Below, one piece after another: positions 1 through 64,000 of a stretch of 64,000 nt of DNA. The notes beneath the pieces were generated by a model, which saw nothing but the letters and a program-made list of their open reading frames with translations, did no database searches and was not told where the DNA came from. The position numbers were made by a program, and so were the translations under genes. Numbering within the stretch: position 1 is the first letter of the stretch; each line of letters starts with the position of its first letter. Origin of the DNA: Candidatus Dormiibacterota bacterium (GTDB lineage Bacteria; Chloroflexota; Dormibacteria; Aeolococcales; Aeolococcaceae). Location: contig CAVPXI010000013.1 in assembly GCA_963709585.1 (NCBI GenBank), positions 148,148 to 212,147 on the forward strand, written 5' to 3'.

Positions 1-267
1 GGCGCGTGTGACGCGCAACCGCCGTCTCGCCGATGCGCTCTACCTGTGGGCCTTCTGCACCCTGACGCATTCAGCGGGCGCACGTGCCTATTACGCGGCT
101 CATCGTGCCCGCGGCCACACCCACCATCAGGCGCTGCGTGCCCTCGCCAACCGTCTCGTCGGCATCCTCCACGGCTGTCTCGAACATCGCTGCTGCTACT
201 CCGAACGCGTGGCCTGGCCACCCATCCGTCAGGCTGCTGCTTGACGACTTATCCCCGTGGGATGTCT
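1..267 (+). mobile_element. IS110-family insertion sequence, 3' end (transposase C-terminus to 244 plus short right end)
   Basis: ORF tail RNRRLADALYLWAF...ARAYY...RARGHTHHQALRALANRLVGILH is typical of IS110 transposase C-termini. It is followed by CCGTGGGATGTCT, resembling actinobacterial-type IS110 ends. Truncated by window edge. Confidence 0.8.
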
Positions 268-612
268 AGGCTCGCCCGGCCCGCGCGCTCAGCATAGGTC
301 AGTCCGAGGCGGTCAATTGACGCTCGATGCGCTAGCGGGCCGACGTGAGCGGCCGCGTCTCTTCAGGCTCGCCGTCACAGTGGCAATTCGTAGCCCTGAA
401 TGGCTAGGGCTCACCTGCTCGACATGCGGCAGCAAGTTGTTGCAGGCGTTTAGGACGGTCGACGGCGACGCCACCGTGGAAGCTGATTGGCGGAACGACT
501 CAACCCGGAGCTCAATCTCGACCATGACCACGATCGTCGTAAAGCGGGATACACACACCCGTCACAGAGCGCGACGGTCGCGTCCGAAGGCGCGTCGCAG
601 GAAGCACCTATC

Positions 613-975
613 AAAACTGTAAGCGCTATGTATGCGCTGGACTGACACAATCTCTTGCGATGACCAGCGGCATCCGCCCTCAACCGTGGGGATGGATGCC
701 TTTTGCAGGAACAGCCATTATCCCTGGTTAGAGCACTACGCCACGTGGGCGCGCAGGCGCCCAAACACACTGTGCAACCTCTTGTTGCGAACGCAAGTCG
801 GGCGTCCGTCGGGGAGACGGACTCGAACCTGCGACCCCTGATCCCCCAGACCAGCGCTTTGCTCCCGATGCGGGCTGAGTTCGACTTAGAGTGCTTTCGT
901 CGGGGAGTGGTTGGAATGACGACGAGACCGTGGCTTTCGGAATCCATTTGAATCGCGTAGACATCAACAGGCGCG
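613..975. repeat. Family A junction 1: left arm (613-807), tRNA-Pro 3' core (808-854), right arm (to about 975)
   Basis: Starts AAAACTGTAAGCGCTATGTATGCGC. Core GTCGGGGAGACGGACTCGAACCTGCGACCCCTGATCCCCCAGACCAG matches the tRNA at 63362-63409 with small differences. Right arm TTGGAATGACGAC...GGAATCCATTTGAATCGCGTAG. Confidence 0.95.
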
Positions 976-1236
976 AGAAAGCAGTCAGCTTCCAACGCCG
1001 ATCCACCCCGAATCTACTCGGCAACGTTCCCTGCGACCAGGGCGATCCCTCCGCGCTGGAAAAGGCAACAAAGCCCGCCGCGACAAACTCTAACGCGCTC
1101 GTTGCGCGTTGTCTCGACCTCGGGAGGTGGCAGGCACTGCACCTAACGCGGTCCTAGCATCGACGATGCGCGTTGGCTGCGCCGACCCAACTCGCCCACA
1201 TGGCGAGGTGGGCGGCGGCGGAATGCGAGGAATGGA

Positions 1237-1416
1237 TCACTTGGGTTTGGCGCTGGAGCGACGCTTCCGTCGGTCCCGGATGACGTAGATCGGAGTACCG
1301 ATGATCGCGGCGAGCATCAGGATCGGGACGATGATCCACGGCCCGATGTGAAAGCTCTCCCCGCTATTTGCGGCTGTCGCGATCAGTTTGACGGCGATGA
1401 TCATTTGCTGATGCAT
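1237..1416 (-). CDS. Small single-pass membrane protein (59 aa), not in ORF track
   Basis: My translation MHQQMIIAVKLIATAANSGESFHIGPWIIVPILMLAAIIGTPIYVIRDRRKRRSSAKPK. AAGGAG RBS upstream; hydrophobic helix then basic tail; co-oriented with the ABC genes. Confidence 0.6.
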   Translation of the reverse strand: MHQQMIIAVKLIATAANSGESFHIGPWIIVPILMLAAIIGTPIYVIRDRRKRRSSAKPK

Positions 1417-1479
1417 GTTCCTAGCTCCTTGGGGGTGATTCTGATGGCTGGTTCGGGGCGCATTGACAGAGCGCCCAGG

Positions 1480-2268
1480 TCACGTGATGTCGCGCAAGAC
1501 CGTGGTACGCGCGGCAATGAGCGATATGACTGCGGCGATACCGGCGATGAGTGCCGCGGAAGCGATGACAGGCAGCGATGTGCCTCCTGCCAGCCCGTGG
1601 GCGGGACCGAAGGCGGCGTTGCCGAGTGTGGCCCCGGCCATGGTGGTGGCCGCGGTGTACGGGAGGTAGGGGCGAACCGACGTGTACAAGCCGCCGATGA
1701 GCGACTCGATCACGATGGCCCAGACGAAGATGCCGATGACGATGGCGAGTTGGGATCGGACGAGCGAGCCAAGGGCCACTCCGAGGACAGCGAGTAGGGC
1801 TGCGCCGAGCATGGCGCCGGCGACGTGGCCGACGAGTGTTCCCGTGCTCAGTGCGACGTGGTCGCCTTGCGCAGCCACGAAGATGAGACCGACGGTGGTG
1901 GCGATGATGCCGGCGAGAAGGCCAAAGAGAGAGCCGACGATTGCAGCGGCGATGGCTTTGGCTACCAGAACCCGAGGTCGTTTGGGGGTGGCGAGGTACG
2001 TGAGGGTGGCGCTGGAGTGGCGGAACTCGCCATTGGCCACGATCGCACCCAGCACAGCAGCCAGGAGCATGGCGAACCCGGTCACGGTGGTCACGCTTCG
2101 AAGACCTTCCGCAGTGGAGATCGGGGGTGCACCGCTGCCGGCGCTGCCAGCTTGGCCGCCTTCGAGTATTGCGAAGAACCCACTCAACGCAGCCGCCGCG
2201 GCGATCAGCCCGTAGGTGAGGCGCATGGTGCGCAGCTTGAGTAGTTCGGTGCGAACCAGCAGCGTCAT
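1480..2268 (-). CDS. ABC-2 type transporter permease
   Basis: Multiple TM helices, GEFRHSSATLTYLATPKR motif; overlaps the ATPase stop. Confidence 0.9.
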   Translation of the reverse strand: MTLLVRTELLKLRTMRLTYGLIAAAAALSGFFAILEGGQAGSAGSGAPPISTAEGLRSVTTVTGFAMLLAAVLGAIVANGEFRHSSATLTYLATPKRPRVLVAKAIAAAIVGSLFGLLAGIIATTVGLIFVAAQGDHVALSTGTLVGHVAGAMLGAALLAVLGVALGSLVRSQLAIVIGIFVWAIVIESLIGGLYTSVRPYLPYTAATTMAGATLGNAAFGPAHGLAGGTSLPVIASAALIAGIAAVISLIAARTTVLRDIT

Positions 2269-3173
2269 CGGGCGACCTCGCTTCGCTCGGCGTCCGCGGT
2301 AAGTCGGAGAAAAATGTCTTCGAGGTCTGCGGCGTCGGTGTTGGTTTCGAAGAGTGGGATTCCCTGTCCGGCGGCAAGGGTGCCGACCTGTTCCCCGCTT
2401 GCGCCGCTGACCTTAAGCCGGTCTGGCGCGATTATCTCGGCCGTGAAGCCCTTCGCCGAGAGCGCGGCAGCCAGGTCTTGGGCTCGCGGGGTGCGTACCC
2501 GGACGACGTTACTGGTTGTGGCGATAAGGTCAGCGAGCGTGGCCTGAATGACGAGCCGGCCCCGATCGAGGATCACCACGCTGTCGACGGTCTGGGCGAC
2601 CTCGGCGAGGAGGTGGCTGGATACAAGTATCGTGCGTCCCTCCGTCGCGAGTTGACGAAGGAATTGGCGGAGCCAGTGCACGCCTTCAGGGTCGAGCCCG
2701 TTGGCCGGCTCATCGAGGACGAGGATCTGCGGGTCGCAGAGCAATGCGGTGGCCAGGCCGAGTTGTTGGCGCATGCCGAGGGAGAACTGCCCAGCCCGGC
2801 GGTGAGCGGCGTGGGTGAGGCCGACGATGTCGAGCACCTCGTCGACCCGAGCGGGCGGGGCCCCGCCCACCAGGGCCTCGATTCGGAGATGGTTGCGGGC
2901 CGTGCGCCCCGGATAGGCGTTCGAGGATTCGAGGACGGCGCCGACGACACGCATGGGTGCAACCAAGTCACGGTACGGGCGGCCATTGATAGTGGCTGTT
3001 CCCTCGCTCGGCTCGATGAGGCCGAGGATCATCCGCAACGTGGTGGTCTTGCCGGCGCCATTGGGCCCGAGAAACCCTACGATGCTGCCGCGCTGCACCG
3101 TGAAGCTGACGTGGTCAACGGCGGTCAGGCTGGCGAAGCGCTTGGTCAGCCCTTCGACCTCGATCACCGCCAC
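2265..3173 (-). CDS. ABC transporter ATP-binding protein (BcrA-like)
   Basis: Walker A GPNGAGKTT, signature FSLGMRQ, Walker B ILVLDEP, H-loop SSH. Confidence 0.95.
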   Translation of the reverse strand: MAVIEVEGLTKRFASLTAVDHVSFTVQRGSIVGFLGPNGAGKTTTLRMILGLIEPSEGTATINGRPYRDLVAPMRVVGAVLESSNAYPGRTARNHLRIEALVGGAPPARVDEVLDIVGLTHAAHRRAGQFSLGMRQQLGLATALLCDPQILVLDEPANGLDPEGVHWLRQFLRQLATEGRTILVSSHLLAEVAQTVDSVVILDRGRLVIQATLADLIATTSNVVRVRTPRAQDLAAALSAKGFTAEIIAPDRLKVSGASGEQVGTLAAGQGIPLFETNTDAADLEDIFLRLTADAERSEVAR

Positions 3174-3384
3174 TATCGCGACCGGACTGGTGCAATAACG
3201 ATCGTGCGTTGGTTCATGCAGACGATGCTGACGGGCATTGCGCCGCGTGTCGTCGGGCCGGGAGCGGCTCGTCGGCTACGTCAGTGGGCGTAGCGACGAG
3301 GGCACAACTGCGCCCGGAACCGCAGCTCGCAAGCCGCTGCTAAGGCGATGCGCTGGGGGAAGCGGGTAGCTACGCTGGGCCTCG

Positions 3385-4579
3385 ATGGATCACGTGCATC
3401 GGGAAACCAGCGTCACCGAGGGAGGGACGGAACGACGACGGGGGTGGTTCGCGGACCTGAGTTGGCGTCGGTATCTGGCTCTTCCCGCCGTGCTATTAGT
3501 GGTGCAACTAGCCGGAGCAATCGCCACCACAGCCAGTCAGCAGGGCCAGCAGACTCCCCTCGGCGTCGCGGACTGGATCTTGCTGGTTGTAGGTCCGCTG
3601 GCGCTGACGTTCTGCCACCGCCACCCGGTTGCTGTGCTCTGGGTGACACTCGCGGCCACGCTCGCCCCCTCAGGGTCATGGTCTGCGAACCTAAGCCTCA
3701 TCGTCGCCTTTTTCATCGCGGCCACCGGCGGGCTCCGGCGAGCCGCCTGGCTGGTGATCGTGGCCGGCTATGTCTGCAGTGTTTGGCTGGCCCCGCTCGT
3801 CTTCGGCCATTCGATTGCGACACTGCAGTTCGCGCTTCTCCTGTTCGGGTGGCTGACCGTGCTGGTGATCGCGGCCGAAGTGGTCAGGATGCGCCGTGAG
3901 CGCAGTATCGAGACCGACGCGGCCCGCCGAACTCGCCTCAGAGCGGCGAGCAAGCGAGGAGCGACTGGTGATGGCCCGGGATCTCCACGACGTGATCGGC
4001 CACAACATCTCGCTCATCAACGTGCAAGCTGGAGTGGGCCTCGACCTGATGGACACTCACCCCGAACAGGCCCGCGTCGCCCTGGCGGCGATTAAGGCCT
4101 CCTCGAAAGACGCCCTCGACGAACTGCGCACCATGCTCGTCGCACTCCGCCAGACGGGTGAGGAAGCACCGCGCTCACCGACCCCAGGCCTCGCCCGACT
4201 CCCCGAGCTGATCAAGGTGACACGCGCCGCCGGTCTTTCAGTGGTCACCGAAGTTGCCGGGGACCCGATGCCGCTGCCCACCCCGGTCGACCTGGCGGCC
4301 TACCGAATCATCCAAGAATCGCTCACGAATGTCGCCCGCCATGCAGGACCAGCGACCGCAACCGTACGCCTCACGTATGAGCGCGACACGCTGGTCATCG
4401 AGATTGCGGACGACGGCGATACCCAACGAGTCAACGCAGTGCTGCCATTCGGTGCGGGCAGCGGGATCCCCGGCATGCGCGAGCGCGCGACGGCCCTCGG
4501 AGGTCGCCTCGACGCCGAGCCGCGTCCGGGTGGAGGGTTCGCCGTGACCGCCCGCCTACCGCTCGGAGTGCCGGGGTGA
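3385..4579 (+). CDS. Membrane sensor histidine kinase (HisKA_3), frameshift near 3925
   Basis: TM N-terminus in ORF 3385-4095; ERLVMARDLHDVIGH H-box and ESLTNVARHA/GSGIPGMRER ATPase boxes in ORF 3896-4579. Confidence 0.9.
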
Positions 4580-5241
4580 TCCGCGTGCTCCTCGCCGACG
4601 ACCAGGCGCTCGTCCGCGCCGGCTTCAAAGCCCTGCTCGATGCGCGGGACGACATCGAGGTCGTCGGCGAAGCCGCCAACGGCACTGAGGCGGTGTCGAT
4701 GTGCAAGACGCTGACGCCCGACGTGGTGCTCATGGACATCCGCATGCCTGAACTCGATGGCCTCGAAGCCACCCGCCAGATTGCCGACGACGCCCGCCTC
4801 TCAAGCGTGCGCATCATCATCCTCACCACCTTTGAACTCGACGAATATCTCTTCGACGCCCTACGTCACGGGGCGAGTGGATTCTTGGTCAAAGACACCG
4901 AGCCGGCTGATCTCGTAACTGCCGTGCGGGTTGTAGCCGCAGGGGACTCCCTGATCTCGCCCAACATGACTCGCCGCCTCGTCGCCGAGTACGCCGCCCG
5001 AGCCAAGGAGCCGCGGCCCCCCGATGAATTGGCGGCGCTCACACAGCGAGAACGTGAAGTCATGTGCCTCGTAGCGGGAGCGTTGACCAATGACGAGATT
5101 GCCGAGCGCCTCTACATCAGCCCAGCCACCGCGCGCACCCATGTCAGCCGGGCTATGAACAAGCTCGGCGCCCGGGACCGCGCACAACTCGTGGTGCTCG
5201 CCTACGAGACCGGGCTCGTTCGCCCAGGATGGCTCGCCTGA
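4576..5241 (+). CDS. NarL/LuxR-family response regulator
   Basis: Receiver (LADD, DIRMP) plus LuxR HTH LTQREREV; GTGA overlap with the kinase. Confidence 0.95.
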   Translation: MIRVLLADDQALVRAGFKALLDARDDIEVVGEAANGTEAVSMCKTLTPDVVLMDIRMPELDGLEATRQIADDARLSSVRIIILTTFELDEYLFDALRHGASGFLVKDTEPADLVTAVRVVAAGDSLISPNMTRRLVAEYAARAKEPRPPDELAALTQREREVMCLVAGALTNDEIAERLYISPATARTHVSRAMNKLGARDRAQLVVLAYETGLVRPGWLA

Positions 5242-5560
5242 GCGGGGCGCGTCTGAGAGCCGTGGACCACCAAGTGCGACTGCTACTAGTCAATCCGGTG
5301 AGCGCCCCCCTCCAGCGGGGTTACCCGCCGGGACCATCGAGCGAGTTCGCAGTCGTACATGGCGGCGAACACCTTGACGATGTCCGCAATTCGGAAGCGT
5401 TCACTCGGGTCGCTGCTGACGTGTTTCACTCGCCTTCTTCCGATCCGCCAGCCCCCCGTGGCTCGAAGCACTGGCCCGGTTCGATTCCGCTCACGCGCTC
5501 TTCGCACACGACCTCTCGGGCCTGGAGTTCGCAAACAACCACCCTCCCGACAAAACGGTA

Positions 5561-6043
5561 GTGCCCACACTCGGACGGTTCACCGCCGGGATTTCACAAT
5601 TCGCCAATAGGCGCGGCATTTACCTTGGGCGGCGGTCGACGAAGATCCATGTGGCTCTCTACCGGCGGACCGGCGGCAGGATCGGCGGCCATCTCCCCGG
5701 CTGGAATCAGGCCCGGATCCTCCTCCTTGACCACACGGGCGCTAAGACCGGCACGAGGCGGACGTCTCCGCTGATGTACCACGAGGATGACGTTACCGTC
5801 GCCGTCGTGGCTTCGAAGGGCGGCCAGCCCACGCACCCGGCGTGGTTCCACAACCTGAAAGCGAATCCGGACACGACGATCCAGATCGGCTCGGTGGTTC
5901 GGACTGTCCGCGCTCGCGTCGCGACCGACGAAGAGCGCGACCGCCTCTGGCCGAAGTTCGTAGCCTTCTACCCCGGCTACGACTTCTTCCAAAGCCATGC
6001 GAAGAGTCGGAAGATCCCGATCGTGATCCTCGACCCTCGTTAG
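5561..6043 (+). CDS. Deazaflavin (F420H2)-dependent nitroreductase family oxidoreductase
   Basis: LLDHTGAKTG...ASKGG...HPAWFHNLKANP...RKIPIVIL motifs. Confidence 0.9.
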   Translation: MPTLGRFTAGISQFANRRGIYLGRRSTKIHVALYRRTGGRIGGHLPGWNQARILLLDHTGAKTGTRRTSPLMYHEDDVTVAVVASKGGQPTHPAWFHNLKANPDTTIQIGSVVRTVRARVATDEERDRLWPKFVAFYPGYDFFQSHAKSRKIPIVILDPR

Positions 6044-6682
6044 CAGAAAGCCTCGGCCTTCCCCAGGCGCGCCGTCGACTTCCCTGAGAGTCGCCCTCTC
6101 AAGGAACAATCGCTCAGATCCTCGGGCCCGGGCGCCACCTCTCGTCCTCGCTTCATCGCTCCCCACTCACCTCCGCTTTCGTGCAACTGCTTGCGAATCT
6201 CTTACGGGCGTTCCGATGTCGAGCGTCGGAAGCACGTTGGAGTCTGACCGCGCAATCCTGTGCCCGAGTGCAGCGCCACCACCGGGGGACGGACCGCGAC
6301 TGCTGGTCTCGACATGAACCCCGACACGACCGCGTAGAACGACTGCGCGGTGTTCTCATCCAGCACCGAGCGATAGATGAACCCCCCGGAAAACTGGAGA
6401 CTCTGGGGTGTCCAAAGTTCAGCCACCGACAGCCGAGGGTCGAGCGGCGGAGCGCCGCCAGGGTGTCCGCCCGCACGGCTGCCCCACAGTCCGAGCCGTG
6501 GACCTCTCCCCGATCGATCGTGCTGAAGCAGCTGTCCATCTTCGAGAACTGTTCGAGCATCTCGCGGATGCCGCCGATTTCGTGCTGCCACGCGACCCAA
6601 GTCGATCTCATCGCCGGGAGCGTTGGCGATTGCTCCCCGCGCCGTCACGCCGGCCAGGTGGAGCGCATAGACGGGCGCGGCC

Positions 6683-7030
6683 AAAACTGTAAGCGCTATG
6701 TATGCGCTGGACTGCCACAATCTCTAGGCATGAGCAGCGGCATCCGGCCTCGACTGTGGGGAATGATGCCTTTTGCAGGAAAAGTCATCATTCCTGGTTA
6801 GAGCACTGCACAACGTGGGCGCGCAGGCGCCCAAACACACCGCGCAACCTCTCGTTGCGAACTCAAGTCGGGCGTCCGTCGGGGAGACAGGACTCGAACC
6901 TGCGACCCCTGGTCCCCCAGATTAGTCGTCATTTCCCGATGAGTGCTGAGTTCGATTTAGACTGGTTTTGTGGGAATTGGTTGGAATGACGACTAGAGCA
7001 CGTGTGATGGATTCTTTTGGAATCGCGTGC
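6683..7030. repeat. Family A junction 2: left arm (6683-6877), tRNA-Pro 3' core (6878-6925), right arm
   Basis: Closely similar to 613-975; core GTCGGGGAGACAGGACTCGAACCTGCGACCCCTGGTCCCCCAGATTAG. Confidence 0.95.
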
Positions 7031-7255
7031 ACACGCTCGGCGAATTGTGCCGCCTCCCTTCGCGGCTCTCCCCAACCGCTCTCCCGACTCTATCGACTTT
7101 GGGCATTCTGGTCTGCCACGGAGACCATCGGCAGCAACAGCGGCTGGCGTGCCCCGTGACGTGACCGGGCGCTCGTCTGGGAGGCGATCATGGTCCTCGA
7201 ATGGTTCCGCACTCATGGGCGGTGAACATCGTCGGGAGCGAACCCGATAAAGAGG

Positions 7256-8514
7256 TCAGCGGTCGCCCGACGGAGCCAGCTCGGAGAGGCGTCGATGAAG
7301 AAATCGGCGCTCGGCGTCTGTCGGCGCCAGCGCAAGCGCTTCGCGATATGCCGTTTGCGCCTCTGCGTAGCGCGTCAGGCGTCTGAACAAATCGGCACGC
7401 GTCGCGGGCAGCAGGTAGTAACCGGACAGGACTTCCGCTTGTTCCAGCTCGACAAGCAGCGCGAGTCCCGCCGCCGGCCCGTCGGCCATCGCGACAGCTA
7501 CGGCGCGGTTGAGCAGCACAACCGGCGTCGGTGCAATCTCGCTCAGGCGGTCATAGAGGGCCACGATCTCCCGCCAGTCCGTCTCGTCGGAGGTCCGAGC
7601 CTGGGCATGGCAGGCTGCGATCGCGGCCTGCAACTGGTACGGCCCCGGTCGTCGATGCCGCATGGCTCGATCGAGGAGCATGCACGCCTCGTCGATCCCG
7701 GCTCGATCCCAGAGCGCGCGATCTTGGTCCGCCAGCGTCACCAACTCGCCCTCGCCGTCGATGCGTGCCTGGCGCCTCGAAGTCCTGAAGGAGCAGGAGG
7801 CTGAGCAACCCAAGGGCCTCTGGCTCATCGGGCATAAGCTCCGCCAGCAACCGTCCCAGACGGATCGCCTCCGAGCAGAGTTCCTTGCGAATCAGCTCGT
7901 CGCCGGCGCTCGCGCCGTAGCCCTCGTTGAAAAGCGCGTAGATCACTGCCAGCACCGCGCGCAGCCGCTCCTGCAGATGGCGCGCATCCGGCACGCGATA
8001 TGGAATGCGTGCCTCGACAATCTTGCGCTTGGCGCGCGTCAACCGCTTCGCCATCGTCTCCTGAGGGAGCAGGAAGGCCCGTGCTATCTCGGGTGTCGTC
8101 AAACCCGCGAGTGTGCGAAGCGTCAGCGCCACCTGAGCCTCGACCGGGAGCGCTGGGTGACAGCACGTGAACATCAGCCGAAGCCGATCGTCCTCAATCC
8201 CGCTGTCGTTATCATCGTTGTCAGGCGCTGTGGGTCCCGTCACCCCAACCTCCCTCCGCTTGGCTTCGCCCACTGTTTCTCGTCGCAACCGGTCCAGCGC
8301 ACGGTTTCGCGCAGTCGTTTTCAACCAGGCTGCAGGAACTCGATGGAATCCCATCGCGTGGCCAGCGAGCGATCGCCCGCTCGAATGCATCTTGGGCGCA
8401 CTCTTCGGCCAGGTCCCAATTGCCGGTAACGTGGATGAGGTAGGCGACGACGCGACCCCAATTTGCCCGGAAGGCCTCGTCGACCGCCGCCTGCGCATCG
8501 GCTAAAGCGGCCAC
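7256..8514 (-). CDS. ECF42-type sigma factor with C-terminal DUF6596/TPR extension (frameshifts near 8340 and 7780)
   Basis: Pieces: AEECAQDAFERAIARWPRDGIP, DDRLRLMFTCCHPAL...FNEGY, LADQDRALWD...GPYQLQAAIAACHA. Directly downstream of a YCII/DGPF gene, as is typical for ECF42. Confidence 0.9.
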
Positions 8515-8843
8515 ACCGGTCGGACCTCAATCGTGCCGGAGCGGGCGCCCGGATTCCTAGAAGCGATCTCGATCGCCTCGTCGAGATCCGCACAGTCGAC
8601 GACGTAGAAGCCGGCGATCTGCTCCTTGGTCTCGGCAAAAGGACCGTCGGCGACCACGAGGCCGTCGTCGCGGACCCTCACCGTCGTCGAGAGCGTCGTC
8701 TCTCGGAGACGCTCGCGCGCGACCAAAACTCCTCGGGCCTCCATCTCGTCCTGGAAAGCCATGAACGCAGCGTATTCCGTCGCGACAGCCTCGTCGCTCC
8801 GTTCGGCGCTCTCGTCGACATAGACCAACATCGCATATCGCAT
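8502..8843 (-). CDS. YCII-related (DGPF) protein
   Basis: DGPFAETKEQIAGFY motif; start MRYAMLVY with AAGGAGGA RBS. Confidence 0.9.
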   Translation of the reverse strand: MRYAMLVYVDESAERSDEAVATEYAAFMAFQDEMEARGVLVARERLRETTLSTTVRVRDDGLVVADGPFAETKEQIAGFYVVDCADLDEAIEIASRNPGARSGTIEVRPVWPL

Positions 8844-8932
8844 CGGGTCCTCCTTCAAGTTGTTCGCTGGCCGCTGCCAAACAACCGCGAGCGGCCGGAG
8901 GCCCCAAGAGGCCCCCGGCGACCGCCGCGTCA

Positions 8933-9325
8933 TTACAGCGTGACGAAAAACACCACCTGCTCGTCGATGATCTCCTGGTTCTCGTCGAGTCGGTAGAGGC
9001 GAGCCCCCTGAAGCGTCATCTCAGGCGCATCAGGCCCGAGCTTCACGCGCGAGGTCACCTGCAACAGCGCCCGCGTCTGATCACCGACCGCGGAGTTCAC
9101 CGTGGTCGCGCCCGGCAGCACGGCCTGACCGAACTGCATCAGACCTTGCATGTAGTCCTCGATCCCCGTGGTGTCGACCTTCGGCGCTTCGGGATCGACA
9201 CTCGTGACGGAAACGTGGACATCGGCTGCAAGCGCGGTGCGCGCCAAGTCGTAGTCGTGCTTGCCCCACGCGGCAACGTGAGCCCGAGCGACCTCAATGG
9301 CGGTTGCTTCCTGATTCGACGACAT
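8933..9325 (-). CDS. SnoaL/NTF2-like family protein
   Basis: VARAHVAAWGKHDYDLARTALAADV pattern; RBS AAGGAG. Confidence 0.75.
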   Translation of the reverse strand: MSSNQEATAIEVARAHVAAWGKHDYDLARTALAADVHVSVTSVDPEAPKVDTTGIEDYMQGLMQFGQAVLPGATTVNSAVGDQTRALLQVTSRVKLGPDAPEMTLQGARLYRLDENQEIIDEQVVFFVTL

Positions 9326-9917
9326 AGCGACTCTCCTTGTGAGTAGCGGTTTGGTTGGTCTTCGGTCCTAAGACGAACGGGAACATCGGGAAATGGACAT
9401 ATCGGGCGTCTGACTTGCCAGCAACGGGCGGAGGGCGCCGTCACTGGCCACCAGGGCGAAGGCATGCAGGGGTCCCCGCCGGTGGGCGCCGTTTCTCGCA
9501 CCGCGGATGCAACACAGGGTCGACGGCGCCGGATTGTCTGGGGTGGCGCTACCTGGTGCGTGAACCACGAGAGGACAACAACGCTGGCGTCGCGCACCGT
9601 GCTCGATGCTGGCTTCACGAAGGCCAAGCATCCCGGCCACCCCTGCTACTTCATGGTGCCAGGCGGCTGAGCCTCCAGCCTCTCCCGGGACGGATCACGG
9701 CTTAGCAAACGTGACCGTCAAACCGGGGCACGCCCCCGCGCCGGTCCTTCGCCCTGAGTGGCCCGGGGCGGGACCTTGCACGTAGACGAGGTGGTGTCGT
9801 TGTGACGCACGGTGTTTACCCTGGGTGAGCGTGGCATCATGTGACTGGCGAGATGAGCCGTGAGCACCGGCAGGTCGATGGCAACTGATTGAGCATGACC
9901 GCTGTCGTTTGCGCTGC

Positions 9918-10935
9918 TCAGCCGGGAAGGGTAATCGGGAGCCCGAAGCTAGAGAGCACACCGTTGTCGAACCTGGTGATGGCGGAGATCCGGTCCCCGG
10001 CCAGTGTCACCACCTGCAGACCGACCGCGTGCAGCACGGCACTATGTGGGTCGGGCCGGTACAGGCCGAAGGCCAGTTCGCCGTTGGCCCGGGTCGGGAC
10101 TAGGCGGAACCTGCGTCCCGTCCGGAAGATCGCGGCGAAGAAACGGGTCACCACGTCGAGCCCCTGGTACTCCAACGGCAGGGGCGGCATGGCCACCAGG
10201 ACGTCCTCGGTGAGCAGCGCGACCAACCCATCCAGGTCGCCGCTGGCATAGGCCTGCGTGAGCTTTTCAACGAGCCGGCGTTCAACGAGGGAGCCAGGTG
10301 CGGGCGGTGGCTCATGCAGCCAGGTCGAAGAATGCCGGCTGCGCAGCGTGGCGCGTGCGCGTTTCAGCGCGCTGGTCACCAACTCCTCGCTCAACTCGAG
10401 GATGTTGGCGACCTCGCCGGCGCGAAAGCCCAGGACGTCGCGGAGGATGAGCACGACTCGCTGCCGGGGCGGCAGCAGCTGCAGTGCGGTCACGAACGCC
10501 AGCGAGATGGCTTCCCGTGAACTCGTAGCGCGCCTCAGGCCCGGGCTCGCGGTCGACCAGCCCCTGTAGGAGCGTGTCCGGGTACGGCTCCAGCCAGAAC
10601 ACCTCGCCCAGGCCCGTAGGCTCGGGAACCTCAAGGTGCAGCACGGGCAAGTCCACGTGCGGACGCCGTCGCGCGGCGCGCAGCGCGTTGAGGCAGCGGC
10701 TGGTCGCGATCCGATACAGCCAGGTGCGCATCGAGGCACGCCCCTCGAAGGCTTCCAGCCCTCGCCACGCCGCCAGCAGTGTTTCCTGGAGCGCGTCCTC
10801 GGCGTCCTGCACTGACGCCAGCATCCGGTAGCAGTGGACCTGCAGCTCGGCCAGGAACGGGTCGACGAGCCGGCGGAACGCCTCCTCGTCTCCAGCGCGG
10901 GCCCGATCGATCAGGTCTGTAGTCAGCAACTCCAC
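9918..10935 (-). CDS. ECF sigma factor, SigG/ECF56-like with SnoaL C-terminus (frameshift near 10515)
   Basis: HCYRMLASVQDAEDALQETLLAAWR...WLEPYPD; ALQLLPPRQRVVLILRDVLG; GDLDGLVALLTEDV...MPP. Confidence 0.9.
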
Positions 10936-11102
10936 CCGTCATCGCCTCGTCTCATGGTTGCTCTGGCGCCTGCACCGGTACTGACCCCGGGCAGCGGGGA
11001 AACTGGGCGCTCGTGGCCGCCCAGTGTATCGGCGCTTCGGTGTCTAACCAAGCGATGAGCCAACTCACCTCTTGGGCCGGCACGAGCAGAAGGAGTCAAT
11101 CC

Positions 11103-11454
11103 ATGGCGACGTTCTTGTTCTCCTACCGGGTGCCGCGCACCCCCCTCGCGCAGGTGCTGGCAGCACTCGACGAGCCGGCCCGCGAGACACGTATGGCTGC
11201 GTGGAATGCGTGGTTCGAAGGGACTCGGCGACCGCCTCGTGCAGCGGGGAAACCCGGTCAACGACGCGCAAGCGCTTGGCAAATGCACCGCTGCCACCAG
11301 GATCGGGGGCTATTCGTTGGTGTCCGCCAACCTCGATGCGGCGGTCGCGCTGGCGAAGGGATGCCCAGGTTTGGAGTGGGGCGGCGGCGTCGAAGTCGGC
11401 GAGTTCATCGAGATCGGACAGCCGCAGCGCACCCAGGCGGAGGCGCGGCCGTGA
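11103..11454 (+). CDS. YCII-related protein (frameshift near 11220)
   Basis: MATFLFSYR...AWNAWF, then LGDRLVQRGNP...IGGYSLV...AVALAKGCP...GGGVEVGE. Confidence 0.7.
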
Positions 11455-11466
11455 CCAACCGAGTTC

Positions 11467-12909
11467 GTGCGTCGTGGTTCCGCCACAGTCGCGCACGACC
11501 GTAGGCGATCGGTGCGCATTTGGACGCTGGCGCTCACGTCGTTGGCGGCGTTCATGGTGTCGCTGGACGCGCTGGTCGTCGTCACTGCTCTGCCGTCGAT
11601 TCAACGCGACCTCCGCGCTGACCTGTCCACCCTTGAGTGGACGCTCAACGCGTACACACTCGCGTTCGCGGCGGGCATCGTCACCGCCGCCGCGCTCGGA
11701 GACCGCTTCGGCCGCCGCCGGGTGTTCGCCGGAGGCCTGGCGCTGTTCAGCGTGGCCTCGGCCGCGTGCGCGCTGGCGCCGACACCTGAGGCGCTGATCG
11801 CTGCCCGGGCCGTGCAGGGATTGGGAGCCGCCGTGGTGACCCCGCTTGCCCTGACCATCCTGGCGAGCGCCTTCCCTGCCGAGCGGCGCGGCATGGTCCT
11901 GGGGCTCTGGGGAGGCATTACCGGGCTCGCCGTTGCCGGTGGCCCGCTGGTCGGCGGTGGGGTGACCCAGGGCCTCGATTGGCACTGGATCTTCTGGGTC
12001 AACGTGCCCATCGGAGTGCTGGCGACGCTGCTGGCGCTCACGCGGCTGCCGGAGAGTCGCGGGCCGGCATCGCGTCTCGACCCCATCGGGGCGCTGCTGG
12101 TGACCGCGGGCGCAGTGAGCATCGCATGGGGTCTGATCCGCGCCAACGGCCCGGGGTGGGGGAGCGGAGAGGTCATCGGTGCCCTGGGCGGCGGGGCCGT
12201 GCTCATCTTCGGGTTCATCCTCTGGGAGCGCCGAGCCCCGGCCCCGATGCTGCCTCTCGAGCTCTTCCGCATCAGAGCCTTCGCCGCCGCAAACGCAACC
12301 GGATTCCTGATGTTCGGGTCGATCTTCTCAGCCGCTTTCCTCATATCGCAGTACTTCCAATTCGCCCTCGGCTACTCACCCGTGGCGACCGGACTGCGCT
12401 TCCTGCCGTGGACAGCCACGCCGATCGTGATCGCGCCGCTCGCCGGTGCTCTGTCCGACCGGATCGGCAGGCGGCCGCTGATGGCCACGGGCTTGTTCCT
12501 GCAGGCTGGCGGACTGCTTTGGATAGCCACTCACGCGACCACAAGTCTCGGCTACGGGCAGCTCGTTATCCCAATGGTTGTCGCCGGGATCGGGATCTCG
12601 ATGGCGATCCCCACTACGCCGACGGCGGCGCTGAGCGCTGTCGCGCCGCAGGACATGGGCAAGGCATCCGGGGTCCAGAACACGCTGACCCGCTTCGGCA
12701 GCGTGTTCGCCGTTGCGGTCGCTGGCGCCGTCTTCGCCGGCTCCGGGCATCTGGGCTCGGCGTCAAGTTTTACCAACGGCTTCCGCCCAGCTCTTACCGT
12801 GGTCGCCGGAATCTCGGCATTGGGTGCGATCTCCGCGCTCGCTGTCGCGGAGCGCAGACGCGGCGCTGCCGAAGCGAAACCGGAGCCGGCACACGCCATG
12901 GCGTCATGA
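11467..12909 (+). CDS. DHA2 (EmrB/QacA) MFS efflux transporter
   Basis: Many TM helices; FMVSLDALVV, LGDRFGRRRVF, WHWIFWVNVPIG motifs. Confidence 0.95.
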   Translation: MRRGSATVAHDRRRSVRIWTLALTSLAAFMVSLDALVVVTALPSIQRDLRADLSTLEWTLNAYTLAFAAGIVTAAALGDRFGRRRVFAGGLALFSVASAACALAPTPEALIAARAVQGLGAAVVTPLALTILASAFPAERRGMVLGLWGGITGLAVAGGPLVGGGVTQGLDWHWIFWVNVPIGVLATLLALTRLPESRGPASRLDPIGALLVTAGAVSIAWGLIRANGPGWGSGEVIGALGGGAVLIFGFILWERRAPAPMLPLELFRIRAFAAANATGFLMFGSIFSAAFLISQYFQFALGYSPVATGLRFLPWTATPIVIAPLAGALSDRIGRRPLMATGLFLQAGGLLWIATHATTSLGYGQLVIPMVVAGIGISMAIPTTPTAALSAVAPQDMGKASGVQNTLTRFGSVFAVAVAGAVFAGSGHLGSASSFTNGFRPALTVVAGISALGAISALAVAERRRGAAEAKPEPAHAMAS

Positions 12910-12963
12910 GTAACCGACGATGAGAATCTATCCAAAGCGCGACCGCTGGTTGAAAGGTTCCTG

Positions 12964-13746
12964 ATGACAAAGCACCGAACGGGAACACGCGGGGAGTGGC
13001 TCGCTGCGCGCACCGAGCTGCTCGCGAAGGAGAAGGAACTCACCCGCCAGAGCGACGAGCTCGCGCGTCAGCGGCAAGAGCTGCCGTGGGTCAGGCTGGA
13101 CAGGGAGTACGCCTTCGACACGGACGAGGGGAGCGCGTCCTTCGCCGAGCTCTTCCGCGGACGCTCGCAGCTTGCTCGTCTACCACTTCATGTTCGGACC
13201 CGACTTCACCGCCGGCTGCCTTGCATGCTCGGCGATCGCTGACGGTTTCAACGGCTTCGCGATTCACCTTGCGAACCACGACGTGATGCTCTGGGCCGTA
13301 TCCCGCACGCCACTCGACAAGCTTCAGGCGTACAAGCGGCGCATGGGCTGGAGCTTCCGTGGGCGTCGTCGAACGACAACGACTTCAACTTCGACTTCAA
13401 CGTCTCCCTCACGGAGGAGCAGCAGCGCTCCGGATCCGAGTACAACTTCAGCAAAGTGCCCCCTCAACCGCCTGCCGAGGTGCCCACGGAGGGTCCGTTG
13501 GCGGCGTGGGCGGCCACGACGGGCACGGACTGGCCCACGTACACACGGGAACGGCCCGGGATGAGCGCGTTCGCGCTCGAGGACGGCTTCGTCTACAACA
13601 CGTAGGCCGCGTACGCGCGCGGGCTCGACGCGCTCTGGGGCATGTACCAATGGCTCGACCGAGCGCCGCGCGGGCGAAACGAGCTGCGAGCCGAGGGCGA
13701 TCCCCTCAACTTCTTCCACCGACACGACGAGTACGACGGCGACTGA
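12964..13746 (+). pseudogene. DUF899 thioredoxin-like protein, disrupted (two frameshifts and an in-frame TAG near 13603)
   Basis: EWLAARTELLAKEKELTR, YHFMFGPDFTAGCLACS and ARGLDALWGMYQWLDRAPRGRNE lie in three frames. Some lesions may be sequencing error. Confidence 0.75.
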
Positions 13747-13846
13747 CGTCAGCCGAGCCCGGCAGGCGCGTTGCGACGGCGGTACTGAAGGCCGACGGGA
13801 CTCGGTACGTCACCCTGGTCGTTGAAGCGCGCGGACGAGCGCAGTT

Positions 13847-14192
13847 AAAACTGTAAGCGCTATGTATGCGCTTGCCTGCCACAATCTCGTCCTATGAGCA
13901 GCGGCATCCGGCCTCAACCGTCGGAGTTGATGCCTTTTGCGGGAACAGCCATTATTCCCGGTTAGAGCACTACACTCCGTGGCGCGTAGGCGCCCATCAC
14001 ACCTCGCTACCTCCTCTACGCGAACTCAAATTGCGCGTCCGTCGGGGAGACAGGACTCGAACCTGCGACCCCCTGGTCCCCCAGACTAGTACTTATTTCC
14101 CGCTGCGGGTTGCATTCGACTTAGAGTGCTTTCGTCCGGAAATGGTTTGGAATGACGACTAGAGGACGGATGATGGAATCCGTTGGAATCGA
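13847..14192. repeat. Family A junction 3: left arm (13847-14040), tRNA-Pro 3' core (14041-14089), right arm
   Basis: Left arm most similar to 63169-63361; core ends CCCCCAGACTAGTACT versus tRNA CCCCCAGACCAGTACT. Confidence 0.95.
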
Positions 14193-14353
14193 CTCGAAAT
14201 CTCGAAGCGCTCTCCAGTGTCCCGTAGGCCCGGGCCCGCGCCGTCCCTGCGAAGATGATCCTGATGCGTTCATGCTGTCGAGTCCTTCTACTTGGTCCAC
14301 TGCGGCGGTGGCTTGACTTTTCGATGCGTCCTGGCTGCTTAGGTGTGCACCGA

Positions 14354-15592
14354 TTAGCGCAGCGACCTGAACGCCGCTCGCATCTCGCCCGCAAAAAGCT
14401 CCGGTTGTTCCCAGGCGGCGAAGTGACCGCCCCTGTCGAGCTCGTTGAAGTAGACGAGGTTCGGGTAGGCGCGCTCGGCCCAGTTGCGCGGTGGGGGGAT
14501 GATCTCTCGTGGGAACCTGCTCACGGCTGCAGGGATCGAGACCGCGCCGCCGACCTTGGCTTTGTGGGCGGTTTCCTCCCAGTAGATGCGGGCCGAGGAC
14601 GCCGCGGTGTTCGTGAGCCAGTAAAGCGTGATGTCATCGAGCATCTCGTCTTTCGTGAGGGCGCACTCGGGTTCGCCGTCCGTGTCGGTCCACTCCGTGA
14701 ACTTCTCGTAGAACCAGGCGGCCAAGCCGACCGGCGAGTCCGCTAGCGAGTAGCCGATCGTCTGCGGGCGTGTGCCCTGTATTGCCCGAAAGCCTGAGCC
14801 GCTCGCGGCAAAGCTCTTTGATGCCTCATAGGCGATGGTTTCCTCGGTTGACAGCCCCGCCGGCGGCGGTTCGCCGTTCTTGAGCGCCTTGGCGACCTCG
14901 GGCGGAATCGCCGTTTGCGTGTTCGCCGTTGGTGGCCGTTCGATCGCTCCCAGCAACGTGGTGACGTGGATACCAACCAGACCATCCGGGGCCTGGCGGC
15001 CCAACACGTCCGTGACGACCGCACCCCAGTCGCCGCCCTGGGATACATAGCGCCGATAGCCCAGCCGCCTCATCAGCTCAGCCCACGCGCCGGCGATGCG
15101 TTCGGGATTCCAGCCTGACGCCTGCGGCCGGGCGGAGAAGCCGAACCCGGGCATTGACGGCACGACCAGATCGAACGCGTCCTCCGCCCCGGCTCCATGG
15201 GATTCGGGATCGCTAAGCGGCCCGATCACCTTCACGAACTCGAGGAACGAGCCCGGCCAGCCGTGGGTCAGGATCAGCGGCAGCGCGTTCGCATGAGGCG
15301 AGCGGACATGGATGAAATGGATGTCGAGCCCGTCGATCTCCGTGATGAACTGAGGGAACTCTTTCATCCTGGCCTCGAGGTTGCGCCAGTCGTAATCAGT
15401 GGCCCAGTAGTCGACCAGCTGCTGCACCCTTGCCAGCTGTATGCCCTGCGTGCGATCGTCGACGGTCTCACGGTCAGGCCAGCGCGGTGTCGCCACACGA
15501 CGGCGGAGCTCCTGTAGCGACTCCTCCGGGATGTCGATCTGGAAGGGACGAATACTGACATTCGAGCCTTCCGCTGTGGTGCTGGAGGTCAT
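14354..15592 (-). CDS. Epoxide hydrolase (EHN plus alpha/beta hydrolase)
   Basis: [24 protein letters not shown] motifs. Confidence 0.95.
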   Translation of the reverse strand: MTSSTTAEGSNVSIRPFQIDIPEESLQELRRRVATPRWPDRETVDDRTQGIQLARVQQLVDYWATDYDWRNLEARMKEFPQFITEIDGLDIHFIHVRSPHANALPLILTHGWPGSFLEFVKVIGPLSDPESHGAGAEDAFDLVVPSMPGFGFSARPQASGWNPERIAGAWAELMRRLGYRRYVSQGGDWGAVVTDVLGRQAPDGLVGIHVTTLLGAIERPPTANTQTAIPPEVAKALKNGEPPPAGLSTEETIAYEASKSFAASGSGFRAIQGTRPQTIGYSLADSPVGLAAWFYEKFTEWTDTDGEPECALTKDEMLDDITLYWLTNTAASSARIYWEETAHKAKVGGAVSIPAAVSRFPREIIPPPRNWAERAYPNLVYFNELDRGGHFAAWEQPELFAGEMRAAFRSLR

Positions 15593-15828
15593 CCGTGGAA
15601 CCCCTTTCCTGCTAAGGGCCCAACACCCAACTTGACTCCGTACGAACCCCTTCCGATCGCTTGTGCCGATCGGCTATGCGGTCTTTGGCACTGTGCTGGC
15701 GATTTCAGCGCAGCCGCGTTCAAACGTCGGGTTGTCGGGGCCGTCATTTGTACCGGCTGTATTGTGGGGCTTAGGCTTTGTGTCGAGCACTTCATTCGGC
15801 CCGACTACCTCCCTCGGGCTGGCTACTG

Positions 15829-16797
15829 CTAGCCGAAGGTGAAGACGTAGGCTTCGATGCTGGGAGCGAGGAAGGTGATCTCGAACGTGCGGTCGGTGAT
15901 CGATCCCGGCTGGCGAACTAGCTGATAGAGCCGCGGTTGGGCCACCATGCCGTGGCCTTCTTCGTCCACGTCGACGCCGTGCGCGTCGCCGGGAGGCTCG
16001 CCGTCGATGAGCACTCGGAACGGCACGGACGTCCCTCGCTCCCGCGGTCGCAGGACGAGATGGACGTCGCGGGCGTGGAAGCGGAACGCGATCCGTCCCT
16101 CGGCTCGGTTCAGCAGGCTGGCCCCGCTCTCGATCGTCCAGTCCCCGGAGAGAGCCCAGTGGTTGAGGCTCAAAGAGTCGGGCGCGGCGTACGTTCGAGG
16201 TTCGTCGAACGCGACACCAGCGGAAGACGCGAAGTTCTGAGTTTGCTCGTAGCCGAGGTACGTCTCGGGCGACGCCAGGTTCGTCCAATCGGCTTGAGCC
16301 TCGAAACCATCGGCAGCGACGGAGACCAGAGCGTCACCGACGCCCTCAACCCGAGCCTCGCGCAGCAACCGCTGAATCACCCGTTCGGACTCTTCGTAGC
16401 GACCCTCGCCGAATTGGTGATGCCGGATTCGCCCATGCGCGTCTGCGATATACACGGCGGGCCAGTAGTGATTGCTGAACGCGCGCCACAGCCCATAGTC
16501 GCTGTCGATCGCGACCGGATACTCGATCCGCATGTCCCTCACGGCTTCGCGGACGTTGTCGACGTCTTGCTCGAACGGGAACTCGGGCGTGTGCACACCG
16601 ACGGTGACCAACCCCCGATCGTGGTACTTCTCGTCCCACGCGCGGACGTAAGAGAGCGTGCGGAGCCAGTTGATGCACGTGTACGTCCAGAAATCGACGA
16701 GAACGACCTTCCCCGCCACGTCCGCCGCGGCGAGCGGAGGCGAATTCAACCACCCGATCGCCCCGTCGAAACCCGGGAGATGACCCTCGGAGGACAT
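15829..16797 (-). CDS. Redoxin/thioredoxin-domain protein (DipZ C-terminal-like)
   Basis: VLVDFWTYTCINW, GVHTPEF, NHYWPA, SPETYLGY, EAYVFTFG. Start uncertain. Confidence 0.85.
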   Translation of the reverse strand: MSSEGHLPGFDGAIGWLNSPPLAAADVAGKVVLVDFWTYTCINWLRTLSYVRAWDEKYHDRGLVTVGVHTPEFPFEQDVDNVREAVRDMRIEYPVAIDSDYGLWRAFSNHYWPAVYIADAHGRIRHHQFGEGRYEESERVIQRLLREARVEGVGDALVSVAADGFEAQADWTNLASPETYLGYEQTQNFASSAGVAFDEPRTYAAPDSLSLNHWALSGDWTIESGASLLNRAEGRIAFRFHARDVHLVLRPRERGTSVPFRVLIDGEPPGDAHGVDVDEEGHGMVAQPRLYQLVRQPGSITDRTFEITFLAPSIEAYVFTFG

Positions 16798-16859
16798 CGG
16801 AGCCGGCCCTCCATGGCGGAACACGTCGCTCCAACTCACATCGCACCGGACTTGCATTC

Positions 16860-17045
16860 AGCCAGCCCTGGCAGCCGCCAGCGATAGTTATGGACGACGC
16901 TCGTCACTTCCTGGCTCCATGCTCCCGGAGCCGTCGGAACGCCCTCCGGATCTCTTTCGGAGAACAGCTCCGGCTCTTCCCACGCGGCGAAGTGGCCGCC
17001 CTTGTCGACTTCGTTGAAGTAGGTGACGTTAGGGTAGGCGTCGAG
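16860..17045 (-). pseudogene. Fused hydrolase remnants (epoxide hydrolase C-terminus plus alpha/beta-hydrolase fragment)
   Basis: [28 protein letters not shown] followed by VVHNYRWRLPGLAE, without the rest of either gene. Confidence 0.7.
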
Positions 17046-17517
17046 GTCCCGAACCAGGACCACAGCGTGACGAATCGCCCCTGGCACAGCCAAGACGGTA
17101 ACAACAAGCGGTGATACTCCGGGTATCTCGATCGCGACGAAGCAGGTGTCTCGGCCGGAGTCCCGAGAGACCCGCAACTCGCCACTTGCGCAACCGACCT
17201 CGCCGCCGGCGCCCATCGGGGTGAGTGTTCGCTCCGAGAGCAGTGCTTTTCCGCGCAAGGAGGAGCCGGTGCTAGCCGCCGTCCAGTTAATGCCGGCCAC
17301 CCTGCGGACGAGCCGCGAGGCGCCCGCCGCCAAGCGGCGCACTGCTGCATCCACCGCCAAGGGACGGCAGTCTCATCGGTCGCGGGCGCGCTGCCCTGGC
17401 CGACACCGGCGGCCACGCAGGCATCGGCGCGGACGCTTACGCGTGTCACCACCAAACCCGACTCAGTCTGCAGGGCCGGTCAGCGCTGCGAAGCCGTCAA
17501 AGAGGACCCATGATTGA

Positions 17518-17652
17518 TGACCGCCTCAGTCGCGCGTCGACGTCTCATGGACGTTTGATGGACGGCGGCGGGAGACGGGGGTCTCCCGCGCCAGTACCAC
17601 TACAGTCGGTGGGAGTTGACTTCTCGTACCGGCTAGCTGCAGCTGCGTGAGG
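17518..17652. repeat. Family B repeat copy 1 (partial)
   Basis: TCGACGTCTCATGGACGTTTGATGGACGGCGGCGGGAGACGGGGGTCTCCCGCGCCAGTACCAC. Confidence 0.9.
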
Positions 17653-17803
17653 GAGCGCCTCAACATTGAGCGGCAACGGAGTCAGCGAAGCAGTCCATGG
17701 CTCGCAATGCGATTGGTCACAGGGAGACAGTGAGCCCGTCATAGGCCAGCTCCAAATCCAGCGTCGACCTCGGCTAACCGGTCGAGCATGGGCTGGCGCC
17801 AGG

Positions 17804-18271
17804 CTACTCGGACACTTGGGTGAGCCATTCGCCAGGAACTTGTCTGGTGGCCACGTTGACGCGGTTGAAGACGTTCACGGTGGCGATCCACAAGACCAGC
17901 GCGGCTAGCGCCTTCTCGTCGTAGTGTTTGACGGCTTCGTCCCAGATCTCGTCAGGTACGGGGTCGGTGCGGTCGCTGAGCCGGGTGACGGCTTCGGTGA
18001 GGGCCAGGGCGGCACGTTCGGCGTCGGTGAAGTACGGGGTACCCCTCCAGGCGACCAGAGTGAAGAGTCGCTCATCCGTCTCGCCACCTTTTCGGGCTTT
18101 GGCCGCGGCGCCAACGCAGACGCTGCATCCGTTGATCTGGCTGGCTCGCAGGTGGACGAGGTCGAGCGTTCGCTGTGGCACGCCACCTTGTTGCACGGCC
18201 TCGTTCAGCGCTCTGATCGGGGCCATGGCCTCGGGGATGATCACGGCCGGGTTCTTCATTCGGGCTTGCAT
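17804..18271 (-). CDS. Carboxymuconolactone decarboxylase / AhpD-like protein
   Basis: LVHLRASQINGCSVC...FTDAERAALALTEAVT; RBS GAGGAGGA. Confidence 0.9.
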   Translation of the reverse strand: MQARMKNPAVIIPEAMAPIRALNEAVQQGGVPQRTLDLVHLRASQINGCSVCVGAAAKARKGGETDERLFTLVAWRGTPYFTDAERAALALTEAVTRLSDRTDPVPDEIWDEAVKHYDEKALAALVLWIATVNVFNRVNVATRQVPGEWLTQVSE

Positions 18272-18353
18272 GACGGTGTTCCTCCTCGATGTCGATATCG
18301 TCTGCTTAGGTGCGATCGGGCGATTCGGGCATACGCTCGAGGCCGGCAAGCCT

Positions 18354-19196
18354 CTAGCCGCCGTTGACCCGCGACGCGTGGTCTAGGTCGCTGCGGTCCT
18401 CCTGCAGTCGCGCGGTCAGGAACTGGTCCCAGGTCTTGGTTCCGACCGTGAGCAGGGATGACGGAAGCAGAGCGCCCTGACGCACAGCCTTGCTTCCGGG
18501 TATCCGCACGGGAACCACCCACCGGTGGCGATGGGTGGCCGTCAGGTAGCTGCGAAACAGGTCCACCCAACTCGATACTTGCGGTCCGGCCATGTCCGGG
18601 GCGCGGCCGGCGGGCTCACCGAGGGCGAACTCGACGAGACGGGCCGCGACCTCGCCGGGATCGACCGGCTGGACACGAAAGCCAGCCGGCACCGGTGACA
18701 CCACTGGGAATTTCGATAGTTTCCGGGAATTGTCGAAGCAATAGTCGTAGAACTGCGTGACCCGAAGGATCGTCCACGGTAGGCCGCTGTTCTCCACGAT
18801 CCGCTCGACCTCGAGCTTGGCCTTCACGTATCCCCATGACGCGATCTGGTCGATGCCAACGATGGACGGCTGCACGAAGTGCGGAGAGCCGGTCCGGGTC
18901 GCCACCGTCACCAGATTCCTGGTCGCGTCCGCGTCGCCCTTCGTGCTGGTCGCGCAATGGATGATCGCCCCGACGCCGCTCACGGCCGGATCGATGCCGA
19001 CGCCCCGCCGGAGATCTCCGATGAAGAACGTGACCTGGGGCAGCGTGTCGCGCTGGTGGCGGGCGAGCACACGCACCTCGCAGTCGGCGTCGACCAGCCG
19101 GGCAACGACAAGTCGTCCCAGGCGGCCGGTGCCACCCGTGACGAGGACGGTCGATGTCATCTGATCGACTCCGGCGGCTTCGAGCACACGCGTCAT
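18354..19196 (-). CDS. NAD(P)H-binding NmrA-like/atypical SDR protein
   Basis: VLVTGGTGRLG Rossmann motif, YVKAK. Confidence 0.85.
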   Translation of the reverse strand: MTRVLEAAGVDQMTSTVLVTGGTGRLGRLVVARLVDADCEVRVLARHQRDTLPQVTFFIGDLRRGVGIDPAVSGVGAIIHCATSTKGDADATRNLVTVATRTGSPHFVQPSIVGIDQIASWGYVKAKLEVERIVENSGLPWTILRVTQFYDYCFDNSRKLSKFPVVSPVPAGFRVQPVDPGEVAARLVEFALGEPAGRAPDMAGPQVSSWVDLFRSYLTATHRHRWVVPVRIPGSKAVRQGALLPSSLLTVGTKTWDQFLTARLQEDRSDLDHASRVNGG

Positions 19197-19269
19197 CCCA
19201 GGCTCCTTGTCACACTTGCTGTGTTTCGTTCGTCACTCCTATGACGGATGGCGACAGAAGAATGTGACG

Positions 19270-20148
19270 ATGGTTGAAACCGATGGGCTGACGGAGCGGT
19301 TCGAGGCCAGCCGGCCCCGGCTGCGGGCGGTGGCCTCCCGCATGCTTGGCTCCCACGCCGACGCGGACGACGCCGTCCAGGAGACGTGGCTGCGGCTTGA
19401 CCGTACCGACGCCGGTGCGGTGGAGAACCTCAGCGGGTGGCTGACCACGGTCGTCGCGAGGGTGTGCCTAGACCAGCTGCGCGCCCGACGGTTACGGCGC
19501 GAAGACGCCGCAGGCGACCAGCTTCCAGACGAAATCGTGGGCATCGCGGACGACTTCGACCCAGAACAGCAGGCTCTCCTTGCCGAGTCAGTCGGGTCCG
19601 CATTGCTCGTGGTGCTTGACATGCTGGCTCCAACCGAGCGCGTTGTGTTCGTGCTGCACGACATCTTCGCGATGCCGTTCGACGAAATCGGCCCCATCGT
19701 CGGGCGATCGTCGGGCGCGGCACGGCAGATCGCCAGTCGGGCCCGGCGCCGCCTGCAAGGCGCGGACAACGTTGCCGACCTCGACCTCACCCGCGGTCGG
19801 GAGGTTGCCGCCGCGTTTCTTGCTGCCTCCCGCGCGGGCAACTTCGACGCCCTGCTGAGCTTGCTCGATCCCGACGTTGTGGTCCGGTCAGATGACACCC
19901 CCATCCGGGGGGGACGAGCCAAGCCGACGGCCGAGGGCGCCGTAGCTGTAGCCACATGGTTCTCGAAAGGGGCGAAGGGACTCCAAGGCGCGGTCATCGA
20001 CAGCGCGGCCGGCATCGTCTGGGCTCCGGGCGGACGGCTTCGGGGTGTGCTCGGCCTGACAATCACGGACGGCAAAATCGTCGAGATCAACCTGATCGCA
20101 GACCCCGAGCGCATCCGCAAGTTCGACATTGTGTTCGTGGACGGATAA
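19270..20148 (+). CDS. ECF41 (SigJ-like) sigma factor with SnoaL extension
   Basis: RLRAVASRMLGSHADADDAVQETWLR, ARQIASRARRR, LLDPDVVVRSD. Divergent from CMD and NAD(P)H-binding genes, the usual ECF41 context. Confidence 0.9.
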   Translation: MVETDGLTERFEASRPRLRAVASRMLGSHADADDAVQETWLRLDRTDAGAVENLSGWLTTVVARVCLDQLRARRLRREDAAGDQLPDEIVGIADDFDPEQQALLAESVGSALLVVLDMLAPTERVVFVLHDIFAMPFDEIGPIVGRSSGAARQIASRARRRLQGADNVADLDLTRGREVAAAFLAASRAGNFDALLSLLDPDVVVRSDDTPIRGGRAKPTAEGAVAVATWFSKGAKGLQGAVIDSAAGIVWAPGGRLRGVLGLTITDGKIVEINLIADPERIRKFDIVFVDG

Positions 20149-20232
20149 CCGCAGTCGAGACATCGACACTGTCTGCTGAACACAAACGGACGCAGCTGCC
20201 GTAGCCGAGCTCTGTAGACGCATTGTCGCGGG

Positions 20233-21706
20233 TCAGCGACCTCCGTCAGCAATGGACCGCGCTGCACGGCACTCGCACTCCTCGGGGCAGTCCATGAGCA
20301 GTACGCGCGACGTGGCGCTGAGGAAGTTGTACTGCCAGTGGAAGCCGCTCTGAGGTGCGACGCCAAGAAGTTCCTGTACAACAATCGACGCGCCCACAAC
20401 GCCGGCAAGCCCGTTGACAAAGGGAGCCGCCCCGACGAAGTCACCGCCGGTTCCGCCCAGGCTGGACCGCGTGATGTAGCCGCAGATGAGTGTACTCGCA
20501 CGTCGAGCGTCCTCAAGGTTCTGGCGATGGACGGCCGGAGCAGCCGCGATGTCATCTTCTGAGATGGGCTGGTTGTACGAACTCGGTGATGCGCTCAGGC
20601 CGAAGGCCAGTCTGTTGTGCGACACGGGCAGGATAGGACACCGCGTCTGGGGGAGCCGTGTGCGCACCGAGGAGGCACTGGCCACCCTCTCCGGCCCTCC
20701 AAAGATGGACCTGGGCGGTTGTTCCGCCTGCAGCCATGTCAACAATGGTGTGAGGCCAGAGTTGCTGTATCGCATGTCTTGGTAGGGCCTCGTCGAAACC
20801 AGTGATGACCAGTGGTGGAAGCGGAAGACTCCAATCCCTGATCCTGGGGATGAAGAGATCCAACTCCTCCGTGTGTGGTGTGACGTCGAACCTGTGCAAG
20901 GCTCGCTTGATCAGCTGCGTCTTCTCGGTGCCGAAGTCGCCGGCGCAAACGAGCGCGTACGCGCCCCAGTTTTCAGGCCCAACGACCTCTCGATCGACGG
21001 TCAACAGAACGCCGGCGAGAGGAAGTTCCGATATCGCGGCTGCCCAGCCATTGCCCACTCCTCCACAACCAGCCAGCAAACCGTCAAGGTCCGGAATCGG
21101 TATAGAGAGAGGGAAACCCGTATCGAAGGCGCCAAGCGGGCCCGACTGGCCGGACAGGAGAGACAACTCGCGCTCCCGCTGGACGGGCGGGTGGCCGATT
21201 AAGCGAAGAAAGGTTTCCGCCGCAGCGAGACAGGCCGCACCCATTGCACCAAGAGCGTTGACGGGTTCGGGGCTCCATGGCAATCGAACTGCCTCGGCGA
21301 GGGTCGCGGCGATCCTAGCAACCCAGCCCGTCGAGTTCACGGTGATGTGCTCCGGCCCGACCTGACTGACCGTGCCTACGGTGATGACGACGTCGGCATT
21401 GGTTTCGGCGACGTCGTTGATGGTGCTGGCGTGCACACCGTCGGTGATTGCGACGGCAAGCGCGGCACACTGCTCGGCAAGGCGAGGGTTCCCCGCCGAG
21501 ACGCGGACATTAGGGCAGAACCGGAGCAATTGATTAACGAGGGTGCGCACCAGGACGTGGGCGCTTGGGTCATTTTCGAGCAGGGAATCCAGTCGGACAA
21601 GAACCGTCGATGCGGTGAGGCGAGCGTCAATGTCGTCCTCGGATTCGTGCTGAAGACCAGCTCCGAGCCGTACTGGACGGCTATCAATTCGACTGCTATC
21701 GGCCAC
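20233..21706 (-). CDS. E1-like ThiF-family activating enzyme with N-terminal inactive adenylation-like domain (frameshift near 20580)
   Basis: NALGAMGAACLAAAETF (inactive half), GCGGVG nucleotide loop, VDREVVGPEN, GFD. The other frame continues ICGY (candidate catalytic Cys), APFVNGLAGV and terminal CPEECEC. GTG start 1 nt after the JAB stop. Confidence 0.85.
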
Positions 21707-21707
21707 G

Positions 21708-22256
21708 TCACACGTTCGCGATGCTTGATGCATCGGCGCGCTGTACCTCGACGGGGCCAGCGGGCGACGTACCACCGATGCGGACCCTGACTGCCAGCTC
21801 TGGTTTTGCGAGATGCCTGTAGTCGCCTGCTTCCCAGACGTACCAGCCCCATGCCTGTGGATCGAGTTCGGCACCGCGACGACCGATGACGACCGCGAGC
21901 ACACCGGGCGCCTTGATACTGTGGGTTCGGTCGCGGGGCGAAAGCTTCGCCGGGCTACCCCTACCGTGTGTGTGGCACACACCGAGGAGACTCATCCCGC
22001 GCGGCTCAGCCCATCGCGCCACTGTGGCGAAGACCTCTGGCGCAACACGCCAGTAGAAGGGGTGCTCTTCGACACCCGCGCCGTGGGGGAAGACCACGGC
22101 CTGTACAACCGCTCGCTCCGCCCGAGAGCCGAGCCAGAAAACGCCGGCCTCGCATCCGACCAAGCCGGCATCTCGCACAGCCGCGAGGGTGGCTTCGACG
22201 GCCTCAGCAGGGACGACCCAGGATTCAATGCCTGGATACGGATCGATCTCTGTCAA
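21708..22256 (-). CDS. JAB/MPN+ metallopeptidase
   Basis: Upstream Glu (CEAGVFWLG) and HTHGRGSPAKLSPRD matching the JAMM HxH..S-x2-D motif; TTGA overlap with the Ubl stop. Confidence 0.85.
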   Translation of the reverse strand: MTEIDPYPGIESWVVPAEAVEATLAAVRDAGLVGCEAGVFWLGSRAERAVVQAVVFPHGAGVEEHPFYWRVAPEVFATVARWAEPRGMSLLGVCHTHGRGSPAKLSPRDRTHSIKAPGVLAVVIGRRGAELDPQAWGWYVWEAGDYRHLAKPELAVRVRIGGTSPAGPVEVQRADASSIANV

Positions 22257-22588
22257 TCGACCGTACCACCAGGCGTGATCTCTTCGACCAAGTCGAAGTG
22301 CAGCTCATGCTGTTCGTCACCATGGCGATCAGCCAACTGGTCCAGTGTCTCCTCAAGGTTGGTGATCCTCATCCCGCCGATAACGAGGAAGTACCGATAC
22401 GTGTCTCGCTCCTGCCGGTCGCGGACGCCAAAAAAGGCCATTGCCTCCTCGCGAACCACTCCCACGTGCGTGGGCGGCGGGTAGGCGTGGTGAAAGGGGC
22501 GGGCAGCCGGGAGGTACGACACTTTGGCCTCGATTTCCCGTGGATGCTCGCTCGGCGTGCTGTTGTCGGTCGGGTTGGTAACGGTCAT
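22253..22588 (-). CDS. Ubiquitin-like (beta-grasp) protein ending ...ITPGG-TVD
   Basis: 111 aa, GGAGG RBS; strand-strand-helix-strand pattern (IEAKVSY, PFHHAY, VGVVREEAMAFFG, YFLVIGG, LHFDLVEE); di-glycine plus 3-residue extension; operon with JAB and E1. Fold is inferred. Confidence 0.7.
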   Translation of the reverse strand: MTVTNPTDNSTPSEHPREIEAKVSYLPAARPFHHAYPPPTHVGVVREEAMAFFGVRDRQERDTYRYFLVIGGMRITNLEETLDQLADRHGDEQHELHFDLVEEITPGGTVD

Positions 22589-22622
22589 GGTGGCCTCCTC
22601 CAACGGCTCTTCGTGGTAGTCT

Positions 22623-22661
22623 TGTTACGGGAAATGGTGTACTGCTGGAAATATCGTAACA
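22623..22661. promoter_or_regulatory. Candidate operator in the divergent Ubl/XRE intergenic region
   Basis: Inverted repeat TGTTACG-N25-CGTAACA enclosing two GGAAAT boxes in a lower-GC patch. Confidence 0.35.
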
Positions 22662-22737
22662 GACGGGGCTGCTCGGTTGCAAACCCCTGGGTCCGAGCGC
22701 AAACTGCGTAACTCGAAGCCACCGGAGGAGAGACGCC

Positions 22738-23928
22738 ATGGATGCCCCGTTAGTCGACGCGCGCACTGAGGCCGGGTACTCGCAGGAGGACGTCGCCGCG
22801 GCTCTCGGGGTGAGTCGAGCGATGGTCAGTTATTGGGAATCCGGCAAGCGGGAGCCCAATGACCGTCAACTCGTCGCACTTGCTCGCCTCTACCGACTGC
22901 CCGTTGGCGTGCTGCTTGGGACGGAACCTCTACCTAGTCGGGCGGACGAGGCGCGAATGCTGTTCCGAGGCGCCGAGAACGAGCTCGCAGGCGAAGCGAA
23001 GACCGGAGTGGCCGAGTTTGTCCAGTTTCTGGACAACTACGCCAGGCTGGCCAAGGCGCTGGGTTTTGAAATCCGCGGATTAGCGCAAAGCCCGTTCCTC
23101 ATGAGGATCGGATATGAGACGGCCGAAGATGCGCGCCGGAAGGCAGAGGAAGTCCGAGCGCATTTGCGATTGGCTATGGGACCCATTAGCGACATCGACG
23201 CCGTGGCTGAGCTTCTCGGAATAACAGTCTTTCGAGCTGCACTCGGAGAAGACCTGACGCACGGACTATCGGGGGCGTTCTTCGCGCACCCCGAGGTCGG
23301 ATTCTCGATACTCGTAAATCTGCAGATGACGCCGGGCCGCAGACGTTTTACCGTCGCTCATGAGATAGCACACGCCTTGTTCCATAGTCGTTCCGATAGG
23401 TACGTATTGTCACGGCCCGCAGGTGGCGCCAAGGAGCAGTTCGCGGACGCGTTTGCCGGCGAATTCCTGATGCCGAGTGAGGGTGTTCGCCGGGTCATGG
23501 AAGAACAGGGAGTAGGGCCACGCGTCACCGACCCCGCGGTCGTGATCCACCTACAGCGCTACTTCAATGTGTCCTACCCGACGGCATTGGTCCGCCTGCT
23601 GAAGGCGAAGTTCATCGATCGCGACCATTTTGACCAGTTCAAAGACCTTCGACCCGTCCTTTTCGCTCAAGCACTCGGCTATGAGGTTGGGGACGACGAG
23701 TTCGGTCAGAAGCCGGAGGAATGGCGACTCCGCAGATACCCTCGTCGCTTCTTAGCGCTCATTCGGCAGGGCGTCCGGAGCGGGAAGATTTCGGCCGGCT
23801 CAGCCGCGAGTCTGGCAGGACTGTCGCTGGACGATGTCGAAGAGCTTTGCATGGACCAGCAGCAAAGCGTTGCGTCCCGGGAGATCAAGGAATACCAAGA
23901 CAGCGGTGTCTTTGCCGCCGCCGTTTAG
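22738..23928 (+). CDS. XRE-family HTH fused to ImmA/IrrE Zn-metallopeptidase
   Basis: SQEDVAAALGVSRAMVSYWESGKREP HTH; RRRFTVAHEIAH (HExxH); EQFADAFAGEFLMP; YFNVSY. Confidence 0.92.
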   Translation: MDAPLVDARTEAGYSQEDVAAALGVSRAMVSYWESGKREPNDRQLVALARLYRLPVGVLLGTEPLPSRADEARMLFRGAENELAGEAKTGVAEFVQFLDNYARLAKALGFEIRGLAQSPFLMRIGYETAEDARRKAEEVRAHLRLAMGPISDIDAVAELLGITVFRAALGEDLTHGLSGAFFAHPEVGFSILVNLQMTPGRRRFTVAHEIAHALFHSRSDRYVLSRPAGGAKEQFADAFAGEFLMPSEGVRRVMEEQGVGPRVTDPAVVIHLQRYFNVSYPTALVRLLKAKFIDRDHFDQFKDLRPVLFAQALGYEVGDDEFGQKPEEWRLRRYPRRFLALIRQGVRSGKISAGSAASLAGLSLDDVEELCMDQQQSVASREIKEYQDSGVFAAAV

Positions 23929-24571
23929 GACGATCGTTGATACGAACGTCCTGCGCTATTTCTTGTTCGTCGACCGTACGAGCATTCTGGCAACGGTGCT
24001 TGGTCGACCCATGGGGGTTCCGCGGATAGTCTACGATCCGGATGAAGGCGAGCCCCCCGAGAATGCGATGAGTGAAATACGTCGCAGCATCTTGGTGCAG
24101 CGTGAGCGGGGCGATGAGTTGACACGATCCGATGAGGGACGCGCCGAGGCGCGGCGCAATGCGTCCAGGTTGTCGTCGATCGATGCGCTGCTCGGCAACG
24201 GAGACGTCGTCACTGTAGACATGTCACGGGAGGAGCGAGAGCTGTTTGCGGCGCTGACTGATCACAATCGCGCGGGTGACTTTGGTCTCAAGATCGCGCT
24301 TGGGCATGGCGAGGCAGCATGTGTTGCGATTGCAGTCGAGAGGAGTGTCATCCTCGCCACCAACGATGCGGACGCTTTGACCGCGTACGAGCGGCTTGCA
24401 CCAACGGGCGCTCACGCGCGAATTCGAGGTGCGCTCAGAGACGCGGCAGAAGGCGGCCTAATTTCTCGTGCCACCGCAAATGCTACTCATATTGAAATGT
24501 CACGTCTCGGGCTGTGGGATATCGAGCTTCCGTTCTCCCTCGGAGAGTTGGAGGATGATTCCGGCATATGA
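23906..24571 (+). CDS. PIN-domain-like nuclease
   Basis: IVDTNVL, LGHGEAACVAIA, LATNDADA acidic motifs; overlaps the XRE-ImmA 3' end. Start approximate. Confidence 0.75.
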   Translation: MSLPPPFRTIVDTNVLRYFLFVDRTSILATVLGRPMGVPRIVYDPDEGEPPENAMSEIRRSILVQRERGDELTRSDEGRAEARRNASRLSSIDALLGNGDVVTVDMSREERELFAALTDHNRAGDFGLKIALGHGEAACVAIAVERSVILATNDADALTAYERLAPTGAHARIRGALRDAAEGGLISRATANATHIEMSRLGLWDIELPFSLGELEDDSGI

Positions 24572-24924
24572 CACGCTGCGTTTGTGTGGACGGTGCGTTT
24601 CTTCGCGCGGCTTGCGGCCAGGCGCGGGGCAAGTCGGGTGGGCTGAGGCGTAGACGAATAGTTTTGCCGAGAAGTTGGAGGCTCGTTGCAACCGACGATG
24701 GTGCAGCGTATGCGTATGCGGCGCAGCGTCTGGGATCGCTTGAGTGTTGTTGACACCGTCGAGCTCTTGAGGCGGCTATTGAGTACGTAGGAGGCTCTTG
24801 CGTGGCGTGCCGGCCGATCGAACCGGCCAACATCGCTTTCGCCGAGTTACTTGCGCTCGCCACGCGTCTGCGCGACCAACGCTAGCCTCGGCGATCTCAG
24901 CGGCCCGACCGGTGGGACCGGAGG

Positions 24925-25827
24925 CTATTGGTCCATCGACGGTAGGATGGCCACGTCAAGTGACGCGCTCCTCGTGGCCGCGCGAGCTCCAAGTCTCGGC
25001 GGTATCCAAATGCCCCGGCGTTGCCAGTTTGCGTTGGGGAGCGCGGTCCGTGCCAGTTCTTCGAACTCGCGGTCGTCGAACGACCGTTGCGGGGGCCATT
25101 CGATTTGGTGTAGCCCGGAGGGCCAGATCCGCACCAACCCCGGGGACATGGTCATGACCTGGGCATCCGCGGGACGCAGGGTGTGGCCCAGGATGTGGAA
25201 CGCCACGGTGCCAATGCGCAGCCCAACCCAGTATCGGTGCTCTTCAGCAGCCGGCTGCAACGAACCGGAACCCTCGACGGAGTAAGCGACGAGGTATGCG
25301 AGGCCGACTGACGGTCCTCGGTGCTTGGCCAGCCACACCGTGAGCTGCTCGGGGAGGACATATGGCCGCAGGTCACGTGCGTTGTAGATAGCGCTGATGT
25401 GCTCACGCGGTATGGGCAGCCCAAGTTTGCGGTTCGCGCCCTGGAGCATGATCGCGGTCTTGGCCGCCCAAAAGCCCAAGGTTCGCAACTCCGCTACGCC
25501 GATCGGCAGCGCGATCGGGCCGAGCATGGGCCGCAATATCGGGATGGTGTCGTCCTCGAGGCGGTGCATCCAGCCCGTGTTGCACTCATGGCACACAATC
25601 GGCAAGCGCAAGCGCAGGCTCTGCTTGGTGTCGATGCGAACGCGCTTCGGGTCGTCGAGAAGCCCTGCCCGGCGTTTCACCACACCGCGTCCGTAGAGCT
25701 CCGCGAGGCGCTTGAGCAGCCAACTGGGAATGACATCCTCACGACTGTTGGCTATGCCTCCGCACCAAGTGCAGCGCGTTCGCGGCCTCGGCTGTCGCGT
25801 TGGCCGCGGCATTGCGCCTTCAGTCAT
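24925..25827 (-). CDS. HNH-like Zn-finger protein
   Basis: CTWC...SREDVIPSWL...VCHECNTGWMHRLE resembles the HNH CxxC..EHVIP..CxxCN pattern. Confidence 0.65.
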   Translation of the reverse strand: MTEGAMPRPTRQPRPRTRCTWCGGIANSREDVIPSWLLKRLAELYGRGVVKRRAGLLDDPKRVRIDTKQSLRLRLPIVCHECNTGWMHRLEDDTIPILRPMLGPIALPIGVAELRTLGFWAAKTAIMLQGANRKLGLPIPREHISAIYNARDLRPYVLPEQLTVWLAKHRGPSVGLAYLVAYSVEGSGSLQPAAEEHRYWVGLRIGTVAFHILGHTLRPADAQVMTMSPGLVRIWPSGLHQIEWPPQRSFDDREFEELARTALPNANWQRRGIWIPPRLGARAATRSASLDVAILPSMDQ

Positions 25828-26038
25828 ATTCGATGTGGCTGACCATGTGCAGATGGCGAAATGCGCTGACCATTCCCCCGCCGGTGGTCAGCAGATTTGT
25901 CCAGCAGGAGGTCGCGCAGCCGCGTGCATGGCGTCCGAGAAAGGCCGAGTCACACTGAACCGTGTCCGTACCGTCTTCGGGTGATTTGGCAAATGGCATA
26001 CTTGCAAACTCATCACTAAGAAGAGGGGTATCTAAGTC

Positions 26039-26200
26039 ATGACGGTTGCTGAAGCCGCAGACGTACTGGGCGTCTCCACCCAGACGATATACAACTACAT
26101 CTATGCCGGAAAGCTTCGGGCGCGGAGGCCGGCCGAACGCTACATCCTGCGCGCGCGCGACGTGGCTGCCATCGCGACGAAGCGTAAGGCTCGACGCTAA
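26039..26200 (+). CDS. Excisionase-like helix-turn-helix DNA-binding protein (53 aa), not in ORF track
   Basis: My translation MTVAEAADVLGVSTQTIYNYIYAGKLRARRPAERYILRARDVAAIATKRKARR; GAGGGG upstream. Confidence 0.8.
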   Translation: MTVAEAADVLGVSTQTIYNYIYAGKLRARRPAERYILRARDVAAIATKRKARR

Positions 26201-26609
26201 CTGGCCTCGAGGCGAGCCCATCACGTTCGCGCCACACCGCCAGGGATCGTTGAAATGGTCGCGGGCAATGCATCCCCATGATCCAAGACCGTGCGACCCA
26301 TCACCGGCGCGATCACAAGAAGGCCGAGGAAGGAAATCGAACCCTCCGAAGCTTCCTCAAAACGATCGGAAGAAGCGCCGTCCGAACTCGAGGGAGCGGC
26401 CAGGAAGCCACGTGACGCCGTAGCTGGCCAGAGATATTGGCCCGGTATTGGTCCAGCGCCACCAAACGCCACTTGGGCGCGGCGTTTGGTGGGCAGGTGA
26501 GAGGACACTCGGCTGAACGATGCTCTTGCCCATCGACAGTCTCCGTGCGCACCCAAGGCGGCAGGCGGCTGGCGGCTTGAGGCTGGGGAGGCCGTGCTAG
26601 TCAACTCCG

Positions 26610-26664
26610 TAGGTCCAGCGTATCCGTCGAGCGGCGCGATGGTCGTATAGGTCAGCCGAGCCAT
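26610..26664 (-). pseudogene. N-terminal stub of a DHFR/RibD-C family gene
   Basis: MARLTYTTIAPLDGYA resembles the family start (MxKL.Y..iaSLDGY); similarity then stops. Confidence 0.45.
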
Positions 26665-26679
26665 TGAAGCGGACTCATG

Positions 26680-27441
26680 CTAAACCGGCCGCCGGGCGCG
26701 GCCGTCAAGCAGAGCGGCGAAGCGCCGTGCGAACAGGTAGGCGTCGCCGGGCCACCGCGCTGAGACATAGTTGCCGTCCTCGACGACGAAGGCGGGCGCA
26801 TCGTCGTCGAGCGTGCCCCGCCGCGTGTACACCCGCGGTCCGTGCTCGAGCTGCGCGGGGTCGTCGAGCGCGGCGCGCACCTCATCCTCCACGTACGCCG
26901 GATACGTACGGTAGTAGCGGCCGAGGCGCCACGCCGTCAGCAGATACGCAGTGCGCTCCTGGTACTTGGGCAGGCACGTCGTCCGGCGTTTGGCAAGGAC
27001 GCTGCGTCCCGTGACTGGGTCGCGGCTACGCGCAAGCACGAGCACGCCGTGGCAGATGGCGCCGACGGGACGATCGAGCTTCCAGAACTGCACGACCCTT
27101 TGCTGGAGTAGGGTCGAGCCGAGGTACTGGCGCATGCCCGTTGCGTGGCCGCCGGGCAGCAGCAGGCCGTCGTACTGCTGCGGGTCGATTGCATCCCAAG
27201 GCATCGGCGAGCTGTACTCCGGCGAGGCGCACATCTCGCCGTGAAACGCGATCGGCTCAGGCGCGGCGCCGAGCCTGCCGAACACCACGCCGGTGAGCAG
27301 CCGCGGATCCGCCGGCGGCGGGGCGCCGCCATGCTCGGTCGCGAAGGTGATCTCGTAACCTGCACGGGTGAGCAGCCGCCACGGGACTGCCACCTCGGTG
27401 ACGTCAAAGTCGCGGTCGGGCAGAGGAATCAGGACGTTCAT
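26680..27441 (-). CDS. DJ-1/PfpI family (type 1 glutamine amidotransferase-like) protein
   Basis: DFDVTEVAVPW, LLLPGGH, GAICHG nucleophile elbow, VSARWPGD. Confidence 0.9.
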   Translation of the reverse strand: MNVLIPLPDRDFDVTEVAVPWRLLTRAGYEITFATEHGGAPPPADPRLLTGVVFGRLGAAPEPIAFHGEMCASPEYSSPMPWDAIDPQQYDGLLLPGGHATGMRQYLGSTLLQQRVVQFWKLDRPVGAICHGVLVLARSRDPVTGRSVLAKRRTTCLPKYQERTAYLLTAWRLGRYYRTYPAYVEDEVRAALDDPAQLEHGPRVYTRRGTLDDDAPAFVVEDGNYVSARWPGDAYLFARRFAALLDGRARRPV

Positions 27442-27521
27442 TCAATTGGTGCGAGCTCAGGCCGGCTACTGTGAGCCCTTCGACGTTCTCTTTTCTTCGC
27501 GGCGGTTCGAATACAAAGATT

Positions 27522-27546
27522 TGGCTGAGGAGCCAGGATTCGAACC
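27522..27546 (-). repeat. 3' fragment of a tRNA (probably Gln), att-core-like
   Basis: Minus strand GGTTCGAATCCTGGCTCCTCAGCCA = T-loop, T-stem 3' side, acceptor 3' strand ending A72, G73, CCA. No 5' half present. Confidence 0.75.
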
Positions 27547-27565
27547 GCAGATCCACGCGGGGTTT

Positions 27566-27800
27566 TGACCGTCTCAGGCGAAGGGTGGACGTCTGGTGGA
27601 CGTCTGATGGACGGGGCGGCGGGAGACGGGGGTCTCCCGCGCGAGTACACCGGCGCGCACGGAATTGATTTCTCTTATCGGTTCGGCGCGGCTGCGTGAG
27701 GAGGTAGCTCGCGGGAAGGGAGCGATGCGGCTGCAGTCGCGTTCGGGCGATGATCACCGAGCCGGGTTCATCTGACACCGGCCTGGTGAGATAACGCTCG
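27566..27800. repeat. Family B repeat copy 2 (long form)
   Basis: GTGGACGTCTGGTGGACGTCTGATGGACG, hairpin GCGGGAGAC-GGGG-GTCTCCCGC, TTGATTTCTCTTATCGG, ending GAGATAACGCTCG. Confidence 0.95.
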
Positions 27801-27933
27801 TGTGGGCGGCCGCCATGGCATCAGGCGGGATACGGCCAACTCAGCCCGAGGCGAACCAATGCCGCGCCGTAATCCAGACGGTCGGGACTGTGTTTCGCCC
27901 AATACAGCTCCGAGGAATTGCTAGGACAAGACA

Positions 27934-27963
27934 AAGCCCCGGCCGACTAATCGGCCGGGGCTT
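27934..27963 (-). terminator. Intrinsic terminator for the 28049-29050 gene
   Basis: Perfect 13-bp stem AAGCCCCGGCCGA/TCGGCCGGGGCTT, 4-nt loop, T-rich tail on the minus strand. Confidence 0.75.
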
Positions 27964-28048
27964 CGGTGTCGCTCGGGGACGTTGGTAGTCCTTCAGAATC
28001 GTCGGGCCGCGGACCTACCCCGCGACGACCCGGGATCGGTCTCCGGTG

Positions 28049-29050
28049 TCAGGACAATGGGATCGTGTTGAACACACCCCACGGGGTGACCGCACCCGCC
28101 CCGTTGATGCTCTGCGTCCCGGTGACGCCCGGGATGTAGGCGTCCTTGATAAAGAGGTACAGGGGCTTGCCTTTGTAGGTCACCTGGCGGGTGCCGTCCG
28201 GCCGCACGACGACTCCCAGCGCGTGCTGACTTACGCCCGTCCCGGCTACAGGCGTTCCGGTGGTGAGGACCGGTGACCAGATCAGGGCACAGTACGTCTC
28301 GCAGGCCTGGCCATTCTTGTTACTCAAGGTGTAGACGGGGAAGCTCCCATCCGGCAGGGCGGAGAAGTCGTCGTCCATCGTTGCCGCCAGCACCGTGCTC
28401 CCGCTGACCGTCTCACTCGCCATATGAAGCCGACCCGGCGCGGGATGGCCTCGACCTGGCTCCACCAGGTACCAGGTGCCAGCGGGACTGGTCACCGGGT
28501 CGAACAGGTTAGCCCCGTCTGTTTCCGCCGCCAACTCGTCCCGGAAGAACCGGTAGAGCGGCAGACCCGCATAGGTCACCTGCTGCACGCTCTCACCAGA
28601 GAGTACGTCGGTGCGGGTCACCGTCCCGAGGAGCTTGTGCTTGACCCCCGGCCCGGCGATGGGTGCCCCCTTGGTCAGCAGCGCCGGCCAGAGGACGCTG
28701 TCGCACGGCTGTCCTGTGGGGTTTGGCCCGTCGCTGCAGGCAAATGCCGCAAGACCAAACGTCAGCGACTGGAGCTGGTCAGACGTCAGGAGGTACAGGG
28801 AGCACCCGGAAAAGGCGCCCGAACCGACGCTCAGCACCGTGCCAAACTCTGTCGATTTCGTCGACACAGTCGCACGGCCCGTGGGCGCGCTGGTGACGGG
28901 GGTGGTGCAGGAAGGAGCACTCGCTTTGGCGCTCACGGATGAGCTGAACTGCGGGGCCACGGCAAGGAGGCCCAGGGTGAGCATGGCAACTGCGGGAGGG
29001 CCCGCAACAGCCCTTCGGAACCGACGAGACGACATCATCGTGACCTCCAA
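28049..29050 (-). CDS. Secreted protein with COG4315/Lipoprotein_15-type repeats
   Basis: Signal peptide; two repeats of C..W.P/A...G...R.D...QVTY.G.PLY.F..D. Confidence 0.8.
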   Translation of the reverse strand: MEVTMMSSRRFRRAVAGPPAVAMLTLGLLAVAPQFSSSVSAKASAPSCTTPVTSAPTGRATVSTKSTEFGTVLSVGSGAFSGCSLYLLTSDQLQSLTFGLAAFACSDGPNPTGQPCDSVLWPALLTKGAPIAGPGVKHKLLGTVTRTDVLSGESVQQVTYAGLPLYRFFRDELAAETDGANLFDPVTSPAGTWYLVEPGRGHPAPGRLHMASETVSGSTVLAATMDDDFSALPDGSFPVYTLSNKNGQACETYCALIWSPVLTTGTPVAGTGVSQHALGVVVRPDGTRQVTYKGKPLYLFIKDAYIPGVTGTQSINGAGAVTPWGVFNTIPLS

Positions 29051-30113
29051 TACCCTTCCGATGCTCGGTGATCCGAGCCGTAGTGACGAGAGCTACCTGT
29101 CGATGTGGGGTCGGCGACGGTGCGAGAGGAGCCCCTGCCCCACTCTGTAATCCAGCGCATCACCTCACCTCACTTGTAGAAGCGCGACCATGAGGATCGT
29201 TTGCTTTGGTCCCGTGCGCAACAAATTCATGCAGCTCATCTCCTTTTGTGCTGGCGATTGAACCGGCTACTAGCGTCAGCGCCGCCCCGTACAAGACTTT
29301 GGGCACTCGCGGCTGCCTCCGGAAGCCCCCGATCTCGCAGGGCGAGCCACTCATGCAACGGAGACAGCGTTCCGGCGCCAATCGCCGCTCGTGAGGTCGC
29401 GATGGACTGCGCCGCGGCTTGAATCGATCCTCCGACCGCCGTAAACACAAAGGCGATCACGGTGCTTACTAGGAAACGCTGCCTCTCAAGCCGCATGAAC
29501 TCACCTCCTCGCCAGCAGGTGGCCGAGCATGGACCGTTGGAAGCAGGAATGCAACCAGAGGCTGGCGGCTCCTTACACTCGACACCCTCGCGACTGCTTC
29601 GAGAGACTCACGGGGGCTCGCGGTTCAGATCCTCGACAGCGCCAGCCGTGAGGCCTCCCGACGTCCGGGTGGCGGCGAACGGCCCAACGACCGCCGTCCG
29701 CCGGTGAGAGCCTGGCCGCGCCCAGCCGAGCACTGTCCGGCGAGAGTTCGTAGCACCCAGGCCGTCGGGCGGCCGCGCCGCTATCAACCGGACGCTGATC
29801 ATCGCGGCAAGAGCAGCAAGACTCGAGACCGCCCCGAAAACGAATCGTTTCAAAGCTGGCCTCGAGGGTCTGCCGTCCTCCCTCGAGGAGGCGATAGAGA
29901 GATGAGCACTGACCTCCCCCGACCTCGGGCCCGGGATCGACCATAGCCGAGCCCTTGACATCACGCCCCTCTCCATAGAAAGCGTCGCTCGCCTGCGCGT
30001 GGCGGATCTGCCTGAGGAGCGTCGACGAGGTTGTGTGTGGTAGTTGTCCGCGTTGCGCCAGTAGGTGAAGTCTGGGCGGGCAGCCGATACCGACAGTCAT
30101 CCGGCCAACGACC

Positions 30114-30225
30114 GGACGCGTCATGGACGTCTGATAGACGGGGCGGCGGGAGACGGGGGTCTCCCGCGCGAGTACCACCGGAGCGCACGGAATTGATTTC
30201 TCTTATCGCTTCGGTGCGGCTGCGT
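30114..30225. repeat. Family B repeat copy 3 (partial)
   Basis: GGACGCGTCATGGACGTCTGATAGACGGGGCGGCGGGAGACGGGGGTCTCCCGCGCGAGTACCACC...TTGATTTCTCTTATCG. Confidence 0.9.
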
Positions 30226-30262
30226 AGGTAGGATCCAGCGCCTTCCCGCAGGCGTAGCGCGC

Positions 30263-30718
30263 TCAGCCGAGATGGCGAAACGGCTCCGGGATGTACCCAG
30301 ACAAGAGACCGCGCCATTCATCGCTGAGTATGTCGCGGACAACCCGGTCATCATTTGCGAGCCAGGCTAAGTGCCGCAGCCCATGCTCCAACACCTGCTG
30401 ATGGCCGACCGAGACAGGCGCGCTCGTGGCCGCACCGCGTGCAAGGTCGGTGCGGCCCACGGGTATGCCTCGGAGTCCTGGCGCCTGGCCGTCACGATTC
30501 ACCACCACAAAGCTGAGAATCACCGAACCGCGCGCGCGACGCCAAGAGGTCGAGTGCACGAGCAGCGGCGGACCCATGAGGTTGCTGGCCAGCCTGGCGA
30601 CCACTTCGACGGGATCTTCGTCGGCTCCCACCTCGATGTACCAAGGGTCGGGCCCGCACGGAGCGGCGAGCTCAGGCACGCCTTCGCGCAAGCGCACCAC
30701 GAAAACCTCCGCTTGCAC
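30263..30718 (-). CDS. Hypothetical protein
   Basis: Globular, protein-like composition (VHSTSWR, VLEHGLRHLAWL); 5' end uncertain. Confidence 0.6.
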   Translation of the reverse strand: MQAEVFVVRLREGVPELAAPCGPDPWYIEVGADEDPVEVVARLASNLMGPPLLVHSTSWRRARGSVILSFVVVNRDGQAPGLRGIPVGRTDLARGAATSAPVSVGHQQVLEHGLRHLAWLANDDRVVRDILSDEWRGLLSGYIPEPFRHLG

Positions 30719-30949
30719 AGGGCCCTCGTTCGCCCAGGCGGGAGGGGACTGTTCGGTCAGGCGGGGCGAGCCATCGCGAGCACCTGCTCGGGGGTCACTT
30801 CCATGTTGTGGGCGTCGCGTCCGTGCTTTTGAACGGTCGGTACAAGATCGGCTTCATGCCCTCAGGCTTCAAAGCCGCAATCACAGCGAACGACTAGATC
30901 GACGGGCTCGCTCCGTTCGGCCGCCAATTGCACCTCCATCGCGAGCGTA

Positions 30950-31249
30950 TCACCACTGGTTCCACCCTGAATCGAGCGACGTAGTCACCTCGGGTGCGCC
31001 CTCGAACAGCCTCCCGAAGAAGTCCTGGATTCGCGGGTCACCAGCGAACGCCTCCGCTTGGTCGGCGCTCTGCCAGACATCGATGCCCAAGAAATCCCGC
31101 TCGTCCCCCGGGTTGAGAAGAACTGCATGCGAGATGTCGCCGGCCTGGACGGCCATGTCGTTTGTAGCCCCGGTGACCTGGTCGTGGACCGCCCGCATGG
31201 ATTTGATGTCGCCCTTGAGCCGGCCTCGGATCGTGATCGTGACTGCCAT
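30950..31249 (-). CDS. Small dimeric alpha+beta barrel (ABM-like) protein
   Basis: 99 aa; GDISHAV...FLGIDVWQSADQAEAF...FFGRLFEGAPEV pattern. Confidence 0.65.
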   Translation of the reverse strand: MAVTITIRGRLKGDIKSMRAVHDQVTGATNDMAVQAGDISHAVLLNPGDERDFLGIDVWQSADQAEAFAGDPRIQDFFGRLFEGAPEVTTSLDSGWNQW

Positions 31250-31283
31250 GGGCTGACCATAGCCCGCTGAGTTTGGAGAAACT

Positions 31284-32117
31284 TTGGCGGTGTTGCGGAT
31301 CTACCTCACCGGGGAGCTCTGCCTGTGGCACGGCCACCGGCTCGTCGCCGCGGACCGCCTGCCCGGCCGGCAAGGGCGGCTCACGTTTGCGTATCTGACC
31401 AGCGAGCGGTTGCGGCCGATTCCACGCGACGAGCTAGCCGAGGTCATCTGGCCTTCGCAGCCGCCAGTCGCATACGGCATTGCGTTAAGCGCGGTTATCA
31501 GCAAGCTCAGATCGCTCCTTGTGGATCTGGGGCTTCCGCGTCGCGTTCTGGCTTCGGCCGATGGCTGTTATCACGTGTCACTGCCTCAGGATGTTTGGAT
31601 CGATACCGAGGTGGCCGTCGAGGCAGCGCATCTGGCTGAGGAGGCATGGCGATCAGGCGATCCGCGGAAGGCGTACGGACCTGCGGTGGTCGCCGCCGCA
31701 ATCCTGCGGAGACCATTCTTGCCGGGCGCCGACGGCGAATGGGTCGACGCTCGCAGGCAGATCCTGCAGCGCGCGAACCTCCGCGCGCTCGGCGTGCTCG
31801 CAGAGCTGCATTCGTGGAACAGCGAAGCCGCCCTCGCGGTACGCGCGGCCGAAGAGATGATCGCGCTCGAGCCTTTTCGCGAGAGCGGGTATGGGCTGCT
31901 GATGCGCATCCACCAGCGCAACGGCGATCGAGCTGAGGCGCTGAGGGTTTACGAGCGTTGCCGACGGCTCCTTGCCGACGAGCTCGGCGAACGGCCGGGA
32001 CCGGCGATCGAAGCTGTGCGCGCAGAAATCGCTGGCGAGGCAACTGCGGCCAAACGGCCACCGGCCCAATCATCAGCCTCCCATGAAGAAGGCCGCGGCT
32101 CCCGAGCACCCCGGTGA
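31284..32117 (+). CDS. SARP/BTAD-domain transcriptional activator
   Basis: wHTH (RDELAEVIW) and BTAD (LEPFRESGYGLLMR...ALRVYERCRRLLADELGERP). Confidence 0.9.
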   Translation: MAVLRIYLTGELCLWHGHRLVAADRLPGRQGRLTFAYLTSERLRPIPRDELAEVIWPSQPPVAYGIALSAVISKLRSLLVDLGLPRRVLASADGCYHVSLPQDVWIDTEVAVEAAHLAEEAWRSGDPRKAYGPAVVAAAILRRPFLPGADGEWVDARRQILQRANLRALGVLAELHSWNSEAALAVRAAEEMIALEPFRESGYGLLMRIHQRNGDRAEALRVYERCRRLLADELGERPGPAIEAVRAEIAGEATAAKRPPAQSSASHEEGRGSRAPR

Positions 32118-32398
32118 GTTGCTGAGTCGTCCCCGCCAGCCGGGGCGAGGCCGCTGGCCATGAGCAGCTCGTGCGCAAGCTCGGCCGGGACGCCCGGACC
32201 TGCTGTTTGCGCCAGCGTTGCGGAGCCAACGCTCAGCCGCAGCCTGATCAAGGGCGGCGAAGGGCTCTTCTTCGTTGCGGTTCCTGAAGCGGTCGTGGTC
32301 TTTGAGTGTACTTGGCCAGCGCGTTCGGGCACCAGTGCACTGATCCACACGTCGAGGCCAGACCCGAGGTAGCCGGAGCCTGTTCGGCAAAATTGAGA

Positions 32399-32589
32399 TT
32401 GGCTGTGGACGCAGGGCGAGTGGTGGACGCGTCATGGACGTCAGATGGACGGGCGGCAGGAGACGGGGGTCTCCCGCGCGAGTACCACCGGCGCGCACAG
32501 AATTGATCTCTCTTATCGGTTCGGTGCCGCTGCGTGAGGGGGTTGTTCTCAGGGAATGGAGCGATGCGGCTGCATTCGCGTTCGGGTGA
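32399..32589. repeat. Family B repeat copy 4, preceded by a degenerate tRNA-end-like stretch
   Basis: TTGGCTGTGGACGCAGG (compare TTGGCTGAGGAGCCAGG at 27521), then GTGGACGCGTCATGGACGTCAGATGGACG, hairpin and downstream block. Confidence 0.88.
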
Positions 32590-32604
32590 GCGGGTGTTCC
32601 GCGT

Positions 32605-33099
32605 TTAGACGCCGCCGCCGACGCTGTTGGTCGTGGTCCGGCGAAAGGTCGCGCGTGATGACGACGGCGACACAAGTGCGATGAAGATGACCGCGTTCAC
32701 CGTGACGGTCACGGTCCCTGGTATCGGGGTCGTGGCGATCCTGACGAACAGGACTCCGATGGCGATCCACACGACGCAGAAGAGCAGCGCGCTGATGAAC
32801 ATAGTCCGCGTCAGTAGCCACCTCGACCCCACCGTCCACAGGCCCCATCCACCCATCATGGCGATCACGATGCCGACTCCGACGACCCACCCGCCGATCG
32901 GGGGGTCGCCCGGAGGGTCGTTCACGATGCCGGGCAGGCCGCTGCCGCCGCGCAGCACGATCAAGCCGCCCACGACAAGGAGGGTGCCGAGAAGCAGCCA
33001 CCAGACACTCTCAATCCCGAGCAGCAAGCGCGCGATGGCGACGCCGCGAGGAATCGGTGCTGCCCGTGGCCGATCGGTCAACACGCTGTGCTCATCCAT
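32605..33099 (-). CDS. Four-helix membrane protein of unknown function
   Basis: Four long hydrophobic segments. Confidence 0.6.
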   Translation of the reverse strand: MDEHSVLTDRPRAAPIPRGVAIARLLLGIESVWWLLLGTLLVVGGLIVLRGGSGLPGIVNDPPGDPPIGGWVVGVGIVIAMMGGWGLWTVGSRWLLTRTMFISALLFCVVWIAIGVLFVRIATTPIPGTVTVTVNAVIFIALVSPSSSRATFRRTTTNSVGGGV

Positions 33100-33264
33100 C
33101 GCCTTAGGTTGATCCTGCGCGCGCGTACAGATCGACAGAGGTATGTGCACGAAATTCACAGGAAACCGTAAGGCAAGCGTAACGACCGCGCAAGGTCGCG
33201 CCCGCATAGTCCTGCTCAGTGCTGCTCGGCATCCTGCCAGGCGCCGCCCGTCGGAGGTTCAGCG

Positions 33265-35076
33265 ATGATCGCGTTCGGATACCTGGGTGACGAGCTGCGC
33301 CGTCGCTGGGGTCGAACTGTCGTGACCGCACTTGGCCTGGCCGCAGGTGTTGGTCTCGTTATGGGAATCATCGGCGTGTCCGCTGGCCTGAGTGCGGCGC
33401 AGAACCAGGCATTGTCACCGCTGTCGTCGGTCGGCACGGACATCATCGTCACCAGAACGGTGGGAGCGACGACGACAGCGGCCGCAACACCGAGCCCATC
33501 CCCCGGGGCAACCCAGGGCGGAGGCGGGGGCGGCGGCGGCTTCTTTGGCCCTGGCGCTGGTGGCGCTGGGGGCGGTGGCGGTGGCGGTGGCGGTGCCGGC
33601 CTCGGAGGTGCCTCTTCTACCATTAGCCAACTCAATACCGCCGACCAAGCGGCGTTGCTGAATGCGAACTCGTCAGTGCTGACCGATCTCGCCAAACTTG
33701 GCCCGGCAGGGACGGCATTCGTGCACGACTTCTTCGTTCCCGGGACGCTCATCACCTTCCCCCAGGTTGCTGTTCAGGATGTCGCCTCCGTTCCTGGCGT
33801 GGAATCCGCGGTACCCGGACTCTCGTTGCAGGCGATTCATGAGTCGGGGACGGTGCCGCAGATCACTGATACGGTGACCACCGGCGGACAGACGATCACA
33901 TCTGTTGAGAAGCCCGCGCCGCTCACCGCCGCCGAACAGAAGTCGGTGTCCGCCTGCATCCAGGCCGCGGGAGGCTTCACGCGGCCCTCACCGGGAGCCA
34001 CGCCAAACCCCGGGGGCGGCGGTGGGGGTCGCGGATTCGGTGCGGCTTTTACGAAGTGCCTGCCAGCCCGTTTCCAGCAGTACGAAGCCAAGGTGGTGGT
34101 GCCGACTCAGACCATCACCCGCATCCTCAACCCGCCGACCACGAACACCCAGACCAAGACCTACACCGCCGCGGCGGTGGATCCGACAAACACAACCACG
34201 GGGCTCATCACCAGCGCGCAGGTCGTGTCGGGCAGCTGGTTCTCCTCGACGCCCGCCGATGAGATTCTCGTCAACACCGCCTATGCCTCGAGCAACAGCA
34301 TCAAGGCCGGTCAGACGATGACCATCAACGGCACGGTGTACACGGTTCAAGGGTTGGTGGCCCCCACGCTCACCGGCGACGTGTCGGACCTCTACTTCGA
34401 TCTGACCACCCTGCAGTCGCTGTCGACCAACTCGTCGCGGGTCAACGAGGTCCTCGTCAAGGTGTCCAAGGCGAGCGATGTCGATGCAGTTGCCGCAGCG
34501 ATCAAGGCCAAGCTCCCCGGAGCTCAGGTGCTTACCGCGAAGTCGCTCGCCAATCAGGTCACCGGGAGTCTGGCCAACGCGCAGACCATCGCGGCCAACC
34601 TCGGGGGCGCAATGGCAGTGATCATCCTGCTCGCCGCGTTCCTCATCGCCGCCCTGCTCACCACGTCATCTGTCAGCAAGCGTGTCCGCGAGATTGGCAC
34701 GCTTCGCGCCATCGGCTGGCGCAAGGGCAGGGTCGTGCGTCAGATCATGGCCGAGACCATTGGCATCGGCATCGTTGGGGCGGTGATCGGCGTGCTCGCC
34801 GGCCTCGGCGTCGCGGAGGCCGTCAACCTCTTCGGGCCGACACTGACATCAACGACGTCGGGCTTGTCCGTTGGTGCGTCGACGGCCAGCACTCTCTTCC
34901 ATCAAACGACCACGGCGTCGACCAGCCAGTCGCTGCACCTCCAAGCGGTGATCACGATCACGACCGTGCTCCTGGGCGTCGGGTTCGCGCTCCTCGGCGG
35001 ATTGGTCGCGGGCGCGCTCGGTGGTTGGCGAGCGGCGCGACTGTCGCCTGCGATCGCCTTGCGAGATCTGGGATGA
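33265..35076 (+). CDS. MacB/FtsX-family ABC permease with Gly-rich extracytoplasmic domain
   Basis: RRWGRTVVTALG N-terminal TM, SVSKRVREIGTLRAIGW, RAARLSPAIALR. Confidence 0.92.
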   Translation: MIAFGYLGDELRRRWGRTVVTALGLAAGVGLVMGIIGVSAGLSAAQNQALSPLSSVGTDIIVTRTVGATTTAAATPSPSPGATQGGGGGGGGFFGPGAGGAGGGGGGGGGAGLGGASSTISQLNTADQAALLNANSSVLTDLAKLGPAGTAFVHDFFVPGTLITFPQVAVQDVASVPGVESAVPGLSLQAIHESGTVPQITDTVTTGGQTITSVEKPAPLTAAEQKSVSACIQAAGGFTRPSPGATPNPGGGGGGRGFGAAFTKCLPARFQQYEAKVVVPTQTITRILNPPTTNTQTKTYTAAAVDPTNTTTGLITSAQVVSGSWFSSTPADEILVNTAYASSNSIKAGQTMTINGTVYTVQGLVAPTLTGDVSDLYFDLTTLQSLSTNSSRVNEVLVKVSKASDVDAVAAAIKAKLPGAQVLTAKSLANQVTGSLANAQTIAANLGGAMAVIILLAAFLIAALLTTSSVSKRVREIGTLRAIGWRKGRVVRQIMAETIGIGIVGAVIGVLAGLGVAEAVNLFGPTLTSTTSGLSVGASTASTLFHQTTTASTSQSLHLQAVITITTVLLGVGFALLGGLVAGALGGWRAARLSPAIALRDLG

Positions 35077-35780
35077 CGACCATGGATGTGGCGACCCCTC
35101 TCTACCAGCTCCGGGGCGTCGAACGGCGCTATCTCAAGGGTGCCGCGGAAGTAGTCGCGCTCCGCGATGTCGACCTCGAAATCACCCGGGGCGAGTTCAT
35201 CTCCATCGAAGGGCCCTCCGGTTCGGGCAAGAGCACACTCCTCCAGCTCGTCGGCGCGCTCGACACGCCGAGCGCCGGAACAGTGCAATTTGACAACCAG
35301 GATCTGTCCAGAGCTCGGGATCGCGCCTTGACGGACATCCGTGCGACCCGGATCGGCTTCATCTTCCAGCAGTTCAACCTGATTCCAACCTTGAGCGCGG
35401 CCGACAACGTGGCCATCGCCGTCGACCCCCACGTCTCCAAGTCCGAGCGCCGTGTGCGAGCCCTGGAGTTGCTGGCCTCAGTCGGGCTGGCGCCGCGGGC
35501 TCATCACCTGCCTTCGCGCATGTCGGGTGGCGAGCAGCAACGTGTCGCCATTGCTCGGGCGCTCGCGAACCGTCCGGAGGTCATCGTCGCCGATGAGCCC
35601 ACGGGAAACCTCGACTCCAAAAGCGCCGCCGACGTCATGGCGCTGCTGGTGGGCTTGCGATCGGAGACAGGGGTCACGGTGATCGTCGCCACCCACGACG
35701 AGGAGGTCGCCAAGCATGCCAGCCGCCGCATTCGGATCCGCGACGGCGCCGTCGTATCCGATACAGCCGCGCAGCAATGA
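35073..35780 (+). CDS. LolD/MacB-type ABC ATP-binding protein
   Basis: GPSGSGKST, GFIFQQFNL, MSGGEQQRVAIARAL, ADEPTGNLD; ATGA overlap with the permease. Confidence 0.95.
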   Translation: MTTMDVATPLYQLRGVERRYLKGAAEVVALRDVDLEITRGEFISIEGPSGSGKSTLLQLVGALDTPSAGTVQFDNQDLSRARDRALTDIRATRIGFIFQQFNLIPTLSAADNVAIAVDPHVSKSERRVRALELLASVGLAPRAHHLPSRMSGGEQQRVAIARALANRPEVIVADEPTGNLDSKSAADVMALLVGLRSETGVTVIVATHDEEVAKHASRRIRIRDGAVVSDTAAQQ

Positions 35781-35876
35781 CCACCTGTGGCTGCTAGCCG
35801 GCTCGCTAACTACCGCCCGTACAAGCCGCTCGGGTGGCCGCGCTGGCTCCGCGACCGCGACAGAGGCTCGTGCGCC

Positions 35877-36173
35877 ATGACCGACAGACCGCGCCCGCCG
35901 ACCGAAGACGAGCGGTTGGCCTTTGATGCTGCGACGCGGGGGTCTCCCAGGGAGTTCGTCCGCATCTGTCGCCGGGCTGGCAAAGAGCCGGGACGCATGC
36001 TCGATAGGTTTGACGCGACGCCGTGGCGTTGGTTGTACTACTTCTCGCCCTCGGACTTGGTGAGCGACGGGATGCGAACCCTGCCCTACCCACCAGAGAT
36101 CCGAGCACGACTCGACGCTACTCGCAAATATGTCGAGACCCCAAAATGGCGGCGCGCGCTTCTGCATCAGTAG
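35877..36173 (+). CDS. Hypothetical protein
   Basis: 98-aa ORF with protein-like composition; no motif recognised. Confidence 0.4.
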   Translation: MTDRPRPPTEDERLAFDAATRGSPREFVRICRRAGKEPGRMLDRFDATPWRWLYYFSPSDLVSDGMRTLPYPPEIRARLDATRKYVETPKWRRALLHQ

Positions 36174-36547
36174 ACGTGGCGCCCGTTGCCGCTACGGTCA
36201 CGCGCCTGCGCGACCAGGGGGCAATACCGTCGCCGACCCGGGACCCGTCTGGCGATGCCAGCACGAGCATGGCAGCAGCGCGTGTGTGCGATGCGGCATC
36301 TGGTAACCGTTGCGCTTCATCCGCGACGTCTGGAGGTACTACCGATGACCGACACGGAGCAGACACTCGTCCTCTGGCCGTATCCGCACGCACTTTGGTT
36401 GTGGTAGACGTAGCCCTCGCGCGGGTGATAGTCGAGCGAAGTCATATCCGTGTGGAACGCTGCAACCTTGGCCACTTGCTTCCGAGTTCCCTCTCCCAGG
36501 AACGACGTCTGTTCGCTACCGCACCGAGCGGCCGGAAGCATGAGCGC

Positions 36548-36739
36548 ATGCTCACAATCACGTTGCTGCTCTGCCCGTGGTGTCACTCCACCCGGCTCGT
36601 TCTGCTGACGTACACGGTGCCAGCCGTCGAAGGGACACGCGGTCTGCCCGAGACACGGCCGAGCGCGAAGTGCGTCGCGTGCGGGCACGCGCTGCTCGCG
36701 CGAGACGTCCTCGTGCGCATGTTGCCGAGGTCAGACTAA
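36548..36739 (+). CDS. Small putative Zn-ribbon protein
   Basis: CPWC...CVAC pairs in 63 aa; ends just before family B copy 5. Confidence 0.45.
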   Translation: MLTITLLLCPWCHSTRLVLLTYTVPAVEGTRGLPETRPSAKCVACGHALLARDVLVRMLPRSD

Positions 36740-36767
36740 GTTGTGGCGATCGTGTCGGCGTTTCATT

Positions 36768-37000
36768 CCGTCTCAGGCGCAGCGTGGACGTCTCATGGAC
36801 GTTTGATTGACGGGGCGGCGGGAGACGGGGGTCTCCCGCGCCAGTACCACTACGTCTGCGGGAGTTGATTTCTCTTATCGGCTCGGTGCGGCTGCGTGAC
36901 GAGGTAGCTCGCGGGAAGGGAGCGATGCGGGTGCAGTAGCGTTCGGGCGATGATCACCGAGCCGGGTTCATCTGACACCGGCCTGGTGAGATAACGCTCG
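36768..37000. repeat. Family B repeat copy 5 (long form)
   Basis: Aligns end to end with 27566-27800, including the identical GATGATCACCGAGCCGGGTTCATCTGACACCGGCCTGGTGAGATAACGCTCG. Confidence 0.95.
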
Positions 37001-37417
37001 AGTGGCGCAGTGTTCACGAAGTTCACCGAGACAACTGGAACAGCCGGCTCGGATCTCCCGGCAGAGCGCACTGCCTTCCAGAAGGAGCAATGGGAGTCGC
37101 TCCAGAGGGTGGTTGAGACGGAGCGTTAGCGGGAAGACCGACCTTGCCAACCTCGTCAATCGCTAATACATCCCCATCGGGCCGCGGAGTGAAATCTGGT
37201 CGGCTGAGCAAGGCCGAGGTTTCGCGCCTGAGCAGAGATTTGAGTGGCAAGCGACGGCATGCCCACTCGTCGCGAATCTCCTGTCTGGCGCGGGATCAAA
37301 ATCGGGGTCACGCCGGAATGGAAGATTGCGAGGCGGCATCGGGCGACCGGATAATCACCCAACTTCGGCCTCGACCCGCCGGCACGCTTCGACAATCGCG
37401 ACGCCCGAGGAGGTGTC

Positions 37418-38341
37418 ATGCAAGCCATCACCGTTCGAGATCGCGCTGCCGGTGTCGGCGGTCTCTCCTTGACTGACATCCCCTACCCGCACGCCACCCA
37501 GAACGATGTCATCGTGCGGGTGCATGCTGCGGGCTTCACGCCCGGTGAGCTGGACTGGCCGTCGACATGGACCGACCGCGCTGGGCACGACCGGACGCCG
37601 AGCGTGCCTGGCCACGAGCTGTCGGGAGTCGTCGTCGAGTTGGGACACGGAACCACCGGCCTGGCCGTCGGTCAACGGGTGTTCGGCATGACCCCCTGGA
37701 CTCGCAACGGCTCCCTTGCCGAGTATGCCGCGGTGGAGGCCCGCAACCTCTCTCCCCTTCCAGCTGACATCGACCACACCGTGGCCGCAGCTCTGCCCAT
37801 CTCGGGACTGACCGCGTGGCAGGGGCTGATCGACCACGCTCGCATTACGGCCGGCCAGACGGCTCTGATCCATGGCGCCGCGGGCGGTGTCGGCTCGATC
37901 GCGGTGCAGCTCGCGCGCGAGGTTGGAGCCCGAGTGATTGGTACGGGTCGGGCGGCGGACCGCGACACAGCGCTCGGCTTGGGAGTGGATGCTTTCATGG
38001 ACTTGCAGGCCGACAAGCTTGAAGACGCCGGCGAGGTTGACGTTGTGTTCGACGTGATCGGCGGCGAGATCCTCGACCGCTCGGCTGCGCTGGTGCGCGC
38101 CGGTGGCACGCTCGTCACCACCATCAGGGTGCCCACGGTCCAACCCAAGGGCGGGCGCGCTGTCTTCTTCGTCGTCGAAGCCGACCGTTCCCGGCTGGCG
38201 GACCTCGCCCAGCGGCTCAGGGATGGCCGGCTCAAGCCGATCGTCGGCGATGTGCGGCCGCTCGCCGAAGCGCCTGCTGCGTTCGCCCCCGACCGGCGCA
38301 CCCCCGGCAAGACGATCATTCGTATCATCGAAAGCGGATAG
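37418..38341 (+). CDS. NADP-dependent MDR/quinone oxidoreductase-like protein
   Basis: PGHELSGVV, GLTAWQGL, LIHGAAGGVG. Confidence 0.92.
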   Translation: MQAITVRDRAAGVGGLSLTDIPYPHATQNDVIVRVHAAGFTPGELDWPSTWTDRAGHDRTPSVPGHELSGVVVELGHGTTGLAVGQRVFGMTPWTRNGSLAEYAAVEARNLSPLPADIDHTVAAALPISGLTAWQGLIDHARITAGQTALIHGAAGGVGSIAVQLAREVGARVIGTGRAADRDTALGLGVDAFMDLQADKLEDAGEVDVVFDVIGGEILDRSAALVRAGGTLVTTIRVPTVQPKGGRAVFFVVEADRSRLADLAQRLRDGRLKPIVGDVRPLAEAPAAFAPDRRTPGKTIIRIIESG

Positions 38342-38690
38342 CGTCCGAAGGGAGTTTCGATGGCTTCTGGTACCCCCGCCTCAGCTCCTGCGCATCGCGA
38401 CCGGCCTGGGCAGCCTCGTCAATCGTCGTAATACGACCCCATCCGAGCCATCGGGTGAGATCGGTCTCGGCTGCGCGCAATGTGCCGCACGCGGGTGTGC
38501 TTTCCAGACGGCAGGCTCCCTCATGCTCATCCAGCCCGCGTCTGGATTGCTCTGATCGTCGCCGCAACTCGGGAGTCGGCCGTCGAGTAAATCGGCGTGC
38601 CGTGAGCGGTCACTAGACCCATGGCGCAACCCGACACCGTTCGGTCCACCAGTGGTTTGCCGCAGTCCTCGGCGGCGAGGGTCGACGGGG

Positions 38691-39164
38691 TTACTTCCAG
38701 CCGATCACCGCTCCGTGAATCAGCTTCGTCAAGTCATGCACTTCGCGGGTGAGCGTCGTGTTCAAGTCGACCATCCCCGTGAGCCTGAGCTCTAGGTCCC
38801 TGATCTGCCGCCCCTGGGCCTCCAGGTTGGCAAGCGTCGCTTCGAGGTTCCGCTCGGAGCGATTGGACGAGGCCCCAACCAGGAAGCCGATATAGAGTTC
38901 GGCGACCGTGGTGACAAGGTTAAGCGGAAAGTTGAAGCCAGTTGACGTGAACCAGGCGGGCAGCCAGGTGCCACTGGCAATCTTCTCTCCGCCGACGGCG
39001 AACAGCAATGTCCAGCCGACCACGAGGACGATCCAGATGGCGATATTGGTGGGCGTCCCCATCCCGTAGCTGACCTTGTCGGCAACCCGCTGGAACAGTG
39101 AAAGTCGCTCAGATGGCGGAGCGGGGGTTTGCGCGCGGGGCTTGAGAACCGTGCTGTTGGACAT
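38691..39164 (-). CDS. DUF1003-like membrane protein
   Basis: RVADKVSYGMGT, two TM helices, C-terminal coiled coil ending NTTLTREV. Confidence 0.65.
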   Translation of the reverse strand: MSNSTVLKPRAQTPAPPSERLSLFQRVADKVSYGMGTPTNIAIWIVLVVGWTLLFAVGGEKIASGTWLPAWFTSTGFNFPLNLVTTVAELYIGFLVGASSNRSERNLEATLANLEAQGRQIRDLELRLTGMVDLNTTLTREVHDLTKLIHGAVIGWK

Positions 39165-39820
39165 GCCGTCACCTTGTACTCACGGGTCTGCATGGCTCTT
39201 CTCTGAGGTAGGCGACCCAGGGACCGCAGGATGGCAGAGAACGGGTAAAGGAATCGGACCCGGAATCCTGTCGGCCCCACGGGTGAAGCCGCCCCCGGCG
39301 GCCCCCGCACCGGCCTTGCGAGCGAGTGCTGATTGTCCGCGGCAGTGAGCGCGATCGCTATACGGTCGCCGATCGCGCGACGAGACCCGTGAGACCGGAG
39401 TCGCCTTCGTGACCTGGCAAGATCCTCGGCAATGTGCCCCTAATGGGCCGAACGCTTGGCCGAGAATCGGCGGAGCAGAGCATCGACATGGCTGGGCGAT
39501 TTGGACGGTGGTCGTAGAGGCGGACCGTCTGCTTGACTTGGTGACCGTGCGGGCGTAGCGTCGTCCACGGCAGAGGCCGACCTCGAGTCTGAGCGAGCTG
39601 GCACGGTGCGAGCTGCATGACGACTGGGCGATCGACCTCGCGAGGTAGCGGGATGGTCGGTGTGCTCGGTACCCGGAGGGGGATCGCACGGTCGCGTCCG
39701 TGTACCGCCTCTGGATCCCGAACGGACGTCGTTTTGCTTGAGGATAGCTTCGGTCTGGCCAGCGACGAACTCGAGCGTCGCTATATCTGTTGCGGGCAAT
39801 GGCGAGTATGAGGAGTGCGC

Positions 39821-41065
39821 ATGTCTGTCCAAGCACAAACCACTGGTGTCGGTCAAGTCACAATCGATAGCGACGACGCCGAGGAAGTCAGGCCGTTTCA
39901 CATCGAGGTGTCTGACGAGGACATCGCTGATCTTCGCCGGCGCATCGCGGCAACGCGGTGGCCCGATCGCGAGACCGTCACAGACGACTCACAGGGTGTG
40001 CGGCTAGAGGTGATGCAAGACCTCGCCCGTTACTGGGCAACGGAGTACGACTGGCGCAAGTGTGAGGCGAAACTCGCTGCGCTCCCCCATTTCGTGACGA
40101 CCATCGACGGGCTCGACATCCATTTCATCCATGTTCGATCCCAGCACGAGGACGCCCTGCCGCTGATAGTGACGCACGGATGGCCAGGCTCGATCATCGA
40201 GCAGATGAAGATCATCGAGCCGCTCACTAATCCCACTCAGCATGGAGCTAGCGCGGAGGATGCCTTCCATCTGGTGATCCCGTCGCTCCCGGGCTACGGG
40301 TTCTCCGGCAAGCCGACGACGACCGGGTGGGATCCCACCCGCACCGCGCGTGCCTGGGTCCTTCTCATGAAGCGTCTCGGGTACGACAAGTTCGTTGCGC
40401 AAGGCGGCGACTGGGGTGCGGCGGTGACCCAGGCCATGGGTGAACAGGCCGCTCCGGAGTTGCTCGCCATCCACTCCAACATGCCCGGTACCGCCCCGCT
40501 CGACATTGTGCCGGGATTCGAGCGTGGCGACCCGCCGCCGTCAGGTCTCTCAGCGGAAGAGACGCGCGCGTACGAGCAGTTGCGCACGTTCTACACCAAG
40601 CACGTCGCCTACGCACAGATCATGGCAACGCGCCCGCAGACGTTGTACGGGCTGGCGGACTCCCCTGCCGATCTAGCGTCGTTCATTCTCGACCACGGGG
40701 ACGGCACCGGACAGCCCGGGCTCGTGGAGAAAGTCCTTCGGGGAGAAACCGTTGGCGACCTCACTCGAGACGACATCCTGGACAACATCACCCTCTATTG
40801 GCTGACGAACACGGGGATATCCTCGGCTCAACTCTATTGGGAGAACAAGGCCGACTTCTTCAACGCCAAGAACATCACCATCCCGTTTGCGATCAGCGTC
40901 TTCCCCGATGAGCTCTACGCGGCGCCGCGGAGTTGGGCTGAACGTGCGTATCCCAACAACCTCATACACTTCAAGGAGCTCGACCGAGGCGGTCACTTCG
41001 CTGCATGGGAGCAGCCCCAACTGTTCTGCGAGGAGATGCGCAAGTCGTTCCGGTCGTTGCGCTGA
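39821..41065 (+). CDS. Epoxide hydrolase (second paralogue)
   Basis: [24 protein letters not shown]. Confidence 0.95.
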
Positions 41066-41516
41066 TGGAAGTTCAGTAATCACACTGGGATAGCAATCTC
41101 CCCGCCCAACACGATCGTGAGGGACCGTGACATCGGGTGGCTGAGACGGATTTCCACGCCGCCGGTGCATCCGACACAACTTCTCGGGGCGCAAAGGTCC
41201 TCAACCTCGTCTTCGCTGCCGTCGCAATCGTCATCATGTTGGTTAGCGCAGCGGTGGTCTTCGATGCGCCACGGTCCTTTCACATTCCTCCTTCATTCTC
41301 TTCGTCGTACCCGCCATCGCCGAGATCTTCTCCCTAGGCTTGGTACTCGTCGCCCTGGTTCGCACGCAGGCTGCGCCCAGCGAGGTGTCTGGCGTGCTCT
41401 TCTTCGGTCTTGAAGTTCCTCTCGGGGTTGTTGATACAGCCCGACGGAGTCAGTGGCGGGGCGTACAGTCGCTCACGGCAGGTGTCGTTGACGGCTCAGA
41501 GCATCGGGTGGACAAC

Positions 41517-41990
41517 TCATCTGACGAGATAGACCTCGTAGATCACACCTCCGGGTTGTCGGCCTCCCACGCTGACGAATATGCCTCTGTTCAACCAGTC
41601 GAGGCTGTCGGCCCCGGTCTCGATTGTGGCTGAGGTGCGGAAGGTGTATTCACTTGGGTCGACGTCTCCCCCGCGTCCGAGACGTTCGAGAACCTCCGGG
41701 GGTCCGTGGCGCACACCGTGTGATTGGACGTAGAGCAGGTCTCCCTGTTCGGTTTTCAGCGTGTAGCGGACGTCTCCGAGCGTGGTGCCGTCCGGAAGAA
41801 TGATCTGCCAATCGGCGCTGGCCACGGGAAGCAGTGTCCCGCGCAGTTCCGGTCCGCTGAAGGTCCCGCCGGTCAGTGGAACGATGCGCCGCTGACCGGC
41901 GGAGATCTGGCCGACGTCTTGGGGTTCGCCAACGGTCGCTTCCAATCGGTAGACCAGGTTTAGGCGAGGATCGGGAAGATGACTGTTCAC
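41517..41990 (-). CDS. DUF3237 family protein
   Basis: RRIVPLTGGTFSGP...ADWQ...DPSEYTFRT...WLNRGIFV. Confidence 0.85.
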   Translation of the reverse strand: MNSHLPDPRLNLVYRLEATVGEPQDVGQISAGQRRIVPLTGGTFSGPELRGTLLPVASADWQIILPDGTTLGDVRYTLKTEQGDLLYVQSHGVRHGPPEVLERLGRGGDVDPSEYTFRTSATIETGADSLDWLNRGIFVSVGGRQPGGVIYEVYLVR

Positions 41991-42106
41991 GGCCTCACTC
42001 CTGATTTGGTCTCGGTCGCTTCAAGATTTGAGCGGCGATGCCAGCGGTCAGCGGGGTCTGGACGAAGGCCCGACCTATGAGGCGGCTCGCCCGGGGCGGC
42101 AATGCG

Positions 42107-42742
42107 TCAGGCCCCAGCGATCAGCGACCGCGCTTCTGCCGGGCCGACTACGAGATCGTGAAGGTCCCCGCCCACCTCTAGTCGGCTCGACTGTTTGATC
42201 CCGCCGAGCTTCATCGGCTCGAAGCCGGCCGTCCGGATCAACCGCTCGACTACGTCGCTCCCACGGTCGTCGTCAGTCACGTAGAACAGAACGGCGGGTT
42301 CGGGTGTTCGGTTGCTCGAGGACTCGAAGAGATCGGCCGACATGGTGCCAAACGCCATGGCCAACCGTGCCCCGGTCGGCAACCACCCGGCGATCGTCTC
42401 GCCAGATGTTTGCCCTTGTGGTAGGAGCCGCACAACCTTCCCTTGCGCGTCGAGGCCGACCGGGTTGCTCGGAGCGATGAGGGACTTGTGGCCCAGCGCG
42501 TCGGCGATCTCGTCGATGACGTCCTTCAGAACGGAGAATCGCAGCGAGAGGATGACAGCGTCGGCTCCCTGCAGCGCGCTCTGGTTGTCGACCGCCACGA
42601 CAGCCGCCGCGCCGATCTCCTCAGCGAGCCTTCGTGCCAACTCGTTGTCGGCGCTCGAGAGCTGCAGAGCCTCCCCGCCGGAGGCGAGCTGACGCGCGAT
42701 GGCCGATCCGATGCCTCCGGTGCCGATGATCGCCGTGGTCAT
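42107..42742 (-). CDS. F420:NADP oxidoreductase-like dinucleotide-binding protein
   Basis: IIGTGGIG, SNP, AFGT motifs. Confidence 0.8.
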   Translation of the reverse strand: MTTAIIGTGGIGSAIARQLASGGEALQLSSADNELARRLAEEIGAAAVVAVDNQSALQGADAVILSLRFSVLKDVIDEIADALGHKSLIAPSNPVGLDAQGKVVRLLPQGQTSGETIAGWLPTGARLAMAFGTMSADLFESSSNRTPEPAVLFYVTDDDRGSDVVERLIRTAGFEPMKLGGIKQSSRLEVGGDLHDLVVGPAEARSLIAGA

Positions 42743-42770
42743 GATGGAGATCTCCGCCCGGTCAGGGAGA

Positions 42771-43682
42771 TCATTGCGACGTGCTCGGTGACCATTGATC
42801 GGGGAACCAATCTCCCCCCGGGTCCGTCGTTTGTCCCACCTCGATGAGATGACCATCGGGATCGCGGAAATAGCAACGGATTTCGTACTGGTGCTGCTTC
42901 GGTGGCGTCAAGAATTCCGCACCGCGCGCGCTCCATTGCGTGTACACAGCGTGGATGTCCGTCACTCGTACATTGAGGAAACTGCTGACCCGGTAGGGAT
43001 CGGCGGGCGTCTCAAGGGTGACCTCCGGCTTGTCGTCGGTCGGCCCCCCACCGACGTTGATGATGATCCAACTGTTTGACAGTTGGACATAGGTGAGACC
43101 TCCGGGTCCGGAGAAGGCATCCCTGCCGCCGAGCACATCCGTGTAGAAGCGGCGAGAGCGTTCGACATCGCCCGACACGATGAAGTGGGCTAGCACGATT
43201 CCCTCTGGGGGCGTTGGGAGCTCGTTGGCGGGCGTAATTGATGGCCAGTGATCGGGTACCCAGTCCCCCTGCGGGTCGGTGGTCTGTCCAACTTCGATCA
43301 GGTGACCATCGGGATCACGGATGTAGCAACGGATCTCGTACTGATGCTGCTTCGGAGGCGTCAGAAACTGAGCGCCCCGCGCGCTCCATTCGGAGTACAC
43401 CGTCTCGATGTCGTTGACCCGGATGTTGACGAAGCTGCTCACCCGATTTGGGTCGCCGGGCGTCTCCAGAGTGACCTCCGGTTTGTCGTCGGTCGGGCCT
43501 CCGCCGGCATTGATGACGATCCAGCTATTGGCGAGTGCGACATTGGTCGGTCCTCCGGGGCTGGAGAAGGCGACCCGGCCCCCAAGGACTTCGGTGTAGA
43601 AGTGCCGAGAGCGCTCGACATCGTCCGACACGACGAAGTGTGTGAGCAGGATTCCCTCTCGGCGGGGAGTGACCTCGGCCAT
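42771..43682 (-). CDS. VOC/glyoxalase protein with two closely similar domains
   Basis: Duplicated DVERSR.FYT.VLGGR...GGGPTDDKPEVTLETP...IRCY.RDPDGHLIEVGQ. Confidence 0.9.
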   Translation of the reverse strand: MAEVTPRREGILLTHFVVSDDVERSRHFYTEVLGGRVAFSSPGGPTNVALANSWIVINAGGGPTDDKPEVTLETPGDPNRVSSFVNIRVNDIETVYSEWSARGAQFLTPPKQHQYEIRCYIRDPDGHLIEVGQTTDPQGDWVPDHWPSITPANELPTPPEGIVLAHFIVSGDVERSRRFYTDVLGGRDAFSGPGGLTYVQLSNSWIIINVGGGPTDDKPEVTLETPADPYRVSSFLNVRVTDIHAVYTQWSARGAEFLTPPKQHQYEIRCYFRDPDGHLIEVGQTTDPGGDWFPDQWSPSTSQ

Positions 43683-43729
43683 CTGCTACCTCCGATGATC
43701 TACGAGGGTCATAGCCGTGCCAGCTGCGC

Positions 43730-45082
43730 CTAAATGCGCTGCAAAGACGGCGGCATTTTGGCGATCTCCATTCGAAGGGTTTTGAAACCCGAATCGAAGA
43801 TGGTCGAGAAACTCGGGAACGGCTGGATGACGTCGCTTAATACCTCCAACGGAACGCGCGCACGTATGGCGAGCGTCGCCTGCTGGAGCCACTCGCCGGC
43901 CTCGGCCCCGAGGGCGTAGGCGCCGGTCAACCGGGCGCCGTCGCTGAGCAAGGTCAAGAATCCGTTCGACTGGGCGTACTGGTGGTTGTACGTCGCGGTC
44001 TTGGACACGCTGGTCAGGAGCGTCGTGCTGCTGTAGGGTGCCTCCGCGGCACCGACAGCGGCCGCCTGCGGATCGGTATAGGTGACGCGCGGCACGGCTT
44101 CATAGTTCGTTGGGTGGCTCTCTCCCGCGATGTTCGCCGCCACCACGTCTCCCTCGTACTCGCCAACGTGCGTCAGCGGCCAGATCCCGTTGACATCCCC
44201 AATGGCCCAAATGTTGTCACCGGCACGCAGATACTCGTCCACCACGACGCCGTGTGGGTTTGCCTCGATACCGACCGTCTCGAGCCCGATCCCTTCGACA
44301 CGGGGACGGCGGCCGGTCGCCACGAGCAGTCGCTCTCCTTGTACCGAGGTCCCATCCGAGAGCGTCAGGACGTAGTCGCCGCCGTCGCGCGACGCCTTCG
44401 AGGCTTGGACTCCGAGGCGCAACTCGATCCCGTCCCGCCGCAGTGCCTCGGTCAGAGCCACGCCGAGGGGGACCGGCTCTCGTGGGATCAGCCGATCGGC
44501 GCCCTCGACGAGCACGGCCTGACCACCGAGCCGCCGTACCACCTGTGCGAGCTCAACACCCGCCGAGCCACCCCCGAGCACGATGAGGCGGCTGGGAACC
44601 GTCTTCATTGCCGTCGCTTCGCGCGTGCCCCACACGCCGACCAGGCCGTCGAGCCCCGGAACGGGTGGAACGAAAGGATCCGCGCCCGTCGCCAAGACGA
44701 CATGCTTCGCCGTGTGGCGAGTGCCGTCCACGTCGACCACGCCGGGCCCGGCGAGCCGGCCCGTGCCCCGGACTAGCGAGACGCCCCGATCCGCCAGCCA
44801 TTTCTCCTGTCCCGCATCCGAATAGCCGGACACCATGTAGTCTCGCCAGTCCAGCGCCGCCTGCACATTCACGTCGGCGCTGGCGCCCACGTCGCGGGCG
44901 CCTTGGACCGCCTCCCCCGGACGCAAGAGGGACTTGGACGGGATGCACGCCCAGTAGGAGCACTCGCCGCCGACCAACTCCCGCTCGACGACGGCGACAC
45001 GAAGCCCACGCGCCGCGATGGCCCCGGCGCAGTGCTCACCGGGCGCGCCGCCGCCCAGCACGATCACGTCGAAATCGCTCAT
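43730..45082 (-). CDS. Pyridine nucleotide-disulfide oxidoreductase (Lpd/MerA-like class I)
   Basis: GGGAPG FAD motif, GGECSYWACIPSK redox disulfide, GGGSAG, WAIGD. Confidence 0.9.
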   Translation of the reverse strand: MSDFDVIVLGGGAPGEHCAGAIAARGLRVAVVERELVGGECSYWACIPSKSLLRPGEAVQGARDVGASADVNVQAALDWRDYMVSGYSDAGQEKWLADRGVSLVRGTGRLAGPGVVDVDGTRHTAKHVVLATGADPFVPPVPGLDGLVGVWGTREATAMKTVPSRLIVLGGGSAGVELAQVVRRLGGQAVLVEGADRLIPREPVPLGVALTEALRRDGIELRLGVQASKASRDGGDYVLTLSDGTSVQGERLLVATGRRPRVEGIGLETVGIEANPHGVVVDEYLRAGDNIWAIGDVNGIWPLTHVGEYEGDVVAANIAGESHPTNYEAVPRVTYTDPQAAAVGAAEAPYSSTTLLTSVSKTATYNHQYAQSNGFLTLLSDGARLTGAYALGAEAGEWLQQATLAIRARVPLEVLSDVIQPFPSFSTIFDSGFKTLRMEIAKMPPSLQRI

Positions 45083-45756
45083 ACGGGAAGATCCTGGCCA
45101 CTCTGTTCGCGCACCATGTACCCTGCGTACCAGTCGGGCCAGTCCGAGTCAGCCCGGCCGACGCGCCTCTCGTGCTCAGCGTGGGCCGATTCGGCGCGGC
45201 GCAATGCCGCAGCCAGGGCACCGGCGGAGCCGAACGAAGCGGTCGTCGGATCGAGGCGGCCCGGGAGGCGATCGGTCACCTCTTGGAGCAGCCAACTGTT
45301 GCCGTCGGGGTCTTCGAACGTGGCAAAAGACTTGTAGCTCTTGTGATCCGGATCCGGCCCGTTAACTCGATCACCCGTCCCGTCAGGGTCGAGTTGCGCT
45401 CCGGGTGCTCCTGAATGGAACACCCCACTGACCGTGGCTCCCCGGCTGACAAGGTCGTCGCGCCCGGCTTCGATGTCAGACACGATCAGGTACAGGCCAT
45501 GGGCGGATCCGGGTGACGCCCTCGTGATGTGGGAGCCGAACTGCACAGAACACTGCGATCCAGGTGGCGTGAATTGCACGACTCGGAAGCCGTTGTCGAA
45601 GGACAAGTCGGCGTCGAGCCTCCAGCCGAGGCCAGCGTAGAACCCCATGGAGCGATCGGCGTCGGCCACGGGGATAACGACCGCCTCCAGCTTGAGATCG
45701 GTCGGTTCGTTGCTCGGCGTCCCGCCGGGTGTGCTCTGTCCAACGAGGGTGCTCAT
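45079..45756 (-). CDS. VOC family protein
   Basis: VVIPVADADRS..FY, VQFTPPGS, FEDPDGNSWLLQEV, DWPDWYA. Confidence 0.88.
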   Translation of the reverse strand: MSTLVGQSTPGGTPSNEPTDLKLEAVVIPVADADRSMGFYAGLGWRLDADLSFDNGFRVVQFTPPGSQCSVQFGSHITRASPGSAHGLYLIVSDIEAGRDDLVSRGATVSGVFHSGAPGAQLDPDGTGDRVNGPDPDHKSYKSFATFEDPDGNSWLLQEVTDRLPGRLDPTTASFGSAGALAAALRRAESAHAEHERRVGRADSDWPDWYAGYMVREQSGQDLPV

Positions 45757-45968
45757 CCCTACCTCCTCTGTCTGGTCCGAAAGGATTGTCGCACCCAGGC
45801 GAACGCCCTGCATCTGAAACATCCGTCGCACTCGGGGTTCAGCTTCGTTCCCGCGCGCTGGGGTCGAATGGCGATGCACTGCACGTCGCAACCTTTCCGC
45901 CCGGCCCACCAGCAGTTGTTCCTATGGTCGAGAACCCGAGCGGAGGGGGGCGCAACGACAACCCATGG

Positions 45969-46583
45969 TCAGCGTTTGATGCCGATGCTCTTGCCTTCCG
46001 TGTACCGGATCGGCTCCTCCAATGTGTCGACGAGGAACTGATTCCGGTCTCCGCGTTCCCATGCCTCCCTCAACCCCGGAGCCGCCAGGTCGAAGTCGGG
46101 ACGAATTTTCTTGAACACGCCCCTCAGATCTACGTGGAGCTCTGCCATCGTCGGCCGGCCCCAGTACCAGTATCCGTTGTAAATCTTGAAGATCTTGAGT
46201 CCGGGCTCGAGGACGAATGTGTGGGGGATCATCGGATCGTGCGGCTCATCCGTAAACTCCTTGATGTCCAGATCCTTCTGTACGATCCGATCGGGGTCCG
46301 ACAAGAACGGCCACGTGGCGCCCAGCGCGTCCCGGAACTCATTGATGTTCAGCTGATTGTCGGTCGAGATGAGGGCCAATCGCGTGTAAGCATTCCTGAA
46401 CTCGGGATATACGTCGACCAATTGCCTTACGAACTGATGCTCTTTGGGATCAAAGCCGCCACGGGACAGATGGAGCACCATCGGGTTGCCCCCCTGGAGC
46501 TCCGACAGGGACCGTCGCCGGCCGGATTGATCGGAGAGCTCGTAGTCGGGAAACGTCTCACCTTCACGGATGTCGCTGCGCAT
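45969..46583 (-). CDS. AhpC/TSA-like redoxin (Cys-less variant)
   Basis: FPDYELSD...LSRGGFDPKE...FLSDPDR...GYWYWGRP; paralogue of 48652-49254. Confidence 0.85.
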   Translation of the reverse strand: MRSDIREGETFPDYELSDQSGRRRSLSELQGGNPMVLHLSRGGFDPKEHQFVRQLVDVYPEFRNAYTRLALISTDNQLNINEFRDALGATWPFLSDPDRIVQKDLDIKEFTDEPHDPMIPHTFVLEPGLKIFKIYNGYWYWGRPTMAELHVDLRGVFKKIRPDFDLAAPGLREAWERGDRNQFLVDTLEEPIRYTEGKSIGIKR

Positions 46584-46752
46584 GTGCCCTCCAAACTCCA
46601 AAGGATCTGGTGCAAAGATCTCACGCGAGTCCAGCCGATGTTGAGTCGGTTGCGCCTGTCGCTCGCTCTTACTGGACTGCGATGAGTCCGCTCTTTTAGT
46701 CGTCTTTGTTTGATGCCCAAGGTCGCTGCAATCCCCAGTCGACGCGCAACTG

Positions 46753-47577
46753 TCAAACGGGCGGTTCGATGTCGTCGTAGATTCGGGCGGCCGCCAGCAA
46801 ACCGTCCGGACCTCGCTCATAGACGCTAATTCCAGCTTGCGGTGTCAGGTCATGACTGCCCCATCGAACACAGTTGAATTCCAGGGCGCAACGTACGCCG
46901 TCGTCGGTCACGGTGCACTGCTCGAGTTTGAGCCCACCACCTGCCTTGAAGCACTCGGCGAAATACGAACGCAGCTCACCCGTGCCACGGTGCAGATAGT
47001 GCGGACCGATCAACTCGCGGAAGTACCCATCTGGGGCGAACGCGCTCACGATGGAGTCGAGATCTCCGGCGCTTAGCGCGGCTAGATATCGGCCGACAAC
47101 GCCACTCAGTTGGGTGTTTGCCGGCTCGAGCAGGGGGCGCCTTATGTGACGCTGTCCGTCGACTGGCCATTGGCTGCAATAGGTGCGGAACACGACCGCC
47201 AGTTCATCAGCGGACTCTGCAACGACGGCTATCGGCCAATCCACCGCCTGACCTGCGTAGTCGTCCAGGTGCGCTAGCAGCTCTACTACGGCCCGCTCGC
47301 CAACACAGATGGAGGCTACCGTTTCGATGCGGACGTGGCGCTCAGCCCACAACGATTGATTGTTGCGGACAAACCGTCGAAGCTGTCGATGACCGCGCAC
47401 TTCCCCCTCCCGGGGGTCGTAAATCGCCACTTGGCCGGGCCATATTTCTTCTAGTTCGTGAGCGCGCCCGGTCTCGAGGGCGTTGAAGTACTGCTGGACG
47501 GGATCAGCAAGGCCCTCGGACCGTCTCTGGCGACGGGCGAGTTCAACCGCACTAACGAAATCTGGAAACCATGGCAT
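46753..47577 (-). CDS. Tandem SnoaL/NTF2-like domain protein
   Basis: YFNALETG and VGRYLAALSAGDLDSIVSAFAPDG...LAAARIYDD. Confidence 0.75.
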   Translation of the reverse strand: MPWFPDFVSAVELARRQRRSEGLADPVQQYFNALETGRAHELEEIWPGQVAIYDPREGEVRGHRQLRRFVRNNQSLWAERHVRIETVASICVGERAVVELLAHLDDYAGQAVDWPIAVVAESADELAVVFRTYCSQWPVDGQRHIRRPLLEPANTQLSGVVGRYLAALSAGDLDSIVSAFAPDGYFRELIGPHYLHRGTGELRSYFAECFKAGGGLKLEQCTVTDDGVRCALEFNCVRWGSHDLTPQAGISVYERGPDGLLAAARIYDDIEPPV

Positions 47578-47639
47578 TTTGCCGTCCAGGGTACCTTCTC
47601 TTCTGGCAAGCGATGGGACGGTCAAACCGCCGGCGTGGC

Positions 47640-48590
47640 TTACAAACGCGAGACGAGGTCAGCCACGATCTCCGCCGCTGGTCGTAGCTGCCTGGCGAGC
47701 GCGACGCTCTGTCCGGCCCACATGGACAGCGCTTCAACGTCACCGGTGGTGCCAACCATCGGGGGCGCTGGCTCGTAGCGGACGATTGCTTCGCCCGAAG
47801 CGAAGTGCGCGATGACATCACCCGCTCCGGGCCAACTCTCCAGAGGCGGGCGGCCCGCGGCCTCCCAGATCTCGGCCGTCGAGTTTCGGAGCGCGCGATG
47901 GGGCGAGTCCGGCCAATCGACGTCATAGAGGTCGGGGTACCACTCCGCGTCAGTCTCGACGGCTTTGATGAGGCGAGTGCGGTAGTCCTGGTGAATGGGC
48001 ATCTCGTGGGCAAGCAGAAACTGGGTACCCACCCATGCCGCCTGAGCGCCTAAGGCGAGGACAGCGGCCACACCGCGAGCGTCCCCGATCCCACCGGCCG
48101 CGATCACCGGCACCGGCGCCACCGCGTCTACGACGGCGGGCACCAACGGGAGCGTCGCAATCTGACTCCCCACGTGCCCCCCAGCCTCCCAACCCTGCGC
48201 CACGATGACATCAGCTCCGCGGGCGACCGCTCGCCGCGCCTCTCGGGCGCTTCCGACCGTACACAGAACAAGTCCGCCGGCATCGTGGACCCGCTCGATG
48301 TAGCCAGCGGGATCTCCCAGAAACAGTGACACGATCCGCAAACCGGCCTCCAGGGCTTGATCGAGGCGACGGTGCTGATCGGAGGTGAGAACAAGGTTGC
48401 CGCAGAAGGGACGATCGGTGAGCGCCGCCGTCTCGCGAACCACGTCTCCTGCCGGGTCGGACCACGTGAGCGTCACCATGCCGAGCCCGCCGGCATTCGA
48501 GACCGCTGCCGCCAGTTCGGGCACCGCCACCATCGCCGCCAAGACAATCGGTTGTTCAATCCCGAGCAGTTCGCAGACCGGCGTCCGCAT
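47640..48590 (-). CDS. Nitronate monooxygenase family flavoprotein
   Basis: LAAAVSNAGGLG, QGWEAGGH, IAAGGIGD, WAGQ. Confidence 0.92.
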   Translation of the reverse strand: MRTPVCELLGIEQPIVLAAMVAVPELAAAVSNAGGLGMVTLTWSDPAGDVVRETAALTDRPFCGNLVLTSDQHRRLDQALEAGLRIVSLFLGDPAGYIERVHDAGGLVLCTVGSAREARRAVARGADVIVAQGWEAGGHVGSQIATLPLVPAVVDAVAPVPVIAAGGIGDARGVAAVLALGAQAAWVGTQFLLAHEMPIHQDYRTRLIKAVETDAEWYPDLYDVDWPDSPHRALRNSTAEIWEAAGRPPLESWPGAGDVIAHFASGEAIVRYEPAPPMVGTTGDVEALSMWAGQSVALARQLRPAAEIVADLVSRL

Positions 48591-48651
48591 TACTGCCCCC
48601 TACCCTTTCGATCCAGGCCGTCCTCCATGCGAACGGACAGATCCATGTCTT

Positions 48652-49254
48652 CTAGGACACGTACGATGTGGGCATCGACTTAGCGGCGCGTTTGTTCCAA
48701 CCGTGGAAGCTCGAGTAGTCGCCTTCGTCCCAGGCCCCGCGCAATCCCGGTTTGCTCAGGTCCCAGTCGGGGCGGAACTCACTCGACGCAGCGCACAAGT
48801 CGGACCACAAGTCGTAAAACGACGGGCGTCCCCAGAACCAGTAGCCGTTGTAGATGGAGTGGATAAGGAGTCCAGGCTTGAGGACGAGCGTGTGGGGAAT
48901 CATCGGATCGTGCTCGGGGTCGGTGTATTCCTGGATGTCGAGGTCCTTTTGGATCGTCCGATCTGGGTCCGAGAGAAAGGTCCATTGGGCACCCACTGAA
49001 GCACGGAACTCCTGCAGGGTGTGGTGGTCATCGGTGGCGATGGTGACGACCTGGGTATAGGCAACGGCGATTTTCGAATAGTTCGCTGCGAGCTCCAGGT
49101 GCTGCTGGTGTTCCTTCGGACAGTAATTGCCTCGCGCCAGCGTGAGGATCATCGGATCGTCACCTTGGAGTTCACTGAGTGTGCGAACGATGTTGGTGTG
49201 ATCGGGCAACGAGTAGTCGGGGAACACGCCGCCTGGTCTGATGTCGGATCGCAT
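48652..49254 (-). CDS. AhpC/TSA-like redoxin
   Basis: FPDYSLPD...LARGNYCPKE...GYWFWGRP. Confidence 0.85.
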   Translation of the reverse strand: MRSDIRPGGVFPDYSLPDHTNIVRTLSELQGDDPMILTLARGNYCPKEHQQHLELAANYSKIAVAYTQVVTIATDDHHTLQEFRASVGAQWTFLSDPDRTIQKDLDIQEYTDPEHDPMIPHTLVLKPGLLIHSIYNGYWFWGRPSFYDLWSDLCAASSEFRPDWDLSKPGLRGAWDEGDYSSFHGWNKRAAKSMPTSYVS

Positions 49255-49562
49255 GGATGACCCTCTTTCACTCGACCGATGCCTGCCGGGAATCTCAGTG
49301 TCGGTTGGGTTGGTCGCCGGGTGGCGCATCTCGCCGGTTCGGAGACCACCCGCCACCGGCGTGGCAACTCCAAAGATTGCGCCACCGGACATGAGATGTC
49401 CATAGGCGATCAGAAGACCGCCGTCGCGAGGTGCGATTCGGGGGTCCGCAACGAGAACGGCTGCTCCAGAAGGGCTGCGGCGTTAGCGATAGATCCCGTC
49501 GCGTCGCCCGCTGTCTCAATCGCGTACTTGTGCAGGCCACGGGTGGCTGTCCACGGGCTTGG

Positions 49563-50324
49563 TCAGCCCCCGGCTGCGCGGCCCCCGTCGATACGGAGCG
49601 TCGCACCAGTGACGAACTTGGCGCGTTCGAGGTAGAGAACCCCGTCGACCACGTCGCTGACCTCGCCCACTCGTCCCAGGGGATGTCGTTTAGCCAGCTC
49701 ATGGTACGAAGCCGGGTCATGAAGTGGGGTCTCGATGATGCCGAGCGCCACCGCATTGACTCGGACGCCCCGTCCGGCGTACTCGGTGGCCAGAGAGCGT
49801 GTCACCGCCTCCAGCCCGCCCTTGGTCAGGGAGGAAAGGGCCGATGGTTCCCTTGCGTCCGCGTGCTCCACGAGGCTGGTACTGACGTTGACGACGTGGC
49901 CTCCACCCTGGGAGACCATCTGCGCGATGGCCCGCTGGGTCATGTGGAAGAAGCCGGTGAGGTTGACCGACGTGATCGCCATGTAGTCGTCGAGCGTGTA
50001 ATCGGTGAACGCCTTCCCGATGTAGATACCTGCGTTGTTGATCAGCGTATCGATCCGACCGAACCGATCGAGCCCCTGCCGGACCACAAGTTCGGCGGTC
50101 TCGGCATGCGCGATGTCTCCGGGTATCATTAGCACATCCGGTGTCGCGGACGGCTCGACGGAAAGCGCCGTACCCACTACGGCATAACCCGCCGCGGTGA
50201 AAGCGGCAGCGATGCCTGCACCGATCCCTTTCGACGCCCCGGTGACGATCGCCACCTTCTTCTCCGCTCGTGACGCACCATGCTCCGGCTCTGACGCTGG
50301 CGTTGCGCTTACTGAAGATGTCAT
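49563..50324 (-). CDS. Short-chain dehydrogenase/reductase
   Basis: TGASKGIG, LINNAG, RVNAVALG, FVTGATLRIDGG. Confidence 0.92.
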   Translation of the reverse strand: MTSSVSATPASEPEHGASRAEKKVAIVTGASKGIGAGIAAAFTAAGYAVVGTALSVEPSATPDVLMIPGDIAHAETAELVVRQGLDRFGRIDTLINNAGIYIGKAFTDYTLDDYMAITSVNLTGFFHMTQRAIAQMVSQGGGHVVNVSTSLVEHADAREPSALSSLTKGGLEAVTRSLATEYAGRGVRVNAVALGIIETPLHDPASYHELAKRHPLGRVGEVSDVVDGVLYLERAKFVTGATLRIDGGRAAGG

Positions 50325-50527
50325 CGACGCTCTCCTTCACTCCTTGGGACCTGGCCGGGTCGCCGCCCTCGGACGTGTAGGAGCTTGACACTCGGGTGCG
50401 CGAGTGCGCGAAGTGGCCATTCGCGGAAGGTTTTCGCGGTCAGCCGAGCCGTACGAACCACCCGACCTCACCTGGCGGTCTACCTCAGCGGTTATCGTCC
50501 GCCGAGAGTCGCGCGACTTCTAGTGGT

Positions 50528-50817
50528 CTTGCAGGAAAGAACATCAATCAGGGAATGAGTACTAGTTCCTGCAAAGTGACTGATCCCCGCAAGTTGGAAT
50601 CGGCTGCAACTGAGTGGACATGGCTGCACTGCAGTGGAAGGGGCTGCGAATCGGGGAGACAGGACTCGAACCTGCGACCCCTGGTCCCCCAGACTAGTCC
50701 TTATTTCCCGATGAGTACTGAGTTCGATTTAGAGTGCTTTCGTCGGGAAATGTTGGAATGACGACTAGATCGTGGCTATTGGAATCCATTTGATTCGCGT
50801 AGAAATCAACAGGCACG
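50528..50817. repeat. Family A junction 4: diverged left arm, tRNA-Pro 3' core (50651-50697), right arm
   Basis: Core matches the tRNA 3' half up to the anticodon stem; right arm nearly matches 860-975; left side keeps only TTGCAGGAAA...GAGTACT and a TGGAATC box. Confidence 0.9.
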
Positions 50818-51259
50818 CTTAAGGCCGAAGCCGACGGCGCTCCTTTCCCGCTCCACACTCTTGAGCATCGTGCTCGGCAAGTCAACCGCCGGCGTCAGCC
50901 CTTAGGTCGCCGTGAGGCTGGTGACAGGAAGCTCCTGTGGGGATTGCTGCTCTCACCGGTCGTCGTGACGGCAGACGTGAACCGGAGGATCGGTCAAGCT
51001 ACCCTCGGCCATGATCCCGTCCGTGGCTAGCCGTCGGTAAACGAAGCGCCACAGAACTCACGGAGACGCGGGGAGGGCCGTTCGCGTCAGGCGCTGACGG
51101 CTCCGAACTTGCACTCGGTTGAGGAAGCGACACGCGGTAACCGCAATTGCCGAGGCGCGTTGTCCAGTGTACAGAGACTCGCCGGGTGGCTACCATCGCC
51201 GCCAATGGGCTGCTCGAGTTCTCTCGCCAACCGCGCCCTCCTCCGCCGGTCTACGTGGT

Positions 51260-52261
51260 TCAGGTCGGAGGTGTCGTCGGGCTCTCAAGGCTCCAGACAC
51301 CTTCCCAGATTGCTTGCCGGTTGGGGCACCCTTCATTGATCACAGACAAGGTCAGCTTGTTGCCCGCGACCGACCACCGATAGGAACCGAACGGCCCCGA
51401 CGCGTTGCAGTCCGTCCCACCAAGATCGCGGTGACCGTACATGCTGATCCCCCCGATTCCGTTACTGAACGGCGCTTCCTGAATGGGTGCGTAGACGTTG
51501 AGCGTGTCGCCCTGAGCCTCATACTGGCTCCCGACGCCGGATCCGAGGGGGTCGAGTTCCCAAGCGCCGATCTGATCGAAGACGAGGTGCCACTGGCCGG
51601 TCGGCGGCGGCCCTTCGGTGACACCCGCATGTTCGATGTCTTGCTGGGTCACGGTTCGCGCCCAGGTTCCTTTGAGCGCGGCGGGTGGCGGGGGCGCTGC
51701 GGCAACGCTAGCAGTCACATCATCGGAGACCGTCTTACCGGCAACACCCGTGGCACGAGCGGTGAAAGTGTGCACGCCGGGCGAAAGCCAAGTGGTGATC
51801 AGGAAGCCGAGATTGGTGCCATTGTCGTCGCCCCCAAAGACATATGGAGCAGACTGTTCGGTCCAGATCAGCTTCCCATCGATCAGGAAGTCCACCCCGG
51901 TCACTGGGGCGCCAGCCGGCTGGGGTGTCGCGATCCACCGGGTCCGGAGAGGAATGGTCGTCTCGCCGTCCAGGGTGGACGTCACCCTCTGCAACGTGTC
52001 CGGCTGAGCGTGGCTCGACGATAACTCGCTTGAGGCTGTGCCACCGCACTCAGACGTCACTAGCGCGAGCAGCACCGCGACCGCGGTAGCCCCAGCCGCT
52101 TTCAACGCAAGTTCCCCTCTTGAACCGTCACTTCCGGATTTGCGCCGACAACTACGGTCCTCCTGTGGTCGCACCGAGGCCCAGCTCCGCATGAACATGT
52201 CGCGGCAAATTCCGGCGAGCGCTGCCCATCGCCGCGGTGCGCGCGAGTCGGACTGGCTCAC
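51260..52261 (-). CDS. Secreted protein with Ig-like domain
   Basis: Hydrophobic leader near ATAVAVLLALV; VDFLIDGKL...APYVF...GVHTFTARAT. True start probably downstream of 52261. Confidence 0.7.
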   Translation of the reverse strand: MSQSDSRAPRRWAALAGICRDMFMRSWASVRPQEDRSCRRKSGSDGSRGELALKAAGATAVAVLLALVTSECGGTASSELSSSHAQPDTLQRVTSTLDGETTIPLRTRWIATPQPAGAPVTGVDFLIDGKLIWTEQSAPYVFGGDDNGTNLGFLITTWLSPGVHTFTARATGVAGKTVSDDVTASVAAAPPPPAALKGTWARTVTQQDIEHAGVTEGPPPTGQWHLVFDQIGAWELDPLGSGVGSQYEAQGDTLNVYAPIQEAPFSNGIGGISMYGHRDLGGTDCNASGPFGSYRWSVAGNKLTLSVINEGCPNRQAIWEGVWSLESPTTPPT

Positions 52262-52280
52262 GCGGTTGGCCGGCCGCCCG

Positions 52281-53975
52281 TCAGCACCCGAAGCACTGGT
52301 CCGGGCGGTTGAACGCGATTTGCGTGTTGGTGAGCGTGAGCGTTGCTGGAGACTCCGTGAAGATGCCGCCGCCCTGAAGAGTCACGCCTTCGCGTCCTTC
52401 CAGGGCGTTGTGGGTGACGCTCGTGTTCTCGAGCGTCAGCTGAGCCGGCGGGCTGGCGCCCGTGCTCGTGTCGACGCCGTTCCAGATGCCTCCCCCGTGG
52501 GCCACACCGCTCGGAGCCTCCGCTCGCCCGACGTTGTCGCTCACGTGATCGCTGCGCATCACGAGCAGGCTGTTGTTGAAGACCGCGCCGCCCTCGATCT
52601 GGGCTGAGCCTGTCTTGCTGAACAACTCGGTGACATTGCCACTGATATCACTGTTGCGCACAGTCACCAGCTGCGCGCCGCCGGCATTTCCAAAGTAGAA
52701 AACGGCCAGGCCCCCGTTCGTGTCAGCCAGGCCACTTGGACTTGTTGAGCTCGCGAAGTTGCCGTCGATACTGGTGCCACTGATCGTGCCGCCCCCATCG
52801 AGCTCGAGAGCACTGCCTCCCGGCCCGACGTCGGTGGAGGTCAGCTCCGTCGTCGTCGACCGGTTGTCGTCGATCTGACTGTTTTGCATGAGAAGCGGGC
52901 TATACCCGACGATCATGCCGGCGTCGATGCCAAACAGCTCCCCGTGCACATCGATCGCAGTCGCTGAGTTGCCGTCGATCTCCGTGTTCTTGACCGTCGT
53001 AGGAATGTCGTCGCCGACATGTATGCCGCCGGCGTTGGCATTCATGCCGGTCTGCGCTCCCACAGAGGAAGGTAAAGTGTTGTTGACGAGACTTGAGCTG
53101 TTGTCGCTGACGATGCTGTTTTGCACCGACAGGGTGCACGGCGTGCACGTTCCGGCCGAGAAGGTCGTGTCGACCATGATGCCCGCGCCCTCGGCAAAGC
53201 GGCCGTCCGGAGCGATCGCCATCGCGCGGTTGCCGGTCACGACGCTGTTCTTCAGGGTGAGTGCGCCTTGCTGCGTGTAAATACCGGCTCCGTCGGCGTC
53301 ACTCGTGACCGCTCCTGCCGACTGGTTGTTGCTGACGATCGTGTTGTCAACCGTCAGACGGCCCCAGTTGTCGATCCCGCCACCCCCGGCTATGGCGAAT
53401 CGGCAGTCGTTCGTCCCACAGGAGAAGCCGGCGTCGACGGAAGCGGTCGGTGCGGCGATATTGCCGGTTATGACGCTGTCGCTGACCGTGAAAGTCGCGC
53501 CCGTGGCGAACTTTGCAGCGGGCGGGATGAAGATACCCCCTCCTAGGGCAATCACTCCAGCTTTGGCGACATACGCAATCGACACCGGGCTCGACGCCGT
53601 CACGCCACCGGTGATCGTCAGGTCGCGGAGCGCGACTGTGGGCTCGGTCGTGGCCCCGAACTTCCCGATAGTGATCACCGGCCCCCCGCCGCTGATCGTC
53701 GTCTCATGGGCGCCCGCGCCGACGAGGCTCACGCTTTGGTCGATTGTGAAACCGCCGACGTATTTGCCAGGGCCGATGCTCACTGAGTCGCCCCTGCTCG
53801 CGGCTGCGACCGCCGGACCGATCTGACTGTACGCACATCCACCGCTGCACACGGTGAATGTCGTCGCCGAGGCAGGTCTTGCGCCCAGCACCGCCGTACC
53901 CAACATTACCGCGGCCAGAGCCGCGAACCTACGCGGCCTGCCTCTCCAGACCTGGTGGAAAGCGTGAAGTTCCAT
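52281..53975 (-). CDS. Secreted pectin-lyase-like parallel beta-helix protein
   Basis: Signal peptide (ARPASA); repeated GGGI/GAGI...NS.I.GN rungs; AAGGAG RBS. Confidence 0.8.
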   Translation of the reverse strand: MELHAFHQVWRGRPRRFAALAAVMLGTAVLGARPASATTFTVCSGGCAYSQIGPAVAAASRGDSVSIGPGKYVGGFTIDQSVSLVGAGAHETTISGGGPVITIGKFGATTEPTVALRDLTITGGVTASSPVSIAYVAKAGVIALGGGIFIPPAAKFATGATFTVSDSVITGNIAAPTASVDAGFSCGTNDCRFAIAGGGGIDNWGRLTVDNTIVSNNQSAGAVTSDADGAGIYTQQGALTLKNSVVTGNRAMAIAPDGRFAEGAGIMVDTTFSAGTCTPCTLSVQNSIVSDNSSSLVNNTLPSSVGAQTGMNANAGGIHVGDDIPTTVKNTEIDGNSATAIDVHGELFGIDAGMIVGYSPLLMQNSQIDDNRSTTTELTSTDVGPGGSALELDGGGTISGTSIDGNFASSTSPSGLADTNGGLAVFYFGNAGGAQLVTVRNSDISGNVTELFSKTGSAQIEGGAVFNNSLLVMRSDHVSDNVGRAEAPSGVAHGGGIWNGVDTSTGASPPAQLTLENTSVTHNALEGREGVTLQGGGIFTESPATLTLTNTQIAFNRPDQCFGC

Positions 53976-54132
53976 GATTCGCTCCTTCAATTTCGCCGGC
54001 GATCGAGGCACGGTCTCCCGACTAAGCGCTTGCCCACGCAACAACGGCCCTCGCGGCGGAGGTACGACACGTCACCCTCACTGGTGTCCGACAGTAGATC
54101 GTGTCGGTCTTCATCTTCGCCCCGAGCTCGCG

Positions 54133-56439
54133 CTAGGCGCGGCCCCTAAAGATTGACATTGATGGCGGCGAACCAGAGTTCATGGAGTAGACGGTGTTGG
54201 TGGCCTGGTTCACCGCGAGGCCGACTGGTAGTACCCCCACAGGCCGTTCAGGTGCGGGTCGGCCGCAGCCGCGTATGATCCCCGCATTGCAGGTCGCCCC
54301 GTTCAGGACGGACACGCCGTCACTTCTAGAATCGGCGACGTACACGGTGTCGGTTCGGGTGTCGACCGTGACAAGCTGAGGCCCGCGCCCGACGTCTACA
54401 GTCGGGATCTTCCCGGCACACCCGGTGGCATCGGTACCGTTGCACGTGGCGCTGTCGATAACCGACAGCGTTCCCGGGCCAAAGCCGTCGTTGTCGAAGT
54501 CGGACACATAGACGCTATTGGTTGCATCGTCGACCGCAACGCCGAAGGGATTCGAGCCAACAACGGCGCTCGCGGCGAGGTGCCCACACCCCGAATGATT
54601 CGTGCCGTTGCACCGCGCGCCATTGATGACGTCCACGGTATCGCCCGAAACGATCGGAGCGTATATCGTATCTGTCTTGGCGCTCACGGCGACGGATACG
54701 ATCGCTCCAGCTACTATGATCACACTAGGCGTCTGCGCACAGCCGACCGTCACCTCGGCATTACAGGCAGCAACATTCACCACGGCAATGCGGTTACCGT
54801 TGTCACCAAAAGGAAGATAGATCGTTTTCGTAGCCGGGTTGAGCACGGGTGGCCCGGGAAACGCTCCGACGGGAATCCGCACTTTCTCGGCTCGCGCGCA
54901 GCCGGCTGTGTGCTGCGCGTTGCAGGCAGCGAGATCGATGACAGCGAGGGAGCCTCACTCGTCGCCTGCATAGAGTGTGTCGGTGGCATCGTCGATGAAT
55001 CCCAGGTTTGCCTGCTGCGCCTTCATAGGTATTTCGGCCACCGGGGAGCACCCGGTCTGACGCTTGACGTTACAGGTTGCCCCATTGATGACGTCGATCT
55101 CGGGGAGGGTGAGGTTGCTTGCGTAGATGGTGTTCGTCGTCGCATCCACGGAAACCAAGAAGTCGCCGGCCGGAGCGCTCGGCGCCGGATGGCGGCAGCC
55201 AGCTGCGTTCACGGCGTTGCAGGGGGCGAGCGTGATCACCGAGACACGGTTCTCGCCCCCGACATTCACCACGTAGGCGGTATCCGTGTTCGGTAGCAGC
55301 GTCATCGTGTTGGGGAGCCCGGTGTATCCGGGATCGTGGTCGGATCCTGCCTGCGCGGTTGGTGGCGTTTGGGCGCAGCCGTTGGTCATCCTTCCATCAC
55401 ACGTCCGGGTGTTGATTGCCGAGAGCGTGTCGTCGCCCTGATTCAGGGCAAACACCGTGTGCAGCGAGTCGTCGACCGCCACAAATTGGGGATTGGCGCC
55501 GACCGGTACGGCCGGAGGAAGGCTGTTGCAGCCAGCGGTTACCTCGGCGTTGCACCGCGCGCCGTTGATGACCGAGACCGTGTCACTGTTATTGTTCGCG
55601 ACGTAGATGGTGTTGGTGCGCTGGTCGACCGCGTCCCAGTAGGCGCCGCTGCCTACCGTGACCGTCGCTGGCGTGAGCCCGCACCCACTCCCAACACTCC
55701 CGTTGCACGCGGCCCCATCGATCACGGTGACGGTGTCGCCGGTGCCACCGCCGTCGGTGGTGTAGATCGTATCGGTCGCCAGGTCGATATCGAGAGCCTG
55801 CGGGTCACGTGCGTCTTGCACCTCTTTGACGGGACGCCTGCATCCTGCTGTGGTCGTTGCGTTGCAGGTCGCTCCGTCGATAACGAAGACACTGCCTCCC
55901 AGGTTCGCGACGTAGAGCGTTCGGGTTACCGGGTTGAACGCATCGTCCACGTCGAACCCGCCCGTCTGGATGGTCGCGAGCGGTGTGCTGCACCCTCTCG
56001 TGTCAGTCGCATTGCACGTGGCGCCGTCGACAACCGAGACCGTGCCAACAGCATTGGCGGTGTAGATGGTGTCGGTCCTTTCGTCGACGGCTGCAGCCAG
56101 CGGATCACCGCCGGTCCTCGCTCTGGCGATCACGCGACAATCCGTCGTTACCGAGGCATTGCAGGTGGTGGTGTTGACCACATCCAAGGAGTGGGTAAGG
56201 GGCAAGGCCGAACAGCCGGTGAGGCACTGAATGGGCACGTAGAGGGTATGGGTCCCAGGGTTGACCGCGGGTACCCCAGGAGTTCCGGTGATATTGATGG
56301 ATCCTCGTTGAAGCGAGGATCCGTGAGCGACCGCAAGCGGCGTGCTCACCTGCGCGCCGGCCTGTACCGGACTGGAGACCGCCATCAGCACCAGCGCGAC
56401 CACCGCTCCGGGTACGAAACTGCCCTTCCCGAGGCTCAT
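54133..56439 (-). CDS. Secreted YncE/YVTN-type beta-propeller with C-x7-C loops (frameshift near 54955)
   Basis: Signal peptide; repeated AVD..T.TIYVAN...TVSVI.GA.CNA....GC, 13 counted across both frames. Confidence 0.85.
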
Positions 56440-56523
56440 CTCACCACCTCCGTGCGCGTCCCCCGGGTTCCCCATCCGGAGGCCGCGTGTTTCTCCGACC
56501 GCCTCCACGGCTTCTCTTCAGTC

Positions 56524-56556
56524 AGGCGTTCATTCGGAGTGAACGAATGTTCAGTC
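56524..56556. promoter_or_regulatory. Conserved 33-bp upstream motif, copy 1
   Basis: AGGCGTTCATTCGGAGTGAACGAATGTTCAGTC; 31/33 identical to 61932-61964. Confidence 0.7.
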
Positions 56557-59148
56557 GCTGACACCGCTGCCGGTGGACACGCGCCAGGCGATGGCCACGC
56601 GCGGATCCGGTGTATACGAGCAGACCGTACCGGTGCGGATCGTCGCCTCGAGGTGCGCACCCAGGTTGGCGTCAGTCGCGGCAATGCGGCGCATCGCCGA
56701 CCTGACCGCGCGCACGACGTTCAATCGGGCTCGCTCTGCGATCGACCCGGCGTGGCGCGATCGCCCTCCGAGACCGAGTGCTCGGCTCAGCTCGTGCGTG
56801 ATGAAGTCCAACTCCTCGCGGAGGAGACCGACCTCATCCGCAGTGCCCCACGCTTCGGCGGTCTCAATCCCCACTCGCAATTCGGCGACGCGGGCGCGGT
56901 ATGCCCGGCGTGCTTCGGCATCGAGCAGCTCGCCTGCATCGCTCGATGCGATCGCACGGGCGGTCTGATCGCCACCGGGTGCGCCCAGCCGCTCGAGATC
57001 CACAGCCGCATGAGGGCGTCCCGGGTCGGCAAGCAGGTGCGCCAGTACCCGGAGCCCCTTGCTGTCGCGAAGCCGGGTGATGCGCCCCGCGAAGGTGATC
57101 GCCCAGTACTCGCCCTCCCGCTCGAATCGGGCGTCCTCATCGGCGGGAATCGCCGCCTCGACGACGCTCCGATGGACACGGCGCCGCCGTATCGGCACGG
57201 TCCCGGTGTGACGCACCGCTTGCCCGAGCGCCTGATCGATGGTGAGCTCCTCGCCTTCAGCATGTGCTGCGAGAAATGCCGCCTCACCAAGGTGTCCTCG
57301 TAGCGTTGTGGCCCATTGCTCGTAGCGCTTCCGCTCGTCACCGAGCATGCGGAATCCCAGTGCACGCTCCTCGGCCTCGACCGCGCCCCAGACCCTGGCC
57401 GAAAGGGGATATGCCCCCAGTCCAGCCAGGGCGCTCCCGATGCCTGCAACACACAGGATCCGGCTCCGGCGTTCGGTTGCCCCGGTGATCTCCAAACTCG
57501 CCTGGTAGTACGCGACAGCGCCCCGATAATCGCCGCGATCCAACGCCAGGTCGCCGAGGCTGTGCAGCGAATGTCGGACCAGGCCCGGAAACGACGAGCG
57601 CGCAAGCCGTGTCGCATCCGTGAACAGCCGCTCACTCTCATCGTACGAGCCCTGATCACGAGCGACGCCGGCGAGCAGGTGGAGTGTCGCCGCTCGTCCC
57701 GCGTTGTCAGCGATCGCTTCGAAGAATCCCAGAGCGTCGCGATGCAGGCCGATTGCCATTTCCAGATCTGCACGCTCGCTCGAGATCCGGCCGAGGCGGT
57801 TAAGCAGGAAGGCCACCCGCTGCGTGTTTCCGAGCTCGCGATGGAGGGCGAGGCTCTGTGTGTAGTACCGCTCCGCCTGGTCAGGGTCGGTTACCACGAA
57901 ATAGTCGAGAAGGCCCGCCGCTTCCAGTGCAGCCGCGCGCAGCGAGGGGCTGACCGACGCGTCTTCGAGCGCCGCCAACTCCAGCCACAAACAGGCATCG
58001 TGGCGGTGGCCCCGGTCGATCCAGAACCTGGACAGCGCGACGCCGAGTCGTAAGCAGAGATCAGTTTCGCTGTTCGTCTGCGTCCAGGCCAGCGCAGCCC
58101 GCATGTTCGCCAGGTCCTCCTCGAGTTCTCCGAACGTCTCCGGATTGGACGGCCAGCTCTGCGCGCCGGCCATCGTCTCGGCAGCCTGCGCGAAATACGC
58201 ACCATGACGCCGACCGAGCTCATGCTGCTCGGTCACGGTCAGCCGCTCGGCGGCAAACTCCTGCACGGTCTCCAGCAGCGCGAAGCGATCGTCCCTCCCC
58301 CGATGAACCGAACTCTTGTCGACGAGCGATGAGATCGTAGGGAGATCTGAAGCACATACCTCCTCCGCCGCCATGAGATCGAAGCTGGCCGGAAATATCG
58401 CGAGGCGTTTGAACAGCTCGCGCTCCCCCGTCGACAGCAGGTCCTCGCTCCACGCAATCGTTGCTCTGAGGGTCTGATGACGCGCAGGCATGTCGCGCGC
58501 CCCGCCCGTGAGCATCGGCAATCGACGGTTCAACCGCGTCAGCAAACCGCTGAGGGTCAGCACATTCACCCGGGTTGCGGCCAGCTCGAGGGCGAGCGGG
58601 AGACGGTCGAGGCGGCTGCAGATCGCCTCGACCGTCTCCTCTTCGACGAACGCGGGATCGACGGCACGAGCTCGCTCGACGAAGAGGGCGACCGCATCGG
58701 CGGGGCTGAGCGGCCGCACTGTGAAGCGCTGTTCAGCGGTCAGGCGGATCGGCTCGCGGCTGGTAACGAGGATGTGGACCGAGGGGCAGGCGGCGAGCAC
58801 TGACGCGAGTAAAGGCGCGACTGCAGCCACAACCTGCTCGACGTTGTCCAGCACCAGGAGAAGGCTTTGCTTCGCAAGGTGCTCAGCGAGCGAGCCGTTG
58901 GCCCCCACCGATCGCGCGATTGTCTGCTCCACCAGGCTAGGGTCGCGAACGGACGCCAGGGGCACCCAGCAGACACCGGCCGGGAACCGCTCGGCGGCGT
59001 CGACGGCGATCTGGATTGCGAGCCGAGTTTTACCAGAGCCGCCGGCGCCAAGCAGGGTCACCAGTTGATGCGTACACAACAACGCACCTGCGACCCGCAG
59101 CTCATCCACCCGGCCGATAAACCGGCTCTGCTGGACTGGAAGATTCAT
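56551..59148 (-). CDS. STAND-type ATPase/TPR regulator with C-terminal putative DNA-binding domain
   Basis: RFIGR, GAGGSGKTRLA, LLVLDNVEQV, TSRE, LDRLPLALELAA, TPR helices; tail FEREGEYWAITF...KGLRVLAHLL...ERARLNV...IRTG. Confidence 0.88.
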   Translation of the reverse strand: MNLPVQQSRFIGRVDELRVAGALLCTHQLVTLLGAGGSGKTRLAIQIAVDAAERFPAGVCWVPLASVRDPSLVEQTIARSVGANGSLAEHLAKQSLLLVLDNVEQVVAAVAPLLASVLAACPSVHILVTSREPIRLTAEQRFTVRPLSPADAVALFVERARAVDPAFVEEETVEAICSRLDRLPLALELAATRVNVLTLSGLLTRLNRRLPMLTGGARDMPARHQTLRATIAWSEDLLSTGERELFKRLAIFPASFDLMAAEEVCASDLPTISSLVDKSSVHRGRDDRFALLETVQEFAAERLTVTEQHELGRRHGAYFAQAAETMAGAQSWPSNPETFGELEEDLANMRAALAWTQTNSETDLCLRLGVALSRFWIDRGHRHDACLWLELAALEDASVSPSLRAAALEAAGLLDYFVVTDPDQAERYYTQSLALHRELGNTQRVAFLLNRLGRISSERADLEMAIGLHRDALGFFEAIADNAGRAATLHLLAGVARDQGSYDESERLFTDATRLARSSFPGLVRHSLHSLGDLALDRGDYRGAVAYYQASLEITGATERRSRILCVAGIGSALAGLGAYPLSARVWGAVEAEERALGFRMLGDERKRYEQWATTLRGHLGEAAFLAAHAEGEELTIDQALGQAVRHTGTVPIRRRRVHRSVVEAAIPADEDARFEREGEYWAITFAGRITRLRDSKGLRVLAHLLADPGRPHAAVDLERLGAPGGDQTARAIASSDAGELLDAEARRAYRARVAELRVGIETAEAWGTADEVGLLREELDFITHELSRALGLGGRSRHAGSIAERARLNVVRAVRSAMRRIAATDANLGAHLEATIRTGTVCSYTPDPRVAIAWRVSTGSGVSD

Positions 59149-59401
59149 CGCGGCAACCCTCTGCTGAGGGGCACACTACACCGGATGCGGGTCTGATGCG
59201 TGACGGGGGTCGCCAAGCGAAGGGTTCGGGTTCGCTATCGCGCGGACCAGTTGGCTGGCCGGTGGTGGCAATGTCCACCACGGTTTGTCCAGGATGGTTT
59301 CCCGCGGAGCCCCCGGGCGACGAGACGCTGTCCAGCAGGACCGGAAACAACGAGTGCGCTTAGGGCGCGTTCCCACCCCGCGCGCACGTGAGCCTCGCTT
59401 C

Positions 59402-61930
59402 CTAGCGTGCGCGGAAGTACGAGACTTCGCCGTCGGTGTTGTCCGACGCGTAGACGGTTTGTGTCTCCTGGTTGACCCCGAGTCCGCTCGACCACCCGCC
59501 CGTAGGTATGCTCACCGGAGTTTGAGGACATCCCGAGGTGATGCTCGCGTTGCACGTCGCCCCGTTGAACACATCAACGTCGGAGTCGATGATTGAACTG
59601 ACGTAGACGGTGTCGGTGTTCTGATCAACAGCGACGGCAAATGGTTCGCCGCCCGTGATCATAGTTGCCGGTGTCTGGCCGCAGCCGGAGGTCACGCTGG
59701 CGTTGCAGGAAGCGCCATCGATCACCGACACAGTTGTCGACGGGGCGCCCGTGAAGAAGCCATCAGCGACGTAGACGGTATGGGTGGCTTGGTCTACGGT
59801 GATTGGCCCGGGACCGATACCCGCCGCAACTGTCGGCGGGCTCTGGCCGCAGCCAGAGTGGTTGGTCGAATCGCATGTGCCCGCGTTCACCACTGAAACC
59901 GTATTGTCGTTACTGTTCGCAACGTACACAGTGTTGGTAGTCTCGTCGACTGCAAGGTCGGCGGGCCCGCTACCGACCGAGACCGTCGGTGGGGTTTCGC
60001 CGCAACCGGAGTGGTCGGTCGCGTTGCAGGTGATGCCGTTTATCACTGAGACGGCGTTGATGCCGATATCCGCTACGTAGATCGTGTCCGTGACCTCGTT
60101 GACGGCCAGATCGAATGGGCCGCCGCCGACTGCGACGGTGGCCGGTGTCTGACCGCAGCCGGAGTGGTTTGTGGCGTCGCAGGTCGCAGCGTTGATGACC
60201 GAGACGGTGTTCACCCCTAAGTTCGCCACGTATACCGTGTGGGTGAGCTGGTCGACTGCCACAGCCTGTGGAAAGCTGCCTGTGGCGACCGTGGGCCAGG
60301 TGCCGCCGCAGGCAAGCCTCACAGCAGCATTGCAGGTCGCCCAGTTAATGACCGACAGATCATCGTCGTTCTGGCTCGTGACGTAGATGGTGTCCGTCGC
60401 GCCGTCTACGGCAACTCCGGCCGGTCCGCTGCCGACGGTGCTCGTCGGTGCCGCATGCCGGCATCCGGCCTGGTAAGTCAAGGTGCAGGTCGCGCCGTCG
60501 AGCACAGAAACGGTGTTCTCATCCTGATTCGGCACGTACACGGTATCAGTGGCCGGATCAACGGCGAGAGTGCCTGGGGAGAAGCCGACCGCGACGGTCG
60601 GCGGATGCTGGTTGCAGCCGGCAGTGTCGGCCGCATTGCAGATGCTTCCGTCGATCACCGAGACGGTGCTGTCCTCCTGATTGGGCACGAAGATGCTGTT
60701 GGTGATCGGGTCGACTGCCATGCCTATGGGCTGACTCCCAACGGTGACGGCCACCGGCGTCGTGCGGCATCCCCCGGTGTGTGTGGCATTACAGGTCGCG
60801 TCGTCGAGGACATCGACAGAGCCAAGGCTCGTAGGAGCAGCTCCCGCCGGGCCGCCAGCTACGTAGACGGTGTGTGTTGAGGGGTCAACACCAACCCATC
60901 CAGGGTTGATGCCTCCGTGCGCGGCGAGGGGGGATCGCCTACAGCCGCTCGTGGTGTCGGCATTGCACGTAGCGGCGTCGATCATCGCGACTGACCCTGG
61001 CACAACCAGACCAAAGGTGACTGCCACATATAGCGATTGAGTCGCTTCGTCAACGGCCAGACCGGTCGGCGCCCCGGGGAGAGCCACCGTGGACACGTGC
61101 CCGCATCCAATCTGCACCATGGCATTGCACGTCGTAGCGTCGACGACGGAGACGGCGTTGTCACCGGCATCCGCAACATATACGCTATGATTCGCAGTGT
61201 CTACACCAGCATAATCTGATCCGTAGCCGACGATGACAGTTGGCACGTGAGAGCAGCCGGAAGCGGTCATCGCATTGCACGTGGCAGCGTCGATCATCGA
61301 GACGGTGTCCGTCCCCGTGTCTGTCACGTAGACCGTACTAGTCGCTGTGTCGAGGACATCGGAAACCGGCCCAACACCCACCGCCACCGTCGGGGCGACC
61401 TGGTTGCAACCTGAAGTATTTCCTGCCCGGCAATGCACAGTGTCGACCACGGACACCGTGTTGTCATTGCCATTGGTCACATAGGCGGTGTGCGTGGCAT
61501 CGTCGACAGCCACGTCGGTAGGGTTTCCACCGACGTTGACCGTCGGCGCAATCGGATTCCTGAATGCGCTCGCGACAGTGCCGAGCTCAGCGCTCACCGA
61601 ACGCCCCCGCGGAGCGAGAGCCTCCGCGTGGTCGATTGCCAGTCGCGCCTCCAGCGACGATCGAAGAAGAGCGGCGCTGCTGGTTTTCGTATGGGTCGAT
61701 ACTCCTTGTGCATCTGCCTGTGTTGCAGGTCCGAAGGTGGGAAGGATGATGCCCACGCCGGCTACCACCAGGAGATGGCGCCACTTGAGGCGTCGCGCCC
61801 CACCCCCTGGCAGATTCCAGGCAATTGACCCAAAGAGCCTCGGTCGCCGAGTTATGTCTACCCTCCCGCAAGGCCGGGTACCAGAGGTGCCGGTTGCGAG
61901 AGCAACGCTCGCCTCGCCGGCGTCACTCAT
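59402..61930 (-). CDS. Secreted YncE/YVTN-type beta-propeller with C-x7-C loops (second paralogue)
   Basis: 13 repeats of ID.ATCNA....GC within YVTN-like blades; hydrophobic leader LLVVAGVGIIL. Start uncertain. Confidence 0.85.
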   Translation of the reverse strand: MSDAGEASVALATGTSGTRPCGRVDITRRPRLFGSIAWNLPGGGARRLKWRHLLVVAGVGIILPTFGPATQADAQGVSTHTKTSSAALLRSSLEARLAIDHAEALAPRGRSVSAELGTVASAFRNPIAPTVNVGGNPTDVAVDDATHTAYVTNGNDNTVSVVDTVHCRAGNTSGCNQVAPTVAVGVGPVSDVLDTATSTVYVTDTGTDTVSMIDAATCNAMTASGCSHVPTVIVGYGSDYAGVDTANHSVYVADAGDNAVSVVDATTCNAMVQIGCGHVSTVALPGAPTGLAVDEATQSLYVAVTFGLVVPGSVAMIDAATCNADTTSGCRRSPLAAHGGINPGWVGVDPSTHTVYVAGGPAGAAPTSLGSVDVLDDATCNATHTGGCRTTPVAVTVGSQPIGMAVDPITNSIFVPNQEDSTVSVIDGSICNAADTAGCNQHPPTVAVGFSPGTLAVDPATDTVYVPNQDENTVSVLDGATCTLTYQAGCRHAAPTSTVGSGPAGVAVDGATDTIYVTSQNDDDLSVINWATCNAAVRLACGGTWPTVATGSFPQAVAVDQLTHTVYVANLGVNTVSVINAATCDATNHSGCGQTPATVAVGGGPFDLAVNEVTDTIYVADIGINAVSVINGITCNATDHSGCGETPPTVSVGSGPADLAVDETTNTVYVANSNDNTVSVVNAGTCDSTNHSGCGQSPPTVAAGIGPGPITVDQATHTVYVADGFFTGAPSTTVSVIDGASCNASVTSGCGQTPATMITGGEPFAVAVDQNTDTVYVSSIIDSDVDVFNGATCNASITSGCPQTPVSIPTGGWSSGLGVNQETQTVYASDNTDGEVSYFRAR

Positions 61931-61931
61931 G

Positions 61932-61964
61932 AGGCGTTCAATCGGGGTGAACGAATGTTCAGTC
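61932..61964. promoter_or_regulatory. Conserved 33-bp upstream motif, copy 2
   Basis: AGGCGTTCAATCGGGGTGAACGAATGTTCAGTC. Confidence 0.7.
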
Positions 61965-62017
61965 ACCGCCGCATTCCCGATCGCGGCGCCTCGCTGAAGT
62001 GGAGAGAGCGTAGGAGT

Positions 62018-62674
62018 ATGAGTGAGCCCGAGGCCGGTGGGCATCCCTCGGCCTGCACAGTGCGGCCGTGTCGCTCGTCCCACACGAGCCTTCCGGGGCG
62101 GCGCTCGGCGAGACGGAACGTCATGGCACTCCTCGGCCACCTCGCCAGCGACGTTCAACATGTCGGCAGCACCGCGGTAGTGGGCTTGGACGCCAAGCCC
62201 ATCCTCGACATCGCGGTCGCGCTCGACCCCGATCACAGCAGCGGTACCAACGAGATCGTGCGACGCATGGAGGCTGGTGGTTACGAGTACCAAGGAGACC
62301 AAGGGCCTGACGGCGGACTGCTGTTCGTGAGGGCCACCGGCGATGTCCGCACCGTGCACGTGCACATGGTGCCCGCCGATGACCCCGGGTGGACCTCCTA
62401 CATCCGCTTCCGCGACTACCTGCGCGCCACCCCCCAGCGCCGAGGCGACTACCAGCAGCTCGAGCGCCAGCTCGCCACCCGGTACGCAGCAGACCGTGAG
62501 GCGTACACCGAAGCCAAGACGGCGTTCGTTCTCGAAACGCTCCGACTCGCCGAGAAGCAGACGACCGCCGGCGAGTCACCTCCTCGAACGGCGGCCCATC
62601 CCATCTTTGAATTCGCGCGTGCACGATATCCGCCTATAGCGGCTCACAGCGGAACCTCTACCGTGGTCGAATAG
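62018..62674 (+). CDS. GrpB-family nucleotidyltransferase-fold protein
   Basis: VQHVGSTAVVGLDAKPILDI, HVHM, FRDYLR, YTEAKTAFV. Confidence 0.85.
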   Translation: MSEPEAGGHPSACTVRPCRSSHTSLPGRRSARRNVMALLGHLASDVQHVGSTAVVGLDAKPILDIAVALDPDHSSGTNEIVRRMEAGGYEYQGDQGPDGGLLFVRATGDVRTVHVHMVPADDPGWTSYIRFRDYLRATPQRRGDYQQLERQLATRYAADREAYTEAKTAFVLETLRLAEKQTTAGESPPRTAAHPIFEFARARYPPIAAHSGTSTVVE

Positions 62675-62709
62675 CGCAACAGCGTCGATGACCCGCTGCC
62701 GTCGACAAT

Positions 62710-62930
62710 GGTCCGACGGGGGTTTAGCCACCGTCCACTGGGGCCGAGAAGAGCGTCAGCCTGTTCGGGTCCCCACCCGCCTGGCTTGTACGCGATGGCA
62801 CGACTATGCCGCTTCACCGATGGGATCAACCACTGTCGACGCCGCCTCGACTGCGGCCCCGCTGGTGAAGATGGTGCCATCCCCTGCCATCGCTTCCCGA
62901 GGAGGCGATCGTAGGGGATTCGGCACCACG
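62710..62930 (-). pseudogene. zwf: 3' remnant of glucose-6-phosphate dehydrogenase
   Basis: Broken frames YDRLLG / EAMAGDGTIFT..AVEAA..VVDP / AYKPGGWGPEQADALL...WLNP. Confidence 0.65.
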
Positions 62931-63168
62931 CTGCTCCTCCATCGCCATGGTCGACCACCTCTAGGGCAACCCGGAAGCGCTGTTCCACCATGTCCAGCTC
63001 CACAAGCACGAAGCTGGTCCCTCCGATGGCGCTCAGTCCTTGCGGACGAGCGGACTGGAGGGAGGCCGGCTGTGTCAAGCATCAGGCGGACGCACCGTAG
63101 ACCGTCAAGCATCCCTTGGACCCGCGGTGTCAAGTATCTGCCGGACTTATACACGGACTTCTAGTACG

Positions 63169-63361
63169 AAAACTGTAAGCGTTATGTATGCACTTGCCTG
63201 CCACACTCTCTTGCTATGAGCAGCGGCATCCGGCCTCAACCGTGGGGATTGATGCCTTTTGCAGGAAAAGCAATCATTCCTGGTTAGACAACTACACCCC
63301 GTGGCGCGCAGGCGCCCATCGCACCTCGCCACCTCTCCCGCGCGAAGTCAAATTGCGCGCC
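63169..63361. repeat. Family A left arm directly downstream of the intact tRNA-Pro
   Basis: AAAACTGTAAGCGTTATGTATGCAC...GGCATCCGGCCTCAACCGTGGGGATTGATGCCTTTT; matches arms at 613, 6683 and 13847. Confidence 0.95.
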
Positions 63362-63362
63362 G

Positions 63363-63436
63363 TCGGGGAGACAGGACTCGAACCTGCGACCCCTGGTCCC
63401 CCAGACCAGTACTCTAACCATCTGAGCTACTCCCCG
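63363..63436 (-). tRNA. tRNA-Pro (GGG), CCA not encoded
   Basis: CGGGGAG TA GCTC AGATGGTTA GAGT A CTGGT CTGGGGG ACCAG GGGTC GCAGG TTCGAGT CCTGT CTCCCCG A folds as a full cloverleaf. Confidence 0.97.
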
Positions 63437-63485
63437 AGGCGCGCCTGGCGACTCTACCGCCCCGGCCCACGAGGCCGAAGACGCG

Positions 63486-64000
63486 TCAGTCGTCGCTCTC
63501 GTCGCGATGCCGGGTGACGATCCGCAAGCGCACCCCCGCGAAGCCGAATACCGCGCGGATCCGGTTCTCGAGGTACCGCTGGTATGCGAAGTGCATCAGC
63601 TCGGGGTCGTTGACGAAGAGCACGATCGTCGGCACGGGGCGCGAGCCTGGGTCGCGTAGAGGATCTTGAGGCGCCGTCCCTTGTAAGTCCGGGGCGGATG
63701 CTCGTCGAGCGCGTTGCGGATCAGATTGTTCAATGCCGGCGTTGGGATGTGGATCGATCGCGCATCGGCGACCGCGAGCACCGCGGGCATCACCCGCTTC
63801 AGATTGCGGTGCTCGGTCGCCGACAGCGTCAGCACCGGAACGCCGGGCACGAACGAGAACGAATCCTGCAGCTTCTTCAGGTACGCCGGATCAACCCGCT
63901 CCTCGTGCTTGACGAGGTCCCACTTGTTCGCCGCAACCACGAGCCCGGCCCCGGCCTCGACGGCATACCCGGCGATATGCCGGTCCTGTGCGCTGGCGCC
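63486..64000 (-). CDS. der: Ribosome biogenesis GTPase Der, C-terminal part (apparent 1-nt loss in the G run at 63636-63639)
   Basis: NKWDL G4 motif, [16 protein letters not shown], then in another frame [30 protein letters not shown]. Confidence 0.93.

Follow-up and report, generated by a model that had tools for sequence, protein, structure and literature searches.

Elements of the pSAM2 type in actinomycetes integrate in tRNA-Pro, share with it an identity segment that runs from the anticodon loop to the 3′ end, and are autonomous, with an integrase of their own; we know of no integrase-less arrays of such elements. The ssrA islands of Dehalococcoides carry their own recombinase and are arranged in tandem, and the tandems described in streptococci consist of one or few elements each. 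Site-specific integration at the tmRNA gene is described as common in the genus Dehalococcoides in the available part of one account (PMC3146451). The formation of cis-mobilizable elements (CIMEs) by tandem accretion with an ICE is already a named phenomenon, and the accessible portion of PMC5704250 gives both the definition and the accretion model, citing Pavlovic 2004 and Bellanger 2011.

The array described here belongs to an uncultured soil bacterium (Candidatus Dormibacterota) and joins modules that are unrelated in gene content. The window, the whole 64,000-nt stretch that was analysed, is the right end of contig C13 and the last 64 kb of a 199.7-kb array in which 16 units of 1.8-41 kb stand head to tail at one tRNA-Pro(GGG), the sole tRNA gene of the window (Table 1). 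A second der-tRNA-Pro locus, on contig C14, holds at least five further units. The array reported in an earlier note on this DNA is real and considerably larger than was thought. Sequence comparison bears out the 3′ part of the tRNA as a repeat at 808, 6878, 14041 and 50651, in the same orientation, with core-to-core spacings of 6071, 7163, 36609 and 12712 nt. An ungapped search with a 44-nt core at up to three mismatches returned three places (6879, 50651 and 63363) against 0.00 expected from 100 shuffles, and did not return the copies at 808 and 14041 because each has a single-base indel relative to the tRNA. Sixteen co-oriented partial copies accompany the tRNA on C13, and four partial copies and one remnant accompany that of C14; an assembly-wide repeat search gave 25 occurrences, all on the plus strand (17 on C13, six on C14 and two weak, core-only matches on C15). 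The IS110-family element at the left edge of the window lies inside a 3.6-kb unit to the left, is no part of the att system and has copies on C7 and C14 that are 99.8-99.9% identical. In der, at the other edge, there is a frame overlap at 63596-63635; contigs of four runs have an additional T at the same place, behind 63640.

Table 1. Features of the window, with the strand and the basis of each assignment.
Feature	Position	Strand	Basis
IS110-family insertion sequence, 3′ end	1..270	+	DEDD_Tnp_IS110/Transposase_20 matches for C13:147132-148391
Junction J1: arm A 612-807, core 808-854 (one base missing), right arm 855-975	612..975	+	
Unit 1 cargo: ABC transporter, two-component system, F420H2-dependent quinone reductase	976..6681		Pfam
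Junction J2: arm A 6682-6877, core 6878-6924, right arm 6925-7045	6682..7045	+	
Unit 2 cargo: sigma/YCII/SnoaL module, MFS transporter	7046..13845		Pfam
Junction J3: arm A 13846-14040, core 14041-14088 (one extra C), right arm 14089-14211	13846..14211	+	
Unit 3 cargo (36.6 kb): redox enzymes, sigma factors, ABC transporter, Bil-like defence genes	14212..50479		Pfam; PADLOC
Junction J4: arm B about 50480-50650, core 50651-50697, right arm 50698-50817	50480..50817	+	
Unit 4 cargo: beta-helix protein, two large repeat proteins, STAND NTPase-TPR	50818..62943		Pfam
Unit 4 left arm A (63168-63361), abutting the tRNA, plus extension of about 220 nt	62944..63361	+	
Intact tRNA-Pro(GGG), attachment site	63362..63436	-	ARAGORN; Rfam tRNA, 63.1 bits
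Repeated core, the tRNA 3′ part	about 63362-63409	-	within tRNA-Pro(GGG)
der (EngA GTPase) 3′ part, chromosomal flank; contig ends here	63489..64000	-	KH_dom-like match

Every internal junction consists of the tRNA 3′ part, from the anticodon stem-loop to the 3′ end, followed by a right arm of about 110 nt, and the order arm, core, arm is attP-like, as had been proposed. The identity block extends from the 3′ end of the tRNA through the anticodon stem-loop; just past the loop, on the right-arm side, the tRNA reads GACCAG where 11 of the 20 internal junctions read GACTAG, a C/T difference. All four partial copies of the window are followed by the right arm, here 110-120 nt long, and the left arm of about 195 nt stands at 612, 6682, 13846 and 63168, where the last copy abuts the intact tRNA. 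The earlier picture of units as two arms plus cargo is right for the right arm, which is universal (20/20 internal junctions), and too simple for the left arm, which is not uniform: among 22 sites it is type A (195 nt) in 11, type B in five, partly A in one and unique in five. The arm before the core at 50651 does differ, as noted, yet it is no one-off but a member of family B, which also stands at C13:56414, 111213 and 134824 and beside the tRNA of C14. Across the 20 internal junctions, conservation is 0.92 in the core, 0.70 in the right arm and 0.29 in the DNA past it, and arm A (n=9) is conserved at 0.83 against 0.27 in the DNA past it. Ten copies of arm A in this assembly start at one identical base, and 15 matches from 10 other genomes of the genus, with 10 more in genome G000, begin at query position 1-3. 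The extension at 62944-63167 is common to some A-type units only and matches C13:90174-90321, C14:49980-50180 and other genomes too. The right arm carries GGAATGACGAC at 104-108 nt from the core start in 20/20 cases, one with a mismatch, and holds three to four phased TGGAAT repeats, which are candidate protein-binding arm sites; GGAAT on one strand occurs 2.65 times per arm against 0.06 expected, clustered about 45, 55, 81 and 92 nt in. The outer end of arm A carries CTGTAAGCGCTATGTA.

The units hold from 1 to more than 30 predicted genes each (called by a codon-usage script), on both strands and with TetR, LuxR and sigma regulators. Unit 1 has no long counterpart in 41 other genomes of the genus at E <= 1e-150. 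Within unit 2, positions 9758-12957 are 97% identical to C14:8724-11923, and positions 7255-9430 match C13:120388-122563 in inverted orientation at 93%. The right 12 kb of unit 3 are 89-97% identical to the tRNA-proximal unit of C14, and the first 3 kb or so of unit 4 are 93-94% identical to the eighth unit from the tRNA in the genome G019. That the units are discrete insertions at the core is supported by a comparison of the two loci: C13:193532-198845 and C14:66361-71676 are 97% identical up to a point within the core, past which C14, with the end of unit 3 joined to the tRNA, runs into the tRNA and C13 runs into the right arm of unit 4, which stands between. Content and order of the cassettes differ across genomes, as was expected, for example between C13 and the closed genome G019, and junction copies range from two matches (G051, closed) to 21 (G043). 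The cassette blocks that genomes share are more alike (90-97% identity) than the flanking der genes of those genomes (about 85%).

Profile, Pfam and tblastn searches found no recognisable recombinase, relaxase or phage gene in the units, in agreement with the earlier reading. In six frames, PF00589 gave 11 matches in the genome and none on C13, with one on C14 that is 250 kb away and beside tRNA-Gly; PF00239 gave a single match, on C4 and so outside the arrays, and PF07508 none in the genome. Among 213 C13 proteins (212 of the 218 predicted and one extra ORF), IS110 transposases were the only recombinase-type Pfam matches. No replication module or integrase of their own was found in the units. 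An integrase beyond the left edge of the window, suggested earlier as something to look for, is not present on C13, and the assembly has no ortholog of the integrase described below, the best tblastn match (30% identity) being the integrase of the tRNA-Gly island.

In relatives, a single integrase family does occupy this tRNA-Pro core. The protein is Xer-like, 331 aa long, and has orthologs of at least 87% identity in 8 of 42 genomes of the genus; none is present in the other 34. The distance from the intact tRNA-Pro(GGG) to the start of the gene is 124 nt in six of the eight; in G019 the start follows an internal core by 107 nt, and in G007 a 29-nt core piece is all that remains near the gene. 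PF00589 over residues 143-317 is the only Pfam family found; Pfam recognised no arm-binding domain, and the first 60 or so residues matched no family. Its best solved relatives are XerC-like 4a8e (3e-14), XerA 5hxy and XerD 1a0p. It falls far below every cut-off of the Xer equivalog models and scores 36.8 bits on the integron-integrase model TIGR02249, whose cut-off is 265. The integrase-bearing units of G008 and G019 end in the right arm of the array. In G008 the integrase heads a conjugative-type element of about 90 kb with genes for an adjacent HTH protein of 59 aa, a TraA-like helicase, ParA- and ParB-like proteins, SSB, ArdC and RadC, together with VirB4/TraG-like (TraG/AAA_10 P-loop), VirB11-like (T2SSE) and VirD4-like (T4SS-DNA_transf) genes. 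The helicase part matches TIGR02768 at 1.8e-98, under the cut-off, and no relaxase catalytic domain was identified in this element. The conjugative element has the arm A motif CTGTAAGCGCTATGTA at two places, of which one precedes its secretion-type gene cluster by about 300 nt.

We propose that the array arose by tandem accretion of integrase-less CIMEs of an ICE family through site-specific integration at tRNA-Pro(GGG), which we consider the probable explanation. The ICE family of this Dormibacterota genus would enter tRNA-Pro(GGG) via its Xer-like tyrosine integrase, with the crossover in the anticodon loop or 3′ of it. The units of the window would be relatives of this family without the integrase, each retaining the core, the shared right arm and one of a few left arms. 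Newcomers would insert at the copy of the site that carries the intact tRNA and push older units outward. Whenever the cell also holds an element with the integrase, recombination would become possible between any two junctions of like orientation, and single units or blocks could then be excised, reshuffled or taken along with the ICE. Every unit is bounded by att sites of the ICE/IME family, and the profile, Pfam and tblastn searches of the arrays returned no integration or transfer genes. The array as assembled has no known means of moving; the model would have the genus integrase act on its junctions in trans, and the units may still move. The public contigs, which are short and stop at the arms, showed neither circular excised forms nor empty sites nor variation inside one population. 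Recognition of arms A and B by this integrase is not assured, because they have only two short blocks in common with the arm of the integrase-bearing elements.

The alternative that survives best, though we think it unlikely, is that complete elements each arrived and lost integrase and backbone, leaving arms alike by descent and an inert array. In G019 a right-arm fragment is followed immediately by the remains of an integrase (residues 8-52, 70% identity), and the integrase unit of that genome, about 7.6 kb core to core and otherwise cargo, could be an intermediate form. Degenerate junction pieces, namely a core fragment of 21 nt at C13:65606, a core cut short at C14:13460 and right-arm-like stretches at C13:111036 and 134656, and the lower coding density (0.77, against 0.88-0.89 on C14 and C15) speak for decay. 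Tycheposon islands are described as formed in this way in the available part of their report (10.1101/2020.12.28.424599). Against such a history, tblastn with the genus integrase gave no remnant in this assembly's 20 units, and 94 proteins of the G008 element gave no conjugative backbone remnant in either array. Furthermore, arm A has its one shared start and contains no integrase coding sequence across many copies and genomes, and at least ten independent deletions would not have had one common end point. Its distal half is also kept better than its proximal half (0.87 against 0.79), and the internal cores are as alike as they are although they stand outside any working tRNA.

It is also conceivable, but improbable, that the junctions of about 300-360 nt act as portable homology for RecA-type swaps after uptake or conjugation, with no site-specific recombinase at work today. 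Co-oriented repeats of 70-92% identity are adequate substrates for such exchange, arrays are present and variable in genomes without the integrase, and the units are mosaics whose identity shifts between 79 and 97% along their length. This leaves unexplained why the repeat is the 3′ part of a tRNA ending at the anticodon stem, why the integrase stands at a fixed distance from the core in seven of eight genomes, and why the TGGAAT repeats are phased; homology exchange may supplement the integrase mechanism without replacing it. That cassettes of several strains were chained via the repeat during assembly or binning, and that no cell holds a 200-kb array, is very hard to believe: although public short-read runs gave contigs that invariably end at the arms, reads may be too short for units of 37-41 kb and the C13 der is nearer to that of other species (96-97%) than to that of C14 (85%), the same junctions delimit 11 units, spread over 153 kb, in the closed single-contig chromosome of G019, single contigs of the few-contig assemblies G003, G020 and G006 carry several junctions of like orientation within 6-15 kb, and wrong binning would alter the owner genome of the array, not its structure. 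Because of these der identities (97% with G049, only 85% with C14 of the same bin), C13 may well belong to another population than the other contigs of the bin.

Site-specific accretion of CIMEs, the reading we prefer, leaves room for a stronger version, possible but rather doubtful in our judgement, in which the integrase-less units are self-propagating multi-gene cassettes with a dedicated arm A that is wired to the integrase of the element and perhaps to its regulation, and are excised, shuffled and exported in trans. If true, the tRNA-Pro locus would be a tRNA-anchored, integron-like reservoir that makes up some 6% of the genome of a member of an uncultured phylum. The term integron-like, used in the earlier note, holds as an analogy only, as the defining integron features that were tested are not found here. 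Integrons and the array both have co-oriented cassettes by one fixed site, strain-variable content and an Xer-related tyrosine recombinase. However, no integrase is fixed beside the array, that of the genus being on a mobile element; the junction is a tRNA segment with long arms and not an attC; and the cassettes are multi-gene, on both strands and with their own regulators, whereas those of integrons are mostly single promoterless genes.

The Tycheposon islands of Prochlorococcus, in the part of their description available (10.1101/2020.12.28.424599), resemble the array in being variable and tRNA-adjacent, in growing as newcomers drive older elements inward, and in holding partial tRNAs, degraded elements and mostly cargo DNA. 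In the same part (10.1101/2020.12.28.424599) Tycheposons have their own integrase and often a replication module, neither of which the array units have, and conserved two-sided arms on integrase-less units, present in the array, do not figure; the helper here also has conjugation-type genes. The Dehalococcoides islands, so far as the account drawn on above describes them, share with the array an insertion at a small RNA gene and differ in the target, ssrA against tRNA-Pro. Finally, the streptococcal CIMEs (ICESt1/ICESt3-type), as covered by the accessible portion of PMC5704250, agree with the array in having no integration or transfer genes, in keeping attL/attR-type ends, in forming a tandem with an ICE of the same att specificity or occupying its site, and in one proposed origin by site-specific accretion and deletion. 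The array differs from them in that the helper integrase is missing from most array-carrying genomes here, in its site, the tRNA anticodon loop, in its extent of 16 units and 200 kb, a scale that is unusual for CIME accretion, and in a dedicated 195-nt left arm, free of integrase sequence, that is kept across species.

The junctions of the tandem array are marked by a repeated 3′ part of tRNA-Pro(GGG), here called the core, and the array extends far beyond the window along C13, a contig of 212,147 bp whose right end (148148-212147) is the window. Partial, co-oriented tRNA copies at window 808, 6878, 14041 and 50651 had been reported in the earlier note, and a repeat finder together with a five-way alignment places all four there; a left arm of ~195 nt stands before each of the first three and, at 63168-63361, directly adjoins the intact tRNA as well, and a right arm of 110-120 nt follows each of the four, both as described in that note. 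The array that it drew over window 613..63436 is therefore real, and its extent is what has to be revised, as profile and core-motif searches give 16 units of 1.8 to 41.2 kb on C13, 199.7 kb in total. An ungapped search with 44 nt of the core returns three places in the window and none in shuffled sequence, missing the copies at 808 and 14041 because of a single-base indel in each. Identity with the tRNA starts at its 3′ end, takes in the entire anticodon stem-loop and goes no further. In the 3.52-Mb source assembly (G000) the junction repeat occurs 25 times, always on the + strand, and tRNA-Pro(GGG) has 20 extra partial copies, against at most three for any other tRNA gene (49 tRNA genes in the assembly).

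Positions of the tRNA genes, cores and insertion sequence of the array
Feature	Position	Strand	Remarks
tRNA-Pro(GGG)	window 63362-63436	minus	sole tRNA gene in the window (ARAGORN, Rfam)
der, 3′ end	right of tRNA-Pro(GGG) in the window		
C13 cores	11778, 15232, 56414, 59415, 66139, 90541, 111213, 112993, 122588, 129447, 134824, 145381, 148967, 155038, 162201, 198810		profile and core-motif searches
C13 tRNA-Pro(GGG)	211522		profile and core-motif searches
Second der-tRNA-Pro(GGG) locus, contig C14	cores 17976, 50403, 52371, 56577; tRNA 71641; truncated core 13460		
IS110-family IS	window 1-270 (C13:146948-148417)		intact 419-aa transposase; fills most of a 3.6-kb unit

The array makes up ~6% of the 3.5-Mb bin, with the proviso that C13 itself possibly comes from a related population. 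Its der fragment is 96-97% identical to the der of two other species and 85% identical to that on C14 of the same bin, and C13 probably represents a related population binned with G000. The der gene reads in two overlapping frames at window 63596-63640, and contigs of all four public short-read runs have an extra T behind 63640; this frame break is probably a 1-nt assembly error and not the mark of a pseudogene. Other partial tRNA copies were also seen in the bin. Another proline tRNA, tRNA-Pro(TGG) on C15 (33420-40732), is accompanied by two partial copies of its 3′ part in the same orientation, at spacings of 2.1 and 5.2 kb; C15 has no PF00589 match, and this site is a further tandem without an integrase, though a small one. 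Inside the array, beside junctions, lie fragments of the tRNA-Gly(CCC) 3′ end in opposite orientation (C13:66433-66468 and 110903-110936), which may be att remnants of a different family of elements that came in as cargo.

The right arm is present at all 20 internal junctions, and the left side is more varied. Arm A, which is 193-196 nt long and sharply bounded at a single outer point, stands at 11 of 22 sites when the C13 tRNA and the degenerate 11778 copy are counted; arm B (150-170 nt) stands at five, the window junction at 50651 and the C14 tRNA among them; C14:17976 has the innermost ~50 nt of arm A only, and five further sites are unique. Mean pairwise identity over the internal junctions is 0.92 in the core, 0.70 in the right arm and 0.29 just past it, and that of arm A is 0.83 (0.87 in the distal half, 0.79 in the proximal half), with 0.27 past its boundary. 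As the internal cores belong to no working tRNA, another reason is needed for their conservation. Within the right arm, GGAATGACGAC keeps a constant distance from the core in 20/20 copies, and GGAAT occurs on one strand 2.65 times per arm, where 0.06 is expected, its copies clustering ~45, 55, 81 and 92 nt into the arm and so roughly in helical phase. The right-arm motif is also found inverted in arm A and direct in arm B, and we regard the repeats of both sides as candidate arm-type protein-binding sites.

At the leftmost C13 junction (11778) the left side is arm-A-like at 73% identity, and a LuxR/Crp block lies past the last junction in C13 and in the closed chromosome G019 alike. The array may end at this block, in which case arm A may have a relationship with the sequence that originally flanked the tRNA. 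A motif at the outer end of arm A, CTGTAAGCGCTATGTA, occurs twice within the integrase-bearing element of the related genome G008, in one case ~300 nt upstream of the cluster of secretion-type genes in that element; a 14-nt search word for it (at most one mismatch) hits, in the whole of G000, the arm A copies and one site on contig C8 within a related small element. A search of the G008 element for sequence antisense to arm A yields just the two 15-16-nt motif matches. Several other roles for the arms were considered and rejected. A structured RNA is disfavoured by an RNAalifold covariation term of +0.47 and compensatory change in 3/50 pairs (26 distinct arm A copies from several genomes), and an Rfam search matches the tRNA alone, with no family for arm A. 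A 23-codon ORF in arm A has non-synonymous changes and a 1-nt deletion among its copies in an alignment judged by eye, and over window 500-14400 a consensus scan gives no promoter-like site and six terminator-like sites, none at a matching place across the three junctions. A ~300-nt element distinct from arm A lies at window 62639-62941, with 74-86% identity to copies in more than 10 genus genomes and to C13:91570-91849.

The units between the cores behave as discrete blocks. C13:193532-198845 and C14:66361-71676 match at 97% identity up to a point within the core, past which C14 continues into the tRNA and C13 into the right arm of unit 4, the unit adjoining the intact tRNA; unit 4 was thus inserted precisely at this site. 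Its first part shares 93-94% identity with a G019 unit that is eighth from the tRNA among other neighbours, and further blocks common to C13 and G019 are permuted in order, so that content and order differ between genomes as the earlier note had anticipated. No long counterpart of unit 1, the first complete unit of the window from the left, turns up in the 41 other genus genomes, and the number of junction matches ranges from 2 (G051, closed) to 21 (G043) per genome. Blocks in common are 90-97% identical, compared with ~85% for der of the same genomes, which suggests horizontal spread of the units as judged against one 564-nt der marker. The sigma/YCII/SnoaL module of unit 2 (window 7255-9430) is an inverted 93% copy of C13:120388-122563, where the module reaches the core at C13:122588 directly with no left arm between, and this suggests either an inversion or a deletion ending at the junction. 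Contigs of the four public runs, compared with window 44001-64000, all break at arms, and two of the runs have a joint that leads from 53987 back to 50522, which fits a shorter unit 4 variant as in G019, not a circle.

The claim that the units hold no recognisable recombinase is upheld by PF00589, PF00239 and PF07508 searches and by Pfam scans of the arrays. A six-frame PF00589 search of G000 gives 11 matches, none of them on C13 and one on C14, 250 kb off the array beside tRNA-Gly; PF00239 has a single match in G000, on C4, and PF07508 none. Among 212 of the 218 C13 proteins predicted with our own codon-usage script (the six shortest omitted) and one extra ORF, the only mobility genes found by Pfam are IS110 transposases, one intact and one fragmentary. 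Copies of this IS on C7 and C14 are 99.8-99.9% identical, and by this likeness it has probably been active recently. Its bridge-type transposase was rejected as the recombinase of the array, with the IS lying 340 nt outside arm A and the intact copy present in one unit only. The cargo is metabolic and regulatory, with ABC and MFS transporters, two-component systems, sigma factors, F420-dependent and other redox enzymes, a hydrogenase/PFOR cluster and a Bil-like candidate defence set. The latter (window 20555-23925) consists of a BilD-like protein (PADLOC 1.5e-20), a JAB-domain protein and a 116-aa protein, beside a fused HTH and M78 peptidase regulator of CapH/CapP or RmrA type. In unit 4 (window 54136-62365) a STAND NTPase-TPR protein lies between two large proteins, both made of repeats of ~153 nt (51 aa) and one of them with NHL/lactonase beta-propeller matches, and unit 3 contains five copies of an 80-240 nt intergenic repeat (GGGCGGCGGGAGACGGGGGTCTCCCGC ... 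GAATTGATTTCTCTTATCGG; window 17534-17653, 27569-27805, 30096-30230, 32451-32589 and 36768-37005).

An integrase is found in relatives. All 24 sampled genomes of the genus have the junction repeat, and outside the genus, in an out-group including the unpublished G027 and G036, the tRNA core alone is covered among the matches listed. In G019, 11 units occupy 153 kb next to the tRNA, and one of them has as its first gene, 107 nt past the core, a tyrosine recombinase of 331 aa. Orthologs of at least 87% identity occur in 8/42 genus genomes, and in six of these the intact tRNA-Pro(GGG) is followed by the gene at a distance of 124 nt; at the G007 locus the core is reduced to a 29-nt piece. The protein has PF00589 alone by Pfam and scores far below the cut-offs of all curated Xer and integron-integrase models, its nearest solved structures are XerC-like, XerA and XerD, and we regard it as Xer-like; TTGATG-17-TATCAT before the gene reads as a putative promoter. 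In G008 it heads an element ~90 kb long that reaches to the next junction with the same right arm and encodes an HTH protein, a TraA-like helicase, ParA-/ParB-like proteins, SSB, ArdC and RadC together with VirB4/TraG-like, VirB11-like and VirD4-like secretion-type proteins. We take this element to be an ICE, one in which no relaxase catalytic domain is recognised. The integrase-side arm has only two blocks in common with arms A and B, ~18 nt beside the tRNA end and TTTTGC(A/T)GGAAA..CATCA. Secretion-type genes related to those of this element also lie at C18:11353-22181.

The integrase that the earlier note looked for beyond the left edge or elsewhere is not borne out in G000, which has no ortholog; the best tblastn match, 30% identical, is the integrase that a different small element carries next to tRNA-Gly(GCC) on C8. 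As C13 is probably foreign to the bin, this absence applies to the contigs at hand and not to the owner of C13. As to host XerC/D as the enzyme, the two best G000 matches to the integrase, on C8 and C7, adjoin tRNA-Gly(GCC) and tRNA-Gln with partial copies nearby and are therefore island integrases, not Xer. The C8 element (82766-91987) has two partial tRNA copies nearby and is related to the G008 element, with an integrase 29-30% identical to that of tRNA-Pro and a TraA-like helicase 66% identical to its G008 counterpart.

The junctions also constrain the crossover point. The 5′ side of the anticodon loop always reads GACCAG in the intact tRNA and GACTAG in 11/20 internal junctions. In the usual integration scheme the sequence on that side of the crossover derives from the incoming element, and the exchange point must therefore lie within the anticodon loop or 3′ of it. 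This placement agrees with the class of tRNA sites, entered at the anticodon loop, that Williams reportedly described in 2002.

One could also read the units as the remains of once-complete elements that later lost integrase and backbone, and an integrase remnant in G019, the degenerate junction pieces and the low coding density would agree with such decay. We consider it unlikely, as the boundary of arm A is single and common across many copies and species, the distal part of this arm is better conserved than the proximal, the internal cores are well kept and no remnant of an integrase or backbone is seen in 20 units.

We found no printed work on this Dormibacterota tRNA-Pro locus in the literature on Dormibacterota or Dormibacter integrases, ICEs and islands. 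To our knowledge, tandem accretion of elements that lack an integrase has been described chiefly in a small number of cultured Firmicutes, usually with one or few units; here a single tRNA gene anchors 16 units over 200 kb, and the junction architecture is conserved throughout a genus whose phylum, from soil and peat, is uncultured. Should the element-borne integrase still mobilise the units, accessory genes would enter these organisms mainly through this locus. The 331-aa integrase, ~50-nt core and ~110-nt arm make a compact recombination pair available. The closest described system for the array units is the cis-mobilizable element (CIME), and two of the features that define a CIME are found in them, namely bounding att sites of an ICE family and a lack of integration and transfer genes. 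CIMEs are described as lying in tandem with an ICE through site-specific accretion (PMC5704250). The "integron-like" array of the earlier note holds as an analogy only, and were the units still mobilised they would provide a natural case of large multi-gene cassettes handled as an integron handles small ones.

Follow-up and report, generated by a model that had tools for sequence, protein, structure and literature searches.

What a short non-coding repeat standing at the borders of gene modules does in an uncultured soil bacterium is the question raised by the locus studied here. The window, a 64,000-nt stretch of the 212-kb contig C13, belongs to an 88.8%-complete metagenome-assembled genome (MAG) of 3.52 Mb assigned to Candidatus Dormibacterota, and the repeat (family B) accompanies on the same contig another family of repeats (family A) built on tRNA-Pro(GGG). 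A sequence-only reading of the window had interpreted family B as arms belonging to a second cassette system directed at a different target, left unnamed at the time. Our analyses indicate that this reading was essentially right and that the target is tRNA-Gly. With a probability of roughly 0.85, the copies are best described as attP-like junctions between tandem recombinase-less cassettes targeting the 3' end of tRNA-Gly, their activity being putative.

Results

A two-armed repeat restricted to one contig and one strand

The five co-oriented, intergenic copies reported by the sequence-only reading were recovered on the plus strand by a repeat search and a five-way alignment, in agreement with profile matches and gene calls (Table 1). 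A profile built from these five copies gave nine matches in the 3.52-Mb assembly with E-values from 4.5e-40 to 2.9e-12, which excludes chance as an explanation of the repeats. All nine lie on the plus strand of C13, the remaining matches in the assembly being three weak ones (E of at least 2.2), rather than scattered genome-wide in both orientations, the pattern by which the earlier reading had proposed to recognize a transposable repeat. The four further copies (C13:102684, 107047, 109612 and 110852) form a previously unnoticed cluster 45 kb upstream of the window copies. According to GC3-based heuristic gene calls, only shadow ORFs without any family match overlap the repeat, and most copies adjoin the 3' end of a minus-strand gene.

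Each site consists of a conserved two-armed sequence of 140-235 nt around a fixed core. The left arm is the end of the left-hand cassette and contains three TGGACG boxes in helical phase, and the right arm is the start of the right-hand cassette and includes an AT-rich box. Exact motif positions confirmed the three boxes at 11-bp spacing, as described earlier, in 5/5 window copies, together with a 9-4-9 inverted repeat and, 47-48 nt further on than the latter, a TTGAYYTCTCKTAYCG box. Copies 2 and 5 have in common a long right arm (95% identity over 145 nt).

Table 1. Coordinates of family-B copies, cassettes and enclosing features in the window.
Feature	Position	Strand	Details
Family-B copy 1, attP-like junction	17518..17660	+	boxes 17537-17564; 12-nt core 17569-17580; inverted repeat 17568-17589; AT-rich box 17616-17631; E 5.7e-35
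Family-B copy 2	27566..27805	+	boxes 27586-27613; core 27620-27631; inverted repeat 27619-27640; AT-rich box 27665-27680; E 4.5e-40
Family-B copy 3	30097..30240	+	boxes 30113-30140; core 30147-30158; inverted repeat 30146-30167; AT-rich box 30193-30208; E 2.2e-39
Family-B copy 4	32408..32590	+	boxes 32424-32451; core 32457-32468 (one mismatch); inverted repeat 32456-32477 (one mismatch); AT-rich box 32503-32518; E 4.3e-38
Family-B copy 5	36768..37005	+	boxes 36785-36812; core 36819-36830; inverted repeat 36818-36839; AT-rich box 36865-36880; E 4.8e-40
Cassette 1, about 9.9 kb	17661..27565	.	CMD; NmrA-like; ECF sigma with SnoaL domain; BilD/BilC/BilA-like genes; HTH-Peptidase_M78 regulator; unknown ORFs; DJ-1/ThiJ; no recombinase
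Cassette 2, about 2.3 kb	27806..30096	.	Lipoprotein_15 secreted-repeat protein 28049-29050, - strand
Cassette 3, about 2.2 kb	30241..32407	.	151-aa ORF; ABM-like ORF; BTAD/SARP regulator 31284-32117, + strand
Cassette 4, about 4.2 kb	32591..36767	.	200-aa ORF; FtsX/MacB permease; ABC ATPase
Family-A copy, tRNA-Pro 3' fragment repeat	13846..14211	+	left border of enclosing unit
Variant family-A copy, other left arm, same tRNA-Pro fragment	50482..50817	+	right border of enclosing unit
tRNA-Gln(CTG) 3'-end-like fragment, 26 nt	27521..27546	-	88% identity; immediately left of copy 2
Intact tRNA-Pro(GGG), anchor of enclosing family-A array	63362..63436	-	polarity as in the tRNA-Gly-derived cores of family B

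The core is the 3' end of tRNA-Gly

The 13-nt core is identical to positions about 60-72 of tRNA-Gly(CCC), the source of the match being the gene at C4:124614-124685. Among the nine copies of the source genome, six showed 100% identity to this 3' end in BLAST; the others deviate, copy 4 by one mismatch, C13:109612 by a degenerate core with loss of the left half-site, and C13:110852 by running on into a tRNA half. Since the right arm opens with an inverted copy of acceptor-stem bases, core and right arm together form the 9-4-9 inverted repeat. The hairpin of the sequence-only reading was accordingly retained as an inverted repeat and abandoned as a free-standing motif: its left half is the last 13 bases of tRNA-Gly(CCC), an origin not recognized before, and its other half is element arm. 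In some genomes the core corresponds to a GCC-type tRNA-Gly.

The four junction types expected of site-specific integration were all present, with consistent polarity, among Candidatus Dormibacterota MAGs of the genus and soil metagenomes: the tRNA without element (attB); the resident tRNA flank followed by core and right arm, at no fewer than seven distinct loci (e.g. L010, L011, L030 and L032, from genomes G015, G017 and G043); the three boxes followed by core and an intact tRNA-Gly (G008 and G044); and boxes, core and right arm, the form found in the window. One contig of G044 (C123) carries two full copies and then boxes joined to the tRNA. A CCA-bearing end of tRNA-Gly(GCC) type occurs at eight right-arm junctions; in L048 this tRNA follows after another 3.7 kb, with the expected polarity. 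The core is where partial copies are broken off: the 67 distinct copies comprise 29 full ones, 7 with boxes and core only, and 31 with core and right arm only; these 31 begin at profile positions 33-67, with only four of them outside 41-51. Of the marks of an att site, family B displays identity of the core with a tRNA 3' end and complementary junctions; a cognate integrase gene, as a rule placed beside such a site, was not found.

The family was found in 11/41 other genomes of the genus and in 0/16 genomes of the sister family. DDE transposases of unrelated families were seen near a few copies and were absent at most loci.

Arms and cassettes occur in more than one combination

Left and right arms assort independently. 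Copy C13:102684 resembles C13:175716 in its left arm (90% identity) and C13:180555 (copy 4) in its right arm (92% identity); the right arm of C13:175716 shares 91% identity with C13:184915. Overall, copies differ by 8-25%, with arm identities of 62-92%; given this divergence and the lost half-site of C13:109612, the array may be old and inert.

Cassette 4 and both its flanking copies are duplicated at C13:102701-107238 (92.8% identity over 4552 nt), so that the ABC/FtsX cassette stands in two different left contexts, each time bounded from copy to copy. In addition, copy 1 passes straight into copy 5 on a 470-nt contig from another soil run, where 17368-17563 abuts 36814-37088 with 3 + 3 mismatches and 40 nt across the core that fit either side. 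In this putative allele a single site remains and cassettes 1-4 are missing, 19,250 nt being absent; it is a single contig with a depth of 5.4, and it may be an assembly chimera across the 40-nt repeat. No circular junction distinguishable from mosaic relatives was seen.

Cargo cassettes nested in a tRNA-Pro array

Pfam searches identified only cargo genes in cassettes 1-4, in line with the module contents proposed from the sequence (ECF sigma with SnoaL, JAB and DJ-1; Lipoprotein_15; BTAD/SARP; FtsX and ABC). The smallest cassettes measure about 1-2.5 kb, and searches of other species representatives did not recover cassettes bounded by family-B copies.

Nesting within a family-A unit, also proposed earlier, was borne out for both clusters, which sit between family-A copies (13846/50651 in the window and C13:90332/111201 upstream); the enclosing tRNA-Pro array is a much larger stack of similar cassettes. 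On the right of the window cluster, the variant family-A copy shares 89% identity with C13:111032-111352, the copy at the end of the upstream cluster, and all nine family-B copies share the polarity of the tRNA-Pro fragments. The upstream cluster terminates in boxes plus a 43-nt 3' half of tRNA-Gly (C13:110852-110945), which identifies it as a piece of a tRNA-Gly-type array, or a landing pad, carried inside the tRNA-Pro array; the idea that one array captures a piece of another was therefore upheld. At least three kinds of att site (tRNA-Pro, tRNA-Gly with 47 nt and tRNA-Gly with 13 nt) are interleaved on the 212-kb contig. The arrays head at a tRNA, with EngA beyond.

No recombinase linked to the copies

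Screening for integrases and resolvases (PF00589 and PF00239) gave no match on C13 and 0/143 among translated ORFs flanking copies elsewhere (about 60 loci in many genomes and samples), a figure that exceeds the number of distinct proteins because some flanking loci overlap; no recombinase was present among 38 + 19 further ORFs either. Neither ICE, IME, relaxase nor integrase was seen on C13. The earlier expectation that copies would cluster near tRNA-Gln and an integrase failed, as only the tRNA-Gln-like scrap listed in Table 1 lies beside copy 2, the same piece recurring to the left of C13:102684, and no integrase is linked to any copy. With no linked integrase or resolvase, the cassettes resemble CIMEs or integron cassettes served in trans.

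Two candidates for the cognate enzyme were rejected: a 353-aa integrase family adjoining tRNA-Gly, which is associated with a different 47-nt core and an arm without boxes, and a 307-aa integrase beside tRNA-Gly in G008, whose distribution (4/12 carrier genomes versus 12/30 non-carriers) does not follow that of the element. The first ~80 nt of a decayed integrase gene persist in the tRNA-Gly flank, indicating that integrase decay does happen there.

Discussion

Alternative explanations

Different scenarios might account for such a repeat. The copies could be inert att remnants of full integrative elements that lost their own integrase modules, taking part at most in homologous recombination. 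The lack of any integrase on C13, the degree of arm divergence with one destroyed half-site, and the integrase remnant in the tRNA-Gly flank speak for this scenario. However, the loss of an integrase from each unit should have left survivors among the 143 flanking ORFs, where there are none, cassettes of 1.1-2.5 kb are too small for an integrase plus cargo, the ABC cassette occurs in two contexts bounded at the cores, and another sample holds an apparent single-site allele; we therefore consider fossil scars possible but doubtful. The array also recalls chromosomal integrons, in which long co-oriented arrays have one recombination site per cassette and a recombinase encoded outside the cassettes. 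Family B shares these traits, but neither an intI/attI/Pc platform nor a tyrosine recombinase was found on C13, the cassettes are multigenic, with genes on both strands and their own regulators, and, judged on site architecture, the long two-armed sites with a fixed tRNA-derived core are unlike attC sites, which are variable imperfect palindromes having conserved R/L boxes. A true integron array, with attC sites served by an IntI-type integrase, is the least probable of the readings considered.

The position of the element, intergenic, co-oriented and mostly just downstream of a minus-strand gene, together with moderately low folding energies (z -1.8 to -4.1), would also suit a structured RNA or a cis-regulatory leader or terminator (a small RNA, riboswitch-like leader or insulator) repeated at module borders. 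Yet Rfam gave no match at the gathering score in the whole window, so that the known non-coding RNA named by the sequence-only reading as a finding that would refute it did not appear, and around copy 2 the only matches with E up to 1 were two to eukaryotic families at chance level (E 0.07 and 0.88). Over the nine pairs of the hairpin, 26 copies found without the hairpin as bait showed 0 compensatory changes, 5 one-sided changes and 19 broken cells, and thus no covariation; no T-run terminator or sigma-70-type promoter was called at any copy, half of the hairpin is tRNA, and either half of the element can be found without the other, attached to tRNA or its flank. An RNA function is consequently very improbable, and the same holds for a non-autonomous transposable (MITE/REP-like) or plain dispersed repeat driving homologous rearrangements. 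Although family B is short, non-coding, multi-copy and patchy among species, as such a repeat would be, 9/9 copies lie on the same strand of a single contig and the rest of the 3.5 Mb has none, neither terminal inverted repeats nor target duplications are present, truncations fall at one point, the tRNA-derived core, and the nearby DDE transposases belong to unrelated families and are missing from most loci.

Comparison with known systems

In the lambda-type attP sites of tyrosine integrases that target tRNA genes, a short stretch of identity with the tRNA 3' end is surrounded by an inverted-repeat core. Family B has a comparable core, phased direct repeats in one arm resembling arm-type integrase or Xis sites, and an AT-rich box that could be a bending site; it differs in that no int or xis adjoins the sites and the identity is confined to 13 nt at the very end of the tRNA. 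Dehalococcoides, from a lineage related to Dormibacterota, harbours ssrA islands that reportedly occur in tandem and are each said to carry their own serine recombinase, in contrast to family-B cassettes. The likeness lies in integration at a small-RNA gene: those islands insert site-specifically at the tmRNA gene ssrA, as described in PMC3146451.

The nearest counterparts are CIMEs and their tandem accretion. As defined in PMC5704250, citing Pavlovic et al. 2004 and Bellanger et al. 2011, these are modules flanked by att sites that lack genes for integration and transfer; they form head-to-tail stacks at a target gene's 3' end, with attP-like junctions and a resident att site open to new elements. 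Cassettes 1-4, having family-B att copies on either side and cargo genes only, match CIMEs in this respect. A CIME is moreover a decay product of an ICE or IME, mobilised by a neighbouring element of either kind, and none was seen on C13. Here, by contrast, there are dozens of units with no functional ICE, IME or integrase in the array, several att kinds are interleaved, cassettes go down to 1-2.5 kb, and the host is an uncultured genus of Dormibacterota. In the tycheposons of Prochlorococcus (bioRxiv 10.1101/2020.12.28.424599), each new integration at a given tRNA displaces earlier arrivals deeper into the island, leaving partial tRNA copies between neighbours and remnants scattered through islands, in a comparable manner. 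Tycheposons are, however, defined by their own tyrosine recombinase and replication genes, while Pfam detected neither a tyrosine recombinase nor a primase-helicase replication module in the cassettes, and the family-B repeat has long conserved arms instead of a partial tRNA alone.

Proposed mechanism and implications

For family-B copies as attP-like junctions, we propose that a recombinase encoded elsewhere, most likely a tyrosine integrase, would bind the inverted repeat as core sites, with the boxes as putative arm-type or excisionase-type sites and strand exchange within the 13 nt. A circular one-site cassette would then enter at a tRNA-Gly 3' end, at a displaced fragment of that gene or at any resident family-B site, and could leave again when two neighbouring copies recombine. 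The window cluster would have arisen as four cassettes accumulated at one resident site within a tRNA-Pro array unit, cassette insertion into a single resident site being the likeliest history. More tentatively, such a recombinase might serve a working integron-like platform that shuffles cassettes among tRNA 3' ends, displaced fragments and attP-like sites, nested site types (tRNA-Pro, tRNA-Gly 47-nt and tRNA-Gly 13-nt) building accessory regions of more than 200 kb that amount to 6-8% of the genome; we think this rather unlikely on present evidence.

For annotation, our results warn that such repeats are recombination sites and not RNA genes, and the 13-nt core offers a handle for recovering cassette borders, empty sites and circles from metagenomes. 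They also portray the large accessory genome of an uncultured phylum, globally common in soil and permafrost, as stacks of small swappable cassettes, all marked by a docking site of tRNA origin and all devoid of a recombinase of their own, whose genes serve redox reactions, detoxification, regulation, transport and phage defence. If still mobile, these cassettes would represent a second route to integron-like gene capture, with lambda-type sites.

Family B is a two-armed element confined to one contig of the assembly

Family B, the repeat under study, combines a left arm bearing three TGGACG-type boxes, a tRNA-Gly-derived core and a right arm with an AT-rich box. Pieces of it were recovered at all five places in the window where the sequence-only reading had put co-oriented copies (repeat-search families D9, D13, D14, D16, D17 and D19), and both alignment and profile matches, all on the + strand, confirmed that reading. 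In the five-way alignment the conserved block measures ~140 nt (copies 2 and 5 are longer, at ~235 nt), and the anatomy is the same throughout, each copy showing at exactly determined positions the three boxes at 11-bp spacing, a 9-4-9 inverted repeat (the hairpin) and the AT-rich box. A profile of the five copies, searched against the 3.52-Mb, 24-contig assembly (G000), returned nine family-B matches (E 4.5e-40 to 2.9e-12), every one on the + strand of contig C13, whose end is also that of the window (C13:148148-212147); apart from these nine, the search gave only three weak matches, with E of at least 2.2.

Coordinates of family-B copies, junction types and associated tRNA and integrase features
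Feature	Location	Strand	Remark
Family-B copies 1-5	window 17518, 27566, 30097, 32408, 36768	+	cassettes 1-4 lie between consecutive copies
Family-B copies outside the window	C13:102684, 107047, 109612, 110852	+	profile search
Junction (a)	G000 C4, G043:C55		tRNA-Gly and resident 3' flank, without family-B arm
Junction (b)	L010, L011, L030, L032, L087, L091, L097		resident flank joined at core to family-B right arm
Junction (c)	G008:C1, G044:C123		three boxes joined at core to intact tRNA
Junction (d)	form present in window		boxes, core and right arm
tRNA-Gly(CCC) gene of G000	C4:124614-124685
Intact tRNA-Pro	window 63362-63436
Further tRNA-Gly 3' halves	C13:66433-66476, 15338-15365		directly beside family-A copies
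Other third-type sites	C13:110903-110945; C4:127344-127390; C8:75929-75975, 82766-82813
353-aa integrase family members	L057:3103-4164; G000 C8:90733-91689
G000, the assembly studied; other G0xx, further genomes of the genus; L0xx, loci fetched from genomes or metagenomes; C, contigs.

The core derives from the 3' end of tRNA-Gly

When all copies from G000 and 11 other genomes of the genus were aligned, several 'left-half' copies proved to run on into a tRNA in reverse complement, not into the right hairpin arm, and ARAGORN called this tRNA as tRNA-Gly(CCC) at two loci, L008 and L053. The left hairpin arm and loop correspond to the last 13 nt of tRNA-Gly(CCC), the match being exact in six of the nine G000 copies (BLAST), so that one half of the hairpin is tRNA and the other belongs to the element. 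Together with the junction types, this match supports the proposal of a second cassette system with a target of its own and makes it specific, the target being tRNA-Gly.

Four junction arrangements were found (see table), and their polarity relative to the tRNA is constant. On contig G044:C123, two full copies of type (d) are followed by a type (c) junction and the intact tRNA, with cassettes of 9.8 kb and 2.8 kb between, and locus L036 has a type (d) copy 4.9 kb beyond a type (b) junction. Such series are what site-specific integrations following one another at a single tRNA would produce, (b) and (c) being the outer junctions and (d) an attP-like junction between neighbours. Eight more right-arm junctions were found with a CCA-bearing end of the tRNA-Gly(GCC) type; at L048, the expected strand carries a tRNA-Gly(GCC) gene 3.7 kb rightward of the junction. 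Two core and right-arm junctions with CCA-bearing tRNA-Gly-type ends (L038 and L045), ~18.5 kb apart on one 1.42-Mb contig, are inverted and face each other, an arrangement that simple tandem integration does not explain.

All fetched sequence together contained 67 distinct copies, of which 29 are full, 31 consist of core and right arm only and 7 of boxes and core only. Loci L034-L106 were gathered with the exact 21-nt hairpin as bait and are uninformative on its conservation; L005-L033 and the G000 copies were found either by BLAST, the query being the 143 nt of copy 5 together with its hairpin (window 36768-36910), or by profile.

Within G000, the two arms of a copy have differing nearest relatives. 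The left arm of the copy at C13:102684 is 90% identical to that at 175716, and its right arm 92% identical to that at 180555; the right arm at 175716 is 91% identical to that at 184915, whose left arm is in turn 80% identical to that at 107047. Each arm therefore belongs to the adjoining cassette, and the cassettes were combined at the core.

Family B is nested in a tRNA-Pro array

Family A, a repeat made of a tRNA-Pro(GGG) 3' fragment with conserved arms, occurs in 17 copies, all on the + strand, over the whole 212 kb of C13, and six more (C14:13459-71703) end at a second tRNA-Pro(GGG); the two arrays together hold ~270 kb of cassettes in the 3.5-Mb assembly. Both family-B clusters lie inside units bounded by family-A copies (window 13846 to 50651; C13:90332 to 111201), which bears out the suggested nesting of one system within a unit of the other. 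The upstream cluster terminates in boxes and a 43-nt tRNA-Gly 3' half (C13:110852-110945), and ~90 nt further on stands a variant family-A left arm, the same with which the unit in the window ends. As boxes and a tRNA-Gly half occur here within the tRNA-Pro array, a displaced tRNA-Gly fragment served as landing pad; this carried fragment matches the idea that one array can capture a piece of another.

The tRNA-Gly 3' halves of 43-47 nt, which extend from the anticodon stem to the 3' end and occur as direct repeats, constitute a third site type. It goes with a family of 353-aa tyrosine integrases that adjoin tRNA-Gly genes, beside tRNA-Gly(CCC) in G017 and G015 and beside tRNA-Gly(GCC) on G000 C8; the 'native' flank of tRNA-Gly(CCC) in G000 retains approximately the first 80 nt of an integrase gene of this type. 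Separately, two family-B copies contain in their left arms (window 27521-27546 and C13:102645-102667) a 26-nt stretch that matches the tRNA-Gln(CTG) 3' end with 88% identity, and the real tRNA-Gln, on C7, is adjoined by a 317-aa integrase.

Cassettes behave as units

Rearrangement at the level of whole cassettes is seen within the assembly itself, where cassette 4 (FtsX/ABC) and both bordering copies (window 32423-36965) are duplicated at C13:102701-107238 (4552 nt aligned, 92.8% identical), next to a different left neighbour. In a cross-species search this cassette had one relative, 80% identical; the Lipoprotein_15 gene alone is widespread across species, without family-B borders. Among 42 genomes of the genus, only G000 has the region left of copy 1.

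Fourteen sequencing runs were found, each containing at most 20% of the sampled words and consisting of contigs only, and nothing on depth, expression or habitat is concluded from them. Contigs of four public runs were compared with window 17300-37200. A 470-nt contig of run X4 (depth 5.4) joins 17368-17563 straight to 36814-37088, with 3 + 3 mismatches and 40 nt, core included, that fit both sides. We read it as a probable allele with one family-B site and without the four cassettes (19,250 nt absent), which fits the prediction that n cassettes entering a single resident site leave n+1 full copies (the window has five copies for four cassettes); being a single short contig, it may instead be an assembly chimera. 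Joints from 30216 back to 27701, 17399 to 36688 and 28629 to 34778 were left out as ambiguous (mosaic relatives, repeats or rearrangements). The second of these, seen in contigs of runs X1 and X4 with two letters between, suggests, ambiguous as it is, that what can be exchanged of the left arm also includes the ~80-120 nt preceding the boxes on their upstream side.

As to gene content, cassette 1 contains genes matching the BilD (E1-like), BilC (JAB) and BilA (ubiquitin-like) defence models (window 20552-23928), adjoined by an HTH-Peptidase_M78 regulator that matches RmrA/CapP models; judging from these models, the segment is likely a phage-defence module carried as cargo. The family-B stack is flanked, inside the family-A unit that contains it, by two epoxide-hydrolase genes (EHN and alpha/beta hydrolase) at window 14354-15592 (-) and 39815-41065 (+), and a 78-nt repeat, 85% identical, connects window 14394-14471 and 16963-17040. 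Window 54100-61600 (-) holds two or three very large genes of ~153-nt (51-aa) repeats (families D2-D6, up to 17 copies), with repeat-rich, surface-protein-like ORFs of 517-865 aa.

Search for a cognate recombinase

An integrase had been expected near the copies, and this expectation failed. A six-frame search of G000 gave 11 PF00589 matches and one PF00239 match genome-wide, none of them on C13, and the same search extended to five carrier genomes revealed no integrase linked to family B. Pfam found only cargo and no integrase in 38 ORFs of window 14.3-50.3 kb, no linked integrase among a further 19 ORFs, and no integrase or resolvase in the ORFs flanking copies elsewhere (103 ORFs at genome and metagenome loci plus 40 at loci of the genus, with overlap between some loci), where unrelated transposase genes of DDE or IS21 type occur in a few cases. 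In the five carrier genomes, the only integrase within 100 kb on a copy-bearing contig is a 307-aa gene upstream of tRNA-Gly in G008, which was discarded as a candidate for the cognate enzyme, since the distribution of its orthologues does not follow that of family B (4/12 carriers versus 12/30 non-carriers). The 353-aa family was likewise rejected, since it goes with the 47-nt repeats and the arm of its own site is without boxes. No second box cluster (overlapping box pairs) that could mark an integrase-linked attP was found elsewhere in G000, nor did the 21-nt hairpin have an exact match in the viral contig collection searched for a phage or plasmid source. The cognate recombinase may simply be absent from the assembly, because this MAG is 88.8% complete.

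Alternative explanations

One rival reading is a regulatory or RNA element; family-B fold z-scores range from -1.8 to -4.1. The Rfam search suggested for this repeat gave no match at gathering score within the window and, around copy 2, two chance-level matches only, at E up to 1; the terminator and promoter scan called no terminator-like or sigma-70-like site at any copy. In 26 copies collected by means other than the hairpin bait, no compensatory change is seen among its nine pairs, where 5 changes are one-sided and 19 cells are broken, and we reject an RNA reading on these tests. Mobile repeats of MITE or REP type are excluded by the distribution and by a single truncation point, profile matches of the core and right-arm-only copies starting at positions 33-67 and, in all but four, at 41-51. 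An integron is rejected in turn, there being no IntI platform and no attC-like sites.

The copies might finally be fossil scars, att remnants now inert; we regard this variant of the attachment-site reading as possible but less likely than not. The anatomy of the element, the logic of its junctions and rearrangement of whole cassettes are shown; what we infer is the type of recombinase, the functions of the boxes and of the AT-rich box, and mobility at the present day.

Distribution and comparison with known systems

Of 41 other genomes of the genus, 11 carry family B; of 16 sister-family genomes searched, none does. Twelve of the 18 genome-contig loci with the hairpin are labelled as Candidatus Dormibacterota MAGs, and 45 of the 47 loci fetched from soil, peat and permafrost metagenomes match the profile at E <= 1e-3. 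A 4150-nt contig from a bin labelled Solirubrobacteraceae (L035) has a histidine-kinase gene surrounded by three family-B copies, all on the same strand and within 4.1 kb, and represents either a mis-binned Dormibacterota contig or a transfer to an actinobacterium.

A full-text search on Dormibacter integrases found no paper on the subject, judging by title or abstract, and a wider one none in which the phylum is named. The closest concept to the family-B stacks is tandem accretion with CIMEs (PMC5704250), and the closest ecological parallel is provided by the tRNA-anchored islands of Prochlorococcus (bioRxiv 10.1101/2020.12.28.424599). The Dormibacterota arrays differ in having no recombinase in any unit, in scale, in their long, conserved two-armed site and in the nesting of several tRNA-derived site types. 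Our analyses make it highly probable (roughly 85%) that family B serves as the attachment site for cassettes that target tRNA-Gly, lack a recombinase and are stacked within an array of tRNA-Pro cassettes.

Follow-up and report, generated by a model that had tools for sequence, protein, structure and literature searches.

In the window, which is the whole 64,000-nucleotide stretch of DNA from a soil bacterium of Candidatus Dormiibacterota analysed here, three adjacent genes on the minus strand encode a ubiquitin-like protein (Ubl), a JAMM/JAB metallopeptidase and an E1 enzyme. The Ubl gene (22253-22588), assigned on the basis of its translation, PADLOC, an AF2 model and Foldseek, encodes a BilA-like pro-protein of 111 aa, and a Shine-Dalgarno sequence, GGAGGAGG, is located 6-13 nt ahead of its ATG. 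The JAB gene (21708-22256), assigned by Pfam and PADLOC, starts with TTG and encodes a BilC-like peptidase of 182 aa; its start overlaps the Ubl stop by 4 nt (TTGA), and hence there is no room for an E2 gene between the two. The E1 gene (20233-21706) starts with GTG at 21706, 1 nt beyond the JAB stop, with an ATG at 21731 as an alternative start, and encodes, when corrected for frame, a BilD-type enzyme of 490 aa that is composed of an inactive adenylation domain (IAD), an active adenylation domain (AAD) and a helical CYS insertion. As assembled, this gene consists of two minus-strand pieces, 20552-21706 and 20233-20580, being split by a 1-base excess at 20580-20581 (AA on the plus strand), which was identified by alignment with homologues and by comparison with public contigs. 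The three tightly coupled genes, the TTGA overlap and the 1-nt gap that had been pointed out in a sequence-only reading of this DNA are all present, and the Ubl, JAB and E1 genes are translationally coupled. On the opposite side of a divergent intergenic region (22589-22737), which is shared by the two transcription units and presumed from its position to contain the promoter/operator, a plus-strand gene (22738-23928) encodes a 396-aa fusion of an XRE-HTH domain and a Peptidase_M78 (ImmA/IrrE) domain, which is CapH-CapP-like and also RmrA-like. Simple scans of the region 22580-22745 detected neither an inverted repeat nor a sigma-70-like promoter.

The E1 carries the motifs LLAGCGGVGNGW, ICGY and CPEECEC, so that the GCGGVG loop, the candidate catalytic Cys (in ICGY) and the C-terminal Cys cluster described earlier were all found in it. 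It matched the PADLOC model of BilD at 1.6e-20, and a profile of its family aligned with the BilD chain of PDB 8tyz_A over positions 8-368 at 1.1e-29. The structural model of an E1 homologue (pLDDT 91) likewise had 8tyz and 8tz0 as its top Foldseek matches (E 1.5e-28, TM 0.69). Ensifer aridi BilD is, thus, the closest solved structure to the E1 of the window, and the nearest solved relatives of this E1 are BilD and eukaryotic E1s. Its N-terminal half, which had been suspected to be inactive, is indeed an inactive adenylation domain, labelled BilD_N in Pfam 38. When the complex of E1 and Ubl was predicted for the cognate pair of a related locus (L007), with the Ubl cut at its invariant Gly, the score was 0.58 versus 0.40 for the control, which speaks neither for binding nor against it. 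A hidden E2 in the N-terminus of the E1, prompted by a Prok-E2_C match in locus L005 that was below the cut-off (2.1e-4), was also considered and rejected: according to Chambers et al. (bioRxiv 10.1101/2023.09.26.559546), Prok-E2_C corresponds to the inactive adenylation domain of BilD, residues 8-366 of BilD are covered by the profile, and the model shows a Rossmann-like order of elements.

With respect to the split of the E1 gene, frame A ends at 20552 and frame B runs on to 20233, and an alignment with 11 full-length homologues located the break between ERITE and SYNQPISEDD. Removal of one base at 20580 yields the continuous ...ERITE-SYNQPISEDD... in a product of 490 aa, in agreement with the homologues. 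The only two public contigs that span this position, which come from two studies, are both one base shorter there, with 0 other differences in the contig from run X1 and 6 in that from run X2 (depth of about 3); both contigs are of low depth, and one may stem from the source sample of the window itself. A real inactivating frameshift in E1 had been named beforehand as one of the findings that would refute the proposed system. Because both spanning contigs lack the extra base, the frameshift is most likely an assembly error, or else a rare variant, and not a feature of the population. Among the sources of related E1 genes, 10 of 91 have a split E1, which may represent frequent decay.

The JAB protein matched Prok-JAB of Pfam at 1.1e-6 with 28.9 bits, above the cut-off of 25, and BilC of PADLOC at 6.8e-4. 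Across 38 homologues, the JAMM residues E36, H95 and H97 never vary, and at least 90% have S106 and D109; the assignment as a JAMM-motif peptidase is, thus, supported by an intact E...HxH...S..D site. The Ubl matched BilA of PADLOC at 1.5e-4 and is laid out as about 18 disordered N-terminal residues, a beta-grasp core, an invariant Gly107 and the tail GTVD, with EEITPGGTVD as the translated C-terminus. Its AF2 model (pLDDT 84) shows the element order of a beta-grasp, and the top Foldseek matches listed were SUMO1/2, Caldiarchaeum ubiquitin, ubiquitin and LC3, with TM scores by target of 0.7-0.8, whereas neither ThiS nor MoaD was among the top matches listed. The model and the Foldseek result agree, therefore, that the small protein has the expected fold and not another one. 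G107 is invariant in 52 aligned Ubl sequences and is the sole invariant Gly, which also holds across 55 unique tails; the tails are variable, with lengths of 0-14 aa, and G107 is followed by G in 17 of them, by S in 14, by A in 11, by C in 4 and by some other residue in 8, while in 1 nothing follows. Because G107 is the only invariant Gly, JAB probably trims the Ubl after this residue and releases GTVD rather than TVD, as is also suggested by analogy with BilA and BilC of Type II. The cleavage after GG that had been proposed, with the removal of TVD, fits this pattern poorly, the second Gly being present in just 17 of the 55 unique tails and the first alone being invariant.

The absence of an E2 gene was found to extend far beyond the window. 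In 63 of the 64 related loci that have sufficient upstream DNA and are, hence, informative, the Ubl, JAB and E1 genes abut directly with gaps of -37 to +7 nt, and the remaining locus is riddled with frameshifts; the recurrence of the same genes in the same order at these 63 loci makes the three-gene arrangement far beyond chance. No E2 family of Pfam was found among 351 ORFs flanking the related loci, and an E2-like family of neighbouring clades, termed X here, gave 0 matches at E<=1 in a search of every ORF of at least 40 aa from 90 loci and the window. In the genome of the window, which is 88.8% complete and was searched less 8000 bases, 0 matches were obtained with seven profiles, namely, BilB, Metal_CEHH, Prok-E2_A, Prok-E2_D, Prok-E2_E, UQ_con and X. 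In five other carrier genomes, there was nothing above the cut-off for Metal_CEHH, and X gave only E values of 0.19-0.53. A match to Metal_CEHH within locus L003 (E 0.18, with 3 internal stops) was dismissed as noise. As positive controls, the CEHH protein of locus L098 was detected at 28.2 bits, and the sequences G056 and G207, which both belong to the X profile, matched it at 1e-80 and 1e-77, respectively.

In the E1 tree (FastTree with SH-like support, from which the clade lists for the Cys and tail counts below were read off), all 60 of the 60 E1s from loci with no E2 were located on one side of a single branch with a support of 100, and the N-terminal part of the E1 of the window was placed within this group. 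The clades among which the E2-less clade is nested have operons with an E2, either of the CEHH type or of family X, as exemplified by the four-gene operons of L095, L099, L098 and the Deinococcus plasmid pDAETH-1; the gene context of sister clade B comes from one member, and that of clade C from two. A plasmid search yielded the distant Deinococcus one as its sole match. The E2-less clade has diversified to about 35% E1 identity and spans at least two phyla. Since the genes abut in 63 of the 64 loci and all 60 E1s belong to one clade, the missing E2 is a family-wide trait that resulted from a single loss and not a local deletion, and the lack of an E2 noticed at this one locus was, thus, borne out for the family by the neighbourhood survey.

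The E1s of this clade also differ from the others at the site related to E2 binding. In E. aridi BilD, as described by Chambers et al., four Cys residues hold a zinc ion that stiffens the E2-binding loop and the helix 490-504. This four-Cys structural zinc site, formed by the crossover CxxC and the C-terminal CxC, is incomplete in the E2-less clade: the second crossover Cys, a zinc ligand, is lost in 85 of 85 E1s of the clade and kept in 109 of 109 E1s of other clades, whereas all 85 retain the catalytic-position Cys and the Arg finger. The median length of the tail following CxC is 9 aa in the main clade, 8.5 aa in its four basal members and 18-20 aa in the other clades, with overlapping ranges, and tail length was accordingly used only together with the Cys loss and dropped as a marker of E2 loss by itself. 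A survey of clade-specific replacement residues gave just 8 positions with at least 90% occurrence inside the clade and at most 20% outside, showing no pattern. Judging from these residues and from the BilD structure, the E2-docking apparatus of the E1 appears to have degenerated in parallel with the disappearance of E2.

The regulator gene matched HTH_3 (2.6e-15) and Peptidase_M78 (9.4e-19) of Pfam and RmrA (7e-29), capP (5.7e-21) and capH (5.4e-7) of PADLOC. Of 33 non-redundant metagenome loci, 23 have an HTH+M78 gene or gene pair in the divergent upstream position, a far higher share than in Type II Bil operons (25 of 162), and L003 and L005-L009 have one too; a recognisable regulator is missing at 9 of the 33. 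Because a PIN-like gene follows the HTH-M78 gene in the window, L006, L028 and L045, it is also conceivable that the HTH-M78 gene could belong instead to a separate RosmerTA-like module. The neighbours of the loci include DarT/Macro, HipA, AbiU2, Apea HEPN, GmrSD, restriction-modification, Fic and integrase genes, and the island around the operon is low in GC3. The operon is sporadic. Within the same family, 3 of 117 genomes carry it, within the same genus none of 41 other genomes does, and for the phylum the count is 6 of 401. Taken together, the CapH/CapP-like regulators, the defence-island neighbours and the sporadic distribution fit the defence role that had been suggested as possible, and the operon probably serves in defence.

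An E2 might, nevertheless, be encoded elsewhere in the genome and belong to a family that is unrecognised by the profiles used. Such blind spots do exist, as family X of the sister clades escapes Pfam, PADLOC and NCBIfam, and the genome of the window is incomplete. However, all seven profiles, including that of X, were empty in this genome, the CEHH and X profiles gave nothing significant in the five other carriers, and the E1 is devoid of one of the ligands of the zinc by which, in BilD, the E2-binding surface is stiffened. In addition, the operon travels between phyla as a compact unit and occurs sporadically, which makes its reliance on an unlinked partner unlikely. We therefore regard an E2 acting in trans as unlikely.

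Among bacterial pathways, Bil systems come closest to eukaryotic ubiquitination, and, to our knowledge, every Bil member studied so far needs an E2. The relationship of the present genes to Bil, as had been recognised, is indicated by the matches of all three proteins to the PADLOC models BilA, BilC and BilD, which are weak, as well as by the closeness to the E. aridi structure; NCBIfam has no model for the Ubl, JAB or E1. For comparison with Type II BilABCD, we used the 6C/CEHH operons represented by that of Ensifer aridi TW10 and PDB 8tyz/8tz0 (Chambers et al., bioRxiv 10.1101/2023.09.26.559546). The two share the gene order Ubl-(E2)-JAB-E1 with a JAB peptidase, an E1 with BilD_N, an active domain, a helical CYS insertion and an IAD-derived Arg finger, a single beta-grasp Ubl with one conserved Gly and a short non-conserved tail, and CapH/CapP located divergently upstream, and Type II BilD is the best PDB match of the E1 family of the window both by profile and by fold. 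Unlike Type II, the operon of the window has no CEHH/E2 gene, and its E1, with an identity of only about 20%, is without the second crossover Cys and has a shorter and non-conserved tail after CxC. In the table of 162 operons of Chambers et al., there is no Ubl-DUB-E1 class except for 'E2 not annotated' and Ubl-E2 fusions, and our literature searches turned up no description of an E2-less Bil-type clade.

The closest E1 relatives are those of the four-gene X operons, such as DAETH_RS16655-16640 of Deinococcus aetherius pDAETH-1, L095 and L099, which match the family of the window with profile E values of 1e-85 to 1e-90; clade B is the sister group in the tree. The X operons likewise have a JAB, their Ubl ends in ...VTQG, and an HTH-M78 fusion is encoded divergently at the Deinococcus locus; they differ in that a gene for a 145-aa protein of the UBC fold, in which D-I-C is invariant, sits between Ubl and JAB, and in that their E1s retain the zinc pair CxxC and extend about 20 aa beyond CxC. 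Type I BilABCD, as in Collimonas sp. OK412, conjugates the Ubl via its C-terminal Gly and is anti-phage (Hor et al., bioRxiv 10.1101/2023.09.04.556158). Its Bil models in PADLOC match all three proteins, and it differs in having the E2 BilB, a two-domain Ubl ending in Gly and, as the target shown, the phage central tail fibre. The E1 of the window, in turn, gave 15 bits with the NCBIfam model of UbaA, the cut-off of which is 450.

Protein modification by a Ubl and an E1, in some cases together with a JAMM peptidase, occurs without E2/E3 in the archaeal SAMP/UbaA/HvJAMM1 system and in Thermus TtuB/TtuC. SAMP/UbaA resembles the present system in keeping the Ubl, E1 and JAMM with no E2/E3 found, which is an operational likeness and not homology. 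Urm1/Uba4 also achieves E2-independent Ubl conjugation (PMC9574740), and these three systems provide a functional precedent for the E2-independent conjugation proposed here. However, the E1s of SAMP, TtuB and Urm1 are MoeB-like homodimers that double in sulfur transfer, with Ubls ending in GG, whereas the E1 of the window has two adenylation domains in one chain, a mobile Cys domain and an E2-using ancestry.

This leads to the alternative that the Ubl is not conjugated to proteins but is activated as a sulfur-carrier thiocarboxylate, in a manner similar to ThiS, MoaD, QbsE or CysO, or for small-molecule ligation. Operons of ThiS/MoaD, JAB and a rhodanese-containing E1, which resemble the present one in combining a small beta-grasp protein, a JAB and an E1-like protein with no E2, are a known layout (classes 4a-4e) in which JAB trims the carrier (Iyer, Burroughs and Aravind 2006; PMC1779556). 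In contrast, no rhodanese domain was found by Pfam in the E1 of the window, which has the IAD-AAD-CYS architecture of BilD and its nearest solved relatives among BilD and eukaryotic E1s, and the Ubl is nearest to SUMO/ubiquitin and has one invariant Gly instead of GG. Furthermore, the 351 flanking ORFs included no gene of the sulfur, cofactor, siderophore or cysteine-synthase kind at a conserved place, and in the tree the clade is surrounded by conjugation operons that have an E2. A sulfur-carrier or small-molecule role is, hence, about as improbable as an unlinked E2. It is less probable still that the operon is a functionless remnant from which E2 was deleted. Such a remnant might be suspected because the E1 is split both in the window as assembled and in 10 of 91 sources, and because the Type II Bil operons include orphan E1s that have no partners (Supplementary Table 1 of Chambers et al., bioRxiv 10.1101/2023.09.26.559546). 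However, the clade has diversified after the loss with the three genes still coupled, has kept all catalytic residues (Cys and Arg of E1 in 85 of 85, E/H/H of JAMM and Gly of the Ubl) and is present in at least two phyla, and the frameshift is absent from both covering public contigs.

We consider it reasonably probable, therefore, that the three proteins together with the regulator constitute an E2-independent, inducible conjugation operon of the Bil type, belonging to a clade that lost E2 once. By analogy with CapH/CapP, the divergent HTH+M78 regulator would hold the operon off until a cue of stress or phage is received. The JAMM peptidase would then cut the pro-Ubl after Gly107, with GTVD leaving, as conservation and the case of Type II BilA/BilC suggest. 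The E1, which is predicted to be a eukaryote-like pseudo-dimer of inactive and active adenylation domains, could adenylate Gly107, in line with its conserved residues, and the Ubl could form a thioester on the conserved Cys of the mobile helical CYS insertion (ICGY in the window). In the absence of an E2, the thioester-linked Ubl would pass from the E1 straight onto lysines of the targets, probably phage or host proteins during infection, and JAB may be able to reverse the modification. The further proposal that this lineage of canonical-type E1 acts as a one-enzyme ubiquitin ligase without E2, transferring the thioester directly to lysines of phage or host proteins on demand, is more tentative, being quite possible but somewhat short of probable.

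If this is true, the E1 would have given up its zinc-stiffened E2 dock as a structural adaptation to direct transfer, and the clade would represent the smallest complete machinery for eukaryote-like ubiquitination. Direct transfer by the E1 would also mean that a canonical-type E1 can do without the E2 step, and would provide a three-protein inducible tagging system that is easily reconstituted, adding an unlisted type to the defence systems. The clade may, thus, be regarded as a natural experiment, in which the E1 architecture persisted and diversified after a single loss of E2, with a matching change of its E2-binding surface.

Ubl, JAB, and E1 follow one another in that order on the minus strand of the window, which confirms the arrangement seen in the sequence-only reading. 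The Ubl gene (22253-22588), with the ribosome-binding site GGAGGAGG immediately 5' of it, encodes a 111-aa protein with the C-terminus ...LVEEITPGGTVD. The JAB gene (21708-22256) encodes a 182-aa protein from a TTG start that shares TTGA with the Ubl stop, and the E1 gene (20233-21706) starts at a GTG at 21706 (or an ATG at 21731), one base from the JAB stop. As assembled, E1 is in two frames, the first of 384 aa with its stop at 20552 and the second, which bears ICGY and CPEECEC, from about 20580 to 20233. For the trio, Pfam recognized Prok-JAB over the cut-off and ThiF weakly, PADLOC scored BilA at 1.5e-4, BilC at 6.8e-4, and BilD at 1.6e-20, and no NCBIfam model matched any of the three.

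Forty E1 homologues were found, the full-length members of which are about 480-520 aa, and alignment of the two E1 pieces with eleven full-length homologues placed the break between ...GLRPERITE and SYNQPISEDD.... Four public runs, all as Logan contigs from soil metagenomes, were mapped onto the region in answer to the call of the sequence-only reading for a check against reads. As a result, the extra base was found to be absent from both of the only two contigs spanning 20580 (runs X1 and X2), the X1 contig having zero other differences from the window and the X2 contig, from a separate study, having six; removal of that base, read by hand, gives ...ERITE-SYNQPISEDD... and a 490-aa E1. Because the depth across 20580 is only about 3 and X1 is possibly the source sample, we regard the frameshift as probably, rather than certainly, due to misassembly or to a minor variant. 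E1 is broken into at least two frames in 10 of 91 sources (L010, L011, L012, L033, L043, L051, L065, L066, L086, and the window), and it is 5'-truncated, without Ubl or JAB, in L061 and L062.

The model of the E1 homologue P0005, which is 49% identical to the N-part of the window E1, had a pLDDT of 91, and its best PDB matches were the E1 chains in 8tyz/8tz0, the E1-E2-Ubl complex of Ensifer aridi (E 1.5e-28, TM 0.69), followed by UBA7, UBA1, UBA6, and NAE; the E1 family profile also matched 8tyz_A at 1.1e-29 over positions 8-368. Therefore, the N-terminal half of E1, described from sequence as inactive-looking, is the BilD inactive adenylation domain, named BilD_N in Pfam 38. The older Pfam label Prok-E2_C, by which this half would be an E2, is thereby ruled out, and section 6 of Chambers et al (bioRxiv 10.1101/2023.09.26.559546) likewise corrects it. 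The small protein, the fold of which had been singled out for verification, is predicted to be a beta-grasp (pLDDT 84, 51 homologues in the alignment), closest to SUMO1/2, Caldiarchaeum ubiquitin, ubiquitin, and LC3. In JAB, E36, H95, and H97 are invariant and S106 and D109 are kept in at least 90% of 38 sequences.

A scan of species genomes provided 10 loci from Acidobacteriota/Terriglobia, Gaiellaceae, and Actinomycetes MAGs, and a scan of metagenomes provided 80 (59 non-redundant), over all six frames of which HMMs of Ubl, JAB, and E1 were run. E1 was matched in 91 sources, 64 of which have the E1 5' end plus more than 1000 nt upstream. JAB and Ubl were directly upstream of E1 in 63 of these 64 informative loci, with gaps, extrapolated from HMM coordinates, of -37 to +5 nt between Ubl and JAB and -26 to +7 nt between JAB and E1; the sole exception, L011, has pieces of Ubl and JAB with many frameshifts. 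Among 351 flanking ORFs (90 at E<=1e-3, 150 + 111 at E<=1e-4), Pfam found no UQ_con, Prok-E2, or Metal_CEHH, save a BilD_N artefact in L005. The missing E2 is a family trait, and the consistent absence for which a neighbourhood survey had been suggested was observed.

A search of the bacterial family of the window yielded two genomes beyond its own. One of them, G056, carries two distinct Bil-like operons, L095 with an X-type E2 and L098 with a CEHH-type E2. The latter is a classic Type II Bil, consisting of Ubl (111 aa), CEHH E2 (194 aa; Metal_CEHH 28.2 bits, over the cut-off), JAB (161 aa), and E1 (547 aa), and the former has the order of Ubl (ending VTQG), 145-aa X, JAB, and E1. Protein X has no match in Pfam, PADLOC, or NCBIfam, and its ESM Atlas model is UBC-like, resembling UQ_con and DUF7665 clusters at TM 0.65-0.74. 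The Atlas cluster of X comprises 162 members, and in neighbouring clusters 10-18% of members bear Metal_CEHH. The X gene occupies the E2 slot in L095 (568-1005), L099 (583-1017), and L103 (3016-3453), the last on the Deinococcus aetherius plasmid pDAETH-1, where it is labelled 'hypothetical' (41% identical, 8e-28); D-I-C and YP..APSVKF are invariant across the three sequences. Because Pfam cannot see X, we searched for it directly. The X profile gave 0 matches at E<=1 over every ORF of 40 aa or more in 90 loci and the 64-kb window and 0 in the window's own genome (88.8% complete), and the five other carrier genomes examined reached only E 0.19-0.53, with controls of 1e-80 for G056 and 1e-77 for G207, both sequences of which belong to the profile. 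BilB, Metal_CEHH, and Prok-E2_A/D/E were likewise not found in this 88.8% complete genome, searched over all but 8000 of its bases, nor was UQ_con in a search that had no positive control. An unseen E2 acting in trans is, in our judgement, unlikely.

An E1 profile search of 1.84 billion representatives returned 285 proteins at E<=1e-30. In a FastTree tree of 194, later 196, E1s (unique locus E1s plus representatives of at least 450 aa, with split and partial E1s left out and the window's N-part in the 196-E1 version only), all 60 E1s from loci without an E2, including the window's, fell together on the same side of a branch whose support is 100. The sister clade B contains the Deinococcus four-gene operon, clade C contains L095 and L099, and the CEHH type branches further out. 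With midpoint rooting and a context known for few outside members, a single E2 loss on the clade stem is most parsimonious. Residues were counted per clade from the E1 alignment, with clade lists read from the tree by hand. In the E2-less clade, 85/85 E1s have just one Cys in the crossover loop, versus CxxC in 109/109 others, and the median tail after the C-terminal CxC is 9 aa in the main part of that clade, 8.5 aa in the four basal E1s of the clade, and 18-20 aa elsewhere; all 85 retain the catalytic-position Cys and the Arg finger. For BilD of E. aridi, C340/C343 and C491/C493 are described as binding zinc, which rigidifies the E2-binding loop and helix 490-504, and C417 as catalytic (Chambers et al, bioRxiv 10.1101/2023.09.26.559546). 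By analogy, the retained Cys and Arg, together with the lost zinc Cys and the short tail, indicate that this E1 keeps what adenylation and the thioester need, with the putative E2 dock left to decay. Ubl activation for a chemistry other than conjugation is, in our view, improbable. Against this retention and the intact order in 63 loci, it is very improbable that the operon is a decay product.

The 66 Ubl ORFs (55 unique) share L[VI]E[EQR][IV]T.G and, after it, a variable stretch of 0-14 residues. Next to this Gly, the unique Ubls have G (17), S (14), A (11), C (4), another residue (8), or nothing (1; L077, ending ...VTQG), leaving G107 as the only invariant Gly of the C-terminus. The pattern of one conserved Gly and a short variable tail is the same as that described for Type II BilA, in which the Gly is universally conserved and followed by up to 9 residues, and the DUB cuts after Gly97 (Chambers et al, bioRxiv 10.1101/2023.09.26.559546). 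Cleavage of the window Ubl as ITPG/GTVD is therefore most likely on sequence grounds, and the cut after GG proposed earlier has to be moved to after G107, since a second Gly is present in only 17/55 unique tails. In one Ubl subclade (L051, L052, L059, L063, L064, L068, L070, L075, L076, L079, L083, L091), an 11-residue tail after the invariant Gly is conserved (G-[GCD]-x-[SL]-N-G/A-[RS]-E/K-L-[PS]...) and shares 26 nt with the JAB gene, which suggests that the pro-peptide there may have a function of its own.

A divergent HTH_3 + Peptidase_M78 gene or pair (CapH/CapP-like) lies 5' of Ubl in the window, where it is a 396-aa fusion, in L003 and L005-L009, and in 23 of the 33 non-redundant metagenome loci with at least 1500 nt upstream (1 HTH-only, 9 none); reported frequencies of such a regulator are 25/162 for Type II Bil (Chambers et al, bioRxiv 10.1101/2023.09.26.559546) and 31% for Bub (Ye et al). 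At 22738-24571 (plus strand) of the window, the HTH-M78 protein, which PADLOC labels RmrA (7e-29), has a weak UPF0175-like C-terminus; next comes a PIN-like (DUF3368-like) ORF with 30% identity to the L006 neighbour. L006, L028, and L045 have a 166-aa ORF at the equivalent place after the fusion, with a weak sub-threshold DUF3368 match in L006 and no family match in the other two. Instead of a regulator, or besides one, the HTH-M78 gene and the ORF after it may form a RosmerTA-like toxin-antitoxin module. A variant in L003 (3552-5778, minus strand) and L047 (1551-3777, minus strand) is a 524-aa M78 protein with a sigma-70 region-2-like partner and no XRE HTH.

The operon flanks among the loci include DarT/Macro, HipA, AbiU2 + Apea HEPN, GmrSD, restriction-modification, Fic, TrwC, and integrases. 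Occurrence is sporadic, at 3/117 family genomes, 0/41 other genus genomes, and 6/401 sampled in the phylum (1e-25), and the E2-less type was seen among these only in the window's genome. There, the operon lies within some 6.5 kb (20.2-26.7 kb) of lower GC3 (0.61-0.77 vs about 0.8 in the flanks), surrounded by ordinary housekeeping genes. Between the operon and the housekeeping flank, at 24925-26664 (minus strand), are ORFs of 300, 134, and 147 aa (GC3 0.77, 0.61, and 0.61); the first has CxxC...CxxC motifs, and none of them matched Pfam or NCBIfam, nor the first PADLOC.

No published description of an E2-less Ubl-JAB-E1 operon type was found in a literature search of papers outside subscription-only access, and the 162-row Type II Bil operon table of Chambers et al (bioRxiv 10.1101/2023.09.26.559546) lists no such class. 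Taken together, the comparative evidence supports the earlier proposal that the operon is an E2-less Bil variant. In the best-supported putative mechanism, the E1~Ubl thioester would be passed straight to targets, and the operon would be governed by an inducible regulator and may serve in defence.
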